DNA of 64,000 nt, taken from NCBI GenBank assembly GCA_964484325.1, contig CAZAEE010000006.1, positions 1,932 to 65,931 of the forward strand, written 5' to 3'. Shown here piece after piece: positions 1 to 64,000 of the stretch. Numbering within the stretch: the first letter of the stretch is position 1; each line of letters opens with the position of its first letter. A program made the position numbers and the translations under genes. Below the pieces are notes generated by a model, which ran no database searches, had not been told where the DNA came from, and was given only the letters and a program-made list of their open reading frames with translations. Source of the DNA: an uncultured Gammaproteobacteria bacterium. GTDB taxonomy: Bacteria; Patescibacteriota; Microgenomatia; UBA1406; GWC2-37-13.

Positions 1-161
1 AGACCGTCACCGGCTATGGCACAGCCGACAAACTATCAGTTCAAAAGATGTTAACAACGTATTTGAAGCAGGATCTTTCACAGTTAAAAGACGATGAGAC
101 CGACGCCATAGCCTGCGGGTTGACCTATTGCTTTATGAACGAAACATTACTTACCGCTTAA
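1..161 (+). CDS. ruvC: RuvC Holliday-junction endonuclease, C-terminal ~52 codons (gene begins upstream of window)
   Basis: Frame from nt 3 reads TVTGYGTADKLSVQKMLTTYLKQDLSQLKDDETDAIACGLTYCF... with TAA at 159-161. The G-x-G-x-A-x-K-x-x-V ... D-x-x-DA-x-A pattern is typical of the RuvC C-terminus. Confidence 0.65.
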   Translation, partial: TVTGYGTADKLSVQKMLTTYLKQDLSQLKDDETDAIACGLTYCFMNETLLTA

Positions 162-166
162 CTTGT

Positions 167-1801
167 ATGAAAAAAGTTATACTGATTGTTCTTGACGGCT
201 TCGGCTTAGCGCCTCCTGGCCCGGGAAACGCTGTCTACTTGGCTAATCCGACGAACTTTAACTCATATATCTATACATACCCCAACACTACCTTAAAAGC
301 TTCAGGAGAAGCTGTTGGACTGCCGACTGGTGAAGTTGGTAACACCGAGGTCGGTCATCTCAACTTGGGAGCCGGCAGGGTGGTCTATCAGGACTTGCCG
401 CGCATTAATATGAGTATCGCCGATGGTTCATTTTATAAAAACCCGACGTTAAATCAAGCGATTGAATATGTCAAAAAAAGTGGCGGCAACCTACACCTTT
501 TGGGACTAATTGGGGAGGGGAGTGTTCACTCCACCAATGATCACCTCTATGCACTTCTCCACTTCGCCAAGGAACAACTAATTCCCCGTGTTTATATCCA
601 TGCGATAACCGACGGCAGGGACTCACCGCCTCAATCAGCTGCCGAAACGATCAAACAAGTTCAGGAACAGATGAAGCAAATTGGTATTGGGGAAATAGTT
701 TCAGTGACAGGCCGCTACTATGCTATGGATCGAGACTACCGGTGGGAGAGGACAGAAAGTGCCTATCGTGCCTATACACAAGGAATTGGGAAGCATAGTC
801 TTTCTGCGATTGATGCGATAAAAGAATCATATAAAGAGAACAAAAACGACGAGTTTATTGAACCGACGCTGATTGTGTCAGATGGTTCTGAACCTAAAGT
901 GATGAAGTCTGGGGATGCAGTTATCTTTTTCAACTTTCGTATCGACCGTCCCCGCCAACTGACAAAAGCGTTTGTGCTTGATAACTTTGAAAGTGAAGCC
1001 AACAGGACTGAGTCGTTTGATCCCTACGCTGTCAAGTACTTTAAAACCCATCTGCCTCAAGAACAAGTCCAAGTTACCCTGCCTTTCCAACGTGGACCAA
1101 AAATAAAGGATCTGTTATTTGTCACGATGACTGAGTATGAAAAGCATCTACCTGTAGCCGTCGCTTTTCCACCGGTCGTTGTCAGGCTCCCGCTCGGGCG
1201 GGTGATTGCTGCCCAAGGCATTTCTCAGCTTCGCATGAGTGAATCGGAGAAGGAGCGCTTTGTGACATTCTACTTTAATGGGCAACAAGAACAGGCATTC
1301 GAAAACGAAGATCGCCTGATTACTCCTTCACCAAAAATACCCACCTACGACCTGAAACCGGAAATGTCAGCATACGAACAAACAACTACTCTTCTTCAAA
1401 AAATGTCTGATGATACCTATTCCTTTATCCTGATAAACTACGCTAACCCGGATATGGTTGGTCATACTGGTAATATCGAAGCGTCTATTAAAGCAGTGAA
1501 AGTGACTGACGAATGTATCGGTAAAATAGTCAACTCTGCCCTAAATCTGGACTACGCGGTGTTTATCACCGCCGATCATGGCAATGTCGAGCAGAAAATC
1601 AACCCTCAAACAGGTCAAATATCCACAGAGCATACCTCAAATCCGGTTCCGTTTATCGCAATTCATAACGAGTTTCAGGGTAAAATGAGTCGATTGCAAA
1701 CTGGTATACTTGCTGACGTCGCACCCACCATCCTGGCTTATCTTGGCATACCTAAACCAGCCGACATGACAGGCCGAAATTTGCTTGAAGAAATTCAGTA
1801 A
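167..1801 (+). CDS. gpmI: 2,3-bisphosphoglycerate-independent phosphoglycerate mutase
   Basis: MKKVILIVLDGFG...NTEVGHLNLGAGRVVYQDL...ADHGN motifs and length ~545 aa. ATG at 167 preferred over the ORF-track start at 128. Confidence 0.93.
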   Translation: MKKVILIVLDGFGLAPPGPGNAVYLANPTNFNSYIYTYPNTTLKASGEAVGLPTGEVGNTEVGHLNLGAGRVVYQDLPRINMSIADGSFYKNPTLNQAIEYVKKSGGNLHLLGLIGEGSVHSTNDHLYALLHFAKEQLIPRVYIHAITDGRDSPPQSAAETIKQVQEQMKQIGIGEIVSVTGRYYAMDRDYRWERTESAYRAYTQGIGKHSLSAIDAIKESYKENKNDEFIEPTLIVSDGSEPKVMKSGDAVIFFNFRIDRPRQLTKAFVLDNFESEANRTESFDPYAVKYFKTHLPQEQVQVTLPFQRGPKIKDLLFVTMTEYEKHLPVAVAFPPVVVRLPLGRVIAAQGISQLRMSESEKERFVTFYFNGQQEQAFENEDRLITPSPKIPTYDLKPEMSAYEQTTTLLQKMSDDTYSFILINYANPDMVGHTGNIEASIKAVKVTDECIGKIVNSALNLDYAVFITADHGNVEQKINPQTGQISTEHTSNPVPFIAIHNEFQGKMSRLQTGILADVAPTILAYLGIPKPADMTGRNLLEEIQ

Positions 1802-2725
1802 TCAAGTTGCGCCAATTTTTGAGAGTGTTTTAGCTGCATACTGAGCCCCATGCTCCATAGCGTCAGATATGATCCCCTTTTTCAGGTATGAAGCAATAAA
1901 GCCTGCGGTATAGGCATCGCCTGCACCGGTACTGTCAATGATCACCGGAGGCTCAATGGCTACTTGGTAATACTGACCGTCCACCATATAGCCGTGGCTG
2001 CCGTGCTTGTCGAGGGTCACAATCAGCGCTTTAATGTTAAACAAACCCAGATGACCATATTGATTCATGTTGAAATTGATAGATTCAAATGGTTTTTTGA
2101 TGATATCGGCAAATTCATGGCCATTGACGATCAAAATGTCAGCGTACTGCAACAGTTCATGAAGCTGTTCCCGTGATCGACGGCAATCTTCACCGCCTAC
2201 GTTTAGGATAACCAGTTTCTCATGCTTCTTAAACCAGTGAAGTATCTCAATTTTTTCAGTTAAGCTTACATCGCTTAAGTTTCCAACATAGACTGCTTGC
2301 GTTCGAAGCAGAGCGATCTTCTCTTTTTCACTGGAAAAAATGTGTTGGTGGGGAGTACGGTAGTTAATAACGGTTTTTTCTCCTTTTGAAGACAGCAGGA
2401 TGCAAGAGATATTTTGGAAATTTTTCTCAAAATGGCTATATAAGTAAGAAATATGCTCGTTTTGCAGTTTCTCCTCGACCAATGTACGAAAGCCCGAGTC
2501 GCCAATGGTGGTTTTCAAACTGACATTAAGTCCCAGTCTTCTTGTTCCGATGGCTACATTGGTGGCTCCGCCGCCGAGACTTTCGTGAAAGTGTTCGGTG
2601 AAGTATTTGCCGCCCTGCACCAACTCGAATCGACCCTGTTTAGCAGTCAAATGCTCACTCTGAAAATAAAGATCGACTGTTAATGATCCAATAGAAACCA
2701 AGTCATACATACACTCAGTATACAA
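1802..2725 (-). CDS. PfkB-family carbohydrate/ribokinase-like kinase
   Basis: N-terminal GSLTVDL... and C-terminal DSTGAGDAYTAGF motif characteristic of the PfkB family. Its stop abuts the gpmI stop (1801/1802). Confidence 0.85.
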   Translation of the reverse strand: MYTECMYDLVSIGSLTVDLYFQSEHLTAKQGRFELVQGGKYFTEHFHESLGGGATNVAIGTRRLGLNVSLKTTIGDSGFRTLVEEKLQNEHISYLYSHFEKNFQNISCILLSSKGEKTVINYRTPHQHIFSSEKEKIALLRTQAVYVGNLSDVSLTEKIEILHWFKKHEKLVILNVGGEDCRRSREQLHELLQYADILIVNGHEFADIIKKPFESINFNMNQYGHLGLFNIKALIVTLDKHGSHGYMVDGQYYQVAIEPPVIIDSTGAGDAYTAGFIASYLKKGIISDAMEHGAQYAAKTLSKIGAT

Positions 2726-2935
2726 AAAAAGTGGAAAGCAACAATGAAAAATATGACGAAGATGGGCGATTTTTTCGTGCCGGCGGTGAGAAAAAATTGC
2801 ACCCTGACGCTCTATCTGCTAACAAAATACGAATACCTTATAGCAATTGCGCTTTTCCAAGGCTCTAGCTCTTTAGTTTCCTGATTAAAGGAGTCTTTTT
2901 TGATAATATTATGAATAGATTGTCCGAAGGCTCTT

Positions 2936-4345
2936 TTACTTCTTTTTCCCACCCATAGCAATCACTTTTTGGCTAATCTCGGCAAACTTTTCGTTCACTA
3001 ATGCCTCACTTTCACCCTCAACATTGACCCGCAAAATAGGTTCGTTCTCCGTATTGGATTGGCGCACGTTGAAACGCCATTGAGGATAGTCGACCGACAG
3101 CCCATCGTCTTTATAGACGCGTCCGTTAGCAAACAATTTTTCAAGTGCTAACAGGGTAGTTGCAGGGTCAGCGGGTGGTGAGATGACGAAGTTCTTCTCT
3201 TCATGTTCGTACGAACGTTTATATTTGGCAGCGAGGACAGAAACTGGTTGACCGCTTCGACTCATTGCGTCCAGTACATGCAGTATGACGCGTAAGGAAC
3301 TTTCCGCTCCACCAGTCTCTTTGAAGAAAAAGTGACCGGACGACTCACCGGCAAAGTCTGAACCAGTTTCATTAAGCTGTTTGCTTATGTGTGAGTGACC
3401 AACAATACTCATATGAAACGTGCCACCGAGCTCTTTACAGACTTCCTCAACGTTTCGGACATCACGGATATCGGCAATAATCCCGGCTCCCGGGTGTTTT
3501 TCGAGGATCCGGTGAGCAATAAGTGTCGTAATAGAAGTAGCTTTAATCACCTCACCTTTCTCATCGATGAAAAAAATCCGGTCACCATCACCGTCAGGCG
3601 CGATCCCCAGATCAGCTTTTTCGGCTAGGACTCGCTCACGCAGTCCCTTCAAGTTCTCAAAAACCAATGGATCTGGTTGGTGGACGGGAAAAGTCCCATC
3701 AAGCTCAAAGTTCATCTGAATAAGTTCACAGGGAAGATGTTTAAAGAGTTCAGTGAGGAAAAGACTCCCCATGGCGTTAGCTGGATCAGCCACGACCTTA
3801 AACGGCTTTATACGGGCAAAATCAACTATCTTGAGGGCGGACTGTACTTCATCCTGAAGCACATGATCGTTTTTAACCACGGTACCTCCAGACTTAGGTC
3901 CTGGAAACTGTTGATTTTCGACTAATTCTTTAATCCTCTCCATGCCTGAACCCTTAGCCACCTTTACGAGGCCATCTCCTTCACGCCTGGCGAACTTGAC
4001 CCCGGTATACTCTTTTGGATTGTGGGAGGCACTGATTTGGATGCCACAGTCATAATCATAGGCATAGCAGGCATAGTAAAAGGTTGGCGTCGAGGCTAAA
4101 TCGATGTCAACCACAGTTGCCCCCATCTCAACAAGCGTTTTTATTGCCACTTTCTGAAGTGCAGGTCCCGACAGCCTCATATCGAGCCCAACCACGATCG
4201 TCAGAGACTCTTTTTTGAGTTGTTCAAGAAAAAAGGTGTAAATAGCCTTAATAATTACTGGGTATGTATCCTCATTGATTTGGGTTGGATAGACGCCCCG
4301 AATGTCATACGACTTAAAAATAGACGAATCCATGTTCATAAGCAT
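2936..4345 (-). CDS. Phosphomannomutase/phosphoglucomutase (alpha-D-phosphohexomutase)
   Basis: FKSYDIRGVYP, active-site SASHNP, metal loop PDGDGDR, sugar loop GESSGH. The start may be the ATG at 4333 (MDSS...). Confidence 0.9.
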   Translation of the reverse strand: MLMNMDSSIFKSYDIRGVYPTQINEDTYPVIIKAIYTFFLEQLKKESLTIVVGLDMRLSGPALQKVAIKTLVEMGATVVDIDLASTPTFYYACYAYDYDCGIQISASHNPKEYTGVKFARREGDGLVKVAKGSGMERIKELVENQQFPGPKSGGTVVKNDHVLQDEVQSALKIVDFARIKPFKVVADPANAMGSLFLTELFKHLPCELIQMNFELDGTFPVHQPDPLVFENLKGLRERVLAEKADLGIAPDGDGDRIFFIDEKGEVIKATSITTLIAHRILEKHPGAGIIADIRDVRNVEEVCKELGGTFHMSIVGHSHISKQLNETGSDFAGESSGHFFFKETGGAESSLRVILHVLDAMSRSGQPVSVLAAKYKRSYEHEEKNFVISPPADPATTLLALEKLFANGRVYKDDGLSVDYPQWRFNVRQSNTENEPILRVNVEGESEALVNEKFAEISQKVIAMGGKKK

Positions 4346-4476
4346 TAATGAATTTAGAGTGATAAATATCAGTGAATCAGTTTTTGGACTGTTATATCAA
4401 GCTAAATTAAATTTTTAAATAATTAGCGCTGAGAATTTTACTAAACTTTTGAAATTTGTCAAATTTTAAACTTCAC

Positions 4477-4504
4477 TTGACAAATTATTAACATAATCTA
4501 TAAT
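4477..4504 (+). promoter_or_regulatory. Orphan consensus sigma70-type promoter (TTGACA-N16-TATAAT) pointing into the 3-prime end of a minus-strand gene
   Basis: TTGACA 4477-4482 and TATAAT 4499-4504. No plus-strand CDS lies downstream until 5355. Confidence 0.5.
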
Positions 4505-4625
4505 TCGCGACTCTGATGTTTTTATATTCCGCTTTGGATTGTCCTGACAGCCTAAAATAATTTATCTTCAAATTAGCAGACAATTACATAGTTTGCTAAA
4601 TAAGTATTTAGCCTGTCATATACCC

Positions 4626-5312
4626 TTATCTTAGATAAAAACAGGCGATAATGTCAAGAGATTGTTGCACGCCAAGAGTATCTTTGCCGCTTTTCACATT
4701 TTGGTCTAACCGCCCAAGACTTTCATAGAAAGCTATTATGGCACTTTCCTGCCACTTCGCCGACTGCTCGTATAATTTAGCCCGTTGCCAGGACGGGACG
4801 GAAGAGGGTAAGCTGTTCTGAGAGGCGAGTATCAGTTGTCTTACATGTTTGCTAAGCATGGCAAAAACAAACTCCGGCTCAACCGACTGACTCACCTGTC
4901 GGAACAACTGAATAAACTGGGCCAAACTTCCGGGATAACAGAGATCAAGTAACTTAAAAATACTCGCTGGTAGCTTGAACTCCGTAATCTGAGCCTCTTT
5001 GAGGCTAATTTCTCTGGCAGTCTTGTGACTTTCCCAGTCAAGGATGGTTAGTTTGTTGTTTTGGGCCACGTCTTTCAGCTGTGTACGAAGTATGGTCGAG
5101 GTCCGATTCAAACTGCGGGTGATGTTTTCAATCGCGTAGACTTTTTTCTCATTAAAAAGCGTTACCGTGCCTAAGTCTTCCTTAAGTGTATCGGCTAAAA
5201 GGGAAGATGAAAGCGGCGCTATATAAAACCCTTGCTTCTTGTACCTGTCCTGGAGCTCGAGAAAGTACCTGCGTGAGGCGGCTGTATCGTCACCGCATAC
5301 GATTACCAACAT
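4626..5312 (-). CDS. Hypothetical protein, possibly a short DNA polymerase III delta (HolA-like)
   Basis: N-terminus MLVIVCGDDTAASRRYFLELQ... resembles HolA N-termini. Only 228 aa; weak motif-level call. Confidence 0.4.
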   Translation of the reverse strand: MLVIVCGDDTAASRRYFLELQDRYKKQGFYIAPLSSSLLADTLKEDLGTVTLFNEKKVYAIENITRSLNRTSTILRTQLKDVAQNNKLTILDWESHKTAREISLKEAQITEFKLPASIFKLLDLCYPGSLAQFIQLFRQVSQSVEPEFVFAMLSKHVRQLILASQNSLPSSVPSWQRAKLYEQSAKWQESAIIAFYESLGRLDQNVKSGKDTLGVQQSLDIIACFYLR

Positions 5313-5354
5313 GCTCTATTGTATCATATGGGTAATTTCGCTATAATCAGACTC

Positions 5355-7010
5355 ATGTCTGACTCCAGCTCGCCCGCGCACCCGATAACCTCACGCGTGC
5401 CGATCGAAGTACCCGAAACCATAAAGCTATCTGACTACACGAAAGCTCTCCTTGCGAGCTTGAGATCAGTGAAACAGAGACCGTTGCCTGATGACCTCTC
5501 CCGCATCACCGTCTCACAAACTGTCTCGTTTCTGGCTATTATGTATGAGCGCTTGCGCAACGTCGTTGAGTACCGAGAAGAGCACCTCGTTCGCCGAGCA
5601 GCGATTGAGCGTATCATTAAACGACGTCTCACCTTAAACCCTCAAGGCACAGATGAGGCCGAAAATCTCATTCGCGAGCTCCTATGGGCTCGCTATTTTC
5701 CAAACGGCAGCCTCGGCGGTGGGGACATTCATCAAATCCAAAAGGTGCTCGACAAGTATCTATTGGTGAAAAAGCATCTTCTGGCTGGTCATAAACCTGA
5801 GTATCAACAGTATTTGTGGCAGTTTCTTCTTGATCTGTTAACATGTGAAATCGAGGAGACTCTCACCCCAGTCGAGTCCAACCGTGACGCCAGCTTCACC
5901 TACTTTATTTACCAGACGCTTCGCCACAAAATCAAGATAGAAGGTCTCTCAGATGATCAAAAAGATACGTTTTTTCTCGTGGCGATTGAGAAGGCGTTTC
6001 GCAAGAGTGACCGGCCCTACCAGCGATTTCACCTGTTTACGACATTTTATAAATCACTCTCTCAGGACACCGATGACGAAATCAAGGCTCGGGCGGTTGA
6101 TTTACCCACCATTTTTAAAAAAATCGATCAGCTAATAAACAGCTTTTACGTTGAAAAGTTGAGTAAATACACCCGTAAACAGCTCCCTCCATTTCTCGTG
6201 CTTTTTAACATCTTGACTACAAAAAAAAATCACATGGAGGCTATTTTGGCTTCCGCGAGCACGCTGTGGGCTAATGTTGTGGAAACGTGTCGGGTAAAAT
6301 ATGCGCAGGTAGGTAGCCGGCTCCGTACTTTGGCTATCCGCAGTCTCATTTACATCTTTCTGACAAAGATGCTCTTTGTCCTTTTGATTGAGTACCCTAT
6401 TTCACAATATTTGTACGGGAGCGTCCATATGCCCTCCATTATTATAAACAGTATTTTTCCACCCTTTCTTATGCTCTTGATAGTGCTCTTATTTAGGCTG
6501 CCGGATGAGGAAAATACCAAGCGTATCTACCAGCGGATCGTGAACATCATTGATGCAGATAAATCATACGAGACGCAGATAGCCTATATGAGTAAACGCG
6601 AAAGAACCAGACGTCCCGTGCTCGTTTTCGGCTTTACGATTGTCTACTCTTTTACCTTTCTTGTTACCTTGTTTCTCATTTATCAAATTCTAACATTCCT
6701 TCACTTCAACATCATCAGTCAAATTATTTTTATCTTCTTTGTCAGCGTGGTATCTTTCTTCTCCTATCGTGTACGAGACGTAGTCAACGAGTACCGGTTG
6801 ATCGAGAAGCAGAGTATTCTGGGCCCGGTAATCGACTTTTTCTTCATTCCCATGCTAGCAATTGGCAAATTTTTGAGCTCAGAAGTCGCCCGGTTCAACT
6901 TTTTCATCCTCATCTTTGACTTTATTATTGAAGCACCTTACAAGCTGATTATCCAGATCATTGAGGAGTGGATCTCTTTTGTTAAGCAGCGCAAAGACGA
7001 GATCATCTAA
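5355..7010 (+). CDS. Hypothetical integral membrane protein (soluble N-terminal half, about six hydrophobic segments in the C-terminal half)
   Basis: Long ORF. TATAAT 5342-5347 lies 7 nt before ATG 5355. Hydrophobic helices run from ~aa 330 onward. Confidence 0.6.
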   Translation: MSDSSSPAHPITSRVPIEVPETIKLSDYTKALLASLRSVKQRPLPDDLSRITVSQTVSFLAIMYERLRNVVEYREEHLVRRAAIERIIKRRLTLNPQGTDEAENLIRELLWARYFPNGSLGGGDIHQIQKVLDKYLLVKKHLLAGHKPEYQQYLWQFLLDLLTCEIEETLTPVESNRDASFTYFIYQTLRHKIKIEGLSDDQKDTFFLVAIEKAFRKSDRPYQRFHLFTTFYKSLSQDTDDEIKARAVDLPTIFKKIDQLINSFYVEKLSKYTRKQLPPFLVLFNILTTKKNHMEAILASASTLWANVVETCRVKYAQVGSRLRTLAIRSLIYIFLTKMLFVLLIEYPISQYLYGSVHMPSIIINSIFPPFLMLLIVLLFRLPDEENTKRIYQRIVNIIDADKSYETQIAYMSKRERTRRPVLVFGFTIVYSFTFLVTLFLIYQILTFLHFNIISQIIFIFFVSVVSFFSYRVRDVVNEYRLIEKQSILGPVIDFFFIPMLAIGKFLSSEVARFNFFILIFDFIIEAPYKLIIQIIEEWISFVKQRKDEII

Positions 7011-8311
7011 ACTACGATATTGGCCGCTTCTTCTGTCTCTTTGATGAGGGGCCGTGACGTCTGGTGTTGGGGCAAATGAGGCTCGTAAAAGAAGAGGAAA
7101 ATGAAACCGCCTACGGTAACCACCATTGACGAGACAAAAATCGGCGTTTCAGGCGTCAATGATGAGGCGATGAATCCCGAAAGAATCGGCGGGATCGACT
7201 GAGCCAGAGCCTGCACGCTTGAGGAAATACCCAGCACTTCCCCTTGAACTGAAGCATCGGCTGACCGGCTAACAAGGGCAGTCATGTTAGCTATGGTCAA
7301 TCCAATACACACCGCAAAAATTGGCACAATAAAGAGATTTTGCCACCAGTGAGTCGGCAAAAAGTAAAGTAATGTAGTTATACCCAAACCCATGAGCGTA
7401 ATGCGAATGATTTTATACTCAGGAAACATATGAGACAGTTTACGGGTGACCAAAGCTTGAGTAACAACAACCCAAATTCCAATATAGGAGAAAAAATCTC
7501 CGAGATTGCCCTGCGTATAGTGGAACTTGTTTATCAAATAGACGCTAAAAAAGGTGTTAAAAAAAGTAAAACCCGAGTTAAACAGGAAACTTGTTAGAAA
7601 TATCACCCGTAACTTCTTCATTGTATAGGCATGACCAATATTCTGAACAGAGCGAATCCAGTCGATCTTCAGGTGGTCTCGAAATGTCTTCAGAGTCTCA
7701 GGAAAAAATAGAAGCACGCTCATCACGTTCAGGAAGCTAAGTAGTGCGGCAAACCAGAAGGGTGTTGAGGCACTAAACCATGAGACGACTGATGGATCAG
7801 ACAGCTTACCACCGACAAAAGGACCGATGATGAATCCTAAGCCAAACGCTGCACCTATCAAACCAAAGTTCTTTGCCCGGGTCTGGGGCGTGGTGACGTC
7901 GGCGACCGCCGCCTGAGCCACGGAAATGTTACCGCCGGTGATACCGTCAAAAGCACGAGCGACAAAAAGAAGCGGGATGTTTTTGGTGATGATACCGATT
8001 GCAAAAATAATGTAAGAAAGACAGGTACCGGCAAGCGAAAAAGCAAGCAGTCTCCGGCGGCCAAACTTGTCTGACAGTTGTCCTAATATTGGAGTTGCCA
8101 GAAACTGTCCAAGTGGGAAAGCTGCTGTCAAAAAACCTAGGAGAATGTAGCCTTGTTTTATGCTCACTCCACCAGGCAATAAATAGTCAGGGGAGTGAGG
8201 ATCAGCTAACAATAGAGGGATAATCGGCAGTAAAATACCGTACCCCAACATATCGACAAAAACTGTAAAAAAAACAACCCACAAGGGGTATTTTTGCATC
8301 AAACTACGCAT
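7007..8311 (-). CDS. MFS transporter (drug/H+ antiporter-like)
   Basis: 12-TM-like hydrophobicity and MFS motif A GQLSDKFGRRRLL. Its stop overlaps the stop of 5355-7010 (CTAA). Confidence 0.88.
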   Translation of the reverse strand: MRSLMQKYPLWVVFFTVFVDMLGYGILLPIIPLLLADPHSPDYLLPGGVSIKQGYILLGFLTAAFPLGQFLATPILGQLSDKFGRRRLLAFSLAGTCLSYIIFAIGIITKNIPLLFVARAFDGITGGNISVAQAAVADVTTPQTRAKNFGLIGAAFGLGFIIGPFVGGKLSDPSVVSWFSASTPFWFAALLSFLNVMSVLLFFPETLKTFRDHLKIDWIRSVQNIGHAYTMKKLRVIFLTSFLFNSGFTFFNTFFSVYLINKFHYTQGNLGDFFSYIGIWVVVTQALVTRKLSHMFPEYKIIRITLMGLGITTLLYFLPTHWWQNLFIVPIFAVCIGLTIANMTALVSRSADASVQGEVLGISSSVQALAQSIPPILSGFIASSLTPETPIFVSSMVVTVGGFIFLFFYEPHLPQHQTSRPLIKETEEAANIVV

Positions 8312-9016
8312 ACTCTAAAATTATAGCAGAAATATGTACCTGGTACTATTGAAAATGATAATCGTTTGTTCAACTTATTTGGTCAAAAAAACAAAAGCTG
8401 GTTATAAGGTACTTAGATACAATAAATGACTACGGAGAAAAATCTTATTGTACTATAGGGTAGCGACATGGAGCTATCTTTATTGACAAGTTTAGTAAGA
8501 TGCCTTGACTACACTCACTGGTGTAGGATTTCGACATGTGAGAAAGTGACTTATGACAAGACGGGACTCGGAACTTTTTCAAAGTATGTAGCTAAAGAAT
8601 ATTTATAGCACTCTATTGTCATTAGTGCTAATCAAGGAGTCGCAAAGTGTCGTGTCGTCTTCACTGGCACTGTTACTTCTTATCACAATTTCAGTTAGTT
8701 TTCTCAGCGCGTTACGTACTGGACTTCTGTCAGTATCGAAAGCAGCAGAGATACTTAAGAAAAAGTGCGGCACAAGGGTGATAAACATTTTAAAAGAATT
8801 ATTATGACCTATAGTATATATAATAATGTTTGATCGGACATGTTTACAAGTTTGTTTCATTGGAAAGATTGTTATAGCAGTCAAATTAAGTATGTCTTGT
8901 TAATTTAGCCCTTTAGCAGGCTCTATTCGTATTTGCTAGCTAAAGTATTTATCAACTTTAGACTGTCGCAACAGCTCAAATATAAATATATTTAAGAAAA
9001 GTCCACTATATTATTT

Positions 9017-9038
9017 GTATGTATTTAGTATGTATTTA
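9017..9038. repeat. Perfect tandem 11-mer (gtatgtattta x2) followed by the 12-nt palindrome gtatttaaatac (9032-9043)
   Basis: Read directly from the sequence. Confidence 0.8.
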
Positions 9039-9652
9039 AATACACGTTCGTTAACATTAAGATTGTTACATCAATCTAAATCTTTATTCTAGCATTTCGG
9101 CATTTATCTGCTAAATTTTGTCATTTTCTTATAGTTTTATTCATTCTTAAGGCGTCAACCTGCTACTAATCTTACATTGTCCTCATAACAAAGAAATAAG
9201 ATGCACTGAACATGGGTATTTTCCTTTCACGATTATCTGTTAAAATATAATACATTTTTTGGCAAAAATCACAACTATTCCTCAGCAGTTTAGACAGCAT
9301 GAATGCTCAAATACGTGATATTGCAACCTTCCATTTTACCAAAGACTTAGGAACATTAGATTTACCTTTTCACTCTTTCACTCAACGCATAGATCATTGT
9401 TGAAAAAATCTTTAACGAGCAGGAGAATAATTTGTAATTAAACGATGTGCTAAAAACATAAATAATAATTACTATAGACATACAATTACTTCAGGTTTAA
9501 AGATTATCAATAAAAACAGTTTAAAAAGGAAATTTGCATTTTATATAGAAAAATAGATATTGTTCAAAATATAAGAACATATTGATTTTTGACTGTTGCA
9601 ACACAAAAAAGATATTGTTGAATTTGGATAAAATTTTATTAACTTTTATATA

Positions 9653-9704
9653 TTCAATAATATTGAACAGTCATTTTATTTGTACTATTATATTCTGTTC
9701 AATA
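9653..9704. repeat. Palindrome ttcaataatattgaa (9653-9667) overlapping a perfect 10-nt inverted repeat tattgaacag/ctgttcaata (9661-9670 / 9695-9704, 24-nt spacer)
   Basis: Read directly. TTGAACA/TGTTCAA half-sites also occur at 9561-9579 (TGTTC-N9-GAACA), ~9616 and ~8368. Confidence 0.8.
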
Positions 9705-9923
9705 AATTATTTATGTAGCTAATTTGAGAAATATATAGCTTGTAAAAAATGAGAGGCGGATCAGCGAGGTATCTTTTCTGTCCAGGAAACAAGTGCGTCC
9801 AGGAGCTGTTTAATTTTGTCCAGCGTATGTAAATCTTTCAATTTCCCGTAAATTATTATTTCACATATAAAAGTATTGTATAAGTTAAATGTTAAATTAA
9901 TCTTGATTGCTTAGACGTAGTAC

Positions 9924-9952
9924 TTGACAAGTTTGCTTTTTTCTTCTATTCT
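9924..9952 (+). promoter_or_regulatory. Promoter of the GH44-like gene (TTGACA-N17-TATTCT), 9 nt before the ATG
   Basis: TTGACA 9924-9929, TATTCT 9947-9952, ATG 9962. Confidence 0.6.
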
Positions 9953-9961
9953 CATTTTTAT

Positions 9962-12520
9962 ATGAATTTTAATGGGATGATGAAGAATCTCAATCTTCAA
10001 AAAAACACTTCACTCAAAATTGTTTTGATTGCTATTTTGGCTTTATTTTTTATCGGTGTAATCTATACGGCCGGGAGAGTCAGTCAAAATACCCAGAATA
10101 GAAGCCAAGCGGCTGTATTAAGTATTGCACCAACCCCGACTGTGGCCGCAGGCACAATTTTAATTGATCCAGCCTCAGACAACCACCCAATTAGTCCATA
10201 TATATACGGATGGTCAGATGCCGATCCGGGCGGGACCTATACTACATACCGAGATATGGGTATTTCACTACTGAGATGGGGAGGGAACTCAAGGTCAAGA
10301 TATAACTGGGAAATTAATGCTTCAAATACAGGCTCAGACAATGGCTATTGTAATACTTCAAAAAATTCTGCTTTCACCTTTGTTTCGAGCAATCAGTCAT
10401 ATAGCATGCAGACTCTATTAACTATCCCATTGATAGGCTGGGTTTCTCGAAATACGAGTACCTGTTCTTCTGGATACCCGGGCACTGGTGGTACTGCTCT
10501 CATCCAATATCCAACTCCAGGTTGGGAAACAGGTTCAATTTCAGGTTATAACCCGACAACAAATAGAAATAATACCAGTTACCCGTCGTACCCAAGAAAG
10601 GGTACTTCATTTAGCTTAACGCCAACGCCAGGGGATGGTGCAGTTTATGAAGATGAATGGGTTAATGCACTCAAAGCCAGGTTTGGACAAGGGTCAGGCA
10701 ACGGAGTGCGATTTTATGACCTTGATAACGAATCGGATCTCTGGGCCGATGAAACGCATGTTGATATCCATCCTGCACGCCTTGGTTATGATGAGGAATT
10801 ATATTACATTACACAGTATGCCGATGCCATCAAGGCTGTTGATCCAACAGCTGAACTTCTTGCCCCAGTCAGCTGGGAATATTCTGGAGTTTGGTATTCG
10901 GAACGAGACTGGCAACCAGGTGGACCTAATAGTAATCCAATAGATTACAACTCTCATGGAAACCTATACAGGCTACAATGGCTTCTAAGAAATATCAGAC
11001 AACATGATCTGCAGGTTGGTCATAGGTCAATTGATGCAGTAGACATCCATTTTTATCCTCAAAATGGCCTTGTTCCGGGCAGCAGCTCGCCTGATGCCAC
11101 TGAACAAGCTACTAGGTTAGCCACACCAAGAGGACTGTGGGATCCAACCTATCATTATCCGGGATTCTTAGGCAGCAGCTTGCCTGATGGAGGAATAATT
11201 CGTTTCTTCCCGAGAATAAAGGAAATTATTAATGCAGAATACCCAGGAACAAAGATTGCCATCACTGAATGGAATTGGGGATCAGAGTCACACATTAGTG
11301 GTGGTTTAGCAGCTGCCGATGTTTTAGGTATCTTTGGTCGTGAAGATCTTTATGTTGGTACCTGGTGGCCATTTAATAATCCAGGCGGCACGCCGATTGC
11401 GCTTGCCTGGAAACTATTTAGAAATTATGATGGAAATTTATCAAAGTTCGGTGACACCTCAATAAAAGCGCAGACTGCAGTTGCTGATGTTGATAAAATC
11501 TCAGCCTATGCCAGTAAAGATAGTTCAACAGGTCAAATGAAGGTCGTGCTGATCAATAAACAACCTTCAACTACTGCCAACTTTACTCTTAACTTTAATA
11601 ATTACTCTTATTCAGGACCACTTTCAGGTTATCGTTTCGGATCGGGAAGTTCGTCTATACAATCTGTATCTGGGCTATCTATATCAGGTTCGTCAATGTC
11701 AGTGTCGTTACCTGCTTATACTGCAACACTTATCGTCTTCCCGACTCAGTCAGGCACACCGATTCCCACAGCCACACCAACGCTACCAGCACCTCCTTCC
11801 CCAACACCAACTATTATTCCAATTCCTACGTTTACTGCTGTTTGCTCACAGGCTGCCTCAATTACAGCTCCGACAAATCAGATAACCTCAAGCGATGTTG
11901 CTTCAGTTAGTAACATGTTAGGTTTGTCTTGTTCAGGCTGTAGTCAAGACTTAAACCACGATGGTCGAATCACTATACAAGACGTTAATTTAGTCAGAAA
12001 TTGCCTAAATATCTATAATCCTTTGCCATCCAATACACCAGGTCCCACTCGCACACCGACTCCAGCACCAACTGGCACACAGATAACCATTAACTTTGAT
12101 TCAGGAGTCTATCCAACTCGAACACCTGAATCGCCTCTTACCGGCCAATATCCAGCTAATATTATCGACTGGGGTTCCAGCAATACTGCTTGGTACTATT
12201 CCGGACCTTGGGCTCCGTATGACTCAACCAATAGTTTGACATTTGTGGGAGATACTTCTCCAAAATCAGCGACTTTTACCTTCATTGGCGGACAGAGAAA
12301 GCTTGTCAGCTTCAAAGCAGTCACCAGCGGAACCAATGCTAATCCAAATATAACAATTACTGCAACTTGTGGAAGTCAGAGTTTAAACTATGCAATAACT
12401 CCCGCTAATTTTGGTCAGCTAATAACAGTTCCTACAGGATGGGCCAATACCTGTTCTTCAGTCACTCTTTCTTCTTCAAATGGGGGAGCCACCAACTTCG
12501 ATGATTTAATCGTTCAGTAA
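9962..12520 (+). CDS. Secreted glycoside hydrolase, GH44-like catalytic domain + PT linker + Cys-rich dockerin-like module + C-terminal beta-sandwich-like domain
   Basis: N-terminal TM anchor. HPISPYIYG...LLRWGGNSRSRYNWEINASNTGSD resembles the GH44 signature region. DLNHDGRITIQDVNLV is an EF-hand dockerin repeat. Confidence 0.7.
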   Translation: MNFNGMMKNLNLQKNTSLKIVLIAILALFFIGVIYTAGRVSQNTQNRSQAAVLSIAPTPTVAAGTILIDPASDNHPISPYIYGWSDADPGGTYTTYRDMGISLLRWGGNSRSRYNWEINASNTGSDNGYCNTSKNSAFTFVSSNQSYSMQTLLTIPLIGWVSRNTSTCSSGYPGTGGTALIQYPTPGWETGSISGYNPTTNRNNTSYPSYPRKGTSFSLTPTPGDGAVYEDEWVNALKARFGQGSGNGVRFYDLDNESDLWADETHVDIHPARLGYDEELYYITQYADAIKAVDPTAELLAPVSWEYSGVWYSERDWQPGGPNSNPIDYNSHGNLYRLQWLLRNIRQHDLQVGHRSIDAVDIHFYPQNGLVPGSSSPDATEQATRLATPRGLWDPTYHYPGFLGSSLPDGGIIRFFPRIKEIINAEYPGTKIAITEWNWGSESHISGGLAAADVLGIFGREDLYVGTWWPFNNPGGTPIALAWKLFRNYDGNLSKFGDTSIKAQTAVADVDKISAYASKDSSTGQMKVVLINKQPSTTANFTLNFNNYSYSGPLSGYRFGSGSSSIQSVSGLSISGSSMSVSLPAYTATLIVFPTQSGTPIPTATPTLPAPPSPTPTIIPIPTFTAVCSQAASITAPTNQITSSDVASVSNMLGLSCSGCSQDLNHDGRITIQDVNLVRNCLNIYNPLPSNTPGPTRTPTPAPTGTQITINFDSGVYPTRTPESPLTGQYPANIIDWGSSNTAWYYSGPWAPYDSTNSLTFVGDTSPKSATFTFIGGQRKLVSFKAVTSGTNANPNITITATCGSQSLNYAITPANFGQLITVPTGWANTCSSVTLSSSNGGATNFDDLIVQ
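11825..12022 (+). repeat. 66-codon Cys-rich dockerin-like module, copy 1 (paralogous to 13850-14047)
   Basis: PTFTAVCSQAASITAPTNQITSSDVASVSNMLGLSCSGCSQDLNHDGRITIQDVNLVRNCLNIYNP. Confidence 0.85.
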
Positions 12521-12528
12521 AATACCTA

Positions 12529-12557
12529 TTGACAAACTATTTTTTTTCATTTATTCT
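12529..12557 (+). promoter_or_regulatory. Promoter of the GH5-like gene (TTGACA-N17-TATTCT)
   Basis: TTGACA 12529-12534, TATTCT 12552-12557, ATG 12569. Same -10 hexamer as the GH44 promoter. Confidence 0.6.
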
Positions 12558-12568
12558 CTAGCATAGAG

Positions 12569-14488
12569 ATGGATTCTCAAACTAGTAAGTCCACTATGGA
12601 TAACGCAAACATACCAAAAAACAACACAGCCAAGCTCGCGGTGATTTTTTTAGTTGTCCTTTTTTTTGTTGGAATTATCGTGACGGCAAGTCGCGTCAAT
12701 AATGAGACTCAGACTCGAAGTGAAGCTGCTGTTTTAAGCACAAGTCCTTCTCCTACTCCTGTACTTCCATGGTTAAAGACTATTCAAGGTGCTGGTAATG
12801 GCCAAAGCGGAAAAATCGTGAGAGTTGATAATGGTCAACCAGTTGAGTTAAGAGGAGTTAATGTTTTGCATAATGAGTGGGTATACCCTGATATGACCTT
12901 TGAAAACGCGGCTTTTCCAATTTTATCATCTAATGCTTGGCATGCAAATCTTGTTACACACGGTTTTGCATCAGCACCTGTTGCACAAAATGATGCTCAA
13001 TATATGGGAATTTTGGATCAATATCAACAACTAGCTGAACAGAATCATATGTACATTATTTTCGCCTATTATTACCCAACTATAAACGGTGACCAACCTC
13101 CACGACCTGACGTTGATACTAATTGGAGAACTGCAATGGAGAATCTGGTCACTCGTTACCGCAATCGATCAAACGTAATTTTCATGCTGCAAGCCGAACC
13201 ACATTCTGATACATACAACGGTACGTATTATTCTGTAAATTGGAACACCTTACGACCGGTTTATGATGCAGAAATTGCTCGTATGAGAAATCTTGATAAT
13301 CCTTGTAATGATTCTGGAGCACCTTGTCATCTTATCTTAGGCTCAGGTGATGGTTATGGAAGAGATGTCAGTGCTGCCATTTATGACGAGTATGGTCATG
13401 GTGGGCCAGATCCTGTCCAAAATGCAGCTAACTTCGTCTACAGTAGTCATCCATATGATACAAGAGCTGGTTCTAATGACTGGGACTATGTTCTACCTGT
13501 AGCTGATGCTGGTTATACAGTACTTATAACCGAGTTTGGCACTGGCGGTCAAATGGCACAATCCGACACCTTAGCTCTCATGAGTGAAATGAACAATGGT
13601 TCACGTCATATTGGATGGACAGCTTGGATTTATGATGGACCTGGTGGTTGTCCATGTTTGCTGTCATCTGGTTATCCAAGCTTTGGGGTTTCAAGCCCAT
13701 ATGGTACTTCCGTACGTGACACAATTGTTGCACAGGCGACTCAGTTTGGTGGCCCTCCTGGCACACCAGTTCCAACTATGACACTTGCTCCATCACTAAC
13801 CCCAACTAGACCACCAGCCGCATCTCCCACTCCTACAGTCATTCCAACGCCAACATTTACTGCAGTTTGTTCTCAGGCAGCCTCAATCACCGCTCCAACA
13901 AACCAGGTCACCTCAAGTGATGTGACATCGGTTAGCAATATGATCGGCTTAACTTGCTCAGGTTGTGCACAAGATCTCAATCATGACGGCAGAATCGCAA
14001 TACAAGACGTCAACTTAGTCAGAAACTGTCTCAATATATACAATCCAACGCCAACTCGTACTCCGACTCCAGCACCAACAGGTACCCAAATTACGATAAC
14101 ATTTGAAGACTACCCACCAGCTCCAACACCACCGGCCTCAGGAGACTATGCTATAACTGGTCAATACCCTGTAGGAGTCGTGACATGGGGGACAGGTTGG
14201 TTTACTTCTGATCCTTGGAGAAATCTTACCACTCGCAGCTTAATTGGTCGAAATCCAGGCGGAACCTTTACTACCAACAGAAGACTAACTAGTATAAAAG
14301 CATACACTCCATACAGCAATGTCACAGTTAGTATCACCTGTAGTGGATTGCCATCGGTTAATCAGGCAATCCCAGCCGGTGCAGTAACTCCAGTCAATAC
14401 TGGTTGGACATCTGCTTGCCCAGGTAATATTACGCTTACTTCTTCAAATGGTAATGCCACTAACTTCGATGACATGGTGCTTCAATAA
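12569..14488 (+). CDS. Secreted clan GH-A (GH5-like) glycoside hydrolase + PT linker + Cys-rich dockerin-like module + C-terminal beta-sandwich-like domain
   Basis: TM anchor. RGVNV...; IFMLQAEPH lies where the acid/base NEP motif is expected. SSHPYD; VLITEFG is a nucleophile-type motif. The C-terminal half is paralogous to 9962-12520. Confidence 0.7.
   Translation: MDSQTSKSTMDNANIPKNNTAKLAVIFLVVLFFVGIIVTASRVNNETQTRSEAAVLSTSPSPTPVLPWLKTIQGAGNGQSGKIVRVDNGQPVELRGVNVLHNEWVYPDMTFENAAFPILSSNAWHANLVTHGFASAPVAQNDAQYMGILDQYQQLAEQNHMYIIFAYYYPTINGDQPPRPDVDTNWRTAMENLVTRYRNRSNVIFMLQAEPHSDTYNGTYYSVNWNTLRPVYDAEIARMRNLDNPCNDSGAPCHLILGSGDGYGRDVSAAIYDEYGHGGPDPVQNAANFVYSSHPYDTRAGSNDWDYVLPVADAGYTVLITEFGTGGQMAQSDTLALMSEMNNGSRHIGWTAWIYDGPGGCPCLLSSGYPSFGVSSPYGTSVRDTIVAQATQFGGPPGTPVPTMTLAPSLTPTRPPAASPTPTVIPTPTFTAVCSQAASITAPTNQVTSSDVTSVSNMIGLTCSGCAQDLNHDGRIAIQDVNLVRNCLNIYNPTPTRTPTPAPTGTQITITFEDYPPAPTPPASGDYAITGQYPVGVVTWGTGWFTSDPWRNLTTRSLIGRNPGGTFTTNRRLTSIKAYTPYSNVTVSITCSGLPSVNQAIPAGAVTPVNTGWTSACPGNITLTSSNGNATNFDDMVLQ
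13850..14047 (+). repeat. 66-codon Cys-rich dockerin-like module, copy 2
   Basis: PTFTAVCSQAASITAPTNQVTSSDVTSVSNMIGLTCSGCAQDLNHDGRIAIQDVNLVRNCLNIYNP. About 90% aa identity to copy 1, with many synonymous differences. Confidence 0.85.
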
Positions 14489-14490
14489 TA

Positions 14491-14519
14491 TTGAATACTC
14501 ACTCAGCCCGAGATATAAT
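14491..14519 (+). promoter_or_regulatory. Promoter TTGAAT-N17-TATAAT, 5 nt before ATG 14525 (leaderless)
   Basis: TTGAAT 14491-14496, TATAAT 14514-14519. Confidence 0.6.
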
Positions 14520-14524
14520 ATAGT

Positions 14525-14875
14525 ATGGGTAAGGAAGAACTTCCGAAAAATGTCATACCGCTCAGATCCAACCAAGATAAATTGTTGACACCTGAAGAAA
14601 AATTATTGCATAGTATATTTCCTCCTGAAAGATTGCAGGGATCGCCTCCAACAGAACGTAAGTTAGAACTTGTCAAACCTTCAACCGAAGAAGAGGTAGC
14701 TCAAAACAACGCCAATCAATACCTTTTAAAGGCACTGTTGAGGATTTCTCCAGAGCAACGTCAACTTCATATACTTTTTGCTCAGGGACTATCAGTTGAT
14801 GAGATCGCCAAGACCATGGGTAAAACAATTGACGAACTAGAAACATTACTCAATATTCTACCTGATGAAGATTAA
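14525..14875 (+). CDS. Small protein with C-terminal sigma70-region-4/LuxR-like helix-turn-helix
   Basis: RQLHILFAQGLSVDEIAKTMGKTIDELETLL resembles a region-4 HTH. Confidence 0.5.
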   Translation: MGKEELPKNVIPLRSNQDKLLTPEEKLLHSIFPPERLQGSPPTERKLELVKPSTEEEVAQNNANQYLLKALLRISPEQRQLHILFAQGLSVDEIAKTMGKTIDELETLLNILPDED

Positions 14876-14911
14876 TTCTGTGAACCCAGACTCCCTAGGG
14901 TGAAACTCTTT

Positions 14912-14939
14912 GATAAAAAGTCTCATAAGACTTTTTATC
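14912..14939 (+). terminator. Perfect 12-bp hairpin (gataaaaagtct-cata-agactttttatc), probable terminator
   Basis: Read directly. The U-rich run lies within the descending arm; there is no separate T-tail. Confidence 0.5.
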
Positions 14940-15013
14940 AATCTCGGGAATCTTGGATTTACCTATTATAACGGAAAATTAAATCAAGTATAGATCAATG
15001 ATATACTCTATCT

Positions 15014-15787
15014 ATGAATAATCAACAAAGAAGAGCAAAAGTCTTTAACGAAGATGCAGATTTATATGAAAAAATACGACCAGGTTATCCAAAAGAAGTA
15101 TTTACTGACTTACAGAATTACACTAATCTTAACTCAAATTCAAATATCCTTGAGATTGGTTGTGGCACTGGACAGGCGACACATGATCTTTTAATGATTA
15201 GTAATCATATAACATGTGTAGAACCTGGAAAAGATCTTTTACAAATTGCCAGAAGAAAATTTCCTGAACTTTCTTTTATAAATTCAAAATTTGAAGATCT
15301 TAAGACAAATAAATTATTCGATGTAATCTTTGCTGCAACTTCTTGGCATTGGGTAGATCCCCATGTTGGATATGAAAAGGCATATAAACTTTTACAAAAC
15401 ACCGGTTATTTAGCTATACTGCGCAATTACCATTTAGAAACAGATCCCAAAGCATTTCACATGCAAACCCGTAATATTTACAATAAATACTCAAATAGAA
15501 CTGTTGTTGATCTGAGCTCTCGTAAAATGATTGAAGAACAAGCAAACTCAATAGAAAATGAGTACTTTCATATAATCAAACAAACTGAACACTCATGGCA
15601 ACAAACTTATACCATTAACGAATATATTGCCTTAAGAAACACGTATTCTGATCATAGATTGATGAAAGAATCTGAACGGCAAAAATTTGAACAAGAGTTA
15701 AAAGAAGTTGCAAATAAAGAATTTAAAGGTTTAGTTACAAAAAACTATATTGCTGTTCTTTTTATTGCTGATAAAAAACCAAGCTGA
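15014..15787 (+). CDS. Class I SAM-dependent methyltransferase
   Basis: Motif I ILEIGCGTGQAT. Extended -10 TGaTATACT (14999-15007) lies 6 nt before the ATG. Confidence 0.8.
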   Translation: MNNQQRRAKVFNEDADLYEKIRPGYPKEVFTDLQNYTNLNSNSNILEIGCGTGQATHDLLMISNHITCVEPGKDLLQIARRKFPELSFINSKFEDLKTNKLFDVIFAATSWHWVDPHVGYEKAYKLLQNTGYLAILRNYHLETDPKAFHMQTRNIYNKYSNRTVVDLSSRKMIEEQANSIENEYFHIIKQTEHSWQQTYTINEYIALRNTYSDHRLMKESERQKFEQELKEVANKEFKGLVTKNYIAVLFIADKKPS

Positions 15788-15811
15788 ACATAATATACTA
15801 TAGGACTTATG

Positions 15812-15884
15812 TGAGCTCGGTGGGACTCGAACCCACAACCAACTCCTTAAGAGGGAGCTGCTCTACCAATTGAGCTACGAACCC
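15812..15884 (-). tRNA. tRNA-Lys (anticodon CTT), 73 nt, no encoded CCA
   Basis: Folded by hand into a cloverleaf: acceptor GGGTTCG/CGAGCTC, anticodon loop CTCTTAA, T-loop TTCGAGT. Confidence 0.93.
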
Positions 15885-15909
15885 GATACATTATTATACC
15901 ATTCTAACC

Positions 15910-17646
15910 TCAAGGGGTTGGTGTCGGAGTTGGATTATTAGGCAGTGAGCCGTCGCAGTAGCGCTCAAGATTGGGAACAGGTACTGATTGACCATATTCA
16001 GCTTTTACCTTGTTAAAATCATTGATATCTACCGCCCCATTACACTCAATATCGGCACAGGGCACAGTTGGCGTCGGAAACGGTGGCTGAATAATTGATG
16101 AGCAAGCTTGGCCAAACTGAGCCTTAACTAGATTATAATCTTGAATTGTTATAACTCCATTTCGATTAATATCAGCTCTGTTACGAGTATACGTTGGTGT
16201 CGGGGTGAATATTGGCGTCACTGAAGGTGGCGGCGGGCGCGTCGGAGTAGGAGTCGGAGTACTCACACCAGGTAATGGTATAGCACCTTGTGTGTAATAG
16301 TTACCGACATTAAGCCGAATATAACCACCATCGTCATCAGCATATGGTGGAGTTAATACTGCTGCAACCCCCATTGGATTGTTTGTCGGACCTGGTACTG
16401 GTGTTAAATTACCCAGTCCATCTGATCGATAATCCCAGTAATGAGTCTGACTACCTACCCCTGCGCCCCACATGATGGCCATCAGTCCAACATTAGCCCA
16501 TTCTTGGATATGTTGCCTCCCATTGGTTGAGTTAAGAAAATACTCAGTTCTGTTATCTTGGTAGTGCCCATTGGTATTGTTTTCAGTTGTGTATACCCGG
16601 TTGCCGTTTGGCACCTGCCACATGATGGCTCGTTTCTGAGTACCGTTGATAATGGTACCTAACCACCCTCGAAAAGTACTAAACTTAGGCTCTCGACTGT
16701 CGTCATTCCACCAATACCGGTTACTTCCTTGAGTTAATAGGTAATACGAAGCATCGCGATCTAAAGGATCCATGGCTACCAAGTTCCAACCCGCACCAAA
16801 CGTATTAAAGTATGTTACTACCCGATTAGCCTCATCAGTCGCGTTACAGTACCCGTCTCGTAAACAAAGTGTCATATCAACACCGGTGCCCCACATGGAT
16901 ATAGTTAAGGCTAAAGTTGTATTAGGCGCATATAAATCTCTTAAATGGGCTAGTCCTTCATGAAACCCCCGGTAATTATTTTCTATAAGAGGACTTTGAA
17001 ACTCGGGCATGCCGCTTGAGGCGACTGCGGCAGTTTGGGCGACGGCGTTATCACCGCCGTTTGTGTTTTGTTGCATATGTCCCTCGCCATCTGGTTCAAG
17101 GATGACGATCGCATGACGACTCGTGCCACCAATCTGCTGCATCAGGTACTTGAATTCATCATAGTAGGTTCTCATCTTCGTCGTATCGTTAATACTTAAT
17201 GCTGGATCTTCAGTGTCTGTGGTACAGATTCCATTTGAAGCATTCAACGAGCAGAACCGGTAGAGAGTAAATGCGGGAACCATGCTCGTTGGAGTCTGAT
17301 TGATATAGCTTGAGACGTAGTTTGCCCCGTAACCATTAATCCAATCACCAGCCATATACTGGTACCGGTAGTTATACGGCACACCAGCATGCATATCCGA
17401 TAACGTCCCGTTAAAAAGGCCAAAACCGAAAACTCCTGGTAATCCCGGTGGTACCGGTGGCAAAGGAGGCGGAGTTGGCGTAGCAGTTAAAAGAGCCACT
17501 GCCCGTGTTGACTGGTTGTACGACTGATTTTTCTGAAGCGTAAATGTTAAAATAGCTATCGCAAGAACCAATAATAAAAACCCGGCAAGTGCTAGTGTAG
17601 TGGGGCGTTTATTAGGACTCGATTGAGAACTTGAAGAAAGCGGCAT
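15910..17646 (-). CDS. Secreted protein: TM anchor, PT linker, putative glycoside-hydrolase-like domain, PT linker, two dockerin repeats
   Basis: DINRNGVITIQDYNLV and DIECNGAVDINDFNKV near the C-terminus. HAIVILEPDGEG weakly resembles the GH6 EPD motif (low confidence). Confidence 0.6.
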   Translation of the reverse strand: MPLSSSSQSSPNKRPTTLALAGFLLLVLAIAILTFTLQKNQSYNQSTRAVALLTATPTPPPLPPVPPGLPGVFGFGLFNGTLSDMHAGVPYNYRYQYMAGDWINGYGANYVSSYINQTPTSMVPAFTLYRFCSLNASNGICTTDTEDPALSINDTTKMRTYYDEFKYLMQQIGGTSRHAIVILEPDGEGHMQQNTNGGDNAVAQTAAVASSGMPEFQSPLIENNYRGFHEGLAHLRDLYAPNTTLALTISMWGTGVDMTLCLRDGYCNATDEANRVVTYFNTFGAGWNLVAMDPLDRDASYYLLTQGSNRYWWNDDSREPKFSTFRGWLGTIINGTQKRAIMWQVPNGNRVYTTENNTNGHYQDNRTEYFLNSTNGRQHIQEWANVGLMAIMWGAGVGSQTHYWDYRSDGLGNLTPVPGPTNNPMGVAAVLTPPYADDDGGYIRLNVGNYYTQGAIPLPGVSTPTPTPTRPPPPSVTPIFTPTPTYTRNRADINRNGVITIQDYNLVKAQFGQACSSIIQPPFPTPTVPCADIECNGAVDINDFNKVKAEYGQSVPVPNLERYCDGSLPNNPTPTPTP

Positions 17647-17696
17647 ATATATACGATAAAGTGCCGATAGAGGTTTGTCAAGCTAAATTTAGTATG

Positions 17697-17768
17697 CGTC
17701 CCTAGAGGGAATCGAACCCCCATCACTGGTTCCGAAGACCAGTGCTTTATCCGTTAAGCTATAGGGAC
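17697..17768 (-). tRNA. tRNA-Arg (anticodon TCG), 72 nt
   Basis: Acceptor GTCCCTA/TAGGGAC, anticodon loop CTTCGGA, T-loop TTCGATT. Confidence 0.93.
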
Positions 17769-17807
17769 AGTCCCTCAGTTGTAAGCTTTTTATATTATAC
17801 TATAGCC

Positions 17808-18353
17808 ATGTTGCAGATTATTTTGTACTTCCTGGCAATTCTGCTTGAAATGACTTTTTTCATTGGTTTTACAATTTATATGATATCTCTGATTTACTCA
17901 AGCATTAAAGGCTCACCGTACGTGCCTACCAAACGAAAACAGATCGAGCTTATTCTAAAAGAGGCTTATCTTAAAAAAAACCAGTTTCTTATCGAGATTG
18001 GCTCAGGCGACGGTCGTTTTGTCACGGCTGCTGCAAAACTCTATGGCGTGAAAGCGCTCGGTATAGACATTAATCCTGTTCTTACCAAGTTTGCCCGTTT
18101 TAAAACCCGCCTTGCCGGAGTGAAACAGGTCCAGTTTAAAACCGCCAACATGCTGGCCGAAGATCTTTCCAAAGCCGATGTACTCTATATTTTTCTGATG
18201 CCTGATTTAATCCTAAAATTACAGCCACAAATAATGCATCTTAAAAAAAATACCCTGGTCATATCTCATGGTTTCCGTGTACCGTACCTTGAAAAAAAGA
18301 AAGTAAAAACTATCGAAAACAAGCCCTTCCCAACCTATTTTTATAAAAAATAA
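17808..18353 (+). CDS. Membrane-anchored class I SAM-dependent methyltransferase
   Basis: ATG 17808 chosen because the ORF-track start (17742) lies inside tRNA-Arg. Motif LIEIGSGDGRF. Confidence 0.75.
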   Translation: MLQIILYFLAILLEMTFFIGFTIYMISLIYSSIKGSPYVPTKRKQIELILKEAYLKKNQFLIEIGSGDGRFVTAAAKLYGVKALGIDINPVLTKFARFKTRLAGVKQVQFKTANMLAEDLSKADVLYIFLMPDLILKLQPQIMHLKKNTLVISHGFRVPYLEKKKVKTIENKPFPTYFYKK

Positions 18354-18358
18354 AAAAT

Positions 18359-18709
18359 ATGAGCCACCAATCACCAGAAAACTATCAAACTCTTTATCAA
18401 ATTAACATTAAAGAAGATTGTAACTTCAAGGATATCGCATGGTTAGTCTTAAACGCCCGCGCAATTTTCACCAAGCAATCGTTGCTTTTTGAAGGTCGGC
18501 TTGAGGATTTAAAAAAATGTAGTACCACTTGCAATCCGGTTCTCGATGAGGAATTTGGTTTACAACTTAAGTGGGACTGGAACCATAATTCAGACAATGT
18601 TTCAATTATCCCAGCTGGCACTGTTTTATCTTTTCAATCAGATAAATCTCCTCCTGCAAAAGTTGTTGAAGCCTTTCAAATTGTGCTAAAACATAAGTTC
18701 AATTATTGA
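18359..18709 (+). CDS. Hypothetical protein
   Basis: ORF only. Tightly packed between neighbours. Confidence 0.45.
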   Translation: MSHQSPENYQTLYQINIKEDCNFKDIAWLVLNARAIFTKQSLLFEGRLEDLKKCSTTCNPVLDEEFGLQLKWDWNHNSDNVSIIPAGTVLSFQSDKSPPAKVVEAFQIVLKHKFNY

Positions 18710-18734
18710 CAAGTCTGCGGATTTTACCTATAGT
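18706..18734 (+). promoter_or_regulatory. Promoter TTGACA-N17-TATAGT, 6 nt before ATG 18741 (leaderless)
   Basis: TTGACA 18706-18711 overlaps the upstream stop codon. TATAGT 18729-18734. Confidence 0.6.
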
Positions 18735-18740
18735 GTATAT

Positions 18741-19331
18741 ATGCGTACGAAAGTCGTCCTTTTCGGTATTCCTTTTTTGATCCTCGTCTTTTTGAATATT
18801 CTTCTGGCAAGCAAACTTCTTCTTAAGCAACATATGCTCTTTCAAACGAAGCAGATTTTTAACGAGATCGAACAGGGGGGCTATATCGCCAAAGCGTTTC
18901 CGTCATCACCTCTTGTTTTGGGTACTTATGATTCAAAAATCGAGAAAGTAGATGGTCGGGCAGCCAATCTGAAAAATTTTTTTCGTAAGTATAACTCACC
19001 TCTTTATGACTTTGCCGATAAAATCGTTGAAATTTCCGATACCTACGGCTTCGATTACCGGCTATTACCGGCAATTGCTATGCAGGAGTCAAATTTATGC
19101 TTGAAAATCCCGGATAACTCTTTCAATTGTTGGGGGTGGGGGATCTATGGCGACAACGTCACTCGGTTTAGCTCATACAACGAAGCAATCGAACAAGTCA
19201 GCCAAGGGATAAAAGAAAACTATTTAGACAAAGGACTCGTGACAGCCAGTCAGATCATGAAAGTTTACACGCCCTCATCAAATGGCAGCTGGGCTCACGG
19301 AGTCAACGTCTTTCTTCAAGCGCTTGAGTAA
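18741..19331 (+). CDS. Membrane-anchored lysozyme-like (transglycosylase/glucosaminidase superfamily) protein
   Basis: LLPAIAMQESNLC...NCWGWGIYG. Paralogous to 21388-21948. Confidence 0.55.
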   Translation: MRTKVVLFGIPFLILVFLNILLASKLLLKQHMLFQTKQIFNEIEQGGYIAKAFPSSPLVLGTYDSKIEKVDGRAANLKNFFRKYNSPLYDFADKIVEISDTYGFDYRLLPAIAMQESNLCLKIPDNSFNCWGWGIYGDNVTRFSSYNEAIEQVSQGIKENYLDKGLVTASQIMKVYTPSSNGSWAHGVNVFLQALE

Positions 19332-19332
19332 C

Positions 19333-19884
19333 TTAAAACTCTAAAAAGGGGAGTGAGTCAATAATGACTGGATCTTTTCCTGGCCGGTCAATGTGAATAT
19401 ATGACCCTTCCTGAAGAAGTAATTTAGTACTCTCATGGCCGATGCTAAACGCATGGGGGATCACCTCGCTAGCGTGCAAATGAGGATCTATCTGTTGAGC
19501 TAAGCATTCCAACTGACTATACGTGTAAACATCAACAAGCAATGAATCACAGTAATCTTTGTCTGATGCGTGCATTTCAGCTCGTTTAATCAACGGTCTA
19601 AAATCATTTAAAGTAAATTTCTTAATAGTGTTATATAGTTCTTCCTCTTTCTGAACAGAGTAAGCCTGGGCACCTTCTTCATTTAAGTGAGACATTAGCC
19701 TATAAGCAAGGGAAAAATACCCTCTGCTCAGAGTCTGGGGAGGGATATCAAAATCAGCGGCTAACTGAAAAAACTCTTGCAGTTGTTGTTTCTCAAGATG
19801 CGACTCGACACCGTACATAAACTCCCTGTTGTGTTTGTGATGCATTTTAGGGAGATGTTCTCGGACAGACTCGGTGATGTTCAT
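19333..19884 (-). CDS. Hypothetical protein
   Basis: ORF only. Confidence 0.45.
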   Translation of the reverse strand: MNITESVREHLPKMHHKHNREFMYGVESHLEKQQLQEFFQLAADFDIPPQTLSRGYFSLAYRLMSHLNEEGAQAYSVQKEEELYNTIKKFTLNDFRPLIKRAEMHASDKDYCDSLLVDVYTYSQLECLAQQIDPHLHASEVIPHAFSIGHESTKLLLQEGSYIHIDRPGKDPVIIDSLPFLEF

Positions 19885-19889
19885 AAAAA

Positions 19890-20504
19890 TTACTGCACGG
19901 AGCGTGCGTTGGAAAGCTCTTGGGATAGGGAATACTGAGTACCCTTTTTCTTAGATAAAGCAGCAAATAATGACCCGCGTTTTTTCTTTTTTGACTGCAT
20001 GGCTTCAAGCCATGTGTTTGACTCGCTAATCTTCGCTTTCAAAGTGCGAAGAAGTGACAAGACAACCTCCAGGAAACGGATGTGGTAAATACCTGGTTTT
20101 TCAGGTAACTCCTGAATCGTCAGATTTTCGATATCTTTCACTTCATCAATCAAGGTTTTGTGCGCGTCTTTGATAAGCTTAATCTCGCGTCTAATTTGTT
20201 CAGTTAGTTCTTTTATTGTGTGGATTTCCTCACTTTCACGCTTGTCAAAGAGCGTTTTATACTCATTGTGGTGAAACGGGATCTGAGGTTTGGCTTCGGC
20301 TGTCTCTTCATGATCAGTGTGTTCGGATTTGTTAAAACCAAAAAACGGTTCAAACATATCAGTCGCTACGCCAGCACCAATCCCTTTTATAGCGTCAAAG
20401 CCGCCGCGCATGGTGGTTGAACCCAGTTCTTGGAACGATTCTAACGGGTTTTTTTGAAGGGGGAGCGATGACTTTTTCGTGCCTACAGCACCTTTGGAAT
20501 TCAT
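19890..20504 (-). CDS. Hypothetical coiled-coil protein
   Basis: ORF with a charged, helical-looking middle region. Confidence 0.45.
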   Translation of the reverse strand: MNSKGAVGTKKSSLPLQKNPLESFQELGSTTMRGGFDAIKGIGAGVATDMFEPFFGFNKSEHTDHEETAEAKPQIPFHHNEYKTLFDKRESEEIHTIKELTEQIRREIKLIKDAHKTLIDEVKDIENLTIQELPEKPGIYHIRFLEVVLSLLRTLKAKISESNTWLEAMQSKKKKRGSLFAALSKKKGTQYSLSQELSNARSVQ

Positions 20505-20516
20505 ATCTCTATTATA

Positions 20517-21386
20517 CTACAGGCCTATTAAATAATCAAGCGTCTTCTGCTTCCTTAAAACGCTTGCATACAGGTAGGCGTTGGCCTGGGCAGCCTGCCG
20601 TTCTTTCTCGTCTTGTATTGTTGAAAAAAGTTTATCAATATCAGCTTGTTCAACTTTTATCCCCGCCTGGTCAGCAATCTCAGCCAGAATAAACTCAAGC
20701 TTGTACGTATCTTCAATCTCTCGTTTGAAGCGTGCTTTGAGCTCGTCCATGGTTAGATTTTTTGACTTCAGATACGACTCGGTCGTGAGGCCGATCTTCT
20801 GAACATCGTCAACCAGCTGGCTCAATCGTCGGTTCAGCTCTTCCTCAATAATAAGATCGGAAACCTCAATGCCTGTTTCCTTAATCAGAGCTTCCAAAAC
20901 CTGATTTAGTAGCTTCTGTTTATCTTCGTTCTTAGCTTCTTCAGAAGGCTCCTTGTCTTTGCCGGGAATCCAGATGTCGGTTTTCTTGGCATCCGCCTTG
21001 ACTTTGGCGATGATTTCCTTATGGTTTTTGACGTCTACAGCGGGTTTTAAGGCCACGTGGATCTTAAACTCCCAGTCTTCCCCCTCTTTGGCTTGTGTGA
21101 GCTCAATTTTCGGTGAAATAATCGGCTGCAAGCTCTCTTTTTTAACTATTTCCTCATAGAGGCGGGGAAGCAAGGTTTTCAGCATCTCAGAGTAGATAGC
21201 ATCGCTTTTGAGATGTTTCTGAGCCATGTCTTTGGGAGCTTTGCCTTTACGGAAACCTTTTAGTTCAAGCTGACCGTGTAGCTTTTCAAAAGCTTTGGCA
21301 GACTCAGCTATGATATCTTCCTTAGGCACAGTGACTGTAATCTCAACGGTGTTTTTAGGCAGGTGCTTGAGGCTGTGTGAGGTCAT
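20517..21386 (-). CDS. tig: Trigger factor, short form lacking the PPIase domain
   Basis: N-terminal ribosome-binding signature GFRKGKAP. Only 289 aa; no FKBP-like segment between the N- and C-domains. Confidence 0.8.
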   Translation of the reverse strand: MTSHSLKHLPKNTVEITVTVPKEDIIAESAKAFEKLHGQLELKGFRKGKAPKDMAQKHLKSDAIYSEMLKTLLPRLYEEIVKKESLQPIISPKIELTQAKEGEDWEFKIHVALKPAVDVKNHKEIIAKVKADAKKTDIWIPGKDKEPSEEAKNEDKQKLLNQVLEALIKETGIEVSDLIIEEELNRRLSQLVDDVQKIGLTTESYLKSKNLTMDELKARFKREIEDTYKLEFILAEIADQAGIKVEQADIDKLFSTIQDEKERQAAQANAYLYASVLRKQKTLDYLIGL

Positions 21387-21387
21387 T

Positions 21388-21948
21388 TTACAATTCTACA
21401 CCATTTTGTTTAAATAACAATTTGGTTTTGTCTTCCTCAGCCCTAAACTGACTGATAAAAAAATTCACGCGCACAGCCCAGGTTGGGCTTTCTGAATACA
21501 TAGGAGCAATACCCTCAATTCCCAGCGCACCGCGATTTAAATAGTTCTCACGAAGACCCTTAGCCACCGTAAAGGTAGCCTGATCCCAGGACTTAAAGTA
21601 AATAAAGCCACGACCCCAACCATAGGGATTATACGTACCCGGTAAAACAGCTTTTCCAAAAGTAGACTCAAGTCCAGCAATAGATGGCAACCAGTAACAG
21701 TCCAGGCTATAGGTGGTACAGGCGTCGATAAAAGCATCAACTGAGACGCTCATTGGAGAGCCATAGCGGGTAAGCACGTTTTTAATCACGCGCTTCTGGA
21801 TACCCAAGGCAAGGGGGTTTTTTGTAGGATCGCTTGAGACCGGTTGGACCAGGCGAGCAGACAGCCCAGCTACTTCGTCAGCACGGACCACCCCTGGTGT
21901 AACACCGATAATCAAGGCAAAAATCAGAGAAAACATTATTTTTTTCAT
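21388..21948 (-). CDS. Secreted lysozyme-like protein (paralog of 18741-19331)
   Basis: Signal peptide; WLPSIAGLESTFG...NPYGWG. Confidence 0.55.
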   Translation of the reverse strand: MKKIMFSLIFALIIGVTPGVVRADEVAGLSARLVQPVSSDPTKNPLALGIQKRVIKNVLTRYGSPMSVSVDAFIDACTTYSLDCYWLPSIAGLESTFGKAVLPGTYNPYGWGRGFIYFKSWDQATFTVAKGLRENYLNRGALGIEGIAPMYSESPTWAVRVNFFISQFRAEEDKTKLLFKQNGVEL

Positions 21949-21950
21949 AT

Positions 21951-21998
21951 AAAAAAAATCCTAAAGCTCTTCCAACTTGCGTGAAAAAACCTTAGGAT
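21951..21998 (-). promoter_or_regulatory. Leader hairpin followed by U8 directly upstream of the start codon (attenuator-like)
   Basis: Minus strand: atcctaagg-23 nt-ctttaggat then tttttttt then at-ATG(21948). Confidence 0.4.
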
Positions 21999-22007
21999 CT
22001 GAATGAC

Positions 22008-22036
22008 ATTATAGCATCATATCTCCCCCTTGTCAA
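22008..22036 (-). promoter_or_regulatory. Consensus promoter TTGACA-N17-TATAAT for 21388-21948
   Basis: Plus-strand tgtcaa 22031-22036 and attata 22008-22013. Confidence 0.65.
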
Positions 22037-22219
22037 GGGGTAAAACCATAGTCCTTATAGTATGAGGTGTGTGTAGTAGATATGCGTCAATTGAGCCTGA
22101 TACGTATCTGGAAACTGAGATTAGCTAGGCACGAATCGTGGCCAGATAGCTCAATCAGGAAAAATTAGTCTCTTGATTTTTAGACGAAATTGGCGTTAAA
22201 TAAGGTAAAAAGGATACAT

Positions 22220-24013
22220 ATGCTAACTTTTGCAAAACGGACTAACTTCATTTTTTACTATGCCATCGTCTTTTATATGTTACTAGTTATGGGGGTAATC
22301 GTCTTGAAGCTGTCCCATATCCTGCCTGACCGGTTTCCGAAAGCCCGTCCCGAAGAGCAGCGGGTGAATGCACCCTTAAGCTATCAACAGCTACTTGACC
22401 AAAATCGGATTAAACCGCCGGGTCTTATTGTTCTTGTTGATCTTCATTATGATAAAAATGCCCAACCTGCAATTTCTATCAAAAATCTTCACGGGATGAA
22501 TGGCTATGTACCAAAACATCCTGACGAACTGCCTCAAGTGACAGCGTCGCCGACGTATACCCTACAAGTAAAAAGTGCCAGCAGTGACTTGGTATATACT
22601 CTCCACTTTCAGGTACCAAACACCCAAATGAGCGACGCCCTCGGAGATGATAAAAATTTTCACGGGAATGGGGAAAAAATTCTTTCCCAAGTCGACTTTG
22701 CAGAAGTGATTCCCTGGACTGCTAATAGCTCCCGTTTGGAAGTGGCCGATGCGAGAAATAGCACGGTTACCCAATCTTCTTTGACTGACGTCAAGTTTGA
22801 TAATAATGCACCCAATTTTTTAACCTTACAGACTGATACGAACCAACCGGCCACTCCCGATACCCAACAAACCCTTAACATTACGTTTATCGGCGATATG
22901 TTTCAGCAGGATCTGGGGCTGTTTCACTCAAATGTCAGTCAATTCTCAAATCATATGACATCTCTTTATGAACCTTATAAGTCACGGGCATCACAACTAA
23001 CTTTCAGATATGTAGATAATACTGACCCCCTCTACTGTCGAAATGACGGTGGGTATATCACGTGCGGTTGCAATAACTACCCGAGTCAACCGTGTGATCC
23101 TGCATACGTCATTCAACGGGTGGGCGCTACACCTTGGGATAAGATTATGGTTATTGTCAATGACCCCACCAATTATGGCGGAGGATCAGGGCTGGGTTCA
23201 CCAGTCTCAACGGCTTACAATGGGTCATGGGGCTCTCAGATATTTGTTCACGAGTTTGAGCACGCTTTTGCTTCTTTGGAAGATGAGTATGATTATGGCA
23301 TCACGGAGCCGTATACCAATCAAGTCGATGCCAACTGTTATGCCGGTTTGCCACCTGCCGCTCCTTGGCAAAATATTGTTGCTCAAAGAGATTATTATAT
23401 TGTCTGTGGAAGATCTAACTGGTACCGGGCGTCAAATGACAGCCTCATGCACGGGATTGCCACAACATATTTAAATGCCGTATCCCAAAATATGATCAAC
23501 TCGACACTCAACAACTATGTTGGCCCGTACACCAACTCATCGTCACCAACAGCTACTTTAAGCTCTCCTTCAAGTGGTATTTACGTATCTGGTTTAACGA
23601 CGTTCCCTGCCACTGCTGCAGACGATGCTGGAGTCGGGTGGGTTGACCTATGGGAAAATAATACAGTCCAAAATACTGCCTATCTGAGTCCTTACTCGCT
23701 TGTTTGGAATTCAGGTACTGTGGCTGGACTCCACACATTAGTTGCCAAAGCACATGATTCAGCTGGCAATATGGGTACCTCAGCTCCTGTATCTGTGGTC
23801 GTTTGTCCAGGAGATGCCAATCATAATGGAACTGTCAGCATCGTTGACTTCAACATCCTTAAATCGACCTATGGGAAACAACTCGGGGACTATGGGTATG
23901 ATGGAAGAGCTGATTTTAACGGAGATAATATAGTTGGTATTTCTGATCTTAATATATATAAAATAGCTCAGGGGACAGACTGCATACGATTCATGCCAAC
24001 GGGTACTCCTTAG
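22220..24013 (+). CDS. Secreted M64 (IgA-peptidase-like) zinc metalloprotease + Ig-like domain + two dockerin repeats
   Basis: FVHEFEHAFASLEDEYDY (HExxH...DEY as in family M64). DANHNGTVSIVDFNIL and DFNGDNIVGISDLNIY. ATG 22220 preferred over TTG 22190. Confidence 0.7.
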   Translation: MLTFAKRTNFIFYYAIVFYMLLVMGVIVLKLSHILPDRFPKARPEEQRVNAPLSYQQLLDQNRIKPPGLIVLVDLHYDKNAQPAISIKNLHGMNGYVPKHPDELPQVTASPTYTLQVKSASSDLVYTLHFQVPNTQMSDALGDDKNFHGNGEKILSQVDFAEVIPWTANSSRLEVADARNSTVTQSSLTDVKFDNNAPNFLTLQTDTNQPATPDTQQTLNITFIGDMFQQDLGLFHSNVSQFSNHMTSLYEPYKSRASQLTFRYVDNTDPLYCRNDGGYITCGCNNYPSQPCDPAYVIQRVGATPWDKIMVIVNDPTNYGGGSGLGSPVSTAYNGSWGSQIFVHEFEHAFASLEDEYDYGITEPYTNQVDANCYAGLPPAAPWQNIVAQRDYYIVCGRSNWYRASNDSLMHGIATTYLNAVSQNMINSTLNNYVGPYTNSSSPTATLSSPSSGIYVSGLTTFPATAADDAGVGWVDLWENNTVQNTAYLSPYSLVWNSGTVAGLHTLVAKAHDSAGNMGTSAPVSVVVCPGDANHNGTVSIVDFNILKSTYGKQLGDYGYDGRADFNGDNIVGISDLNIYKIAQGTDCIRFMPTGTP

Positions 24014-24018
24014 TTATA

Positions 24019-25965
24019 TTAATGAGTTCGACCTGAATTAGGATCAACAATGATCCCTGAGGTATCAACTACTTCAAACATCGATGCCTGAAGATTAAGA
24101 AATTCTTGATTCATAGCATAATTGTCTCCTGTAGCCGGATCGCCATTGTTCCACATACCTGGATCATTCCAACGACAATCTGGCACGCCGTCAAAGCCAA
24201 TGGCTGCGCCAATAGTGCCATCTGCCAAAATCATGCCGTAATTTCTCAATGTTCTCAGGATAACTTTCATTTGAGGAGACCAGCTACCAGTCTCTATATT
24301 AACATTTGATTTCAATCGAAGTCGTAGACCAAAAGGAAGCGAATCAGGAGCAGACAAACTACCATCGCCTGAGTGACGAGCCGGCCAGATATATGGCGTC
24401 GGGTACGAGTTAGCTCGAATAATATTGTCATCAGTGACAAAGCGCAATGCATGATGGATCATACCACCTGATTGTTGCATTGCGGCCCAAACTTCATCAT
24501 ACCGGATAAGTCCTGGAAATACCGGTAAACCAGCAGCATCTGCTGAAGTCCAACCATCATGTCTCAATGGTTGATTGGGATCATCCATATCCCATTTGGC
24601 ACCAGAGCCGGCCGCATATCCATTACCAGAGTGTTGAGTAGCAAATGTTTCATAGATATTACAAGAACCATTTTGAATAACTATTGCGTGTCTATCACCA
24701 CTATTATTGGGCATGTCTTGGATGCCAACTCCGGTAGGATAGGGATAAGGCCCAGGATCGCTTTCGCCACTATAGACAAAACTCATCGGAACAAGTGGTT
24801 GATTAGTTGGTACAACGTTATAGGGAATACCATATAATCCATTGCTATAGAGCCCGCTGCCGAATCCAACAAAGGCTTTCCCAGGAGGACTCCCGATATT
24901 ACTCATCCTTGTGATTTGTTGAGAAGATATAGATGTCACTGGCAAATCAGTAATCGTACGATTCCAGTAATTGTCAGCTGTAAATATCGGACAATTAATT
25001 GAGCCAGGAGGAGGATCAGACCAGTACTGTTGTTCATTTGGCGCACATATTGGCGACGGAAGAACCGCTATCGGGGTTGGAGTTGGCTGACTAGCAGTTG
25101 GTGTCGGTGAAGGAGGAGGAGGACGAGTAGGTGTTACTGTTGGTATTGGCAAGTTTTTGCGACAGGTGAAACCAATACTCGCTTTATAAATATTGATGTC
25201 TCGTATATTAATGCAACCATCGCCATTGAGATCATAGGGTGAACTCTGGCATGTACCAAACTGTGTCATGATTGAGCTATAGTCGGAGATTGTAACAGTA
25301 CCGTCCTGATTAACGTCTGCCAAACAGGCATATTCTTCAATAATAAACTTATCGACTTTGACGTTCCCTTGTTGTCCTCTAACAATAAGGGTATGAAGAC
25401 CAGGAGCAAGCGAAAAGGCTTTTGGTGCAAATTTGTTATAACCAGGTGTATTTAATCCTCGCCAGGATGCAATACGAGTCTGGAATCCACTCGTTGCCGG
25501 TATATCCCACAACATAGTCGAGTCAGTCGGCTCTCCATCTATATTAATATAAAGTGCAGAAGTAGCATTTGGCTCTTGAGCGTCAACTACTGCTTTAACA
25601 ATAAACCGCTCCATAGACGGAGGTATTGGTGTAATTGAAGCTATGGGAGGAATGGTGAACGTATAGGAAGCTCTACCGCCTTGAGTCGGATCAACGGTTG
25701 GATTGGGATTGGGCTGGTAAATATAAATAGGCGGCGTCGGTGCACTGATGACAAATGGTACAGTAATGGTGCCATTTTCAGCTTCAATTGTGGCAATTGG
25801 TGGAGTAGGCGTCGGAGTTGGAGTACTGTTTAAGGCTGCTCGGCTAAAAGGATTTGTCGACTGCTGATTAGCTTTGTTAAAAAGAACTACAATAATACTC
25901 AAAAGAAAAATCAACAATAGAACCAAGTAAGGAGAATACTTTGTTTGAAACTCTTTAAGTTGCAT
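24019..25965 (-). CDS. Secreted protein: TM anchor, PT linker, CBM-like domain, two Cys-bracketed dockerin repeats, PT linker, conserved C-terminal domain of unknown function
   Basis: IEAENGTITVPF... resembles a CBM6/35 start. DVNQDGTVTISDYSSI and DLNGDGCINIRDINIY. C-domain has GDRH...SADAAGLP...HALRF motifs. Confidence 0.65.
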   Translation of the reverse strand: MQLKEFQTKYSPYLVLLLIFLLSIIVVLFNKANQQSTNPFSRAALNSTPTPTPTPPIATIEAENGTITVPFVISAPTPPIYIYQPNPNPTVDPTQGGRASYTFTIPPIASITPIPPSMERFIVKAVVDAQEPNATSALYINIDGEPTDSTMLWDIPATSGFQTRIASWRGLNTPGYNKFAPKAFSLAPGLHTLIVRGQQGNVKVDKFIIEEYACLADVNQDGTVTISDYSSIMTQFGTCQSSPYDLNGDGCINIRDINIYKASIGFTCRKNLPIPTVTPTRPPPPSPTPTASQPTPTPIAVLPSPICAPNEQQYWSDPPPGSINCPIFTADNYWNRTITDLPVTSISSQQITRMSNIGSPPGKAFVGFGSGLYSNGLYGIPYNVVPTNQPLVPMSFVYSGESDPGPYPYPTGVGIQDMPNNSGDRHAIVIQNGSCNIYETFATQHSGNGYAAGSGAKWDMDDPNQPLRHDGWTSADAAGLPVFPGLIRYDEVWAAMQQSGGMIHHALRFVTDDNIIRANSYPTPYIWPARHSGDGSLSAPDSLPFGLRLRLKSNVNIETGSWSPQMKVILRTLRNYGMILADGTIGAAIGFDGVPDCRWNDPGMWNNGDPATGDNYAMNQEFLNLQASMFEVVDTSGIIVDPNSGRTH

Positions 25966-26104
25966 AGTAATTTAGATCTATGAATTCAGACTAACTAATA
26001 TAATCTTGCTTGTCAATTGTAAATGTGTAAATGCAATACATTAGTGAAGCTCTGTTTCCGTCAGAAAATTACGTTAAACCATATAGTATAATTAGTAGAT
26101 ATCA

Positions 26105-26178
26105 GGAGTCATAGCTCAATTGGTTAGAGCGCTGCCCTGTCACGGCAGAGGTTGGGGGTTCGAGCCCCCTTGGCTCCG
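26105..26178 (+). tRNA. tRNA-Asp (anticodon GTC), 74 nt
   Basis: Acceptor GGAGTCA/TGGCTCC, anticodon loop CTGTCAC, T-loop TTCGAGC. Confidence 0.93.
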
Positions 26179-26229
26179 CAAATATCTTATATAGAGCCCT
26201 GCAACAATCTAAAATTCCAAACCCACCTC

Positions 26230-26258
26230 TTGACAGTCGACTCGATGTACTGTATACT
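26230..26258 (+). promoter_or_regulatory. Promoter TTGACA-N17-TATACT lying between tRNA-Asp and a terminator
   Basis: TTGACA 26230-26235, TATACT 26253-26258. Confidence 0.5.
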
Positions 26259-26271
26259 TTTTTCATAATCA

Positions 26272-26306
26272 CCTCAGCTAGTGCGCAAGCCCGCTGAGGT
26301 TTTTTT
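26272..26306 (+). terminator. Rho-independent terminator (cctcagc...gc-GCAA-gc...gctgagg + T7)
   Basis: 7-bp outer stem 26272-26278/26293-26299, inner GCAA tetraloop, T-run 26300-26306. Confidence 0.8.
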
Positions 26307-26324
26307 GATGGTATAATTGTCTAG

Positions 26325-26897
26325 GTGAATGAAACAATACTTTTTATTGATGGAGAAAATTTCATATATAAACTCGAAGATATCTTAAGAGAGAAAAGAA
26401 TTGATAAAAATAAAGTCGATCTTTCAACTATTGATTTCAATCTTTTATTTGAGAAGCCACTAAGAAATTTTAAACTAACCAGGAAGATTTTTTATGCAGC
26501 AAGACTACATGTATATCCTGATACTAAAAAAAGGTCTGAAGTTTTGATTAAATTTCAGCGAAAGTTGCGTAATACTCTTGTGAAACAAGGATTTGAATTT
26601 ATCATCGCGGGAAATGTAAGAGCACAAGAAGTCGATGGAAAATTGATATTTAAAGAAAAAGGTGTTGATGTAAAAATTGCCGTAGATATGGTCTCCTGGG
26701 CATGTGACAAAAAAATGCATAGAGCAATTCTTTGCAGTTCAGATTCAGACCTGCAGCCTGCCATAAAAGAATCACTGAGAAGAAAAGTTGAAGTAGTATA
26801 TCTTGGATTTGAGATGAATCCTAATAAAGGGCTAACAGCCACCACAAGTAGAACTATTTTATTTAGGAATTCAGAAATTCTTGAGGTAATCCAATAA
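26325..26897 (+). CDS. NYN-domain (LabA/DUF88-like) putative RNase
   Basis: ILFIDGENF...GVDVKIAVDM...CSSDSDLQPAI. GTG start 7 nt after the extended -10 TGgTATAAT (26309-26317). Confidence 0.7.
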   Translation: MNETILFIDGENFIYKLEDILREKRIDKNKVDLSTIDFNLLFEKPLRNFKLTRKIFYAARLHVYPDTKKRSEVLIKFQRKLRNTLVKQGFEFIIAGNVRAQEVDGKLIFKEKGVDVKIAVDMVSWACDKKMHRAILCSSDSDLQPAIKESLRRKVEVVYLGFEMNPNKGLTATTSRTILFRNSEILEVIQ

Positions 26898-26944
26898 AAA
26901 TCGTTTATACAGAGTATACTTATATTGATTCTCCAACCTAAAGC

Positions 26945-27865
26945 ATGTTGAAATTAAAACGCTCTGAACATAATCCTATCTTAAGCCCGTCTGATGAGCT
27001 GTGGGAAAATAAACTCGTTTTCAATCCTGGTGCAATCATGGTCAATGAGGAGATCTATTTAATTTATCGTGCCATGGGTCAGCGTGAAAATTATTCGCGA
27101 CTTGGTTTGGCCATAAGTCAAGACGGAATAAATTTTAAAAGAAATAAAACACCTTTATACTATGGTAAAGGTCATCCTGATGAATCACTGGGTATTGAAG
27201 ATCCAAGAGTCGTCAAAATTGACGATACATATTATCTTACCTATACTGCAGTTTCTGAAGATCTTGAGGCTGAAGTCAATCGTGGATGGAAGGAACAAAT
27301 CGCCAAAAAGCCCCGCATTGCCCTTTCGACAACAAAAGATTTCAAAACTTATATTGATCATGACGTGATTATTCCGAATTTATCAGGGAAAAACTCCAGT
27401 TTTTTTCCACGGAGGGTAAACGATGAATTTTGGTTACTGTATAGAGCTGGCGTTGGCAAAACCTACTTTGGCCATTCACCTTCACTCACGCACTGGCCTG
27501 ATGTTCATCAAGTTTTTGAAGAACGACCTGGTATGTGGGACTGCATACGAACAGGGATTGGAGCACCGCCGATTGAAACTGAGAAAGGTTGGCTACTGTT
27601 TTATCATGGAGTGTGCGAGTCAAATATCTATCGATTAGGTATTATGTTTCTCGATCTTGAAGACCCAACTAAAATTCTGTACCGTTCACCAGAGCCGATT
27701 CTTGAGCCACAAGAAAAGTACGAGAAACTAGGATTCATACCCAATGTAGTTTTTACCTGTGGCGCTATCGAGAAAGATGACCTCTATTATGTCTATTACG
27801 GCGCCGCTGATCAAGTGATCGGTTTGGCAACCGTTGAAAAAAAATTAGTATTAGGCCTTTTTTAG
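26945..27865 (+). CDS. GH130-family glycosidase/beta-mannoside phosphorylase-like protein
   Basis: NPILSP...FNPGAI...IYLIYRA...LGLAISQDGINF...GIEDPRVVKIDDTYYLTYTA. Confidence 0.8.
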   Translation: MLKLKRSEHNPILSPSDELWENKLVFNPGAIMVNEEIYLIYRAMGQRENYSRLGLAISQDGINFKRNKTPLYYGKGHPDESLGIEDPRVVKIDDTYYLTYTAVSEDLEAEVNRGWKEQIAKKPRIALSTTKDFKTYIDHDVIIPNLSGKNSSFFPRRVNDEFWLLYRAGVGKTYFGHSPSLTHWPDVHQVFEERPGMWDCIRTGIGAPPIETEKGWLLFYHGVCESNIYRLGIMFLDLEDPTKILYRSPEPILEPQEKYEKLGFIPNVVFTCGAIEKDDLYYVYYGAADQVIGLATVEKKLVLGLF

Positions 27866-30073
27866 ATACTGCTGCAGTGAGAGGTTCGCCATCAAGAAAC
27901 AAACAATAGACTCGGCTCCTTCATTTTGATTCACTCCTCGTAAATTTAAGCCATCATGAACACCTTTTGTTTCAAGATCATAGATATACCGATGATTTCT
28001 ATTACTTCCAAAAAACCATTCAAATGCCAGTAAGGCCTTATTAACGTACTGCTTGTCGTTGACTGCTTGTGCTGCAAATATATACGCCTCTACTGCTCCT
28101 CCTGCCTCAAGTGGTTGCTGATCGTAATCTGCTTTTGACTGTCCTTTTTTGAACCACCCTTCTTGCCCGATAAAATCAAAATAACCCTTCTTTGAATTAA
28201 AGTTACAGGCTGTAATAAACTCAAGCGTTGCCAAGGCAACTTCTTTATACTTTTTATTTTGAGTTACCATATAAGCTGCAAAAAGTGACTGGGGTAAACG
28301 AAAGTTATCGTAGGTTATGATATCTTCAAACCATTGCCACTCCTTGTCTGATGATTTCGTATATGCTTCAACAAGAAAATCTGCCAATGTTATCAGATTA
28401 CTCATCGCAGCCTGTGATTTATCGGTTTTGTTTTGATACGTAATGATGTAATAATATAATCCTAGAATTGAGTATGAGGCAGTCCGTAAATCTCGGATAT
28501 GTTTTAGCTGATCAAGACTTGTATTGAAAATTGAGTGAATAGGTTGAGTTAAGGTAGTATCTTTATTTCGATATAGGTATACTCCCAAAGCCCAGATTGC
28601 TTTTCCAAAAGTATCAGCGTTGTCTTGACTATCAGTCCAATTCCGGTGAAAATTAAGAAAATTGTGGAATTTGCCATCTGATTCTTGTGCATATTCTAAG
28701 AAACTTAGATAAATATTGATCAGTTGAGGAATATTGTTAGTTTTTATCTGATCAGATAGTTGATTATTTAGATGAGATACAACGATTAAAGCTCTCGCAT
28801 TGTCATCGGTACTGTATCCAAATTTTCTGTTGGGAATAATATGATGCGCGTGTTGAATAATACCTACGGAGTCTGTTAAATGAGCTAAATAGGCTATATC
28901 GATCGGACTAGTAATGAACTTTTTAGTCTTTAACTTTATATCTCTCTCTTGTTGAAGTACTCGGGTGTATAAACTACTATGTTTTTTAGCTACGTTTGAC
29001 CACTGCATTTCTTTTCGCAGGGCCTGTGCTTTTAACTCTTTATTATGTCTCTTCTCAGGTTTGTTATATAAATCGGCAATTGCACCTGCAATAGCATCCT
29101 TATCCCGAAACGGTACCAGCGTGCCGCGGCCGTTTGCTAAGATATTTTTGGCATACACATACTCGGTTGAGATACACGCTTTTCCAGCTCCGATAGCATA
29201 GGACAAAGTACCTGAGGTTATTTGTTGTGGATCCAAGTACGGGGTAATATATACATCAGTTGCCGCCAATAAAAGCTGTAACTCTTCTAGGGGGACGTAC
29301 TTATTTTTGAAAACAACATGCTTTTCTAAATGTAATTTTTTAACCAACTCAATAAGCTCATTACGGTAAGATTCTCCTTCGCTAATTTTGACAAGTGGAT
29401 GTGTTTCGCCGATGATCAAAAAAACAAGGGAAGGAATTTGGGACGAAACTTTCGCAACTGCTTCAATAGCGTACTCAATGCCTTTATTGCGACTCAGAAG
29501 ATTGTTTGCAAGTAAAATAAACTTATTTGAAAAACCGATGAGCTTTTTGGCTTTCTTGTTATCCATATCAACAATAGGTGCTCCATGTAAAATAATGTCA
29601 ATATCAGATGAGTCAATGCCATAAATTGACTTGATGCGATCTTTAGCAATTTCATCCATGACGATTATTTTTCGGCTTAACCGAGCAAGTTCTTGTATAA
29701 TTCGTCTTTGGTTTGCTGAAGGAGTAAGTAGAATCGTATGAAACGTTGTAAAAAGAGGTTTTGTTATTTCTGAGGCAAACTCCAGGATAAACTCACCATC
29801 ACGTCCTCCATAAAGCCCAAACTCATGTTGAATATGAACAATCTCAGTTTCACTGGTATTAACAAAATGAGCACCCGTATGGTATTCTTCAATTTTCTCC
29901 TGTTCAATAGTCCGCGTGACGGGGTCAGAATAAGAAAGGGGAATAATCGGGTTGTCCATGGCAATGATAGAGACAGTGTCTCCTTGATGCTGTAACTCCA
30001 TAGCCAGATCTCGCGTGTACGTGGCGATGCCACATTTTCTTGGTATAAATGATGACACAAATGTAATATGCAT
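27851..30073 (-). CDS. GT4 glycosyltransferase fused to a C-terminal (alpha/alpha)6-toroid-like domain
   Basis: MHITFVSSFIPRKCGIATYTRDL plus a GT1/GT4 core. The C-terminal ~350 aa is helical-repeat, six-hairpin-like. ATG 30073 preferred over 30127. 15-nt 3-prime overlap with the GH130 gene. Confidence 0.75.
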   Translation of the reverse strand: MHITFVSSFIPRKCGIATYTRDLAMELQHQGDTVSIIAMDNPIIPLSYSDPVTRTIEQEKIEEYHTGAHFVNTSETEIVHIQHEFGLYGGRDGEFILEFASEITKPLFTTFHTILLTPSANQRRIIQELARLSRKIIVMDEIAKDRIKSIYGIDSSDIDIILHGAPIVDMDNKKAKKLIGFSNKFILLANNLLSRNKGIEYAIEAVAKVSSQIPSLVFLIIGETHPLVKISEGESYRNELIELVKKLHLEKHVVFKNKYVPLEELQLLLAATDVYITPYLDPQQITSGTLSYAIGAGKACISTEYVYAKNILANGRGTLVPFRDKDAIAGAIADLYNKPEKRHNKELKAQALRKEMQWSNVAKKHSSLYTRVLQQERDIKLKTKKFITSPIDIAYLAHLTDSVGIIQHAHHIIPNRKFGYSTDDNARALIVVSHLNNQLSDQIKTNNIPQLINIYLSFLEYAQESDGKFHNFLNFHRNWTDSQDNADTFGKAIWALGVYLYRNKDTTLTQPIHSIFNTSLDQLKHIRDLRTASYSILGLYYYIITYQNKTDKSQAAMSNLITLADFLVEAYTKSSDKEWQWFEDIITYDNFRLPQSLFAAYMVTQNKKYKEVALATLEFITACNFNSKKGYFDFIGQEGWFKKGQSKADYDQQPLEAGGAVEAYIFAAQAVNDKQYVNKALLAFEWFFGSNRNHRYIYDLETKGVHDGLNLRGVNQNEGAESIVCFLMANLSLQQYLKKA

Positions 30074-30101
30074 AAGTATTGATAGTAATTTTAAACGACT
30101 T

Positions 30102-30323
30102 TTATTTAGGTAAGCTCTCCTTTTCAAGTGCTTTAGTATATTCTGTCTCGGTAATCACATGCGCATCACTGATAACTTGATCTACAGAATAAGGAATGCC
30201 TGATGTAGTTTGACTGAATATCTCATTTGTATCGATATCCAAATCAAGCTTTATGTAGACCTTGCTTTCACTTACAAAATATGCTGGAAAATTCAGCTCA
30301 TACCCAGTCTTACTGGAGTCCAT
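30102..30323 (-). CDS. Small hypothetical protein (73 aa)
   Basis: ORF only; upstream of and co-oriented with the GT4 gene. Confidence 0.35.
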   Translation of the reverse strand: MDSSKTGYELNFPAYFVSESKVYIKLDLDIDTNEIFSQTTSGIPYSVDQVISDAHVITETEYTKALEKESLPK

Positions 30324-30397
30324 GTAGTCACCATTCTTTCTACTTTAAGTATACACCTATTTTAATTTTTGCGAGAGGAATCAACGTGGTAAGCAGA

Positions 30398-31918
30398 TTA
30401 CTGCGTATCCACCAAATCGTCATACTTTATGCTTAATGCCGCAATAACTAGCGAGTAGTCTTGGGTATCGATAACTCCATCAAGGTTCAGATCAGCGTTC
30501 GTAAGAATAGTCGAATCTGTCTGACCGAAGTTTTGCCTGATATAAGACGTATCTTCTGAGTCAATGACGCCATTCTGGTGACCGTTGGTGATTGGTAAAT
30601 CTCCCGCAAGAAGCAGTATTCCGGTAAAGTCGAGCGTATTTACGCCTTGGGTGAGTGGAATGTTGTCGTAATTGCAGTGATAGTATCCGCCGGCGGTCTC
30701 AGTTGGAACCGCATCACAAATACGTTTTTGAAGGTGCTTGGGACCTTTCAGATAAATAGAAAATGTTGGTAACTGAGGCGGACTGCCAATTGGCACAAGA
30801 AGCGATAGTTCCACACTACCAATCCAATCAGGCTTTGACGCACTCGGTTGAAAGCACACAGTTTTTACAATAGGTGTGTCTAAACTGGCACCCGTAACTG
30901 TCAATAAAAAATTCTGACAGAAGTTTGGCGGATACGACCCCGACGTCGTAATGCCTTGTTCGCGAACATTCATAATGAGTGTTGTGTTTGTGGTCGGTGT
31001 CGGGAACGGAGTAGAAGTGGGTGTTTCTCTTGGAGGAGGTGTTTCCGTCGGGATAGGTGAGGTAACCGGACCGATTGGTGGCGTATCGGTGGGAAACGCC
31101 GCCTGGATGAGATTTTTCCGACAGATTGTCCCAACAACCCGTTTATAAATGGCAACATCCTGTATGGTCGTACAGCCGTCACCGTTGGCATCAGTTGCTC
31201 CCATTTGGCAATCCCCAAACTGGTTCACGATTGAGTTATAGTCAACGATATTGACTACGCCGTCAACATTGGTATCGATCAGACACCCATACTCTTCAAT
31301 GATTATTTGACTTACCTTAACATCGGCTGACTGTCCTCTAATTACTACTGTGTGTTGACCCGGTGCTAAAGAAAATGCTTTCGGATTAAATTTATTCACT
31401 CCGGCCGCATTACTTCCTCTCCAAGCCACAGTACGCGTCTGGAATCCGTTTGTTGCCTGAATATCCCATATCATAGATATATCAGGCTCGCCATCTATAT
31501 TGACATATAGACCACCTGCGGCGTTTGGTTCCTGGACGTTAACCAGCATCTTAACAATAAATTCTTCATTTGAAGCAAACTGCGACGGTGACGTAACTAC
31601 TGGTGGAACAGTGAACGAATATATCGCTTCGCCGCCTTGATCAGGATCTACGGTTGGGTTGGGGTTTGGCTGATAAACATATCCGGGGGTTGTTGCGCCA
31701 CTTGATACAAAAGGGGCGGTAATCAGACCATTCTCAGCATCGATGACAGCGATAGGTGGTGTTGGAGTCAGAGTAGGTGTGTTGTTAATCTGTGCTCGAC
31801 CGTAAGGATTCACGGGACTTTGATTAATGCGAAGCGAGAGAAACGTAAAGATGGTCACCGAAAGTAACATCAGCAAAAGAAAAGGGAGAGCTCTATTTCG
31901 GGACCGTTTCGTACTCAT
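30398..31918 (-). CDS. Secreted protein: TM anchor, PT linker, CBM-like domain, internal dockerin pair, PT linker, unknown domain, C-terminal dockerin pair
   Basis: N-terminal 270 aa paralogous to 24019-25965. DTNVDGVVNIVDYNSI, DANGDGCTTIQDVAIY, NGHQNGVIDSEDTSYI, DLNLDGVIDTQDYSLV. Confidence 0.65.
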   Translation of the reverse strand: MSTKRSRNRALPFLLLMLLSVTIFTFLSLRINQSPVNPYGRAQINNTPTLTPTPPIAVIDAENGLITAPFVSSGATTPGYVYQPNPNPTVDPDQGGEAIYSFTVPPVVTSPSQFASNEEFIVKMLVNVQEPNAAGGLYVNIDGEPDISMIWDIQATNGFQTRTVAWRGSNAAGVNKFNPKAFSLAPGQHTVVIRGQSADVKVSQIIIEEYGCLIDTNVDGVVNIVDYNSIVNQFGDCQMGATDANGDGCTTIQDVAIYKRVVGTICRKNLIQAAFPTDTPPIGPVTSPIPTETPPPRETPTSTPFPTPTTNTTLIMNVREQGITTSGSYPPNFCQNFLLTVTGASLDTPIVKTVCFQPSASKPDWIGSVELSLLVPIGSPPQLPTFSIYLKGPKHLQKRICDAVPTETAGGYYHCNYDNIPLTQGVNTLDFTGILLLAGDLPITNGHQNGVIDSEDTSYIRQNFGQTDSTILTNADLNLDGVIDTQDYSLVIAALSIKYDDLVDTQ

Positions 31919-31987
31919 TTAATAATCAATATATATGTCTTCAGAGTAATAAAAAACCGGTTAGCTGTCAATGCTTTGAAGAGATAG

Positions 31988-32713
31988 TTAGTTCATTTCT
32001 TGACCACGTTGAGCCAGTTGATGAAGCTCTTTCACAACAGACACCGTCAAGTTTACTCCATCATAGGTGAACCTCAATCCAAGCGGTGACGATAAGGTAT
32101 TGGTGATATATAAATTTTGACGCGCACTGCCGACTGGATCTGTGGGAGTATCGTAAATTGACACACCGTATTGAGCCGGTACTTCAGGAATCACCGCAAA
32201 ATCATGGCGTACCGGTGCTTCCACTTTCAGTCCCGCGTCCTGAGCCGCCCAGTTGATTAGCGACGCCAAATGACACACTCCATCTCCCATTAAGTAACCA
32301 TCTGACTCAAATCCTTCAGTTTCATTAAAATGGGCATGGGTCGTCGACTCGATTTTTCCATCATATTGAGGCATAACCGTATCATGATAGGCAAAAGTTT
32401 TACCCGGGTCGATGATGACGGTGAAGTCATTTGGCTCACGTACTTTATTCCAACTGATGTCACGTTGATTTTTCACCTGACCATGCAAGTAGGCAAGCGT
32501 TAAAAGGATGTTATCTTTAAAAACAGAGTTAACGAACGTGTTGCCATAGCGTTTATCAAGCGACATGGTTTTGTGACCAAGTACGACTTGAACCTGGGGA
32601 AGAGGCTCGACATTTTTCAGCGCGCAAAAGATGACCACAAGCGCGGCCGCGACAATATACATGAGTTTGTTAAGACTGTTCATAAGGTTTTTTTCGAGGC
32701 AAAAACAAGACAT
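31988..32713 (-). CDS. VanW-like protein, membrane anchored
   Basis: GDGVCHLASLINWAAQDAGLKVEAPVRHDF resembles the VanW G-G-G-V-C-Q motif region. The start may be 32683. Confidence 0.55.
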   Translation of the reverse strand: MSCFCLEKNLMNSLNKLMYIVAAALVVIFCALKNVEPLPQVQVVLGHKTMSLDKRYGNTFVNSVFKDNILLTLAYLHGQVKNQRDISWNKVREPNDFTVIIDPGKTFAYHDTVMPQYDGKIESTTHAHFNETEGFESDGYLMGDGVCHLASLINWAAQDAGLKVEAPVRHDFAVIPEVPAQYGVSIYDTPTDPVGSARQNLYITNTLSSPLGLRFTYDGVNLTVSVVKELHQLAQRGQEMN

Positions 32714-32798
32714 TATTATATCATACTATAGGATATTCTTCAAGACTCTTCCTATGCCCTTTACATTTGGTTAAAAATGCTTTATCTTGAAGAAATAT

Positions 32799-33518
32799 AT
32801 GAAAAAAAGACGCGGCTTTCGCTTGGCTGCCGGACATTTTATGGTTGCGGCCGCAGTACTGCTCCTAGGCACGTTTTTTGCGGTTGTTGGCTCATTTACC
32901 AGCCACGGAACAGCCTCATCTTCCTGTGCCAACGCAGTAAGCTGCATTAAAGACCTGACTGGCAAGTTCGAAGCTACCCAAACAGGTACGTTTATGGGTA
33001 AACAGATCAACTCTCCGTCTGAGTCTACGGATAATACTTCAGGCCAGGCTGTTTTAGGAGATCAAGCAGGAGTGGGAAAACATATTTATATTGATCTTAC
33101 CCATCAGATGCTTTATGCCTATGAAGGTGACCATCTTATTTATTCATTCCTCGTTTCGACCGGAAAATGGGCTTATACACCGACAGGTGATTTTCATATC
33201 TGGATAAAACTCCGCTATACAAGGATGGTCGGCGGCAACCCGGCAATTGGCACGTACTACAACTTACCCAACGTCCCGTATACCATGTACCTTTATAACG
33301 ATGAACATCCGAAGACCCAAGGGTATGGTATTCATGGAGCTTACTGGCATAACAACTTTGGACATCCGATGAGTCATGGCTGTATCAATATGCGGATTGC
33401 TGACTCTGAACAACTATATGCTTGGGCCAGTCCATCGACCACTTCAACTGTCACATATGCTTCAGATTCAGATCCTGGTACACCAGTGACAATATACGGT
33501 CAAACTCCAAAAGAATAA
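32799..33518 (+). CDS. L,D-transpeptidase (YkuD domain)
   Basis: IHGAYWHNNFGHPMSHGCINM catalytic His/Cys motif. ATG 32799 preferred over TTG 32787. Confidence 0.85.
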   Translation: MKKRRGFRLAAGHFMVAAAVLLLGTFFAVVGSFTSHGTASSSCANAVSCIKDLTGKFEATQTGTFMGKQINSPSESTDNTSGQAVLGDQAGVGKHIYIDLTHQMLYAYEGDHLIYSFLVSTGKWAYTPTGDFHIWIKLRYTRMVGGNPAIGTYYNLPNVPYTMYLYNDEHPKTQGYGIHGAYWHNNFGHPMSHGCINMRIADSEQLYAWASPSTTSTVTYASDSDPGTPVTIYGQTPKE

Positions 33519-33541
33519 AACTTGCTATAATATAGTAGATA

Positions 33542-33615
33542 GCGCGCGTAGCTCAGCTGGCTAGAGCGTTTCATTGACATTGAAAAGGTCCCTGGTTCAA
33601 GTCCAGGCGTGCGCA
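33542..33615 (+). tRNA. tRNA-Val (anticodon GAC), 74 nt
   Basis: Acceptor GCGCGCG/CGTGCGC, anticodon loop TTGACAT, T-loop TTCAAGT. Confidence 0.93.
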
Positions 33616-33673
33616 CTTGATTTTGAATTTATAGTTCATTAGTATTAAATAATTATAATTTCGTAAATAATAT

Positions 33674-33877
33674 ATGGCACTATTGAGTAATAAACCTACT
33701 GTCATAGATGAAAAAGCGATTAAGATAATTTTGTCCATTATTTTTCTTGCTGGAGATGGAGCATTTTTTATTAATGCTATAATTAATCACCAAGGAATTG
33801 AATTTTACGGTCTTTATTTGGCTGGTATACTTGCTGTTGGTATACCACTCATATTGTCCAGAGGATACAGTAAATAG
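33674..33877 (+). CDS. Small membrane protein (67 aa, two hydrophobic helices)
   Basis: ORF and hydrophobicity only. Confidence 0.35.
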   Translation: MALLSNKPTVIDEKAIKIILSIIFLAGDGAFFINAIINHQGIEFYGLYLAGILAVGIPLILSRGYSK

Positions 33878-34071
33878 TTGAGATTTAATATCTCTTATCC
33901 TTTTTGAATCTAGAAATATAAATCAGGAGGGCGGTTTTCTCTTTGATATCGATTGATACAGTAAGATAGGTTCTAATTTCGTCCAGTTGGGTGCACTGAA
34001 ATTACTTTCACCTCTATAATTAGTTCAATATCAGCTTGACTCCACCTTCAAAATATGATATCCTATAGTAT

Positions 34072-34536
34072 ATGTTTGAATCACGAATTGGCCAGGCTTT
34101 TGAGTCTAAAAAGAGAGTTTTAACTGTTAGTGGTCTTATCAGTTTGGCAGCTATTGGCTCCATTAGCTTACTTCCTCATCAAGATGAACGAGTTCCTGCT
34201 GTGGTTATCAATAAGGAAGATGTTAACTTTAAAGAGCTGACTGAGAATAATTGTCAAGTTACGTTTGACGGACAAACCGGACCGGTCACAGGGCCATTCC
34301 GTGATATTGAAATACCCTTAAGAAAAGCGGTTGAGCCGATGTTTCCAGCCATCACTACATCTGTCCAATGTGGTTTTTCAACAAATGCTGGACCAAAACC
34401 TTCTCAACCTGAGGTTTATTTACTTGATCTTAATAACTGCGCTGATGAAAGTACCAAACCTGAGTGTAACTATACGGTTGCAGTTGATAAACAAACATTT
34501 GAAAAAAATAGTATCGGTAGTCAGTTCCAGCCTTGA
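34072..34536 (+). CDS. Membrane-anchored hypothetical secreted protein
   Basis: TM anchor. TTGACT-N17-TATCCT lies 7 nt before the ATG. Contains a ...SVQC... element like the repeats of the next gene. Confidence 0.5.
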   Translation: MFESRIGQAFESKKRVLTVSGLISLAAIGSISLLPHQDERVPAVVINKEDVNFKELTENNCQVTFDGQTGPVTGPFRDIEIPLRKAVEPMFPAITTSVQCGFSTNAGPKPSQPEVYLLDLNNCADESTKPECNYTVAVDKQTFEKNSIGSQFQP

Positions 34537-34567
34537 CAATTTTTATTAAACTCGCTAGCATGGTTTC

Positions 34568-35923
34568 ATGCGCAGACATTCTATAAGCAATTTTGAAGTT
34601 GGTGGTTTATTAGTACTTCTTCTTTTATCAATAGTGGTTGGGGTATTTTCTCTCAGACAAAACTTATCGAACAACTCTTCTGCGCAAATTAACACCAATT
34701 CATCTCCGTCAACGAGCAACGAGCCGCTAATTAAAATTGATGTAAAAGATCCTCCTCCTTTAAATCTTGATACGCTGCCTCCTGAGCAAAAAGCGAAGTA
34801 TGTGACTGTCACCTATCCAAAGGGTGATAGACCTACTGTCGATCATCTCTGGGTAAATGTAATTAATACGAGTATTTCTCCCTTTGTCACAGTCACGTAT
34901 ATTACTTTTTCTCAAAATAACCAGCGTGACAATGTGTATTCGGATCTCCAGCCACCAAATGGTTCACTTGGAAATTGGCCACTCATTCCAGCATTTGAGT
35001 GCAATTCGGGTTCCGTGGGCACTGTAGTAATTCATTACCGATTTGCCAACGGCTTTTCTACGGCGATCTCTAACACGGTCCAGTGTAGTTCTATTAACTC
35101 ATATAATTTGATTGAAAATAGATTCGATCACGTGACAATTACAAACACAATTTCTCCCTATGTAGTTTTAAACAGAATCACATTTGCCGAGACAAATATA
35201 CCTTTTTATGATGAAAATAACATCAACCATTTTATGTACCCATCACTTCCTCCGGAGACGCGAATATTAAACTGCGATAGGACAGGTGTTGGTCCACCTA
35301 TTAATACGTTTCGAGTTTATATTCACACCTCAGATAACGCTCCTCACGATTACTCCCGCAATAATATTTTATGTGGTCAGGATATAGACGTCACATTTTA
35401 CCCAAGCCAGTTTCCATCGATCACGCCAGTACCTTCTCCCGCATATATCAACTTTTCTGCTCAGAACATAGATATTTCACCGTATCTGATCTGGGATACA
35501 CTAAGCTATAATACTGTTACTTTGAATGTCGGTCTGCAAGTTAACCAAGGCAATACCTCGCCTACTTTAAATATCGGCTGCCAACCGGGAACTTCTTATA
35601 CCACACAGATTACCTATCATGTCCCGCCAGAACCCATTTCTCAAAGACACTCATCTCCTATTACAGGTTTGGGATGCCCGGCCAATGCACCTTTCTATTT
35701 ATTTAACCCCACACCAACACCTCAACATCAGCTGCAGTGTCCATCTAGCCCATCAGACTGCACCCATATGTTTCCTTGTGATGGAAGTCATAATGGCAAC
35801 TGCGGACGCCTAGCAGGAGGATACTGTACTCATGACAACGCCTGCCCAGAGAGCGGTAATAATGTCTGCTGCGGACTGGGTTTGCAGCCACATTCAGGCG
35901 GTTCATCAAATACTTCACAATAA
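34568..35923 (+). CDS. Membrane-anchored protein with three tandem ~95-100-aa Cys-paired repeats and an 8-Cys C-terminal knot
   Basis: Repeats start VNVINTSISPFVTVTY / HVTITNTISPYVVLNR / YINFSAQNIDISPYLIW, each with two Cys. Tail is CPSSPSDCTHMFPCDGSHNGNCGRLAGGYCTHDNACPESGNNVCC. Confidence 0.6.
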   Translation: MRRHSISNFEVGGLLVLLLLSIVVGVFSLRQNLSNNSSAQINTNSSPSTSNEPLIKIDVKDPPPLNLDTLPPEQKAKYVTVTYPKGDRPTVDHLWVNVINTSISPFVTVTYITFSQNNQRDNVYSDLQPPNGSLGNWPLIPAFECNSGSVGTVVIHYRFANGFSTAISNTVQCSSINSYNLIENRFDHVTITNTISPYVVLNRITFAETNIPFYDENNINHFMYPSLPPETRILNCDRTGVGPPINTFRVYIHTSDNAPHDYSRNNILCGQDIDVTFYPSQFPSITPVPSPAYINFSAQNIDISPYLIWDTLSYNTVTLNVGLQVNQGNTSPTLNIGCQPGTSYTTQITYHVPPEPISQRHSSPITGLGCPANAPFYLFNPTPTPQHQLQCPSSPSDCTHMFPCDGSHNGNCGRLAGGYCTHDNACPESGNNVCCGLGLQPHSGGSSNTSQ

Positions 35924-35972
35924 ATCGCTCTTTTTCTCATGAATTCGTAAGAAAAAGTATATAATATGTCTT

Positions 35973-37217
35973 ATGACTACATTAAAAGACCATCGTGAAA
36001 TTGGACGAGAGTTGGACCTTTACTCGTTTAATGAATACGCGCCAGGAGCGGTTTTCTGGCATCCAAAAGGCTGGTTTATCTATCAAAAAATTGTTAGTCA
36101 TCTTCGTTTAGTCCTTGACCATGCCGGCTATCAGGAAATAAAAACACCGGTTATGGTGAAAAGTGATCTTTTTAAAAAATCCGGGCACTGGAAACACTTT
36201 GGGGAACGAAACATGTTTAATCTGGCTATATATGACCCTGAGGAGTTAAAAGTTAATAAAAATCTTGAGGTTAACTACACATTAAAACCGATGAACTGCC
36301 CTGAGTCAACGCTCGTTTTTAATGCAAAACCACGAAGTTACCGAGATCTGCCGCTTAAGTTTTCGGACTTTGGTATTCTTCACCGTAATGAACTTTCAGG
36401 AGTACTTGGGGGATTGTTTCGGGTTCGTGAATTTACGATTGATGACGCCCATATTTATGTCAGACATGACCAGGTTATGATGATTATCTCAGAACTTTTG
36501 ACGATGATTCGTGATTTTTACAAATTATTTGGATTTGAACTGAGGTTTTACCTGTCGACGAAACCGGACAAAGCGCTCACATTACCTGACAAACCCAAAC
36601 TTTGGGAAGAGGCAGAGGGTGATTTGAAAAATGCGTTAGAGAAAGAGGGAGTCCACTATGGTGTAAAGGAAAAAGATGGTGCCTTTTATGGACCAAAGAT
36701 TGACTTTCACATGACAGATTCCCAGGGCAGAGACTGGCAGTTGGCCACGATTCAACTGGACTTTCAGATGCCTCGTTCGCTTGATGTTTTGTATACAAAT
36801 GAAAAGGGAGAAAAAGAACATGCTGTGATAATTCATCGAGCCTTTACAGGCAGCATTGAACGGTTTATTGGCATACTAGTCGAGCAGTATCAGGGAAACT
36901 TTCCTTTATGGCTGTCGCCTCAGCAAGTGGTTATTTTGCCAGTCACTGACGCCCAAAACAAGCTCGCTACAGAAGTAAGCAAACAGCTTCAACTGCAAGG
37001 AATACGATCATCTGTTAACACCGAAAGTAAGACGCTCGGCGCTAAGATTAGGGAGTCAACCTTGCAAAAAATCCCCTTCATGGGTATAATTGGGGAAAAG
37101 GAGCAATTAAAAACCAATATGATCTCTGTTCGTACCCGCGAAGGTCGAGATTTGGGTATGATAGAAGTTTCAAAGTTTATTGAAGATTTACACCAATCTA
37201 TTGAGAAGTTTCAATAA
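35973..37217 (+). CDS. thrS: Threonyl-tRNA synthetase, catalytic + anticodon-binding domains only
   Basis: Begins at DHREIGRELDLYSF (start of the class II core). 414 aa. TATAAT 35960-35965 lies 7 nt before the ATG. Confidence 0.88.
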   Translation: MTTLKDHREIGRELDLYSFNEYAPGAVFWHPKGWFIYQKIVSHLRLVLDHAGYQEIKTPVMVKSDLFKKSGHWKHFGERNMFNLAIYDPEELKVNKNLEVNYTLKPMNCPESTLVFNAKPRSYRDLPLKFSDFGILHRNELSGVLGGLFRVREFTIDDAHIYVRHDQVMMIISELLTMIRDFYKLFGFELRFYLSTKPDKALTLPDKPKLWEEAEGDLKNALEKEGVHYGVKEKDGAFYGPKIDFHMTDSQGRDWQLATIQLDFQMPRSLDVLYTNEKGEKEHAVIIHRAFTGSIERFIGILVEQYQGNFPLWLSPQQVVILPVTDAQNKLATEVSKQLQLQGIRSSVNTESKTLGAKIRESTLQKIPFMGIIGEKEQLKTNMISVRTREGRDLGMIEVSKFIEDLHQSIEKFQ

Positions 37218-37782
37218 TCCAAGTTTTGGCGCGAGGCGACCCAGTTTCCGGTCACGTCGGCCACAACCGCAACAGAGTCATAAGTTTTATCAGATCAATT
37301 TCCGGATTGAAGCGCCGACACTTCGAGTTATAGATTTTGAAGGCAAGCAGGTAGGTGTCTTATCGAAACAAGATGCTCTCCAGCAAGCACAGAAACTTGG
37401 ACTTGATCTTGTATTGATTGCGCCGCAGGCACAACCGCCGGTTGCTAAGATTATTGATTTCCGGAAATTTTTATATCAGGAAGAGAAAAAACTTAAAGAA
37501 GCAAAAAAGGGGATCAAAAAAAGCATCGTCAAGGATATAAAAATTTCCCTTTTTATCGCTCATACCGATCTTGAGAGACTGATCGAGAAGGCGAAGGAGT
37601 TTTTATCAGATGGCAATCAGGTACGATTAAATCTTGGCTTGAAAGGCCGAGAAGTTGCCAAAAGAGACATGGCTTTTGACCTGATGAAGCGCTTCGTCGC
37701 CGAACTTGGAGAAGTTAACATCTCCAAGGAACCTCGTCTTGAAGGCAGAGTCATACGAGCAGTCGTTGCGAAAAAAAAATAA
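37180..37782 (+). CDS. infC: Translation initiation factor IF-3 (non-ATG start, exact start uncertain)
   Basis: INFRIEAPTLRVIDFEGKQVGVL...LDLVLIAPQAQPPVAKIIDF. The only in-frame start candidates are TTG 37180, ATT 37186 and TTG 37201. Confidence 0.85.
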   Translation: MKIYTNLLRSFNNPSFGARRPSFRSRRPQPQQSHKFYQINFRIEAPTLRVIDFEGKQVGVLSKQDALQQAQKLGLDLVLIAPQAQPPVAKIIDFRKFLYQEEKKLKEAKKGIKKSIVKDIKISLFIAHTDLERLIEKAKEFLSDGNQVRLNLGLKGREVAKRDMAFDLMKRFVAELGEVNISKEPRLEGRVIRAVVAKKK

Positions 37783-37798
37783 TTGTAAACAAAAAAAT

Positions 37799-38017
37799 AT
37801 GGCATCAATCGAACATTCACCACAACAAGTACAAGAGTACAATATCAAATCTGTACTGGCGAATCCTGATTTTGAAGCTCTGCTTCAAGAGTTTGATCGT
37901 ACAGTCGGCATTCCAAGACACATTGACGCCGTAATCAGTCCCACTGGTGAAATTGAGTCAGTTGTTATCAAATCACAGTTTGGCTACAATCTCTATGAAC
38001 AAACAGAGAACCAATAA
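37799..38017 (+). CDS. Questionable 72-aa ORF filling the infC-rpmI spacer (may instead be regulatory RNA)
   Basis: ATG 37799. Overlaps the rpmI start by 23 nt. No recognisable motif. Confidence 0.3.
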   Translation: MASIEHSPQQVQEYNIKSVLANPDFEALLQEFDRTVGIPRHIDAVISPTGEIESVVIKSQFGYNLYEQTENQ

Positions 38018-38192
38018 ATCAGCTAGTAAACGTTTTAAAGTCAGTGCCGGTGGTAAATTACAACACCGATCACATTATTTGCGACATTTGCGCTCATCCA
38101 AAAGCAAACGTCAAATCAGACAGTTAAAAACCTTAAAAACAGTTACCGGTACATACGAGAAAAAGATTAAACGTATGCTCGGATTAAAATAA
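37995..38192 (+). CDS. rpmI: Ribosomal protein L35
   Basis: MNKQRTNKSASKRFKVSAGGKLQHR...; 65 aa and basic. Confidence 0.88.
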   Translation: MNKQRTNKSASKRFKVSAGGKLQHRSHYLRHLRSSKSKRQIRQLKTLKTVTGTYEKKIKRMLGLK

Positions 38193-38196
38193 AAAT

Positions 38197-38541
38197 ATGG
38201 TACGTGTTAAACCCGGTGTTCAAACCAGAAAAAGTCATAAGAAAACCCTCCACCTTGCCAAAGGTTACTGGATGAGTCGTCATAAACAGATTAAGAAAGC
38301 CCAAGAAGCCGTTCTTCATGCAGGGGAGTATGCCTTTCATGGCCGCAAAAGACGCAAACGAGATATGCGCTCTCTTTGGATAGTACGCATGAATGCCGCT
38401 TTACGTGAACATGGAGTCACTTACTCTTCATTCATCAACAAACTTAAAACAAAAAACATTGGCTTGGACCGTAAAATTTTGGCACAACTTGCTTCTGAAC
38501 ATCCCGCAGTATTTAAAAATATCGTTAAACAACTCAAGTAA
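38197..38541 (+). CDS. rplT: Ribosomal protein L20
   Basis: MVRVKPGVQTRKSHKKTLHLAKGYWMSRHK... Confidence 0.93.
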   Translation: MVRVKPGVQTRKSHKKTLHLAKGYWMSRHKQIKKAQEAVLHAGEYAFHGRKRRKRDMRSLWIVRMNAALREHGVTYSSFINKLKTKNIGLDRKILAQLASEHPAVFKNIVKQLK

Positions 38542-38616
38542 GTAAACTTTCATAATTTAATCATATTTATTTTAAAAATAAGTGACAATTTACTCCTGAT
38601 ATGATATAAATGTATC

Positions 38617-39663
38617 ATGGGAGACGCGCGGGAGCTACTGCAACAATTTTCCAAAGAATTAAGCGAAACTTCGACACTTGAAGACTTACATGGTCTTGAG
38701 ATAAAGTATCTTGGTCGAAACGGTGCCATCAACAAACTACTTCAAAACATTGCTGATATTCTACCGGGGAAACGAAAAGAGTATGGCCAGTCAGTCAATG
38801 AGGTTAAAAACCAAGTAACTTCCCAACTCTCAGACAAAAAAAACCATTTACTGACAAACGCAGATGTTTCCGAACAAATCGACGTTACGCTTCCTGGCAA
38901 ACAGTATGAAAAGGGAAGTCTTCATATGGTGACGTACGCTGTTGAGGAAATTAGCCGCATTTTTGAGAAGCTCGGTTTTATCCGTATGTCTTACCCTGAA
39001 GTGGAGTGGGAGTATTTTTCGTTTGAAGCGTTAAACATGCCACCCGGTCATCCAGCACGCGATGACTTCGAAACGTTTTTCATCGATGCTCACGAAAACA
39101 AGAAACTTGGTCGCATGTTGCTCACTCCTCATACCTCTTCCGGCCAAATTCGTGAAATGCAGCGTGTTCATGGTCAACCACCGATACGCATGATCAATAT
39201 AGCTAAAACATATCGTCCCAACTGGGATGCTACTCATACACCGATGTTTCACCAGTTTGAAGGACTGTGTATTGATAAAAATATTACGATTGCCAACTTG
39301 AAGGGTACAATCGATTACTTTGCCAAGGAGTTTTTCGGCGAAGAAAGACAAACACGATTAAGACCATTTCATTTCCAGTTTACGGAGCCTTCGTTTGAAG
39401 TTGATATCACCTGTGACATCTGTGGGGGAAAAGGTATGATTGACGGGGTAAAATGTAAAGTTTGCAAATCCGGCTGGCTTGAGTTAGGTGGAGCTGGTAT
39501 GGTCCATCCAAACGTCTTAAAAGCTGGTAGCGTCAAGCGCGGATACACTGGCTGGGCGTTTGGTATTGGCATTGAACGGGTAATGATGATGAAAGAGGGA
39601 TTTAAGCTGAACGACTTGCGCATTATTTACGATGGCGACATCAGATTTCTTGAACAGTTTTAA
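38617..39663 (+). CDS. pheS: Phenylalanyl-tRNA synthetase alpha subunit
   Basis: HPARDDFETFF, FQFTEPSFEVD, Zn-ribbon insert CDICGGKG...CKVCKSGW, LGGAGMVHPNVL. GTGACA-N17-TATAAA lies 6 nt before the ATG. Confidence 0.93.
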   Translation: MGDARELLQQFSKELSETSTLEDLHGLEIKYLGRNGAINKLLQNIADILPGKRKEYGQSVNEVKNQVTSQLSDKKNHLLTNADVSEQIDVTLPGKQYEKGSLHMVTYAVEEISRIFEKLGFIRMSYPEVEWEYFSFEALNMPPGHPARDDFETFFIDAHENKKLGRMLLTPHTSSGQIREMQRVHGQPPIRMINIAKTYRPNWDATHTPMFHQFEGLCIDKNITIANLKGTIDYFAKEFFGEERQTRLRPFHFQFTEPSFEVDITCDICGGKGMIDGVKCKVCKSGWLELGGAGMVHPNVLKAGSVKRGYTGWAFGIGIERVMMMKEGFKLNDLRIIYDGDIRFLEQF

Positions 39664-39666
39664 GCT

Positions 39667-41652
39667 ATGAATATAAAAATTACCTATAACTGGCTTTTGG
39701 AGTATCTTGAGACAGATGCTGATCCGCAGGAGATACAAAGGTTCCTATCTTTGTGCGGTCCCTCGATTGAGCGGGTTGAGAAAGTAAAGGATGATTATAT
39801 TTTTGATATTGAAGTAACTTCAAACAGAGTTGACGTTGCGAGTGTTTTTGGTATAGCTCAGGAAGCTCAAGCAATTTTACCCCAGTTTGGTAAAAAAGCG
39901 ACACTTAAAAAAAATCCATTAACTCTTTACACATTTACCTCTCTTGGAAGAAGTGCTAACGAATCGACCCTAACAATTGCACCAATTGATCCAAAACTCT
40001 GTTCTCGATTTACCGCTATCATTTTGTCAAACGTCACGCTTGGCCCCTCTCCAGAGCTAATACGTCAACGTCTTCAGTGGTGCGGTATTTCATCAATTAA
40101 CAACGTGGTCGATATTTCAAACTACCTGATGATTACTTTAGGCCAACCGACCCATATGTTTGACTATGATAAAATCGCCGGTCACTTCATGAAACTTCAA
40201 GAAAGCCAAAAAGGGGAAAAATTAACAACCCTTGATGGACGAGATATTCGTCTCCCAGGAGGAGACATCGTCATCGAAGACAAAAAAAATCTTATCGATC
40301 TGTGCGGTATTATGGGGGGGCTCAACTCAGCTATTTCCTCGGGCACAAAAAATATTGTTTTCTTTGTACAAACGTACAATAAACGCAAAATTCGTCGGAC
40401 TTCAATGACGACTGGTCAACGTACTATGGCTGCCACATACTTTGAAAAGGGACTTGATGAAGAGCGCGTCGAACCAACACTTATGTACGGTATAGAGTTG
40501 TTAAAGCAATATGCTAGTGTACATATTAGCTCTAAACTGTATGATATTTACCCGAAACCTTTTACACCAACGACCATTAAAGTCACTCAAAAAGATATTA
40601 CCCGTATCATGGGAGTCGAAGTTGAGATAAAAAGGATTGCTGATATTCTGCAACGGCTGGGTTTTGGTATTCAAGTAACTGGTACTACCTGTATGGTTTC
40701 GGTACCATCATTTCGCAAAGACGATGTAACAAAAAAAGAAGACGTGGCCGAAGAGGTAGCCCGCGTTTATGGGTATCATAATCTGCCCAATATCATTCAG
40801 CCGACAGTGCTTGTGAAACAGCCGCACGATATCGATATGCTTTTTGAACTGCAGAAAAAGATCAAATATTTTTTCAAATATCGTGGCTATCACGAGATTA
40901 TGAACTACTCTATGATCTCAAAGGGAACGATTGAAAAACTTGATAGTAAAGTCGAGGAGCACTTGGCAATACAAAATACTATCTCTGAAGAGATTAAGTA
41001 CATGCGAACTTCTCTTATTGAATCTCTTGTTAAAAATATTGCCGATAATCAGGGCAAAAAGGATCCGTTGAATTTTTTTGAGATTGCCAAAGTGTATTTA
41101 CCGAAAAAAAATGAACTTCCCGATGAAAAATTTCGCCTCGGCATAGTCACGACTACAAATTTTTTTGCGTTGAAAGGACTGATCGAGTTACTGCTAAAAA
41201 ATTTTAATATTACCTACCATTTTGAATTATCCCAGAATCATTTTTTAAGTGAGGGGACTCAAGCCAGTCTTATGATCGACTCACCTATTGGGGTTATTGG
41301 TAAACTAAAACCTCTATACAAAGAGCGACTCAACTTACAAACAAACGTGTATCTGGCAGAAATCGATCTTGCACCTATAATTCTTAAGTACAAAGTTCTT
41401 CCTTCTTACCAAGAATCGTCACAATATGCAGTTGTCAAGCTTGATCTAACTGTACCATTGTCTCCAAGTATGCGCTATGAGGAACTCAAGAAAAAAGCAT
41501 TTGAAGCATCTGCTCTTCTTAGAAACTTAGAAGTCATTGATATTTTTAAACAAAATGTCACGCTCAGGTTTTATTTCTCAGATCTCGCAAAAAATCTTTC
41601 TGAGGAAGAAGCTAAAAAAGAGTTAGAGGCTATTAAAAAAGTCTATGGATAA
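39667..41652 (+). CDS. pheT: Phenylalanyl-tRNA synthetase beta subunit (short, no N-terminal OB-fold tRNA-binding domain)
   Basis: MNIKITYNWLLEYL...DIEVTSNRVDV; B3/4, B5 and a C-terminal FDX-ACB-like end. 661 aa. Confidence 0.88.
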   Translation: MNIKITYNWLLEYLETDADPQEIQRFLSLCGPSIERVEKVKDDYIFDIEVTSNRVDVASVFGIAQEAQAILPQFGKKATLKKNPLTLYTFTSLGRSANESTLTIAPIDPKLCSRFTAIILSNVTLGPSPELIRQRLQWCGISSINNVVDISNYLMITLGQPTHMFDYDKIAGHFMKLQESQKGEKLTTLDGRDIRLPGGDIVIEDKKNLIDLCGIMGGLNSAISSGTKNIVFFVQTYNKRKIRRTSMTTGQRTMAATYFEKGLDEERVEPTLMYGIELLKQYASVHISSKLYDIYPKPFTPTTIKVTQKDITRIMGVEVEIKRIADILQRLGFGIQVTGTTCMVSVPSFRKDDVTKKEDVAEEVARVYGYHNLPNIIQPTVLVKQPHDIDMLFELQKKIKYFFKYRGYHEIMNYSMISKGTIEKLDSKVEEHLAIQNTISEEIKYMRTSLIESLVKNIADNQGKKDPLNFFEIAKVYLPKKNELPDEKFRLGIVTTTNFFALKGLIELLLKNFNITYHFELSQNHFLSEGTQASLMIDSPIGVIGKLKPLYKERLNLQTNVYLAEIDLAPIILKYKVLPSYQESSQYAVVKLDLTVPLSPSMRYEELKKKAFEASALLRNLEVIDIFKQNVTLRFYFSDLAKNLSEEEAKKELEAIKKVYG

Positions 41653-42199
41653 AACGAAAGCTCTTGAACAAATTGCTGAGGAAATTGAACAGTGTCAAAT
41701 TTGTCAAGAGGGAAAGGGTGGGAAAGCTGTTCCGGGCGAAGGTGACCCAGACGCGGATATCGTTTTCATCGGTGAAGCACCAGGAAAACAAGAAGCAAAA
41801 ACCGGTCGGCCGTTTATCGGACGATCTGGTCAGTACTTACGAAAAAATATTCGTGAACTACTCAAGTTGAAAGTGGAGGACGTATTTATCACCAGTCCTG
41901 TCAAATATCTACCAGATCGCGGCACTCCAACATTTGAGGATATTGCTCACGGCCGAATTCATTTGATGAAACAATTGAACGTTCTTGAACCAAAAGTTAT
42001 TGTCCTTATGGGATCAGTTGCTACACAGGGTGTTTTAGAAGAAAAAATTCCGGTTATGAAAAAACACGGATCAACAATTAAAAAGGATGGTAAACTATAC
42101 TTTTTGACAGTTCACCCTGCAGCCGCTATCCGATTCACAAAGCTTCGTACAGTATTTGAAGGAGATTTTAAGCTGTTAAAAAAATTATTAGAACAATAA
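41645..42199 (+). CDS. Family 4 uracil-DNA glycosylase
   Basis: CQICQ...GEGDPDADIVFIGEAPGKQEAKTGRPFIGRSGQYL. Confidence 0.85.
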   Translation: MDKTKALEQIAEEIEQCQICQEGKGGKAVPGEGDPDADIVFIGEAPGKQEAKTGRPFIGRSGQYLRKNIRELLKLKVEDVFITSPVKYLPDRGTPTFEDIAHGRIHLMKQLNVLEPKVIVLMGSVATQGVLEEKIPVMKKHGSTIKKDGKLYFLTVHPAAAIRFTKLRTVFEGDFKLLKKLLEQ

Positions 42200-42661
42200 A
42201 TGAGAAAAATCAATTCGGTCGCAATCTGTGCCAGTACATTATTTTATCCAACTGCGATCGAAGTAAGTAAAAAGTTAAAAACGCTGAAAATACAGCCTAA
42301 ACTTCCTTGGGGAGCTATCCAAATGATAAAAAGTAAGGATTTTAACGCTGATGATTATAAAAATGATTTTGAAGAAAAAGGAGTAAATGGTGGCTTTCGT
42401 ATTAAAGCTAAACTTATTTTAAATCATTTCAGAAAAATAAGAAGTTCAGATGCAATACTTGTCATAAACGAAACAAAACATGGTCACGCTGGATATATCG
42501 GTGGCAATGTCTTAATGGAAATGGCTGTTGCTATATATGACAAAAAACCTATTTTTATATTGAATCCTGTGTCTCCGAAATTACAGTATTATGCCGAAAT
42601 CATGGGCACTTTGCCAATAATGTTAGACGGAGATATTCTCAATATCAAAAAATATATATGA
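42200..42661 (+). CDS. Nucleoside 2-deoxyribosyltransferase-like protein
   Basis: Rossmann-like ~150 aa. ...AILVINETKHGHAGYIGGNVLMEMAVAIYDKKPIFIL pattern. Confidence 0.5.
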   Translation: MRKINSVAICASTLFYPTAIEVSKKLKTLKIQPKLPWGAIQMIKSKDFNADDYKNDFEEKGVNGGFRIKAKLILNHFRKIRSSDAILVINETKHGHAGYIGGNVLMEMAVAIYDKKPIFILNPVSPKLQYYAEIMGTLPIMLDGDILNIKKYI

Positions 42662-43017
42662 ATAAGACAAGTGATATTTTAAAACTTCAACAACATGTAG
42701 TTGATTTTCGTAATAAACGTGATTGGAAACAGTATCATGGACCTAAAGAAAGTGCCATTGCACTTGTACTTGAAGCTGTAGAACTCCTTGAGCTTTTTCA
42801 GTGGAACAATGAGAAAGAAGTGAAGGAATATCTTCAATCTCCGCGTTTCCAGGAAGTTAAAGAAGAAGTGGTTGATGTTTTATATTGGGCACTTCTTATT
42901 GCGTTTGATCTTAAGATTGATATTAATAAAGAATTTGTTAATAAAATGAAAAAGAATAACAAAAACTATCCAGTTAAAAGAGCAAAAGGTAAACATATAA
43001 AGTATACTGAGTATTAA
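42658..43017 (+). CDS. MazG-like (dCTP-pyrophosphatase-type) nucleotide pyrophosphohydrolase
   Basis: FRNKRDWKQYHGPKESAIALVLEAVELLELFQW...EEVVDVLYWAL...NNKNYP. Confidence 0.8.
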   Translation: MNKTSDILKLQQHVVDFRNKRDWKQYHGPKESAIALVLEAVELLELFQWNNEKEVKEYLQSPRFQEVKEEVVDVLYWALLIAFDLKIDINKEFVNKMKKNNKNYPVKRAKGKHIKYTEY

Positions 43018-43019
43018 CT

Positions 43020-43460
43020 ATGCCAATACCAACTGATCCAGAAAAACAAAAGTACATGTTTTCAGATGATATGAAGTTTGCTCAGAAAATCATTTTATAT
43101 CATCCGGATCATCCGAATAAATTTCTGGCACTTAAATCCAGCCCGTCCCATCCAACTGGCGGTGATCAATGGGATTTACCGGGAGGCAATGTGTTGTATG
43201 GTGAAAATCATATGGACTCATTACTTCATGAGATTCAAGAGGAGACTGGAGTTCGTGCAAGAGATGTTGTTCCGGTTGAAATAGTCACTCGCATGGAGCC
43301 AGAATATTATCTCCTGCTTATCGGCTACAAAGGCAAGGCTGTGTCGGAAAAAGTGAATCTCAGTGAAGAGCACACCGAGCATCAATGGGTGACAAATGAG
43401 CAGTTTCAGCAATTAGAAACTCCTCAAGTATTTAAAGACTTTGCCCAAAAATATGCATAA
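43020..43460 (+). CDS. NUDIX hydrolase
   Basis: Nudix box GGNVLYGENHMDSLLHEIQEETGV. Confidence 0.85.
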   Translation: MPIPTDPEKQKYMFSDDMKFAQKIILYHPDHPNKFLALKSSPSHPTGGDQWDLPGGNVLYGENHMDSLLHEIQEETGVRARDVVPVEIVTRMEPEYYLLLIGYKGKAVSEKVNLSEEHTEHQWVTNEQFQQLETPQVFKDFAQKYA

Positions 43461-43971
43461 ACTCTACACAATTGTAGATAAGAATGACAACATAATTGGA
43501 TATAAATCGAAATCAGAAACTACCAAAAGTGATATCTACCGAGTATCTGTATTAGTTCTTTATAACTCGAAGCAAGAAATATTACTGGCTCAAAGAGCAC
43601 TAACTAAATCTCATGATCCGGGAAAGTGGGGATTTTCAGCAGTCGGCACAGTGGAAAAAAATGAAACATATGAAGAAAATATCATTAAGGAAGCAAAAGA
43701 AGAAATTGGATTAGATATCGACAATTCTCAACTAATTAAAGGATCAAAATATCTCCACAAAGAAAATTTTAATTTCTTCTATCAACTTTTTTACTATAAA
43801 TTAGATAGACTAATAAACGAATTTAGTCCGCGACTCGGAGAAGTTAAAGATATTAGATGGATTAATGTTAATGATTTACTGAAAGATACTGTAGAACATC
43901 CCGAAAAATACGTTGTAAAAACCGGCAAAATATCAAAGGACTTACTAGAAAAAAAGTTTCTTAATGAGTAG
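43453..43971 (+). CDS. NUDIX hydrolase
   Basis: Nudix box GTVEKNETYEENIIKEAKEEIGL. ATG 43453 preferred over TTG 43441. Confidence 0.8.
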   Translation: MHKLYTIVDKNDNIIGYKSKSETTKSDIYRVSVLVLYNSKQEILLAQRALTKSHDPGKWGFSAVGTVEKNETYEENIIKEAKEEIGLDIDNSQLIKGSKYLHKENFNFFYQLFYYKLDRLINEFSPRLGEVKDIRWINVNDLLKDTVEHPEKYVVKTGKISKDLLEKKFLNE

Positions 43972-46528
43972 GCGTCGGACTTGGGGCAGGGGAGGGGGTA
44001 GGGTTACCGGAATCCCAAGGTCTATTTACACCAAAACGGATAGTTGATTCGGCACTTTTATCTTTATCGTTTTGGGCGTTGACTTTCAACTCATACACTC
44101 CGTCGTCAAGGTGAATATGTTCATCAATATCTTTTTTATCTTCGTTAAATATCTTCACTTCTGAGCCATTGATAATAATTTTCACCGTTCTTATAGCAGC
44201 GACTGAACCAATTCGCGCTTTCACCTCAACATCGTTTGAGTCTAGCTGTGCATGATCGCTTGGAGAAGTAATCGAAACTGCCACATCATCAGCATTGTTG
44301 CTTGAGATTTCTGTTGGTGGTTTCAGTTTGTCATCCGTTTGGTCTTTTGTCCAATCGTTTATCGCGTCCTGCCAGCGATTTTTACCATCAGTTGAGACGG
44401 GATCGTTTTCGGTGAAGACGATGTAATCTTTTTCATCATAATTACCGTTTCTGATTTCAACTTCATTAGCCAACTTCCCAGTTGAGCGGGAGATCTTTAG
44501 TTTTTTATAAAACGGTGCCACGTCTTTTGGTTCAGTCCCTTCAACAAAATATTCAGATCGAGTTTGTTGACTATCTTTTGGCAAGCCGCCAAGATACGCA
44601 TCAATTTGAAGTGCTTTCACGTTATCGGGTTTATTGGCAATGCCGTCTGGATACTTTTTCAAGGCCTCAGTCATAATTTTATACCAGATAGAGGAGGCAC
44701 CCGTAACACCCGAGGCAATTTTCGGATCCATCGGCGAGTTGTCGTTGTTACCGACCCAGACGCCTACGGTGATTGAGTTTGTAAAACCAACTGCCCAGTT
44801 ATCGCGTTTATCGTTTGTCGTACCAGTTTTCACGGCGACAGTTTTACCCGGAACGTGTAAATAGGAGTTCGGGCCAAACTCAAGCGTTCGAGCAACATTG
44901 TCTGACAGAATGTGGGACGTTAGAAACGCTGTTTCGGGCGAAAAGACACGTCGCTCTCGGGGTTTAGACGCTTTATAAAGTTTTTTTCCGCGATAGTCTG
45001 TGATCTCTGAATAAAGCTGGACGTCGCGTTTGATTCCACTTGAGGCAAGCACGGTATAGGCCGAAGTAAGATCTAGTAAGTTCGTCTCGCCGCCTCCGAG
45101 TGCTACCGCCAGTCCAAAGCGTTTCATATTATCCTCAGTCGGTTGATACGAGTGGAGTCCACTTTCGTAGCCTTTCTCCAAGAAATCTCGTAAACCCACC
45201 ATAGCCAGAAGCTTCACAGCCGGAATGTTCATCGAGTTTCCTAGTGCAAAACGAAGTTGCATCGGACCATGGAACTTACCGTCATAATTGACCGGTATGT
45301 ATTCTGGCATTTGATCACCGTTATAGAAGGGAGTTTTGACATCCATGATCACTGTTGCCGGTGTGTACCCTTTTTCAAATGCAAGCGTGTAGATAATTGG
45401 TTTAAGAGCTGAGCCTGGTTGACGCTGGCCTGAGCCGGCGACATCAAACTTACCGTACTCCTCGTTGTTGAAATCATAGGAGCCAACGTAGGCTAGAACT
45501 TCTGAGGTTTTAGAGTCCAGAACAACCACTGCACCATTGCCGACTTTGGCGCTCTTTAAGCCTTCAATTTCATCTTTCACAATCTGTTCAACTTTTTTTT
45601 GCAGATCTGAGTCTATGGTCGTTTTGACCTTCAAGCCTTGCTGGGTGGCTGCCACGCCATACTGTTTCTCAATCTGATTGCGCACATAAAACACATAATG
45701 CGGGGCGGTGATTGCTACTCTGGGAGCCGAAAAGTGATATGTGTCTACCTGGGAATCAGCTGCCAGCTCCTGTTTTTTATCGATATACCCATCTTCTCGC
45801 ATGCGCCGCAAGACATTTTTAGCCCGACCCTTCCAGGCATCTTTTGTACCTATATAAGGTGAATAATACGTCGGACTCTGGGGCAAACCGGCGAGAATGG
45901 CAGCTTCAATAATACTTAAGTCTTTTGGTTCCTTGTCAAAGTACCCTTTTGAGGCAGCACCAACACCATAGTACGTTCCGCCGTAAGGAGCCTCATTCAA
46001 ATACATCTCAAGAATCTGGTCTTTCGTATATTTGCGCTCGACTTCTGAAGCAAGAATCGCCTCTTTTACTTTGCGGCCGATACTACGCTCTGAAGTCAAC
46101 AGAACATTTTTAATAAGCTGCTGAGTGATGGTGGAGCCACCTTGAACACCTCGGCCAAGCAACGTGTTAATAAAAGCTCGAATAATCCCAAGCTGAGAAA
46201 TACCGTTGTGCTTATAGAAATTTTTGTCTTCGATAGCTACAGTACCTTCTTTCAGGTATTTTGAAATGTCAGCTGATGCCACTGGCACCCGATTTTTATC
46301 TTTATAAATCTCGTAGAGTACTTTGCCATCCCGATCATAAAAAACGGTTGAGTCACTGGTGACTTCGCTTAACTTGCCAGGAGACGGTAAGTTGCGACCA
46401 TACCAGGCAAAAACAAAAAGCGACGCCAGAAAACCAAAAAGTATCAACCCTCCCAAACCAATGAGCCCCCAAAGAATCAGTTTTTGACTAAACGTCTGAG
46501 ATGAAGAAAATCGTCTCGAACGATACAT
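43961..46528 (-). CDS. Class A penicillin-binding protein (GT51 transglycosylase + transpeptidase) with C-terminal Ig-like extension and PT tail
   Basis: EDKNFYKHNGIS, GGSTITQQL, SALKP, SMN, KTGTT. 11-nt 3-prime overlap with the Nudix gene. Confidence 0.92.
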   Translation of the reverse strand: MYRSRRFSSSQTFSQKLILWGLIGLGGLILFGFLASLFVFAWYGRNLPSPGKLSEVTSDSTVFYDRDGKVLYEIYKDKNRVPVASADISKYLKEGTVAIEDKNFYKHNGISQLGIIRAFINTLLGRGVQGGSTITQQLIKNVLLTSERSIGRKVKEAILASEVERKYTKDQILEMYLNEAPYGGTYYGVGAASKGYFDKEPKDLSIIEAAILAGLPQSPTYYSPYIGTKDAWKGRAKNVLRRMREDGYIDKKQELAADSQVDTYHFSAPRVAITAPHYVFYVRNQIEKQYGVAATQQGLKVKTTIDSDLQKKVEQIVKDEIEGLKSAKVGNGAVVVLDSKTSEVLAYVGSYDFNNEEYGKFDVAGSGQRQPGSALKPIIYTLAFEKGYTPATVIMDVKTPFYNGDQMPEYIPVNYDGKFHGPMQLRFALGNSMNIPAVKLLAMVGLRDFLEKGYESGLHSYQPTEDNMKRFGLAVALGGGETNLLDLTSAYTVLASSGIKRDVQLYSEITDYRGKKLYKASKPRERRVFSPETAFLTSHILSDNVARTLEFGPNSYLHVPGKTVAVKTGTTNDKRDNWAVGFTNSITVGVWVGNNDNSPMDPKIASGVTGASSIWYKIMTEALKKYPDGIANKPDNVKALQIDAYLGGLPKDSQQTRSEYFVEGTEPKDVAPFYKKLKISRSTGKLANEVEIRNGNYDEKDYIVFTENDPVSTDGKNRWQDAINDWTKDQTDDKLKPPTEISSNNADDVAVSITSPSDHAQLDSNDVEVKARIGSVAAIRTVKIIINGSEVKIFNEDKKDIDEHIHLDDGVYELKVNAQNDKDKSAESTIRFGVNRPWDSGNPTPSPAPSPTPTH

Positions 46529-46575
46529 AGACTATTAGTATAGCATGTTTACCATGCAGTAGGTATAATATAACC

Positions 46576-46680
46576 ATGGCCAAACGCTTTAAAACCGAAA
46601 CAATTTGGAAAGTTATTATTACAGTGTCTTCAATTCTTTTGATACTTTCCAGCCTGGCACCATTGCTTTTGGTAAAGTGA
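46576..46680 (+). CDS. Possible 34-aa membrane peptide (not in the ORF track)
   Basis: MAKRFKTETIWKVIITVSSILLILSSLAPLLLVK. TATAAT at 46564-46569 lies 6 nt before the ATG. Confidence 0.3.
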   Translation: MAKRFKTETIWKVIITVSSILLILSSLAPLLLVK

Positions 46681-46693
46681 ACTTTGTTTATCT

Positions 46694-48733
46694 ATGACCG
46701 ATATTCCGATTGAGCACCTTTCACGGACAAAACCACAGACGATTGCCCGGTTCAAGTATCTTGATATTGTGACGTTTAGCGATCTTTTGAATCATTTCCC
46801 AACGCGGTATGAAAACTTTTCCTTAATTTCAGCTCTTAACCGGATACAAGCCGGTGAGAAGGTAACGGTACAGGGAATCATTCAAAAAGCCGAAAATGTC
46901 TACACAAAGCGGGGTTTCAAAATTCAAAAAGTACTTCTGAAAGATGACAATGGTTCAATTGAGCTTATCTGGTACAATCAACCCTATCTTATTCACACTC
47001 TTGGCGTGGGTGCCAAGCTTTCAGTCGCCGGTGAAGTAAAACAGTCTATTCAATCATTCTCCATGCAGCCGGTTGAGTACGAAGTAATTCATAACGATCT
47101 GCCAACAATTCACACCGGCAGACTCGTACCTATTTATCCTGAAACAGGTGGACTATCATCTCGAACGATCCGTGAAAAAGTCTGGCAGGTTATTGAGAAA
47201 CAGAATGCTCTCATATCAGAGTGGCTTCCTGATGAACTTTTGAAAAATAATTTTTTAATCGATGAAAATCAGGCATACAACTCTGTTCATTTTCCCAAAT
47301 CACTTAAAGAGGTTGAGTCGGCTCGAAAACGACTAAGTTTTGATGAGTTTTTTAGCATACAGCTGGCTACTCACCTTATTAAAAAAGAGTGGAAGAAAGA
47401 AACAGTCGGGCACATTTTTACTTCACACGGACAATCAAAAATTGATCATTTTGTTCAATCATTACCCTTTCAGTTAACTCAAGCTCAAAGAAAAGCAGTT
47501 CAAGATATTCTTTCAGACTTGATGGAAAAAACACCGATGAACAGATTCCTCCAGGGTGACGTTGGTTCAGGAAAAACCGTGGTGGCGGCGATTGCTTCAT
47601 ACTTCACGCATCTTAACGGATATCAAAGCTTCTATATGGCACCGACTGAAATCCTGGCTCAGCAACATTACGAGACGTTTAAAAAACTCTTTCAACATCT
47701 GCCAGTTACGATTGGTCTCCAGACTGGTTCCAAAAAAGTGATAATAAAGAAGAAAACTCCTAAAAGTCAGTACGATATCATTATTGGCACACAAGCTCTT
47801 CTTCATACTCAACCTGAAATGTCTCAGATAGGCTTGGTCATCGTTGACGAACAGCATCGTTTTGGGGTTGCTCAACGGGCGCTTCTTAAGCAAAAAGGTG
47901 TGAATCCCCATCTTTTAACAATGACCGCAACTCCTATTCCTCGCACCGTTGCCCTCACAGTTTATGGGGAGCTTGATATGTCGGTTCTTGATGAAATGCC
48001 CACCGGTAGACTGCCCGTGAAAACATACTTTGTTGCCCCCCATAAACGACAAAGCGCGTATGAATGGATAAAAAAACACATTACTGATGGAAATCAGGTA
48101 TTTGTCATTTGTCCATTAATCGAAGAATCAGAAGTTGAAACGCTAAAATCAATCAAAGCTGCCAAGGCTGAATATGAAAACTTAAAGCTGATCTTCTCCA
48201 AATCAAACGTTGCCCTTCTTCATGGCAAAATGAAGCCGGCCGAAAAAGAAGCCATTATGAATCAGTTTAAAACCCGTACCTGTCAAATACTCGTCTCCAC
48301 CTCAGTTGTTGAGGTGGGAATTGATATACCCAATGCTACCATTATGATTATTGAAGGAGCCGAACGGTTTGGACTAGCTCAGTTGCATCAGCTTCGAGGA
48401 CGAGTTGGAAGAAGCGACAAACAGTCATACTGTCTTTTGTATAGTGATGCCCAAGATGAAAGAAGTCGTCGAAGGCTGAGTTTCTTTTCAAAAACCTTAA
48501 GTGGACTAGAACTGGCCGAATATGATCTGAAAATCAGAGGTCCAGGTGATCTGTTTGGTACTCGTCAACACGGGTACAGAGATTTAAAGATAGCTAGCTT
48601 TTCCGATCTTCCGTTGATTGAAGCCACTCGCCGAGCAGTCAATTTTTTTATGAACACGTATAACCTGAAGGACTTTCCCGAGGTAGCTAAGCGAATTGAG
48701 AAGTATAAAGTCCACTTGATCACCAGAGACTAA
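46694..48733 (+). CDS. recG: ATP-dependent DNA helicase RecG
   Basis: Wedge domain plus GDVGSGKT, DEQHRFG, TATPIPRT, QLRGRVGR. Confidence 0.93.
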   Translation: MTDIPIEHLSRTKPQTIARFKYLDIVTFSDLLNHFPTRYENFSLISALNRIQAGEKVTVQGIIQKAENVYTKRGFKIQKVLLKDDNGSIELIWYNQPYLIHTLGVGAKLSVAGEVKQSIQSFSMQPVEYEVIHNDLPTIHTGRLVPIYPETGGLSSRTIREKVWQVIEKQNALISEWLPDELLKNNFLIDENQAYNSVHFPKSLKEVESARKRLSFDEFFSIQLATHLIKKEWKKETVGHIFTSHGQSKIDHFVQSLPFQLTQAQRKAVQDILSDLMEKTPMNRFLQGDVGSGKTVVAAIASYFTHLNGYQSFYMAPTEILAQQHYETFKKLFQHLPVTIGLQTGSKKVIIKKKTPKSQYDIIIGTQALLHTQPEMSQIGLVIVDEQHRFGVAQRALLKQKGVNPHLLTMTATPIPRTVALTVYGELDMSVLDEMPTGRLPVKTYFVAPHKRQSAYEWIKKHITDGNQVFVICPLIEESEVETLKSIKAAKAEYENLKLIFSKSNVALLHGKMKPAEKEAIMNQFKTRTCQILVSTSVVEVGIDIPNATIMIIEGAERFGLAQLHQLRGRVGRSDKQSYCLLYSDAQDERSRRRLSFFSKTLSGLELAEYDLKIRGPGDLFGTRQHGYRDLKIASFSDLPLIEATRRAVNFFMNTYNLKDFPEVAKRIEKYKVHLITRD

Positions 48734-48795
48734 AATCTGTTCATATCCGCCAGATCACCTTGCTAATTTTGCCTGTATTTGCTAAGATATCTCCT

Positions 48796-48945
48796 ATGGC
48801 ACCGTTACCAAAACGAAAACATTCCACGCAGCGAAAAGGCAAAAGGTTACACTCACGAGCTAAGAGTCTGCCTCAACTAGTCAAATGTAGTAACTGTGGT
48901 AAGCTTAAAATACCCCACAGACCATGTAAGAATTGTGGCAAGTAA
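48796..48945 (+). CDS. rpmF: Ribosomal protein L32
   Basis: MAPLPKRKHSTQRKGKR...CSNCGK...HRPCKNCG zinc ribbon. Confidence 0.88.
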   Translation: MAPLPKRKHSTQRKGKRLHSRAKSLPQLVKCSNCGKLKIPHRPCKNCGK

Positions 48946-48948
48946 CGT

Positions 48949-49299
48949 ATGGACAAGCGTCATCTGGAGCGAATAAAAGTCATTCAGAACTTGTTTGCTG
49001 CCTCATATAATCTTCAAGGCAATCTACCGTACACTGATAGCCCCGTTACCCAGGATATTTTGAAACATCTAACTGCAATAGATGAAAAAATCCTTGCCTA
49101 TGCACCGAAGTTTCCCATTGATCGGATTGCCAAAACTGACTTGATGATCTTGCGGTTGGCAGTCTATGAGCTTGAAATCGAGAAAAAAGAGCCCGAAAAA
49201 GTCATCATCAATGAGGCTGTTGAGCTAGCAAAAGAACTCGGAGGGGACCGGTCGTATGCATTTATCAATGCTGTACTAGGAAATGTGGTAAAACATTAA
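48949..49299 (+). CDS. nusB: Transcription antitermination factor NusB
   Basis: ...LRLAVYEL...VIINEAVELAKELGGDRSYAFINAVLG. Confidence 0.85.
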   Translation: MDKRHLERIKVIQNLFAASYNLQGNLPYTDSPVTQDILKHLTAIDEKILAYAPKFPIDRIAKTDLMILRLAVYELEIEKKEPEKVIINEAVELAKELGGDRSYAFINAVLGNVVKH

Positions 49300-49300
49300 T

Positions 49301-49993
49301 ATGGTAGATCAATTTAAACCACTTGAGGAAGCAATTCAAATAACCTTTAAAGATAGAAGTCTTCTTGAAAATGTGTTTATCCATCGATCATATCTCAATG
49401 AGCACAAAAAATTTTCTATGCCGTCAAACGAGAAACTCGAGTTTTTGGGAGACAGTGTTTTATCTTTGATCACTTCTATTTACTTATACAGAAAATACCC
49501 TCTTCTTCAAGAAGGTGATTATACAGACATCAAGGCCGCGATTGTGCGAACTGAGAGTCTGGCTGAGGTGGCCAAAAAACTGAAATTAGGCTCGTACCTT
49601 TATCTCTCCAAAGGCGAAGAACGGGGGAATGGCCGATCAAATATGAATATTTTAGCCGACTGCTTTGAGGCTTTAATCGCGGCTATTTTTATTGACCAGA
49701 GCTTTGAATCTGGCTATCAATTTGTCGTCAAACATCTTTTTAAAGATCGACTCGACCACATCGTTGAGTATAAACTCTATCTCTCGCCCAAAAGCCGGCT
49801 TCAGGAGATCGCCCAAGCCCGCTACCGGGTTTTACCGATATATAATACGGTTGAAGAGAGTGGCCCAGAACATAATAAGCACTTCAAAGTAAGCGTTTCT
49901 GTAAAAGGAAAGCGCCTTGCAGAAGGCATCGGCAGCTCAAAAAAAATGGCCGAGGAACATGCAGCCAAGAATGCCTTGGCAAAGATCGGCTGA
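49301..49993 (+). CDS. rnc: Ribonuclease III
   Basis: NEKLEFLGDSVL signature and a C-terminal dsRBD (GPEHNKHF...SKKMAEEHAAKNAL). Confidence 0.93.
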   Translation: MVDQFKPLEEAIQITFKDRSLLENVFIHRSYLNEHKKFSMPSNEKLEFLGDSVLSLITSIYLYRKYPLLQEGDYTDIKAAIVRTESLAEVAKKLKLGSYLYLSKGEERGNGRSNMNILADCFEALIAAIFIDQSFESGYQFVVKHLFKDRLDHIVEYKLYLSPKSRLQEIAQARYRVLPIYNTVEESGPEHNKHFKVSVSVKGKRLAEGIGSSKKMAEEHAAKNALAKIG

Positions 49994-50014
49994 TATTGTA
50001 TAATTCATCTCTAT

Positions 50015-50257
50015 ATGGCAGTCACCTTACGATTAATGCGATTTGGCAAAAAAGACCAACCTTCCTACCGTATTGTTGCGCTTGATAAGCGTAAAAAACG
50101 AGACGGATCCTATTTGGAAAACGTCGGTATTTACAATCCTATGACCGAGCCGGCTACCTTAAAGATCAATAAGGAACGCTTCAATTACTGGGTCTCAAAA
50201 GGGGCTGAGCTGTCAGAAGGTATGCGTAAGCTTCTTAAGAGACACAAACCAAGTTGA
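50015..50257 (+). CDS. rpsP: Ribosomal protein S16
   Basis: MAVTLRLMRFGKKDQPSYRIVALDKRKKRDG. Confidence 0.93.
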   Translation: MAVTLRLMRFGKKDQPSYRIVALDKRKKRDGSYLENVGIYNPMTEPATLKINKERFNYWVSKGAELSEGMRKLLKRHKPS

Positions 50258-50261
50258 GGGT

Positions 50262-50942
50262 TTAAAAAGGGTTTTCTTTCGTTTTATAGTCTATCACTGA
50301 TAAATCTTCATTAGAGTCTTTGACAATTATCGACGTTTTATTCTGAATCTCTTGCATAAGTTCAATCTGGTTGGTCGTCAATTGAGGAAGTTCCTGAGAA
50401 GTAGTATCTGTCTTTTTACTGTAAAAGTTAAGAGCTAAGTTAATTTGGCCGACTTTTTCTGAAGTATAGCCGATTGACTCATTGGTTACTAACCGACCAC
50501 CGCCAAACTGATAATTTTGAAGAAATTTGAAAAAAGCATCAGCGTCACCATCACCGTTAACCGTTACTTGGAGTTTTTCGGGGGAAGCGAGAGAAAGATT
50601 GATCGTATATTTGGATATGCTAAAGCCTGTCTTATTTGACAGTTCCTCAAGAGCAAAAAGAATTGAAAAATAGTCTTCTTCGTTTGGCACAAGCTGCGTT
50701 AAAAGCTTGTTATAGTTCTCGATCTGACTGGCTGTTAACGACTTGTTTGTCTCAATAACTGAGAGTTTTTTTTGTAATTTATCGATGTCACTGTGGACTG
50801 AGTCAACATCTTGTTGAGTTCTGAGAAGGTTTTTCGTGGTTAAGACGATCAGCCCGATTAAAATAATAAAAATCACCGGCAAAATTAGAAGGGACCGATA
50901 GCGATTAAATATGAGTTCCATTAAGATTTTTGAACTTACCAT
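50262..50942 (-). CDS. pilO: PilO-like type IV pilus assembly protein (start uncertain: 50942 or 50921)
   Basis: Single TM plus coiled coil. Position directly after pilN. Confidence 0.6.
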   Translation of the reverse strand: MVSSKILMELIFNRYRSLLILPVIFIILIGLIVLTTKNLLRTQQDVDSVHSDIDKLQKKLSVIETNKSLTASQIENYNKLLTQLVPNEEDYFSILFALEELSNKTGFSISKYTINLSLASPEKLQVTVNGDGDADAFFKFLQNYQFGGGRLVTNESIGYTSEKVGQINLALNFYSKKTDTTSQELPQLTTNQIELMQEIQNKTSIIVKDSNEDLSVIDYKTKENPF

Positions 50943-51501
50943 GAAAGTGCAGCTGATAGCCCTGATTGGCAACTGGCGTATTATTGGTAATACTACTTCT
51001 TTCAGCAATCGTCAGATTGTTAAGGGTTAATTCAGAGAAGTTATCGAGAAAATTCTCCGATTCTATAAAGTGAAGAAACTGATATGCTTGATCAAATGCA
51101 GGGAACCCGACTACAAAATCTGTGACTTTATTTTTATCAAGTGTCATCGACTGTAAAACGGGAGAATTTGAAGAAAATACAAGCAAGTCTTTCAATAGAT
51201 TATAGTAAGGTAAAAACTGCGCATCATCTTTAAGAAATGTCGTCACTTGATCTTCTTTACGAGAAAAATAGAGAATCTGGGCTTCAATATCCTGATTTTC
51301 ATTGATTTTTGCGATAAGGTTCGCTTTTTGCTGATTGTAGTCATTCAGTTTTAAACGTAAAAATAAGAAAAAAGCATTAATACCTAAGAAGATGAAAAAA
51401 AGAAACAAACCGACCCAGATTGAGTACTGTTCGATTCTGCGCACAATGGGAGGAGGACCTGTTTGGTTGTCAAGGCGTAAAAGGTTAATCCGTTTTTTCA
51501 T
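50905..51501 (-). CDS. pilN: PilN-like type IV pilus assembly protein
   Basis: MKKRINLLRL N-terminal motif, then a single TM and a coiled coil. Confidence 0.7.
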   Translation of the reverse strand: MKKRINLLRLDNQTGPPPIVRRIEQYSIWVGLFLFFIFLGINAFFLFLRLKLNDYNQQKANLIAKINENQDIEAQILYFSRKEDQVTTFLKDDAQFLPYYNLLKDLLVFSSNSPVLQSMTLDKNKVTDFVVGFPAFDQAYQFLHFIESENFLDNFSELTLNNLTIAERSSITNNTPVANQGYQLHFHGKFKNLNGTHI

Positions 51502-52523
51502 GCCAATGATCCACCTATAACTGAAATGAAAGACGACATAGTGGAAGCAAAGGATGAGGCAATCGTATTTTGAGAAACAAGCGAATTAATGGGGAAGTTT
51601 TCTACCGGTATCGAAAAGTGGCCTTTGAGACTACCAAAAAGAGTAGGGCAGTAACCATCAAGATTATAGATATAGATATTTGAAGTTGTTAAGTTGTATC
51701 GCTCACGGGTAAGTAACATAAATCTTTCAATTTCTTGGTTAAATTCTTTCAACCCTGGAGAAATGATCGACACTACAGATTTCACTCGTTCAGGGTCTTG
51801 AGATCTTATGGCTTCATAAGCCTGCTGATCATTAATGTTTAAATTCACTTTCACCTCTTTCATAAAAAGATCAAGTCCAATCTTAAATGCTCTCACAAGT
51901 ACCAAAAGAGAGCTCGCGTGATCTAAAAGATATAGCGATGTCTGTGTGAAACCAAAGTTCACAAGAATTGAAGCAGTACCCGGCTGATGCGGTATTTTTT
52001 TAAAGAGTTCACCACTGATTTTTCCGACTGCGCTCAGCTCATTTTCTAGGTTAAGCGGCATCAGACGGGCTTTTTCAACGGTCTTTTTCACTCGTTCGAT
52101 GATTTTTTTTGGGCTGGCTGCGATAAATAGCAATAATTTTTTGGTCGCGGGGTTTTCACTTAATATCTCGATATCCAAAGTAGTTTCCTCAATCGGCATA
52201 GGTATAAACTCGTCAGCTTGATAGCGTATCGCCGCCAGAAGCTCTTTCTCTTTAAGCTGGGGCATCTCGATAATTTGTGAAAAGGTGTAGGCGTCAGGCA
52301 CAATAACATTGACTTCTTTTTTTCTGATTCTTAAATTGGCTGCAAGCTGGGTGATAATTTCGGCTTGTCGGTCGATCAAGTCCGGGTTTTCGGTAGAGTA
52401 AAAGAACGGAATTGTATCTTTATACCCCATGGCCAGAAGTTCGACTTGGCCACCTTGATAACGGGTATCAGTCATCCGGGTAAATCTTTCTCCTAAATCT
52501 ATGGTAAAGAGTTTGGCATCCAT
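51498..52523 (-). CDS. pilM: PilM (actin-like ATPase of the pilus alignment complex)
   Basis: ...VIVPDAYTFSQIIEMPQLKEKELLAAIRYQADEFIPMPIEETTLD. Confidence 0.8.
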   Translation of the reverse strand: MDAKLFTIDLGERFTRMTDTRYQGGQVELLAMGYKDTIPFFYSTENPDLIDRQAEIITQLAANLRIRKKEVNVIVPDAYTFSQIIEMPQLKEKELLAAIRYQADEFIPMPIEETTLDIEILSENPATKKLLLFIAASPKKIIERVKKTVEKARLMPLNLENELSAVGKISGELFKKIPHQPGTASILVNFGFTQTSLYLLDHASSLLVLVRAFKIGLDLFMKEVKVNLNINDQQAYEAIRSQDPERVKSVVSIISPGLKEFNQEIERFMLLTRERYNLTTSNIYIYNLDGYCPTLFGSLKGHFSIPVENFPINSLVSQNTIASSFASTMSSFISVIGGSLA

Positions 52524-52580
52524 ATAAAAATATACCTCATTTACAGTATTGCCTAAAACATTTAGTAAGTCAAGAGAGTA

Positions 52581-53180
52581 TTATTGATTTCTTACCCTGA
52601 TTGCGACGTCATAGTGCAGGTTCGCTTGTTCTTCAAGACGATCTGAAGCACAGGTATTACTGGGGGAGTTACTATAACATACATCATAGGATAGTTTAAC
52701 AACAGGTTGTGAGTACAGTTGTTTTAACTCACAGGAGAAGGCAACATTGGTCACTATAACACGATCAGTAGTTAAGTCAGTTGTCAGGTTTCCTCCAAAT
52801 GGCGTGGAAAGAAAATAACTCATTTTGTTACTTGCATTGATGAAGCCAAATTCGCTTCCTGCCTGTCTATGAGAAAAATAGATCGAGGTTAACTGGGGAT
52901 TAAATGGACCAGGATAGATTCCAACAGTGTTACAAATCTGATTTGTTAGAGTCTGATTGGTAAAAATCCCTGTGGCATTTGTTTTGACTTCCGACTCGAA
53001 TCTATTGAGGATAGTATCACCTTGCTGTTTCACCTGAGTTAACCGGATGACTTTTGCCTCCTGTTGCATGATGGCAAAGACGATGTTAAATAGCGCCGGT
53101 AACGTTAATGCAATGACACCAGTTATTACTATAACTTCGACTAGAGTAAATGCCCGTTTTTTTGATGAGTTTATTCCCAT
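52581..53180 (-). CDS. Prepilin-type minor pilin/pseudopilin
   Basis: KKRAFTLVEVIVITGVIAL class III signal (Ala at -1, Glu at +5). Confidence 0.75.
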   Translation of the reverse strand: MGINSSKKRAFTLVEVIVITGVIALTLPALFNIVFAIMQQEAKVIRLTQVKQQGDTILNRFESEVKTNATGIFTNQTLTNQICNTVGIYPGPFNPQLTSIYFSHRQAGSEFGFINASNKMSYFLSTPFGGNLTTDLTTDRVIVTNVAFSCELKQLYSQPVVKLSYDVCYSNSPSNTCASDRLEEQANLHYDVAIRVRNQ

Positions 53181-53626
53181 ACTGCGTACGTTTGAATAAG
53201 TTGTAATGACTGAGGCGTTCCACCAGCTTCATTCCAACTAATAATAATATCAGCTTTGACCTGGTTGTCACTATTAAAACTGATGAGTGTCACTTTTCGG
53301 GTATAAATAGTCGGGTTCAGCTGACCAAGCGGACAATTTGAAGCAGGTGCCGGCCAAAAATCACTAATAGGGGATGACGGAAAACAGTAAGTTAATCCTG
53401 AAGTTGTTGCTCGGGCAACAAAAGCTTCCCAACTAAACTCTTTTTGCTCAGTCAACCACTCACCCAGTTCTTCACTGTATCGGGTAGCAATTAACCGGTG
53501 CTCAGAAGCTTTCAAATTACGTAATGTCGCAACTGAAATAGTTACTGCCGAAACAAAAAAAAGGCCGACTATGGTGATAAAAACAAGCAGCTCAACCAGA
53601 CTGAAGCCATTTTTTTTTGTTGTCAT
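53171..53626 (-). CDS. Prepilin-type minor pilin
   Basis: MTTKKNG/FSLVELLVFITIVGL. The ATGA start/stop overlaps the upstream gene. Confidence 0.78.
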   Translation of the reverse strand: MTTKKNGFSLVELLVFITIVGLFFVSAVTISVATLRNLKASEHRLIATRYSEELGEWLTEQKEFSWEAFVARATTSGLTYCFPSSPISDFWPAPASNCPLGQLNPTIYTRKVTLISFNSDNQVKADIIISWNEAGGTPQSLQLIQTYAVWE

Positions 53627-54126
53627 GATCCTCCTCCACATACCAACTTTGCTCCTGTAATATTACCGGTTGTAGTAACAGTAATTGAATAACAGTTAGT
53701 ATTATTTGTCGTACTTAAGGGTATCGTTTGTAAAGAGCTAACCGAGCCGTAAATTGGATTAAAAGTTATTGTTGTGTTGGTATTCGATTGAACTGATGTA
53801 TCGAAACTATATTGCTGAATCGTGGGATTTGACGGGCAGACAGCTTTTAAGCTATATCCAGATCTAGTTATGACAACACTATACCCTGCAAAAGTATACG
53901 ATGACCCATTACATTGAGGCGAGATCTCGGAATGAATGCTTTTTTGTTTCGCAAGCTCTAAAACATCAACCAACTTTGAACCTTCAGCGTCAAGTACTTT
54001 TTTGTTATTAAACTCATTATAAAACGCGACAGTGACGCCGGACATCATGACGATAATCGAGGCTACTATAATCAGTTCAATGATGGTAAAGCCCTTCTTT
54101 CCTTGTGAATCGGTTGTGTTTCGCAT
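53623..54126 (-). CDS. Prepilin-type minor pilin
   Basis: MRNTTDSQGKKG/FTIIELIIVASIIVM. ATG 54126 chosen; the longer ORF-track N-terminus would overlap the upstream pilin. Confidence 0.78.
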   Translation of the reverse strand: MRNTTDSQGKKGFTIIELIIVASIIVMMSGVTVAFYNEFNNKKVLDAEGSKLVDVLELAKQKSIHSEISPQCNGSSYTFAGYSVVITRSGYSLKAVCPSNPTIQQYSFDTSVQSNTNTTITFNPIYGSVSSLQTIPLSTTNNTNCYSITVTTTGNITGAKLVCGGGS

Positions 54127-54127
54127 A

Positions 54128-54559
54128 TCAGGGACACGATCCAGTGCAGGATCCGTATGGGGTGATAATATAGACAGCACCCGTGGTTTCAAGAGTTGTT
54201 GAAATTTCGTAGTAACCGCAGTAGGCGCCACCGGGATTATTATTGCATCCGCTTCCTCTTGATCTATCAGTCCAAGCACTATATGTATATGTACTAAAAC
54301 TACTCGGAGGTGTTGGACCGATTTGCATATAACCACTAGAAACTAAAACAGCAGGTACTTGCCCATTGGTTGGGTAATAAGAAATATTACTTCGAAACTG
54401 TTCTAATGCTCCTCTTAACTGCTCCATATCTGTTTTTCGCCTGGCATCTCGTGACTGTTTAGAGACACTGGTGAAACTCAGTGCAGCCACACTCATCAAT
54501 AAAGCTAAAATAGCAATGACGACAAGCATTTCAATCAGCGTAAAACCGTTTTTTTTCAT
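54128..54559 (-). CDS. GspG-like prepilin-type pilin
   Basis: MKKNG/FTLIEMLVVIAILALL...SRDARRKTDMEQLRGALEQF. Confidence 0.82.
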   Translation of the reverse strand: MKKNGFTLIEMLVVIAILALLMSVAALSFTSVSKQSRDARRKTDMEQLRGALEQFRSNISYYPTNGQVPAVLVSSGYMQIGPTPPSSFSTYTYSAWTDRSRGSGCNNNPGGAYCGYYEISTTLETTGAVYIITPYGSCTGSCP

Positions 54560-54560
54560 A

Positions 54561-54986
54561 CTATTGCTGGTTGGTAACTGTAAATGGTGTAGAAGAACCT
54601 TCAAGATTTGCTGTGACTGAATAGTTTGTGTTTATAGGAGTATTCTCAGTATACGTATACCTATAATTGACGGATGGACTTCCATACGCGGCATTAATTG
54701 GATCTAAAACTGCAATCGAATTTGACGAATCACACGATGCAAGTACGGCTCCATCCAATAATCTTGTAGAAATTGTCGGATAAGCTTGATTAGCCGCAAA
54801 GTACGTCTCCATACATTTTTGAAGAGTTAACAGATCTCCACGTCTTTTGACATCTCGAGCTTTTTTTTGGGCTGCTGAAAAGGAAACAGTCACAAAACTT
54901 ACGAGAATACTAATTATTCCGACAACAACCAATATTTCAATTAACGTGAAACCTCTTTTTTTACGATGAGTATTTATGATTTTCAT
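54561..54986 (-). CDS. GspG-like prepilin-type pilin
   Basis: KKRG/FTLIEILVVVGIISIL...ARDVKRRGDLLTLQKCMETY. Confidence 0.82.
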   Translation of the reverse strand: MKIINTHRKKRGFTLIEILVVVGIISILVSFVTVSFSAAQKKARDVKRRGDLLTLQKCMETYFAANQAYPTISTRLLDGAVLASCDSSNSIAVLDPINAAYGSPSVNYRYTYTENTPINTNYSVTANLEGSSTPFTVTNQQ

Positions 54987-55405
54987 GGTGAATTAATAGT
55001 AAAACATTTAGCGCTTGAACAGGTAAACCCTCCGGGACATGTAACCCCAACCGGGTCTCCGCCATTTTCAAGACAAGACGACAGTGAATATGTCCTTGTG
55101 GCAGATGTGTAGGCATAGTAATACGTACCTGATGCTATTGGATCAGTTGGCATTATTGCTATATATGTCGGGCTTAAATAAGTACCTAAACTGGAATATC
55201 CTGCTGCATTAGGATAGTCTGGAGAAGATTGATCATTTTTATACAACTCAAGCGCACTCTGCAGTTGTTTCATGTCATTTTTCCGCTGAGCATCACGACC
55301 TCGCTGACGAGCTGCGATAAAGTTTGGTACTGCCAAGATCGACAATATACCAATTATGGCAATGACTATTAATAATTCTAATAATGTAAACCCGTTTCTT
55401 TGCAT
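54983..55405 (-). CDS. GspG-like prepilin-type pilin (first gene of the minus-strand pilin operon)
   Basis: MQRNG/FTLLELLIVIAIIGIL...GRDAQRKNDMKQLQSALELY. Confidence 0.82.
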   Translation of the reverse strand: MQRNGFTLLELLIVIAIIGILSILAVPNFIAARQRGRDAQRKNDMKQLQSALELYKNDQSSPDYPNAAGYSSLGTYLSPTYIAIMPTDPIASGTYYYAYTSATRTYSLSSCLENGGDPVGVTCPGGFTCSSAKCFTINSP

Positions 55406-55439
55406 TTAGTTTAATACTAGAGGAGCGTATAAGGAAAAG

Positions 55440-56096
55440 TCAAGAAGCATTTTTTGCTGACTGTTTTTTAAAAAAAATCAGGTAATTATCTACAGACAGT
55501 TGGGGATTGGTATTGTTGTTCTGAAGCAACTGTTTGACTACTAATGCTCTTTTCATGATTTCGGTGACAGATGATAAAGATAGATACTGATTTCTAAGAA
55601 ATACAATAGAAGCATCGACCAGTTCAATGGCTTTTTCCCGAGTAATACCCTGTATCAGCGCATCGCCAAGATAGGCAAAAGTATTTTTCTCAATTATTGA
55701 CGTAAAAAAAGCGTCATAGCCCTTCTCAATAGTTTCATGTGTGTTTTTTAAAAAAATATGGCGACTTCTTGAGCGAATTGTCGGGAGAACTCTCTCTGCA
55801 TTATTTGTAATTAGAAGAAACTGATTGCTCGCTGTTTTTTCCTCAAGCGTTTTGAGAAGTGCATTCTGTGCTTCGACAGAAGCAGTCTCAAATGAAAAGA
55901 GGATAATAAGCCGTCGTTGACTTACCTGAGTCACTGTTTGCATTTTCAGTGCGCGAATCGTATCGATGCCCAGTTCTTTCTTTTCTGGCTGGTATTTCAA
56001 AACAGAGAACGATGAAATCTGATGTTTGTCAATGTAGTGAGTAATAAACTCATCTACAGCCTCTGGGAGATCTGACTCGATAATTATAGGCAGCAT
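55440..56096 (-). CDS. DNA polymerase III delta-prime-like (HolB-like) protein without P-loop
   Basis: ...RRLIILFSFETASVEAQNALLKTLEEKTASNQFLLITNN...LPTIRSRS. No GxxGxGK at the N-terminus. Confidence 0.55.
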   Translation of the reverse strand: MLPIIIESDLPEAVDEFITHYIDKHQISSFSVLKYQPEKKELGIDTIRALKMQTVTQVSQRRLIILFSFETASVEAQNALLKTLEEKTASNQFLLITNNAERVLPTIRSRSRHIFLKNTHETIEKGYDAFFTSIIEKNTFAYLGDALIQGITREKAIELVDASIVFLRNQYLSLSSVTEIMKRALVVKQLLQNNNTNPQLSVDNYLIFFKKQSAKNAS

Positions 56097-56099
56097 ATA

Positions 56100-56128
56100 T
56101 TGAATTCTACCAAAATAGTCATTATAGT
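56100..56128 (+). promoter_or_regulatory. Promoter TTGAAT-N17-TATAGT, 7 nt before the pilB ATG (leaderless)
   Basis: TTGAAT 56100-56105, TATAGT 56123-56128, ATG 56136. Confidence 0.6.
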
Positions 56129-56135
56129 TAAAAGT

Positions 56136-57848
56136 ATGTTGATTTCTCCCAAGTCATTTTTGAAGTCGCTCGTCACCTCAGGCGTCATTGATCAGTCAAC
56201 AGCTGATACTTACGAAGTTGAGTCGCTCAAAAACAATCAACCGATTGATCAATTTCTTCTTGAACATAGTGAAATACCGCATGATGTCATTCTGAAAACG
56301 AAAGCGCAAATTATGGAGGTACCGTATATAGACATTGCCCAAGCTGCTGTTGATCCTCAAGCACTCACACACATTCCAGAATCTGTTGCCCGCCGGTACT
56401 CAATTTTACCGTATCAATTTAATGTTAAAGAAGACAGCATCCTTGTGGCCACTACCGATCCTCTCAACTTGACATTAGCTGATTTTCTGGAGAAAAAAAC
56501 CGGTAAAAAAATCATTTTTTCCCTGACGGTTTCTGAGGATCTTGAAAAAGCCATTAATTTATCATATACCCAAGGTCTTTCTCCAGAAGTAAAGGAAGCG
56601 CTAAAAGAAGTTGTACCTCAAGAGTTAAAAACTCAGACATCAATACAAAGTCCAACGATTCGTGAAGCTCCAATTGCCAAAATCGTCAACACTATATTGG
56701 AGTTTGCGGTGAAGAGCCGGGCTTCTGATATTCATATTGAACCACAAGAAACCAAAACAATTGTCCGCTACCGCATCGACGGCATTTTACAGGAAAAATT
56801 GTCTCTTCCACGAACCATACATGATTCTTTACTTTCAAGGATAAAAATCCTCTCAGAGATGAAGATAGACGAACACCGTATTCCCCAGGATGGTCGGTTC
56901 GAGTATAAAATCGGTATCAAGGAAATCGATCTTCGTGTATCGACGCTCCCAACGGTTAATGGTGAAAAAGTCGAGATGAGACTACTTGAAAAAACAGGCG
57001 GATTACCATCTTTAACTGAACTTGGACTTCGAGGCACAGAACTCAAGGCACTTGAGGAAACGATTACAAGACCATATGGTATTATTCTTGTCACCGGTCC
57101 GACCGGTTCAGGTAAAACAACAACACTTTACTCAATTTTGTCCCGGCTGAACAAACCAAGTTTAAACATCGTTACGATAGAAGACCCTGTCGAATACCAT
57201 ATCGGAGGCATTAATCAGGTGCAAATCAACCCTCAAGCTGGATTGACTTTTGCGACCGGTCTACGCGCTTTCCTGAGACAGGATCCAAATATCATTCTTG
57301 TTGGAGAGATTCGCGACAAAGAAACCACACAGCTGGCTATCCAAGCAGCCCTTACCGGTCATTTGGTGTTTTCCACTCTTCACACTAACAATGCTGCAAC
57401 AGCTATTCCTCGTATGATCGATCTTGGCGGAGAGCCATTTCTGATAGCTACAGTCCTTATCACATCAATTGCGCAGCGTATAGTTCGTAAAGTTTGCAGT
57501 TTCTGTAAACAAACCTACGATTCTCCACCTGAGATAGAACAAGACATTAAACTGATGCTAGGTGATCTTTTGCCAAAAGTCTATCGCGATGGTCAAAAAA
57601 TTAAACTAACAAAAGGTGCCGGTTGTGATGAATGTGGGCGAACTGGCTATCTAGGGAGAATCGCTATTTTTGAAGTGTTGAAAATCACCCCAGCAATCAA
57701 TAGAATGATTTTACAGGAGTCAACCGCAAAAGAGATAGAGACACAAGCCAGAAAAGAAGGTATGATAAATATGAAACAAGATGGATATTTAAAAGCATTA
57801 GATGGTATAACTACTATAGAGGAAATATTACGAGTTGCTGAATCTTAA
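56136..57848 (+). CDS. pilB: Type IV pilus assembly ATPase PilB (GspE family)
   Basis: T2SSE N-domain, Walker A GPTGSGKTT, Asp/His boxes, tetracysteine CSFC...CDEC. Confidence 0.92.
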   Translation: MLISPKSFLKSLVTSGVIDQSTADTYEVESLKNNQPIDQFLLEHSEIPHDVILKTKAQIMEVPYIDIAQAAVDPQALTHIPESVARRYSILPYQFNVKEDSILVATTDPLNLTLADFLEKKTGKKIIFSLTVSEDLEKAINLSYTQGLSPEVKEALKEVVPQELKTQTSIQSPTIREAPIAKIVNTILEFAVKSRASDIHIEPQETKTIVRYRIDGILQEKLSLPRTIHDSLLSRIKILSEMKIDEHRIPQDGRFEYKIGIKEIDLRVSTLPTVNGEKVEMRLLEKTGGLPSLTELGLRGTELKALEETITRPYGIILVTGPTGSGKTTTLYSILSRLNKPSLNIVTIEDPVEYHIGGINQVQINPQAGLTFATGLRAFLRQDPNIILVGEIRDKETTQLAIQAALTGHLVFSTLHTNNAATAIPRMIDLGGEPFLIATVLITSIAQRIVRKVCSFCKQTYDSPPEIEQDIKLMLGDLLPKVYRDGQKIKLTKGAGCDECGRTGYLGRIAIFEVLKITPAINRMILQESTAKEIETQARKEGMINMKQDGYLKALDGITTIEEILRVAES

Positions 57849-57870
57849 GTTATACAATTTAAATATATAT

Positions 57871-58926
57871 ATGGAAGATATACACACCTTATTAAAAACT
57901 GTTATTGATAGAGGAGCATCAGATCTTCATCTTATACCAGAGTATTTTCCCGCAATACGTATCAACAGTGAACTTATTTCACTGAAAACGAGTCCCATTT
58001 TGACCGAAGAAACTGCCAAAGTCATGCTATTTTCCATTCTGTCAGATGAACAAAAAGAAAACCTTCTGGCAAATAAGGAGATTGACTTCGGGTATGAATA
58101 TGCCAACAACCGATTTCGCGTGAATGCGTATTATGTAAAAAGTAAACTTGCCTGTGCTTTTCGTGCCATTCCAGCAACTATTCTGACATTAGAGGATCTG
58201 CATCTTCCCCAGATTTTTCACAAGTTTGGCAAACTAAATGAAGGACTGGTTCTTATTACCGGACCAACGGGCGAAGGGAAGTCTACTACTCTTGCCTCAA
58301 TCATCAACGAGATTAATCACACAACAGCTAAACACATCGTCACCATCGAAGATCCGATTGAGTTTGTTTATCCAAAAGAAATGTCCATTATCTCTCAACG
58401 TGAACTTCATCAGGATACTCATTCTTGGATGATTGCTTTGCGCTCAGTTTTGAGAGAAGATCCTGACGTTGTACTTGTTGGCGAAATGAGAGATTATGAC
58501 ACAATTCAAGCAGTATTAACCATTGCCGAAACTGGCCATTTGGTGTTTTCCACTCTTCACACAAGTACCACTCCCGATGCCATAAACCGCATCATTGATG
58601 TCTTTCCAGCTCATCAGCAGAATCAAATCCGCTCTCAACTTTCATCAGTTTTAAAGGCAGTTATTAGCCAGCGATTGCTACCTAATATTACCAATAACGG
58701 TCGAGTACCTGCTGCCGAAATTTTGTTAAATATTCCCGCAGTATCCTCAATAATTCGCGAGGGTAAGGTCTACCTGCTTGACAATGTGCTTGAAACTGAA
58801 GAACAGCAGGGAATGCTTCTTTTTGAAAAATCCCTCCTTAAATTAGTTCAAGAAGGTGCCATCACACAAGAAATTGCTGAGAAATATGCTCTGCGGGCAA
58901 ATGAGTTTAAAAAATTTTCAATGTAA
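57871..58926 (+). CDS. pilT: Twitching-motility retraction ATPase PilT
   Basis: GASDLHL, GPTGEGKST, VLVGEMRD, GHLVFSTLHT; ~350 aa. Confidence 0.9.
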   Translation: MEDIHTLLKTVIDRGASDLHLIPEYFPAIRINSELISLKTSPILTEETAKVMLFSILSDEQKENLLANKEIDFGYEYANNRFRVNAYYVKSKLACAFRAIPATILTLEDLHLPQIFHKFGKLNEGLVLITGPTGEGKSTTLASIINEINHTTAKHIVTIEDPIEFVYPKEMSIISQRELHQDTHSWMIALRSVLREDPDVVLVGEMRDYDTIQAVLTIAETGHLVFSTLHTSTTPDAINRIIDVFPAHQQNQIRSQLSSVLKAVISQRLLPNITNNGRVPAAEILLNIPAVSSIIREGKVYLLDNVLETEEQQGMLLFEKSLLKLVQEGAITQEIAEKYALRANEFKKFSM

Positions 58927-58929
58927 ATA

Positions 58930-60132
58930 ATGTACTTCAGATATAAAGCAATAAAAGACAACAAAGTTGTCACTGGGAGAGTTGATGCAGAAACTGACAC
59001 TGAAGCAGTCGCTCTCCTTAAACGCAGTGATTATCTGCCAATACATGTCAACAAACAAGAAACATTTTTGGATTCGATAAAAAACGCCTTTGTCGACAAA
59101 GTCAGATTTAATGATGTTGTTGATATGACGCGACAAATTGCGATCATGTTGAATGCCGGTTTAACATTAATCGACTCGTACTCAATACTGAAAAAACAGA
59201 CAACCAAACCGGCAATTTTATCCATGATAGATACCATCGAAAGAACCTTAAGGGAAGGAAAAAATCTTTCAGACGCGCTTCGTATTTACCCAAATCAGTT
59301 TTCACATCTTTACATATCCCTGGTTAAAGCAGGAGAAGCTTCGGGTAAACTAGGTGAGATTTTCTTGAAGCTGGCAGATGATCTGGAAAAACAACGGGAA
59401 TTTAGGAGTAAAATACGGTCTACACTGGCTTATCCTGCGTTTATCATTATCATAGTCATTATAGTAATGTTTATTATGATGACATTTGTCATTCCTCAAC
59501 TTCTTGGTCTTTTTCAAAGTTTTCAAGTTGATTTACCAATCCAAACAAAAATTCTCATTGCTGTTTCTTCGTTTTTCGCTCATTTTTGGCCATTTATTAT
59601 ACTAGTCACTTTGTTAGGAGTCTTTTTTTTAAGAAATTATTTCTCCACTCCTATTGGAAAACAAATTTTTGACTCATCTGTATTGAAAATTCCCGTAATT
59701 GGTGATGTACTGCGAATGAGTGTGCTTGTATATTCAACACGCACTTTATCTGTACTTATATCTGCTGGGGTGTCAATGTTGGAGAGTATCACCATTATTA
59801 CTCAAACCACGACAAACACAATTTATCAAGCTGCTTTTAAAAATGTCTATAAACAAGTTGAAAAAGGAGTCACTCTCGGACAAGCGCTTAAAAATGAGGA
59901 AATATTCCCGCCAATGTTTATCCAGATGGCACTGGTAGGTGAACAAACTGGCCATTTGGACGAGACTTTAATGAGAGTATCAAAATATTTTGAAAGTGAG
60001 TCAGATATTGTAGTTAAAACATTAACGACCTTTATTGAACCAGCGATATTAATATTCTTAGGTTTAGGTGTAGGATTTCTTGTTTACTCAATTATTACAC
60101 CTATATATACATTAACAACTTCAATTAAGTAA
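58930..60132 (+). CDS. pilC: Type IV pilus platform protein PilC (GspF family)
   Basis: Two T2SSF repeats (LNAGLTLIDS..., ISAGVSMLES...), 3 TM, 400 aa. Confidence 0.9.
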   Translation: MYFRYKAIKDNKVVTGRVDAETDTEAVALLKRSDYLPIHVNKQETFLDSIKNAFVDKVRFNDVVDMTRQIAIMLNAGLTLIDSYSILKKQTTKPAILSMIDTIERTLREGKNLSDALRIYPNQFSHLYISLVKAGEASGKLGEIFLKLADDLEKQREFRSKIRSTLAYPAFIIIIVIIVMFIMMTFVIPQLLGLFQSFQVDLPIQTKILIAVSSFFAHFWPFIILVTLLGVFFLRNYFSTPIGKQIFDSSVLKIPVIGDVLRMSVLVYSTRTLSVLISAGVSMLESITIITQTTTNTIYQAAFKNVYKQVEKGVTLGQALKNEEIFPPMFIQMALVGEQTGHLDETLMRVSKYFESESDIVVKTLTTFIEPAILIFLGLGVGFLVYSIITPIYTLTTSIK

Positions 60133-60224
60133 TTGCAGTTAAGATATAAAAACTTTATAAAATGCTCTTGACAACTAGGAAACCTTCTGTATATGATGAA
60201 ATCAATTACAATTTTTCTAAATTT

Positions 60225-60755
60225 ATGAAAAAATTCCAAAAAGGTTTTACGCTCATCGAGCTTATCATAGTCATAGCTATCATAGCTATTTTAGCAGTTG
60301 GTATCATAGCCGCCCTTAATCCGGTAGAACAAAGTAACCGTGCCAATGATGGCCGCTTCAAAAATACCTTGAATGAGCTAATGAGTGCCGTTCAACGATA
60401 TTATGCAAGCACCAATCCGAATACTATTCCATTTTGTACTTCGGGTACATCGACTGGATGTATGGGTAGTACTGGAACGCCAATATCAACAGCTGCCGAT
60501 ACAGCAACATCAACTGTTCTGAATAAGCTTGTAACTAATAGTGAAATCACACCGAACTTCACGACTGTTGCAGCAAACGATTTCACCAAAATTACTGCGG
60601 CATACTATAGTGCTTCAGGAAAGGTGAGTCTTTGTTTCAAACCATCGTCTCAAGCAGCTTCAACTGACAGTGTAAGTAAGTACACTGATTCGACAGGAGC
60701 GACAACCTGTGCAGGTCCAACGTATACCACATGTTGGTTCTGTATCGTTCAGTAA
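60225..60755 (+). CDS. Type IV pilin, candidate major pilin (paralog 1)
   Basis: MKKFQKG/FTLIELIIVIAIIAILAVGIIAALNPVEQSNRANDGRFK. Ser/Thr-rich, Cys-containing C-domain, followed by a strong terminator. Confidence 0.85.
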   Translation: MKKFQKGFTLIELIIVIAIIAILAVGIIAALNPVEQSNRANDGRFKNTLNELMSAVQRYYASTNPNTIPFCTSGTSTGCMGSTGTPISTAADTATSTVLNKLVTNSEITPNFTTVAANDFTKITAAYYSASGKVSLCFKPSSQAASTDSVSKYTDSTGATTCAGPTYTTCWFCIVQ

Positions 60756-60770
60756 AGCAACACTAAAATT

Positions 60771-60802
60771 AAAAACGCACTCTTTGGAGTGCGTTTTTTT
60801 TA
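60771..60802. terminator. Bidirectional rho-independent terminator (A5-acgcactc-tttg-gagtgcgt-T8)
   Basis: 8-bp GC-rich stem 60775-60782/60787-60794 flanked by A and T runs, between convergent genes. Confidence 0.85.
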
Positions 60803-62791
60803 TTTGATAACTTTTGTGATGTCTTTCCTAAAGAGAGAGTGATAATCTCTTGCTATTTGATCAAGGTGAGATTGATTTACTCCGCACTGTTTGGAGATAA
60901 GATAGAGCTCTATATAAAACGTCTGCCAAAGAGGCAATAATGCATGAGCTTGCTCGATGTACTTTACCGAGTCGCGGCAATTTCTCGAGCTCTCATAAAG
61001 AGAAACTGCCAAACCCTCATACGCGAATTGATTTTGGTTATCAATTGTCAAGGCGCGGTGAAAAAAAGGTATGGCGGCTTTTGGATCTTGATAATTGTTT
61101 GAGATAAAATTGGCTGTGTGAACAAGAAACTGAGAGTAAATGTACGGTATATCAGTTGCCATAAGATTACTCTCAGCAGCAGTTAAAGAGTTTCGAGTAG
61201 GAACAGGACTGCGATTCCACTCTTGAGTGAGTTGCTTAATGTATTCATCTTTTGACGGTAACTTTTTCTTATCAACCACCTCAAATACCAGTCTTCTAGG
61301 CAGCAAAATAAGGTTGTTATTACTGGTACTTGTAATGTATGTCGTGTATATCGGGCGAGCTTTTTGTAAATCAATGAGGGCATTATATGTTGACTGATCG
61401 TTGGAATTGGACGATTTTCTTTTATTAAAGTCACTTATGTACTTATCAACGTAGTTGCCCCCTCCTGAAAAGGGCGGATTAATAAGCAATATATCGTTTC
61501 GATAATGTAATACGTGATAAACGTACCAGATATTAAAGGTACTGGTATCTCCTTCAAGTGATAAAATAGCATTCTTTGGAGTATTCGAGAGAATGTCTTC
61601 TGCAAAAGTGTTGCCTATCTTAATTTTTGACATATCTGTTTTGGGCATGTTTTTCAAGATTAATAAAACCGGAATTAAGAAAAAAGTTACCATTATCAAT
61701 CGATTAAACTGTTTCCGTATTGAAAGTTTTTTAAGTAATTTTTCAAACTCTAAAAACCCGTATGGGATGAAAAAAAACACGATTGTCGTTGAAGTGACAA
61801 AAAATCTCTCAACTACGCTTAGAGAAATACTCTTGTAAGCCAGAGGTGTGGCTATAAAAATAAAGTAAGGTCCTGACAACAGAAAAGCTATCAATAAACT
61901 AAATGCTAAAAACTTTTGTTTTTTAAGCAAGTTATAAAAACCTAAGATCATTATGAAAAAAATCGGATATGAGTAAAGCTGAAGCAAATCTACAAAATAG
62001 CGTTTAATAAATACTAACTTGTATATCAAAGGTAAGTTATTTACTGGTAGTAGAACTGCGGCCGAAATATTATAGTTTTTAAGGAAAAAAAGGTGCATGA
62101 AGTTATCCAGGTTCGTTACAGAATCCCAGTTAATTGGCGGGTTATGTGAGGCGGCAAGAGGTACATAGATATATACGAGTGACCCCAGAACAAATAGGCC
62201 AATTGAATAGAGTAGAGTTTTTTTATGAGAAAAAATAAGTTTGATATGCCTCAAAAACAGTAAGGCAACACCGGCGAATAGAAAAACAATACTATGATGA
62301 TGCGCAACAGCCAGTCCACAAAATAATGCCGTCAAATATAGATCTTTCGCTTGTTTCTTTTGGTAGAAAGAAATTGAATAATAGAGAATGATAATAATTA
62401 ATGCATTATTGAGGCCAAAAACTTCTGGTATTTCTGCAAAAAACCAGAAGTAGTATGAAAATGCCAAAATAAGTGTCGACAGGATTGCTAGTTGAGTTTT
62501 TTTAGTAACTTCGAGGGTAAACTTATAAAAATAGATCAGTCCAATCAAAGAGGAAAATACCGACACCAATGCAACTCTACTCACCTGAGGCAACCAAAAT
62601 AGCGGTAAATGACAAAGTATACCTCCAAGGACAGTAAATAGGGGATAACCAGATGGGTGAGCTACTCCCCAAATACATGATGCAGTTGTTAGATCACCTA
62701 TGTCACCACCGAAAATATCTCTAATAACGTTATGAAAATAGAGTGCAAAAATAGAGCCAAAAAGAAGAAAAACAACAGGTTTAATACGCAT
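60800..62791 (-). CDS. DUF2723/TMEM260-like polytopic membrane glycosyltransferase-like protein with C-terminal TPR-like domain
   Basis: GGDIGDLTTASCIWGVAHPSGYPLF N-terminal motif, ~11 TM, helical-repeat C-terminus. Confidence 0.65.
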   Translation of the reverse strand: MRIKPVVFLLFGSIFALYFHNVIRDIFGGDIGDLTTASCIWGVAHPSGYPLFTVLGGILCHLPLFWLPQVSRVALVSVFSSLIGLIYFYKFTLEVTKKTQLAILSTLILAFSYYFWFFAEIPEVFGLNNALIIIILYYSISFYQKKQAKDLYLTALFCGLAVAHHHSIVFLFAGVALLFLRHIKLIFSHKKTLLYSIGLFVLGSLVYIYVPLAASHNPPINWDSVTNLDNFMHLFFLKNYNISAAVLLPVNNLPLIYKLVFIKRYFVDLLQLYSYPIFFIMILGFYNLLKKQKFLAFSLLIAFLLSGPYFIFIATPLAYKSISLSVVERFFVTSTTIVFFFIPYGFLEFEKLLKKLSIRKQFNRLIMVTFFLIPVLLILKNMPKTDMSKIKIGNTFAEDILSNTPKNAILSLEGDTSTFNIWYVYHVLHYRNDILLINPPFSGGGNYVDKYISDFNKRKSSNSNDQSTYNALIDLQKARPIYTTYITSTSNNNLILLPRRLVFEVVDKKKLPSKDEYIKQLTQEWNRSPVPTRNSLTAAESNLMATDIPYIYSQFLVHTANFISNNYQDPKAAIPFFHRALTIDNQNQFAYEGLAVSLYESSRNCRDSVKYIEQAHALLPLWQTFYIELYLISKQCGVNQSHLDQIARDYHSLFRKDITKVIK

Positions 62792-62924
62792 CAGAGGCTA
62801 TCATAATATGATAATATCGTTATACTTTATCATAAAGTTTAATTTTTTTCGAGCATCTTTAAATAAATCCTTCTATATAAGTTCTCTTGACAAACTATTT
62901 TAATTTATATTAAGATCAATTTAT

Positions 62925-63533
62925 ATGAATATTACTAAATGGTCATTGATGGTGACTAAGGGCGGATTTACACTCATCGAACTTATAATTGTTATAACAA
63001 TTATAGCTATCTTAGCTATTGGCATTATCGCAGGACTTAATCCAATTGAGCAGAATAGTCGTGCTAGAGATGCTCGATTTAAACATGAAATTAATGAACT
63101 TATGTCTGCTATGCAAAGATATTATACGAGTCAACATTTAAGCCCTTTTTGTGATCCCAGCGCTACTCCAAATTGTATAGATCGAGGCCCCTACCACTTA
63201 AACTCAGCAAGAGATGTTAATAATGTGTCTAATATTTGGGGCCAGGGTTCCGGTTTCAAATTAACTAATGCAGCTGAAGTCACAGATAGTTTTATAAATT
63301 CTGTTGGACTTACAGGCTGTGCAGGTAATACTTGTGACGCCTTTAAAATTATCATAACTTATTTAGCAGCCACCAATCAAACAAATGTTTGTTTTGCACC
63401 TATATCTAATGCAGCGTCCGTAGTTGGAACTTCAAATGCGTACTGGTGCGATGGCTCAAATGGCCCTTCCCAGCCTTTAACTTGTAATATTGGTTTCGGT
63501 AATCTCAAAAATTTCTATTGCTTGGAACAGTAA
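62925..63533 (+). CDS. Type IV pilin (paralog 2)
   Basis: MNITKWSLMVTKGG/FTLIELIIVITIIAILAIGIIAGLNPIEQNSRARDARFK. TTGACA 62887-62892. Confidence 0.82.
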   Translation: MNITKWSLMVTKGGFTLIELIIVITIIAILAIGIIAGLNPIEQNSRARDARFKHEINELMSAMQRYYTSQHLSPFCDPSATPNCIDRGPYHLNSARDVNNVSNIWGQGSGFKLTNAAEVTDSFINSVGLTGCAGNTCDAFKIIITYLAATNQTNVCFAPISNAASVVGTSNAYWCDGSNGPSQPLTCNIGFGNLKNFYCLEQ

Positions 63534-63545
63534 CCTACACTTCAT

Positions 63546-64000
63546 ATGCCACAAAATAAACGAGGATTTACGCTTATAGAGCTTACTATTGTGTTGGCAG
63601 TTATTGCAGTACTTGCAGTTGGTATTATTGCAGCACTTAATCCAGGAGAACAGTCGAAACGCGCAAATGATGCTCGAATAAAGCATACTATGGGTGAATT
63701 TATGAATGCAACTCAAGCATGGGACATTTCTAACGGTTATTCACCTTTTTGCTCTTCTACTTTATGCAGTGGACAAAGAGGGCCAGATTTACTAACTAAT
63801 GCAGGTGACGATTTAAGTGCAAGAGTAATCAGCAAGCTTGTAGCACAGAATGAGTTAACGTCTAACTTTGATATTCAAACTGCAGCAGATCAATCTAAAA
63901 TAGCCTCGACTTTTATTGCTTCTACCAATCAATTAACATTTTGCTACAAATTAACATCAGCATCTGAGCGCAATTCTATATCTGGAAATGTTTGGTGTGA
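63546..64000 (+). CDS. Type IV pilin (paralog 3), 3-prime end outside the window
   Basis: MPQNKRG/FTLIELTIVLAVIAVLAVGIIAALNPGEQSKRANDARIK. Confidence 0.8.
   Translation, partial: MPQNKRGFTLIELTIVLAVIAVLAVGIIAALNPGEQSKRANDARIKHTMGEFMNATQAWDISNGYSPFCSSTLCSGQRGPDLLTNAGDDLSARVISKLVAQNELTSNFDIQTAADQSKIASTFIASTNQLTFCYKLTSASERNSISGNVWC

Follow-up and report, generated by a model that had tools for sequence, protein, structure and literature searches.

Six secreted dockerin-bearing proteins of a Roizmanbacteria-like bacterium, the probable cargo half of a small surface display built on cohesins and dockerins

The window, a 64-kb stretch of DNA analysed here at its full length, carries six genes (P1 to P6) that are predicted to encode exported proteins, namely modular enzymes and a single binding protein lacking a catalytic domain, each with at least one predicted Ca2+-binding dockerin (Table 1). 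The nearest named relatives of PheS belong to Ca. Roizmanbacteria (66-68% identity), and the organism appears to be a Roizmanbacteria-like member of the Microgenomates (CPR) with a small genome. All six open reading frames singled out by an earlier note on this DNA were found where it had placed them, the start of P4 being ambiguous. Much of its anatomical description was also borne out: a hydrophobic segment is present at the N-terminus of all six products, Pro/Thr linkers are evident in the sequence, dockerin modules are internal in P1, P2, P5 and P6, and module anatomy confirms their bracketing by cysteines. The GH44, GH5 and M64 assignments held as well (Pfam 1.5e-47, 3.8e-14 and 1.3e-8, respectively), the M64-like protease having HEFEH at residue 344.

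Table 1. Genes and modules of the dockerin locus and its surroundings (PT, Pro/Thr).
Feature	Position (nt)	Strand	Description
Sugar-phosphate metabolism genes	128-4345		Pfam
iPGM	128-1801	+	Pfam
PfkB sugar kinase	1802-2725	-	Pfam
PGM/PMM	2936-4345	-	Pfam
MFS transporter	7007-8311	-	Pfam MFS_1 8.8e-48, Sugar_tr 2.8e-8
P1, 852 aa	9962-12520	+	GH44 enzyme; export signal, PT linker, GH44 catalytic domain, PT linker, dockerin-like module, PT linker, C-terminal domain
P1 dockerin-like module	11843-12016		Cysteine-bracketed; loop 1 degenerate, loop 2 canonical
P1 C-terminal domain	12074-12517		~150 aa, beta-rich, common to P2
P2, 639 aa	12569-14488	+	GH5 enzyme; export signal, GH5 catalytic domain, PT linker, dockerin-like module, PT linker, C-terminal domain
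P2 dockerin-like module	13868-14041		Same module as P1
P2 C-terminal domain	14081-14485		Beta-rich
P3, 578 aa	15910-17646	-	Export signal, PT linker, barrel, PT linker, dockerin-like module near C-terminus
P3 barrel	16267-17445		Uncharacterised glycoside-hydrolase-like (beta/alpha)-barrel
P3 dockerin-like module	15955-16173		Two loops, spacing 40 residues; cysteines present
P4, 607 aa (TTG 22190) or 597 aa (ATG 22220)	22190-24013	+	Membrane anchor or signal, M64-like zinc metalloprotease (HEFEH), bacterial Ig domain, C-terminal dockerin
P4 dockerin	23804-23983		Two loops, spacing 33 residues (canonical); between Cys529 and Cys588
P5, 648 aa	24019-25965	-	Export signal, PT linker, CBM6/35-like, dockerin, PT linker, C-terminal domain
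P5 CBM6/35-like beta-sandwich	25327-25797		By homology to P6
P5 compact dockerin	25162-25326		Two loops, spacing 28 residues; cysteine-bracketed
P5 C-terminal domain	24022-25068		Conserved; function unassigned
GH130	26945-27865	+	Beta-1,4-mannooligosaccharide phosphorylase family; Pfam Glyco_hydro_130 2.5e-62; without export signal
P6, 506 aa	30398-31918	-	No catalytic domain; export signal, PT linker, CBM6/35-like, compact dockerin, PT linker, X module, C-terminal dockerin
P6 CBM6/35-like domain	31286-31753		Foldseek: 5la2, 2y8k, 2cdo (CBM6/35)
P6 internal compact dockerin	31121-31285		Cysteine-bracketed
P6 X module	30599-31006		Beta-sandwich
P6 C-terminal dockerin	30419-30598		

Six-frame translation of the 64 kb gave nine matches to a strict Ca-loop motif, D-x-[ND]-x-[DN]-G-x-[IVLT]-x-x-x-D, all nine inside the six open reading frames; residue shuffles averaged 0.003 matches within the six proteins and 0.025 across all six frames, and never gave more than one. 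P1 and P2 each have one canonical loop preceded by a degenerate one (ITAPTNQ[IV]TSSD), P3, P4 and P5 have two canonical loops each, and P6 has three together with a semi-degenerate loop (NGHQNGVIDSED); position 12 is D in every loop. Pfam Dockerin_1 matched all six proteins, yet its curated cutoff of 22.9 bits was exceeded in just two, P5 (27.6) and P6 (40.9), with P1 (19.9), P2 (16.2), P3 (19.0) and P4 (18.7) falling below. The orthologues in a sister genome retain the Ca loops and the cysteines. Motif enrichment, Pfam, PDB alignment, the AlphaFold model of the P6 X-module and dockerin (X-Doc), ortholog conservation and purifying selection together establish that the dockerin modules are genuine, with variant traits: they are cysteine-bracketed, partly internal and in some cases equipped with a single Ca loop.

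P1 also matched NCBIfam GH44 EpsB (2.9e-82, below cutoff), and the catalytic domain of P2 matched the PDB GH5 cellulases 5ecu_A (8.6e-7) and 5fip_A. Their dockerin-like modules are identical at 60 of 66 residues, while 34 codons differ by synonymous changes alone (dN 0.06), a sign of strong purifying selection on the module. The barrel of P3 belongs to a family with 819 cluster representatives, and a profile search of the PDB found no relative of it. Its AlphaFold model (pLDDT 86, pTM 0.89) gave Foldseek matches to distant GH53, GH35, GH6 and GH26 barrels at TM 0.3-0.45, and the syntenic sister-genome orthologue (49% identity) keeps the loops and cysteines. P4 combines the M64 match with Pfam Big_7 (1.4e-7); no orthologue was found at its syntenic position in the sister genome.

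P5 and P6 share 61% identity across their N-terminal halves, on which the CBM call for P5 is based. The C-terminal domain of P5, for which a PDB search found no relative, represents a family of more than 2200 matches with 62 invariant columns, fused elsewhere to SLH, FN3, Big or dockerin domains; the syntenic sister-genome orthologue of P5 is 71% identical. Residues ~300-501 of P6 form a conserved dyad of X module, with the conserved signature KGPKHLQKRIC, and dockerin, which is common to more than 115 homologues and aligns to the PDB scaffoldin X-Doc chains 4u3s_B and 4wi0_B (E ~1e-3). AlphaFold predicted the X-Doc with pLDDT above 90 and a dockerin topology of loop-helix, short helix and loop-helix, and modelled the internal module at low confidence (pLDDT 40-76). 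P6 resembles CttA and may likewise be a substrate-binding, anchoring protein.

Genes for sugar use lie in the same window. The GH130 protein would likely process imported oligosaccharides inside the cell, and the MFS transporter, whose gene adjoins those for GH44 and GH5, is a candidate importer of released sugars. The iPGM, PfkB and PGM/PMM genes would provide the metabolic backdrop to a polysaccharide-feeding lifestyle.

No cohesin was detected in the window, as the earlier note had said. PF00963 (Pfam, E <= 0.01) matched none of the 58 non-nested open reading frames of at least 110 aa (58 of the 59 listed, the nested 54128-54604 being left out), and two lineage-specific cohesin HMMs run over six frames of the 64 kb gave nothing at E < 1. 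Cohesin was absent also from the 22-kb syntenic locus of the sister genome, and no sortase or sortase-signal protein was found in the window. Since the window is a small part of the genome, this absence says little, and the cohesin partners come into view among the relatives. One or two cohesin-like domains precede the X-Doc in 46 P6 homologues by a lineage HMM; in nine of ten homologues checked, Pfam Cohesin (cutoff 24.1 bits) scored above cutoff upstream of the X-Doc, at up to 59.3 bits. Relatives also fuse the P6-type X-Doc to M4 peptidases and, in one case (P0251), to SLH. The sister genome (GCA_964387955.1), which has syntenic orthologues of P3, P5 and P6, carries a cluster of three cohesin genes on contig 13, separate from the contig of those orthologues. 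They encode an adaptor with a cohesin-like domain and X-Doc (P0248), a membrane anchor with Cohesin (c196, 33.6 bits) and a signal peptide with Cohesin (c217, 47.6 bits) followed by LPQSG, a hydrophobic stretch and RYIKL, a sortase-type signal. This cluster (L005) is flanked by genes for peptidyl-tRNA hydrolase, L28, peptide deformylase and DsbB.

A further cohesin-like and X-Doc protein, P0249, is 64% identical to P0248, matching the divergence of P6 from P0011 (66%). Like the NCBI-only proteins of the window itself, it is not in the contig index, in which two related assemblies are represented. P0249 is likely the P0248 orthologue and may, on circumstantial grounds, come from the window's own assembly. 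Because neither the window nor the sister locus has a cohesin, the case for cohesins in this organism rests on the sister species, where they are found elsewhere in the genome, and, circumstantially, on P0249.

These data bear on the cohesin-less reading of the earlier note. Taken to mean that the organism has no cohesin, it would have the dockerins dock on another receptor, candidates being the pili or the S-layer of the organism, a fast-evolving, Cys-rich secreted protein (34568-35923) and, if it is an epibiont, surface structures of a host cell. A type IV pilus cluster is present in the window, in which even lineage-specific profiles found no cohesin; dockerins are widespread in organisms that make no cellulosome, according to Peer et al. 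(2009) as cited in PMC6487960, and for a Saccharibacterium, an essential envelope protein with a dockerin domain has been suggested to target host glycans (PMC10633639). However, cohesins are common on lineage proteins with the P6-type X-Doc, three cohesin genes lie elsewhere in a genome with syntenic orthologues, and P0249 plausibly derives from this very assembly. The candidate receptor at 34568-35923 gave no cohesin signal, no match to any family or solved structure and no detectable internal repeats, and is only 24% identical to its positional counterpart. We consider a non-cohesin receptor quite improbable. The description of the set as cohesin-less with a receptor unknown is probably an artefact of the window, given the Pfam-significant cohesins ahead of P6-type X-Docs and the three sister-genome genes. 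What stands of the earlier proposal is surface enzyme display, to which a set of secreted, modular, dockerin-bearing enzymes points; its receptor-less novelty most likely does not. In our favoured interpretation, the six genes are probably the cargo half of a small, lineage-typical cohesin-dockerin surface display whose cohesin half lies elsewhere in the genome. An ordinary system of this kind is the most likely because the lineage has cohesins, located in the sister genome on another contig.

The compact modules enclosed by cysteines, those of P1, P2 and P5 and the internal one of P6, are unlike the X-Doc dockerin found together with cohesins, and their cohesin binding is putative. Conceivably, only the C-terminal X-Doc of P6 binds cohesin, and these disulfide-bracketed, often internal modules, perhaps together with the P3 and P4 modules, form a Ca2+-binding type of their own that works without cohesins, as rigid Ca2+/disulfide-stabilised spacers, in enzyme-enzyme oligomerisation or as binders of glycans or surface proteins. 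The P5 module exceeds the Pfam dockerin threshold, whereas those of P1-P4 do not; compact modules match the NCBIfam GC-type dockerin weakly (19.5-23.8 bits, with P5 at 19.5, below the 29-bit cutoff), have a shorter loop spacing (28-29 residues) with a conserved cysteine pattern, and are internal rather than terminal. One loop in P1 and P2 lacks Ca ligands, yet the one-loop dockerins of R. flavefaciens are functional cohesin binders (PMC12270676). Only the X-Doc type co-occurs with cohesins in the cohesin-bearing homologues, but the three different cohesin genes of the sister genome would be enough for several dockerin types, and the purifying selection on the P1/P2 module argues against a mere spacer. 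We regard such a split of functions as unlikely.

In the cohesin-dockerin display that we favour, Sec would export the products, which are probably cleaved at small-x-Ala sites 10-15 residues past the hydrophobic segment and whose dockerins would, by homology, bind cohesins Ca2+-dependently. The cohesins would reside on single- or double-cohesin proteins, some acting as adaptors with a P6-type X-module and dockerin and others anchored either through a membrane segment at the N-terminus or through a sortase-type signal at the C-terminus; the sister genome encodes each of these three types. With its CBM6/35-like domain, dockerin and X-Doc, P6 would link the cell or the complex to polysaccharide, a role that CttA-ScaE plays in Ruminococcus flavefaciens. 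GH44, GH5, the P3 barrel and P5 would attack glucan- or mannan-type polymers and P4 would degrade protein; judging from gene content, the products may be imported by the MFS transporter and then processed by GH130, PGM/PMM, PfkB and iPGM.

The locus shares with clostridial (Acetivibrio/Clostridium) cellulosomes the duplicated F-hand Ca loops of type I/II dockerins (D-x-N-x-D-G-x-[IV]-x-x-x-D), GH5 and GH44 among the cargo, and scaffoldin X-Doc chains as the best PDB sequence matches of the P6 dockerin. It differs in that neither a large multi-cohesin scaffoldin with a CBM3 nor SLH anchoring is present among the proteins examined here, though the relative P0251 joins X-Doc to SLH. Cysteine stabilisation is not typical of clostridial dockerins, whereas the dockerins here are cysteine-stabilised. 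The traits that the earlier note found unusual all have precedents. Internal dockerins occur in clostridial enzymes. Dockerin-bearing peptidases are on record (PMC6487960), and one-loop dockerins bind the ScaE cohesin of R. flavefaciens (PMC12270676).

The cellulosome of R. flavefaciens, which also has a ScaB X-Doc, offers further parallels. CttA carries an XMod-Doc that binds a sortase-anchored cohesin and has N-terminal CBMs (PMC4266597), an arrangement matched by the C-terminal X-module and dockerin of P6 behind CBM-type modules; the single cohesin and sortase-type signal of c217 recall ScaE, dockerins occur on glycoside hydrolases and peptidases (PMC4266597, PMC12270676, PMC11557425), and the one functional Ca loop of P1 and P2 recalls group-2 Docs (PMC12270676). 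In contrast, the organism here is a CPR bacterium with a reduced genome and not one of the Firmicutes, many dockerins are internal and cysteine-bracketed, and the X module has its own signature and cannot be aligned detectably with ruminococcal X modules at the sequence level. Nor was a scaffoldin with many cohesins seen, the relatives having just one or two cohesin-like domains.

Dockerin-like modules also occur outside cellulosomes, on secreted proteins of various kinds, peptidases among them (Peer et al. 2009, FEMS Microbiol Lett 291:1, as relayed by PMC6487960), and the Saccharibacterium envelope protein bears a dockerin-type module outside a classical cellulosome producer (PMC10633639). 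Unlike these, the present lineage carries cohesins on proteins that have a module in common with P6, and the label of orphan dockerin is therefore probably not applicable. Cohesin and dockerin proteins were already known in Microgenomates before this locus: Ca. Shapirobacterales BG1-G2, of the same CPR supergroup but a different order, expresses both alongside glycoside hydrolases (Bell et al. 2022, PMC9123182). That report, at the level of annotation and expression, describes no X-Doc family, cysteine-bracketed internal dockerins or anchoring cohesins; its authors read the proteins as a cellulosome-like carbohydrate-degrading apparatus (PMC9123182).

The window encodes six proteins with dockerin-type modules, and the reading frames described in the earlier note were recovered with identical boundaries; that of the protease P4 has alternative starts, TTG at 22190 or ATG at 22220. 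A strict calcium-loop motif, D-x-[ND]-x-[DN]-G-x-[IVLT]-x-x-x-D, was found nine times when the 64 kb were translated in six frames, in every case inside one of the six dockerin genes. Shuffled residues yielded on average 0.003 occurrences in the six proteins and 0.025 across the six frames together. With a dockerin defined as two tandem 12-residue Ca2+ loops with ligands at positions 1, 3, 5, 9 and 12 (Asp at 12), each followed by a helix, this arrangement was found: canonical loop pairs are present in P3, P4 and P5 and in the module inside P6. P1 and P2 each contain a single canonical loop, P3, P4 and P5 two each, and P6 three plus a semi-degenerate one, which is the first loop of its C-terminal module. 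The note had reported dockerins on all six proteins. Pfam Dockerin_1 (PF00404; curated gathering score, 22.9 bits) likewise matched every one of them; P5 (27.6 bits) and P6 (40.9 bits) exceeded the cutoff, but P1 (19.9), P2 (16.2), P3 (19.0) and P4 (18.7 bits; E = 9e-4 to 1.2e-2 for the four) fell short of it.

Coordinates and properties of the features discussed
Feature	Coordinates	Strand	Description
Intergenic segment	8312-9961		1,650 bp
P1	9962-12520	+	GH44
P2	12569-14488	+	GH5
P3	15910-17646	-	barrel protein
P3 barrel	16267-17445	-	~400-residue domain; family with 819 cluster representatives
Trigger factor	20517-21386	-	289 aa
P4	22190/22220-24013	+	M64-like protease
P5	24019-25965	-	
P5 C-terminal domain	24022-25068	-	highly conserved family of ~350 aa; >2200 hits
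NYN, GH130 and GT4 genes	26325-30127		
P6	30398-31918	-	
Smaller secreted protein	34072-34536	+	
Larger secreted protein	34568-35923	+	Cys-rich
ThrRS	35973-37217	+	414 aa

Module alignment revealed that P1 and P2 do not carry half-modules, since a ligand-less first loop, ITAPTNQ[IV]TSSD, precedes the canonical one; this degenerate loop keeps positions 6, 8, 9 and 12 and has lost ligands 1, 3 and 5. The loop spacing (28-29 residues) and cysteine pattern of the two modules are those of the compact modules located inside P5 and P6. The latter resemble, and only resemble, GC-type dockerins, as P6 (23.8 bits) and P5 (19.5 bits) missed the 29-bit cutoff of NCBIfam NF041540. The main rival to a docking function casts doubt on precisely these modules: compact and cysteine-bracketed, they perhaps bind no cohesin at all, and the candidate partners c196, c217 and P0248, all cohesin genes, were located only in the sister genome (GCA_964387955.1). 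However, one-loop dockerins that bind ScaE are on record (PMC12270676), so that loop degeneracy alone is no argument against function.

The modules of P1 and P2 belong to a common C-terminal cassette (linker, module, linker, beta-domain) with 55% identity. Within the module, 60 of the 66 residues are identical and 34 of the 66 codons differ synonymously only (dN 0.06). Recent gene conversion as the source of this similarity was ruled out by these synonymous differences together with a nucleotide identity of 76%. The near-identical protein sequence, the saturated synonymous sites and the failure to find a long DNA repeat between P1 and P2 indicate old paralogues under strong constraint.

Dockerin-type modules are attached to the GH44 and GH5 proteins, the GH-like barrel protein P3, the protease and P5, which has no assigned activity. 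Pfam bore out the enzyme assignments proposed in the note, with GH44 in P1 at 1.5e-47, GH5 in P2 at 3.8e-14 and Peptidase_M64 in P4 at 1.3e-8, the last accompanied by an Ig domain. The M64 match scored 34.8 bits against a cutoff of 26 and is partial, covering only positions 108-168 of the 302 in the profile. P4 also has a predicted zinc site, HEFEH (HExxH), at residue 344, and profile and zinc site together identify it as M64-like.

Two further domains represent large uncharacterised enzyme-like families. In the family of the P3 barrel, an EPD motif is invariant and a DDDGG motif nearly so, and neither a Pfam relative nor, by sequence profile against the PDB, a solved one was detected. AlphaFold modelled it as a (beta/alpha)-barrel (pLDDT 86, pTM 0.89), whose distant fold neighbours in Foldseek were GH53, GH35, GH6 and GH26 (TM 0.3-0.45). 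The modelled domain is GH-like and may constitute an undescribed glycoside hydrolase family. The C-terminal domain of P5 matched no Pfam model, and profile comparison with the PDB found no solved relative. Its family spans Chloroflexota, Acidobacteriota and other phyla, is joined in other proteins to SLH, FN3, Ig or dockerin modules, and has, in a set of 25 sequences, 62 invariant columns, among them ESDPGP, GDRH, TSADAAGLP and HALRF. The domain is probably an extracellular enzyme. P5 also contains a CBM6/35-like domain by homology to P6 (61% identity). The P6 N-terminal domain resembles CBM6/CBM35 structures in Foldseek (5la2 and 2y8k, probability 1.0 and rmsd ~3.2 A over 118 columns; also 2cdo), although the model of this region has low confidence because of a shallow alignment. 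P6 thus lacks a catalytic domain.

The C-terminal part of P6 (residues about 300-501) is a conserved unit that a homology search with P6 recovered in more than 115 proteins, with the consensus ...Y.IY.KGPKHLQKRIC...LLAGDLP.QNG.VDS.D.S.IR.N.G.TD...ADLNLDGIIDTQDYSLVIAALS.KYDE.. In the AlphaFold model it consists of a beta-sandwich (strands 311-436), a loop-helix (454-462), a short helix (469-475) and another loop-helix (485-496), with pLDDT >90; the helices after the other P6 loops (224-232 and 252-274) have low confidence. The unit is, as modelled, an X-module plus dockerin dyad (X-Doc), in which the beta-sandwich abuts the C-terminal dockerin and is co-conserved with it. The best PDB sequence matches of P6 were the scaffoldin chains 4u3s_B and 4wi0_B, aligned over P6 residues 430-492, a stretch that takes in the last part of the X module and the dockerin. 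When the complete P6 model served as Foldseek query, no dockerin or X-Doc structure was ranked, small domains of a multi-domain protein scoring poorly; structural equivalence of the X module to known X modules would therefore be putative. In CPR relatives, the same X-Doc is fused to thermolysin-like M4 peptidases or SLH (P0322, P0335, P0346, P0360 and P0251), which points to a general surface-attachment tag in the lineage.

The set had been described as cohesin-less, with an unknown receptor. Pfam Cohesin (PF00963) indeed gave no match at E <= 0.01 across the window's 58 non-nested ORFs of 110 aa or more, and two lineage HMMs built from CPR cohesins gave nothing below E = 1 when run on six frames, either of the window or of the sister genome's syntenic 22 kb. 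The middle domain of P6 was rejected as a divergent cohesin: it is not matched by the lineage HMMs, and in the homologues the cohesins sit upstream of the region aligning to P6 300-501. But cohesins are encoded by relatives that share the X-Doc. Nine of ten checked P6 homologues exceeded the Pfam cutoff of 24.1 bits (up to 59.3 bits), always with the cohesin upstream of the X-Doc, and several of the cohesin-bearing homologues carry the names Ca. Roizmanbacteria or Microgenomates. Closest among these cohesin/X-Doc proteins is P0248 of the sister genome (contig CAYLXX010000013.1), whose gene is directly followed by two small cohesin genes, c196 and c217, with Pfam-significant scores of 33.6 and 47.6 bits. 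Genes for peptidyl-tRNA hydrolase, L28, peptide deformylase and DsbB are neighbours of this cluster. A single 64 kb window lacking a cohesin does not make the system cohesin-less; with cohesins in the sister genome and in related Roizmanbacteria, that description is probably wrong.

The anchoring elements were likewise located in the sister genome only; neither SLH nor a sortase signal was found in the window. The sister-genome cohesin c196 has an N-terminal membrane anchor, and c217 has a cleavable-looking signal peptide and ends in LPQSG, a hydrophobic stretch and the basic tail RYIKL. The LPXTG sorting signal is an established tripartite signal, and on this basis the c217 C-terminus reads as a sortase-type sorting signal. 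P0249, a related protein, combines a cohesin-like domain (lineage HMM, 1.4e-23) with an X-Doc. The X-Docs of P0249 and P0248 are 64% identical and those of P6 and its sister orthologue 66%, compared with 56-62% for the cross-pairs. Like P0126, a protein of the window, P0249 is known from NCBI only and missing from the contig index, in which two related NCBI assemblies do appear. On these circumstantial grounds, we lean towards P0249 being the cohesin/X-Doc gene of the window's own genome, on a 174-kb contig.

The earlier note had also named the larger secreted protein as a possible receptor. This suggestion found no backing: searches of Pfam, NCBIfam, the PDB and the lineage HMMs returned nothing for it or for the adjacent smaller secreted protein, neither is supported by these sequence searches as a scaffoldin or cohesin, and BLAST detected no internal repeats in the candidate receptor. 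The larger protein, with only 24% identity to the protein at the corresponding position of the sister genome, thus appears to be a fast-evolving surface protein.

Surface display of the secreted dockerin-bearing proteins, as the note had proposed, is supported. An unusual export signal is shared by P1, P2, P3, P5, P6, the larger secreted protein, P0248, P0249 and a locus of the sister assembly (L005:12507-13124). It consists of a hydrophobic segment, 10-15 polar N/Q/S-rich residues and a small-x-Ala site, the putative cleavage sites being SQA|A, SEA|A, TRA|V, SRA|A, GRA|Q and SSA|Q. The putative signal-peptidase site lies much farther from the hydrophobic core than usual. In the mechanism we propose, the proteins would be exported and cleaved at these sites, 10-15 residues past the hydrophobic segment. 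The enzymes would dock in a Ca2+-dependent manner on adaptor or anchoring cohesins, and P6 would tether the substrate. Products would be taken up by the MFS transporter and undergo phosphorolysis by GH130 and PGM/PMM.

P6, in which a CBM-like domain is followed by a dockerin and an X-Doc, resembles in its layout R. flavefaciens CttA, whose X-Doc binds the sortase-anchored ScaE cohesin and whose N-terminal CBMs hold cellulose (PMC4266597). By analogy, the system would work like a small Ruminococcus-style cohesin-dockerin display, with cohesins that are known here from relatives. The lineage HMM found cohesin-like domains in 46 homologues, one or two per protein, and no polyvalent scaffoldin among them. 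Given this lack in the lineage, and with cohesins of the genome itself at best putative, we do not file the system as a classical cellulosome; it is at most minimal or monovalent.

A more elaborate reading is that this reduced-genome CPR bacterium has a two-tier mini cohesin-dockerin system. A Coh-X-Doc adaptor would receive the enzymes through their disulfide-locked, compact and in part one-loop dockerins, and would itself bind a membrane- or sortase-anchored cohesin. In a stronger form, the system would serve both polysaccharide digestion and cell attachment to a host or partner surface, and the internal modules flanked by cysteines would then define a new class of dockerins that has a cohesin specificity of its own or a receptor other than a cohesin. 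We regard this two-tier reading, with its stronger form, as rather improbable. The conserved X-Doc family, the single or double cohesins and the membrane or sortase anchoring, as proposed parts, would sketch how uncultured reduced-genome Roizmanbacteria may keep extracellular hydrolases and a protease on the cell surface, a matter relevant to polymer feeding by such small cells and possibly to their adhesion. The defined dockerin modules and the candidate cohesins c196, c217 and P0248/P0249 are material for experiments.

No new category of system is opened here. Peer et al. 2009, as cited in PMC6487960, reportedly describe dockerins in organisms making no cellulosome. Also on record are dockerin-bearing peptidases (PMC6487960), a dockerin-domain envelope protein in Saccharibacteria (PMC10633639) and the expression of proteins with cohesin domains and with dockerin domains by a member of the Microgenomates (Bell et al. 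2022, PMC9123182). The details that vary in the present case are the cysteine bracketing, internal placement, compact spacing and lineage-specific X module.

Nearly all named PheS relatives (66-68% identical) come from Candidatus Roizmanbacteria, which places the organism in Microgenomates (CPR/Patescibacteria); the closest genome is the sister genome, with 80% identical PheS. Orthologues of P6 (53%), P5 (71%) and P3 (49%) occur there in the same gene order, with Ca loops and cysteines kept. At the syntenic position the sister genome lacks the M64 gene and the NYN, GH130 and GT4 genes, so that the surroundings of the dockerin genes differ from one species to another. The window also contains a DUF5660 protein, a type IV pilus cluster and genes for sugar handling (iPGM, PfkB, PGM/PMM, MFS, GH130 and GT4). 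The intergenic segment, which separates the MFS transporter gene from that of GH44, has 30% G+C compared with a window average of about 41% and contains no ORF of more than 93 aa; no RNA element was matched in it by Rfam even at E <= 1.

Trigger factor consists of the N- and C-terminal domains only, without the PPIase domain, as does its 295-aa counterpart in the sister genome. ThrRS matches residues 178-582 of the 582-aa sister enzyme and lacks the N-terminal editing/tRNA_SAD part; its identity is 40.5%, compared with 63-89% for other orthologue pairs, and by sequence it could be replaced or highly diverged. The sister record is titled 'uncultured Gammaproteobacteria bacterium', and the close homologues P0143 and P0289 are named 'Weeksellaceae bacterium'. 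These names are probably taxonomic mislabels, because both PheS identity and gene content group them all with Ca. Roizmanbacteria.
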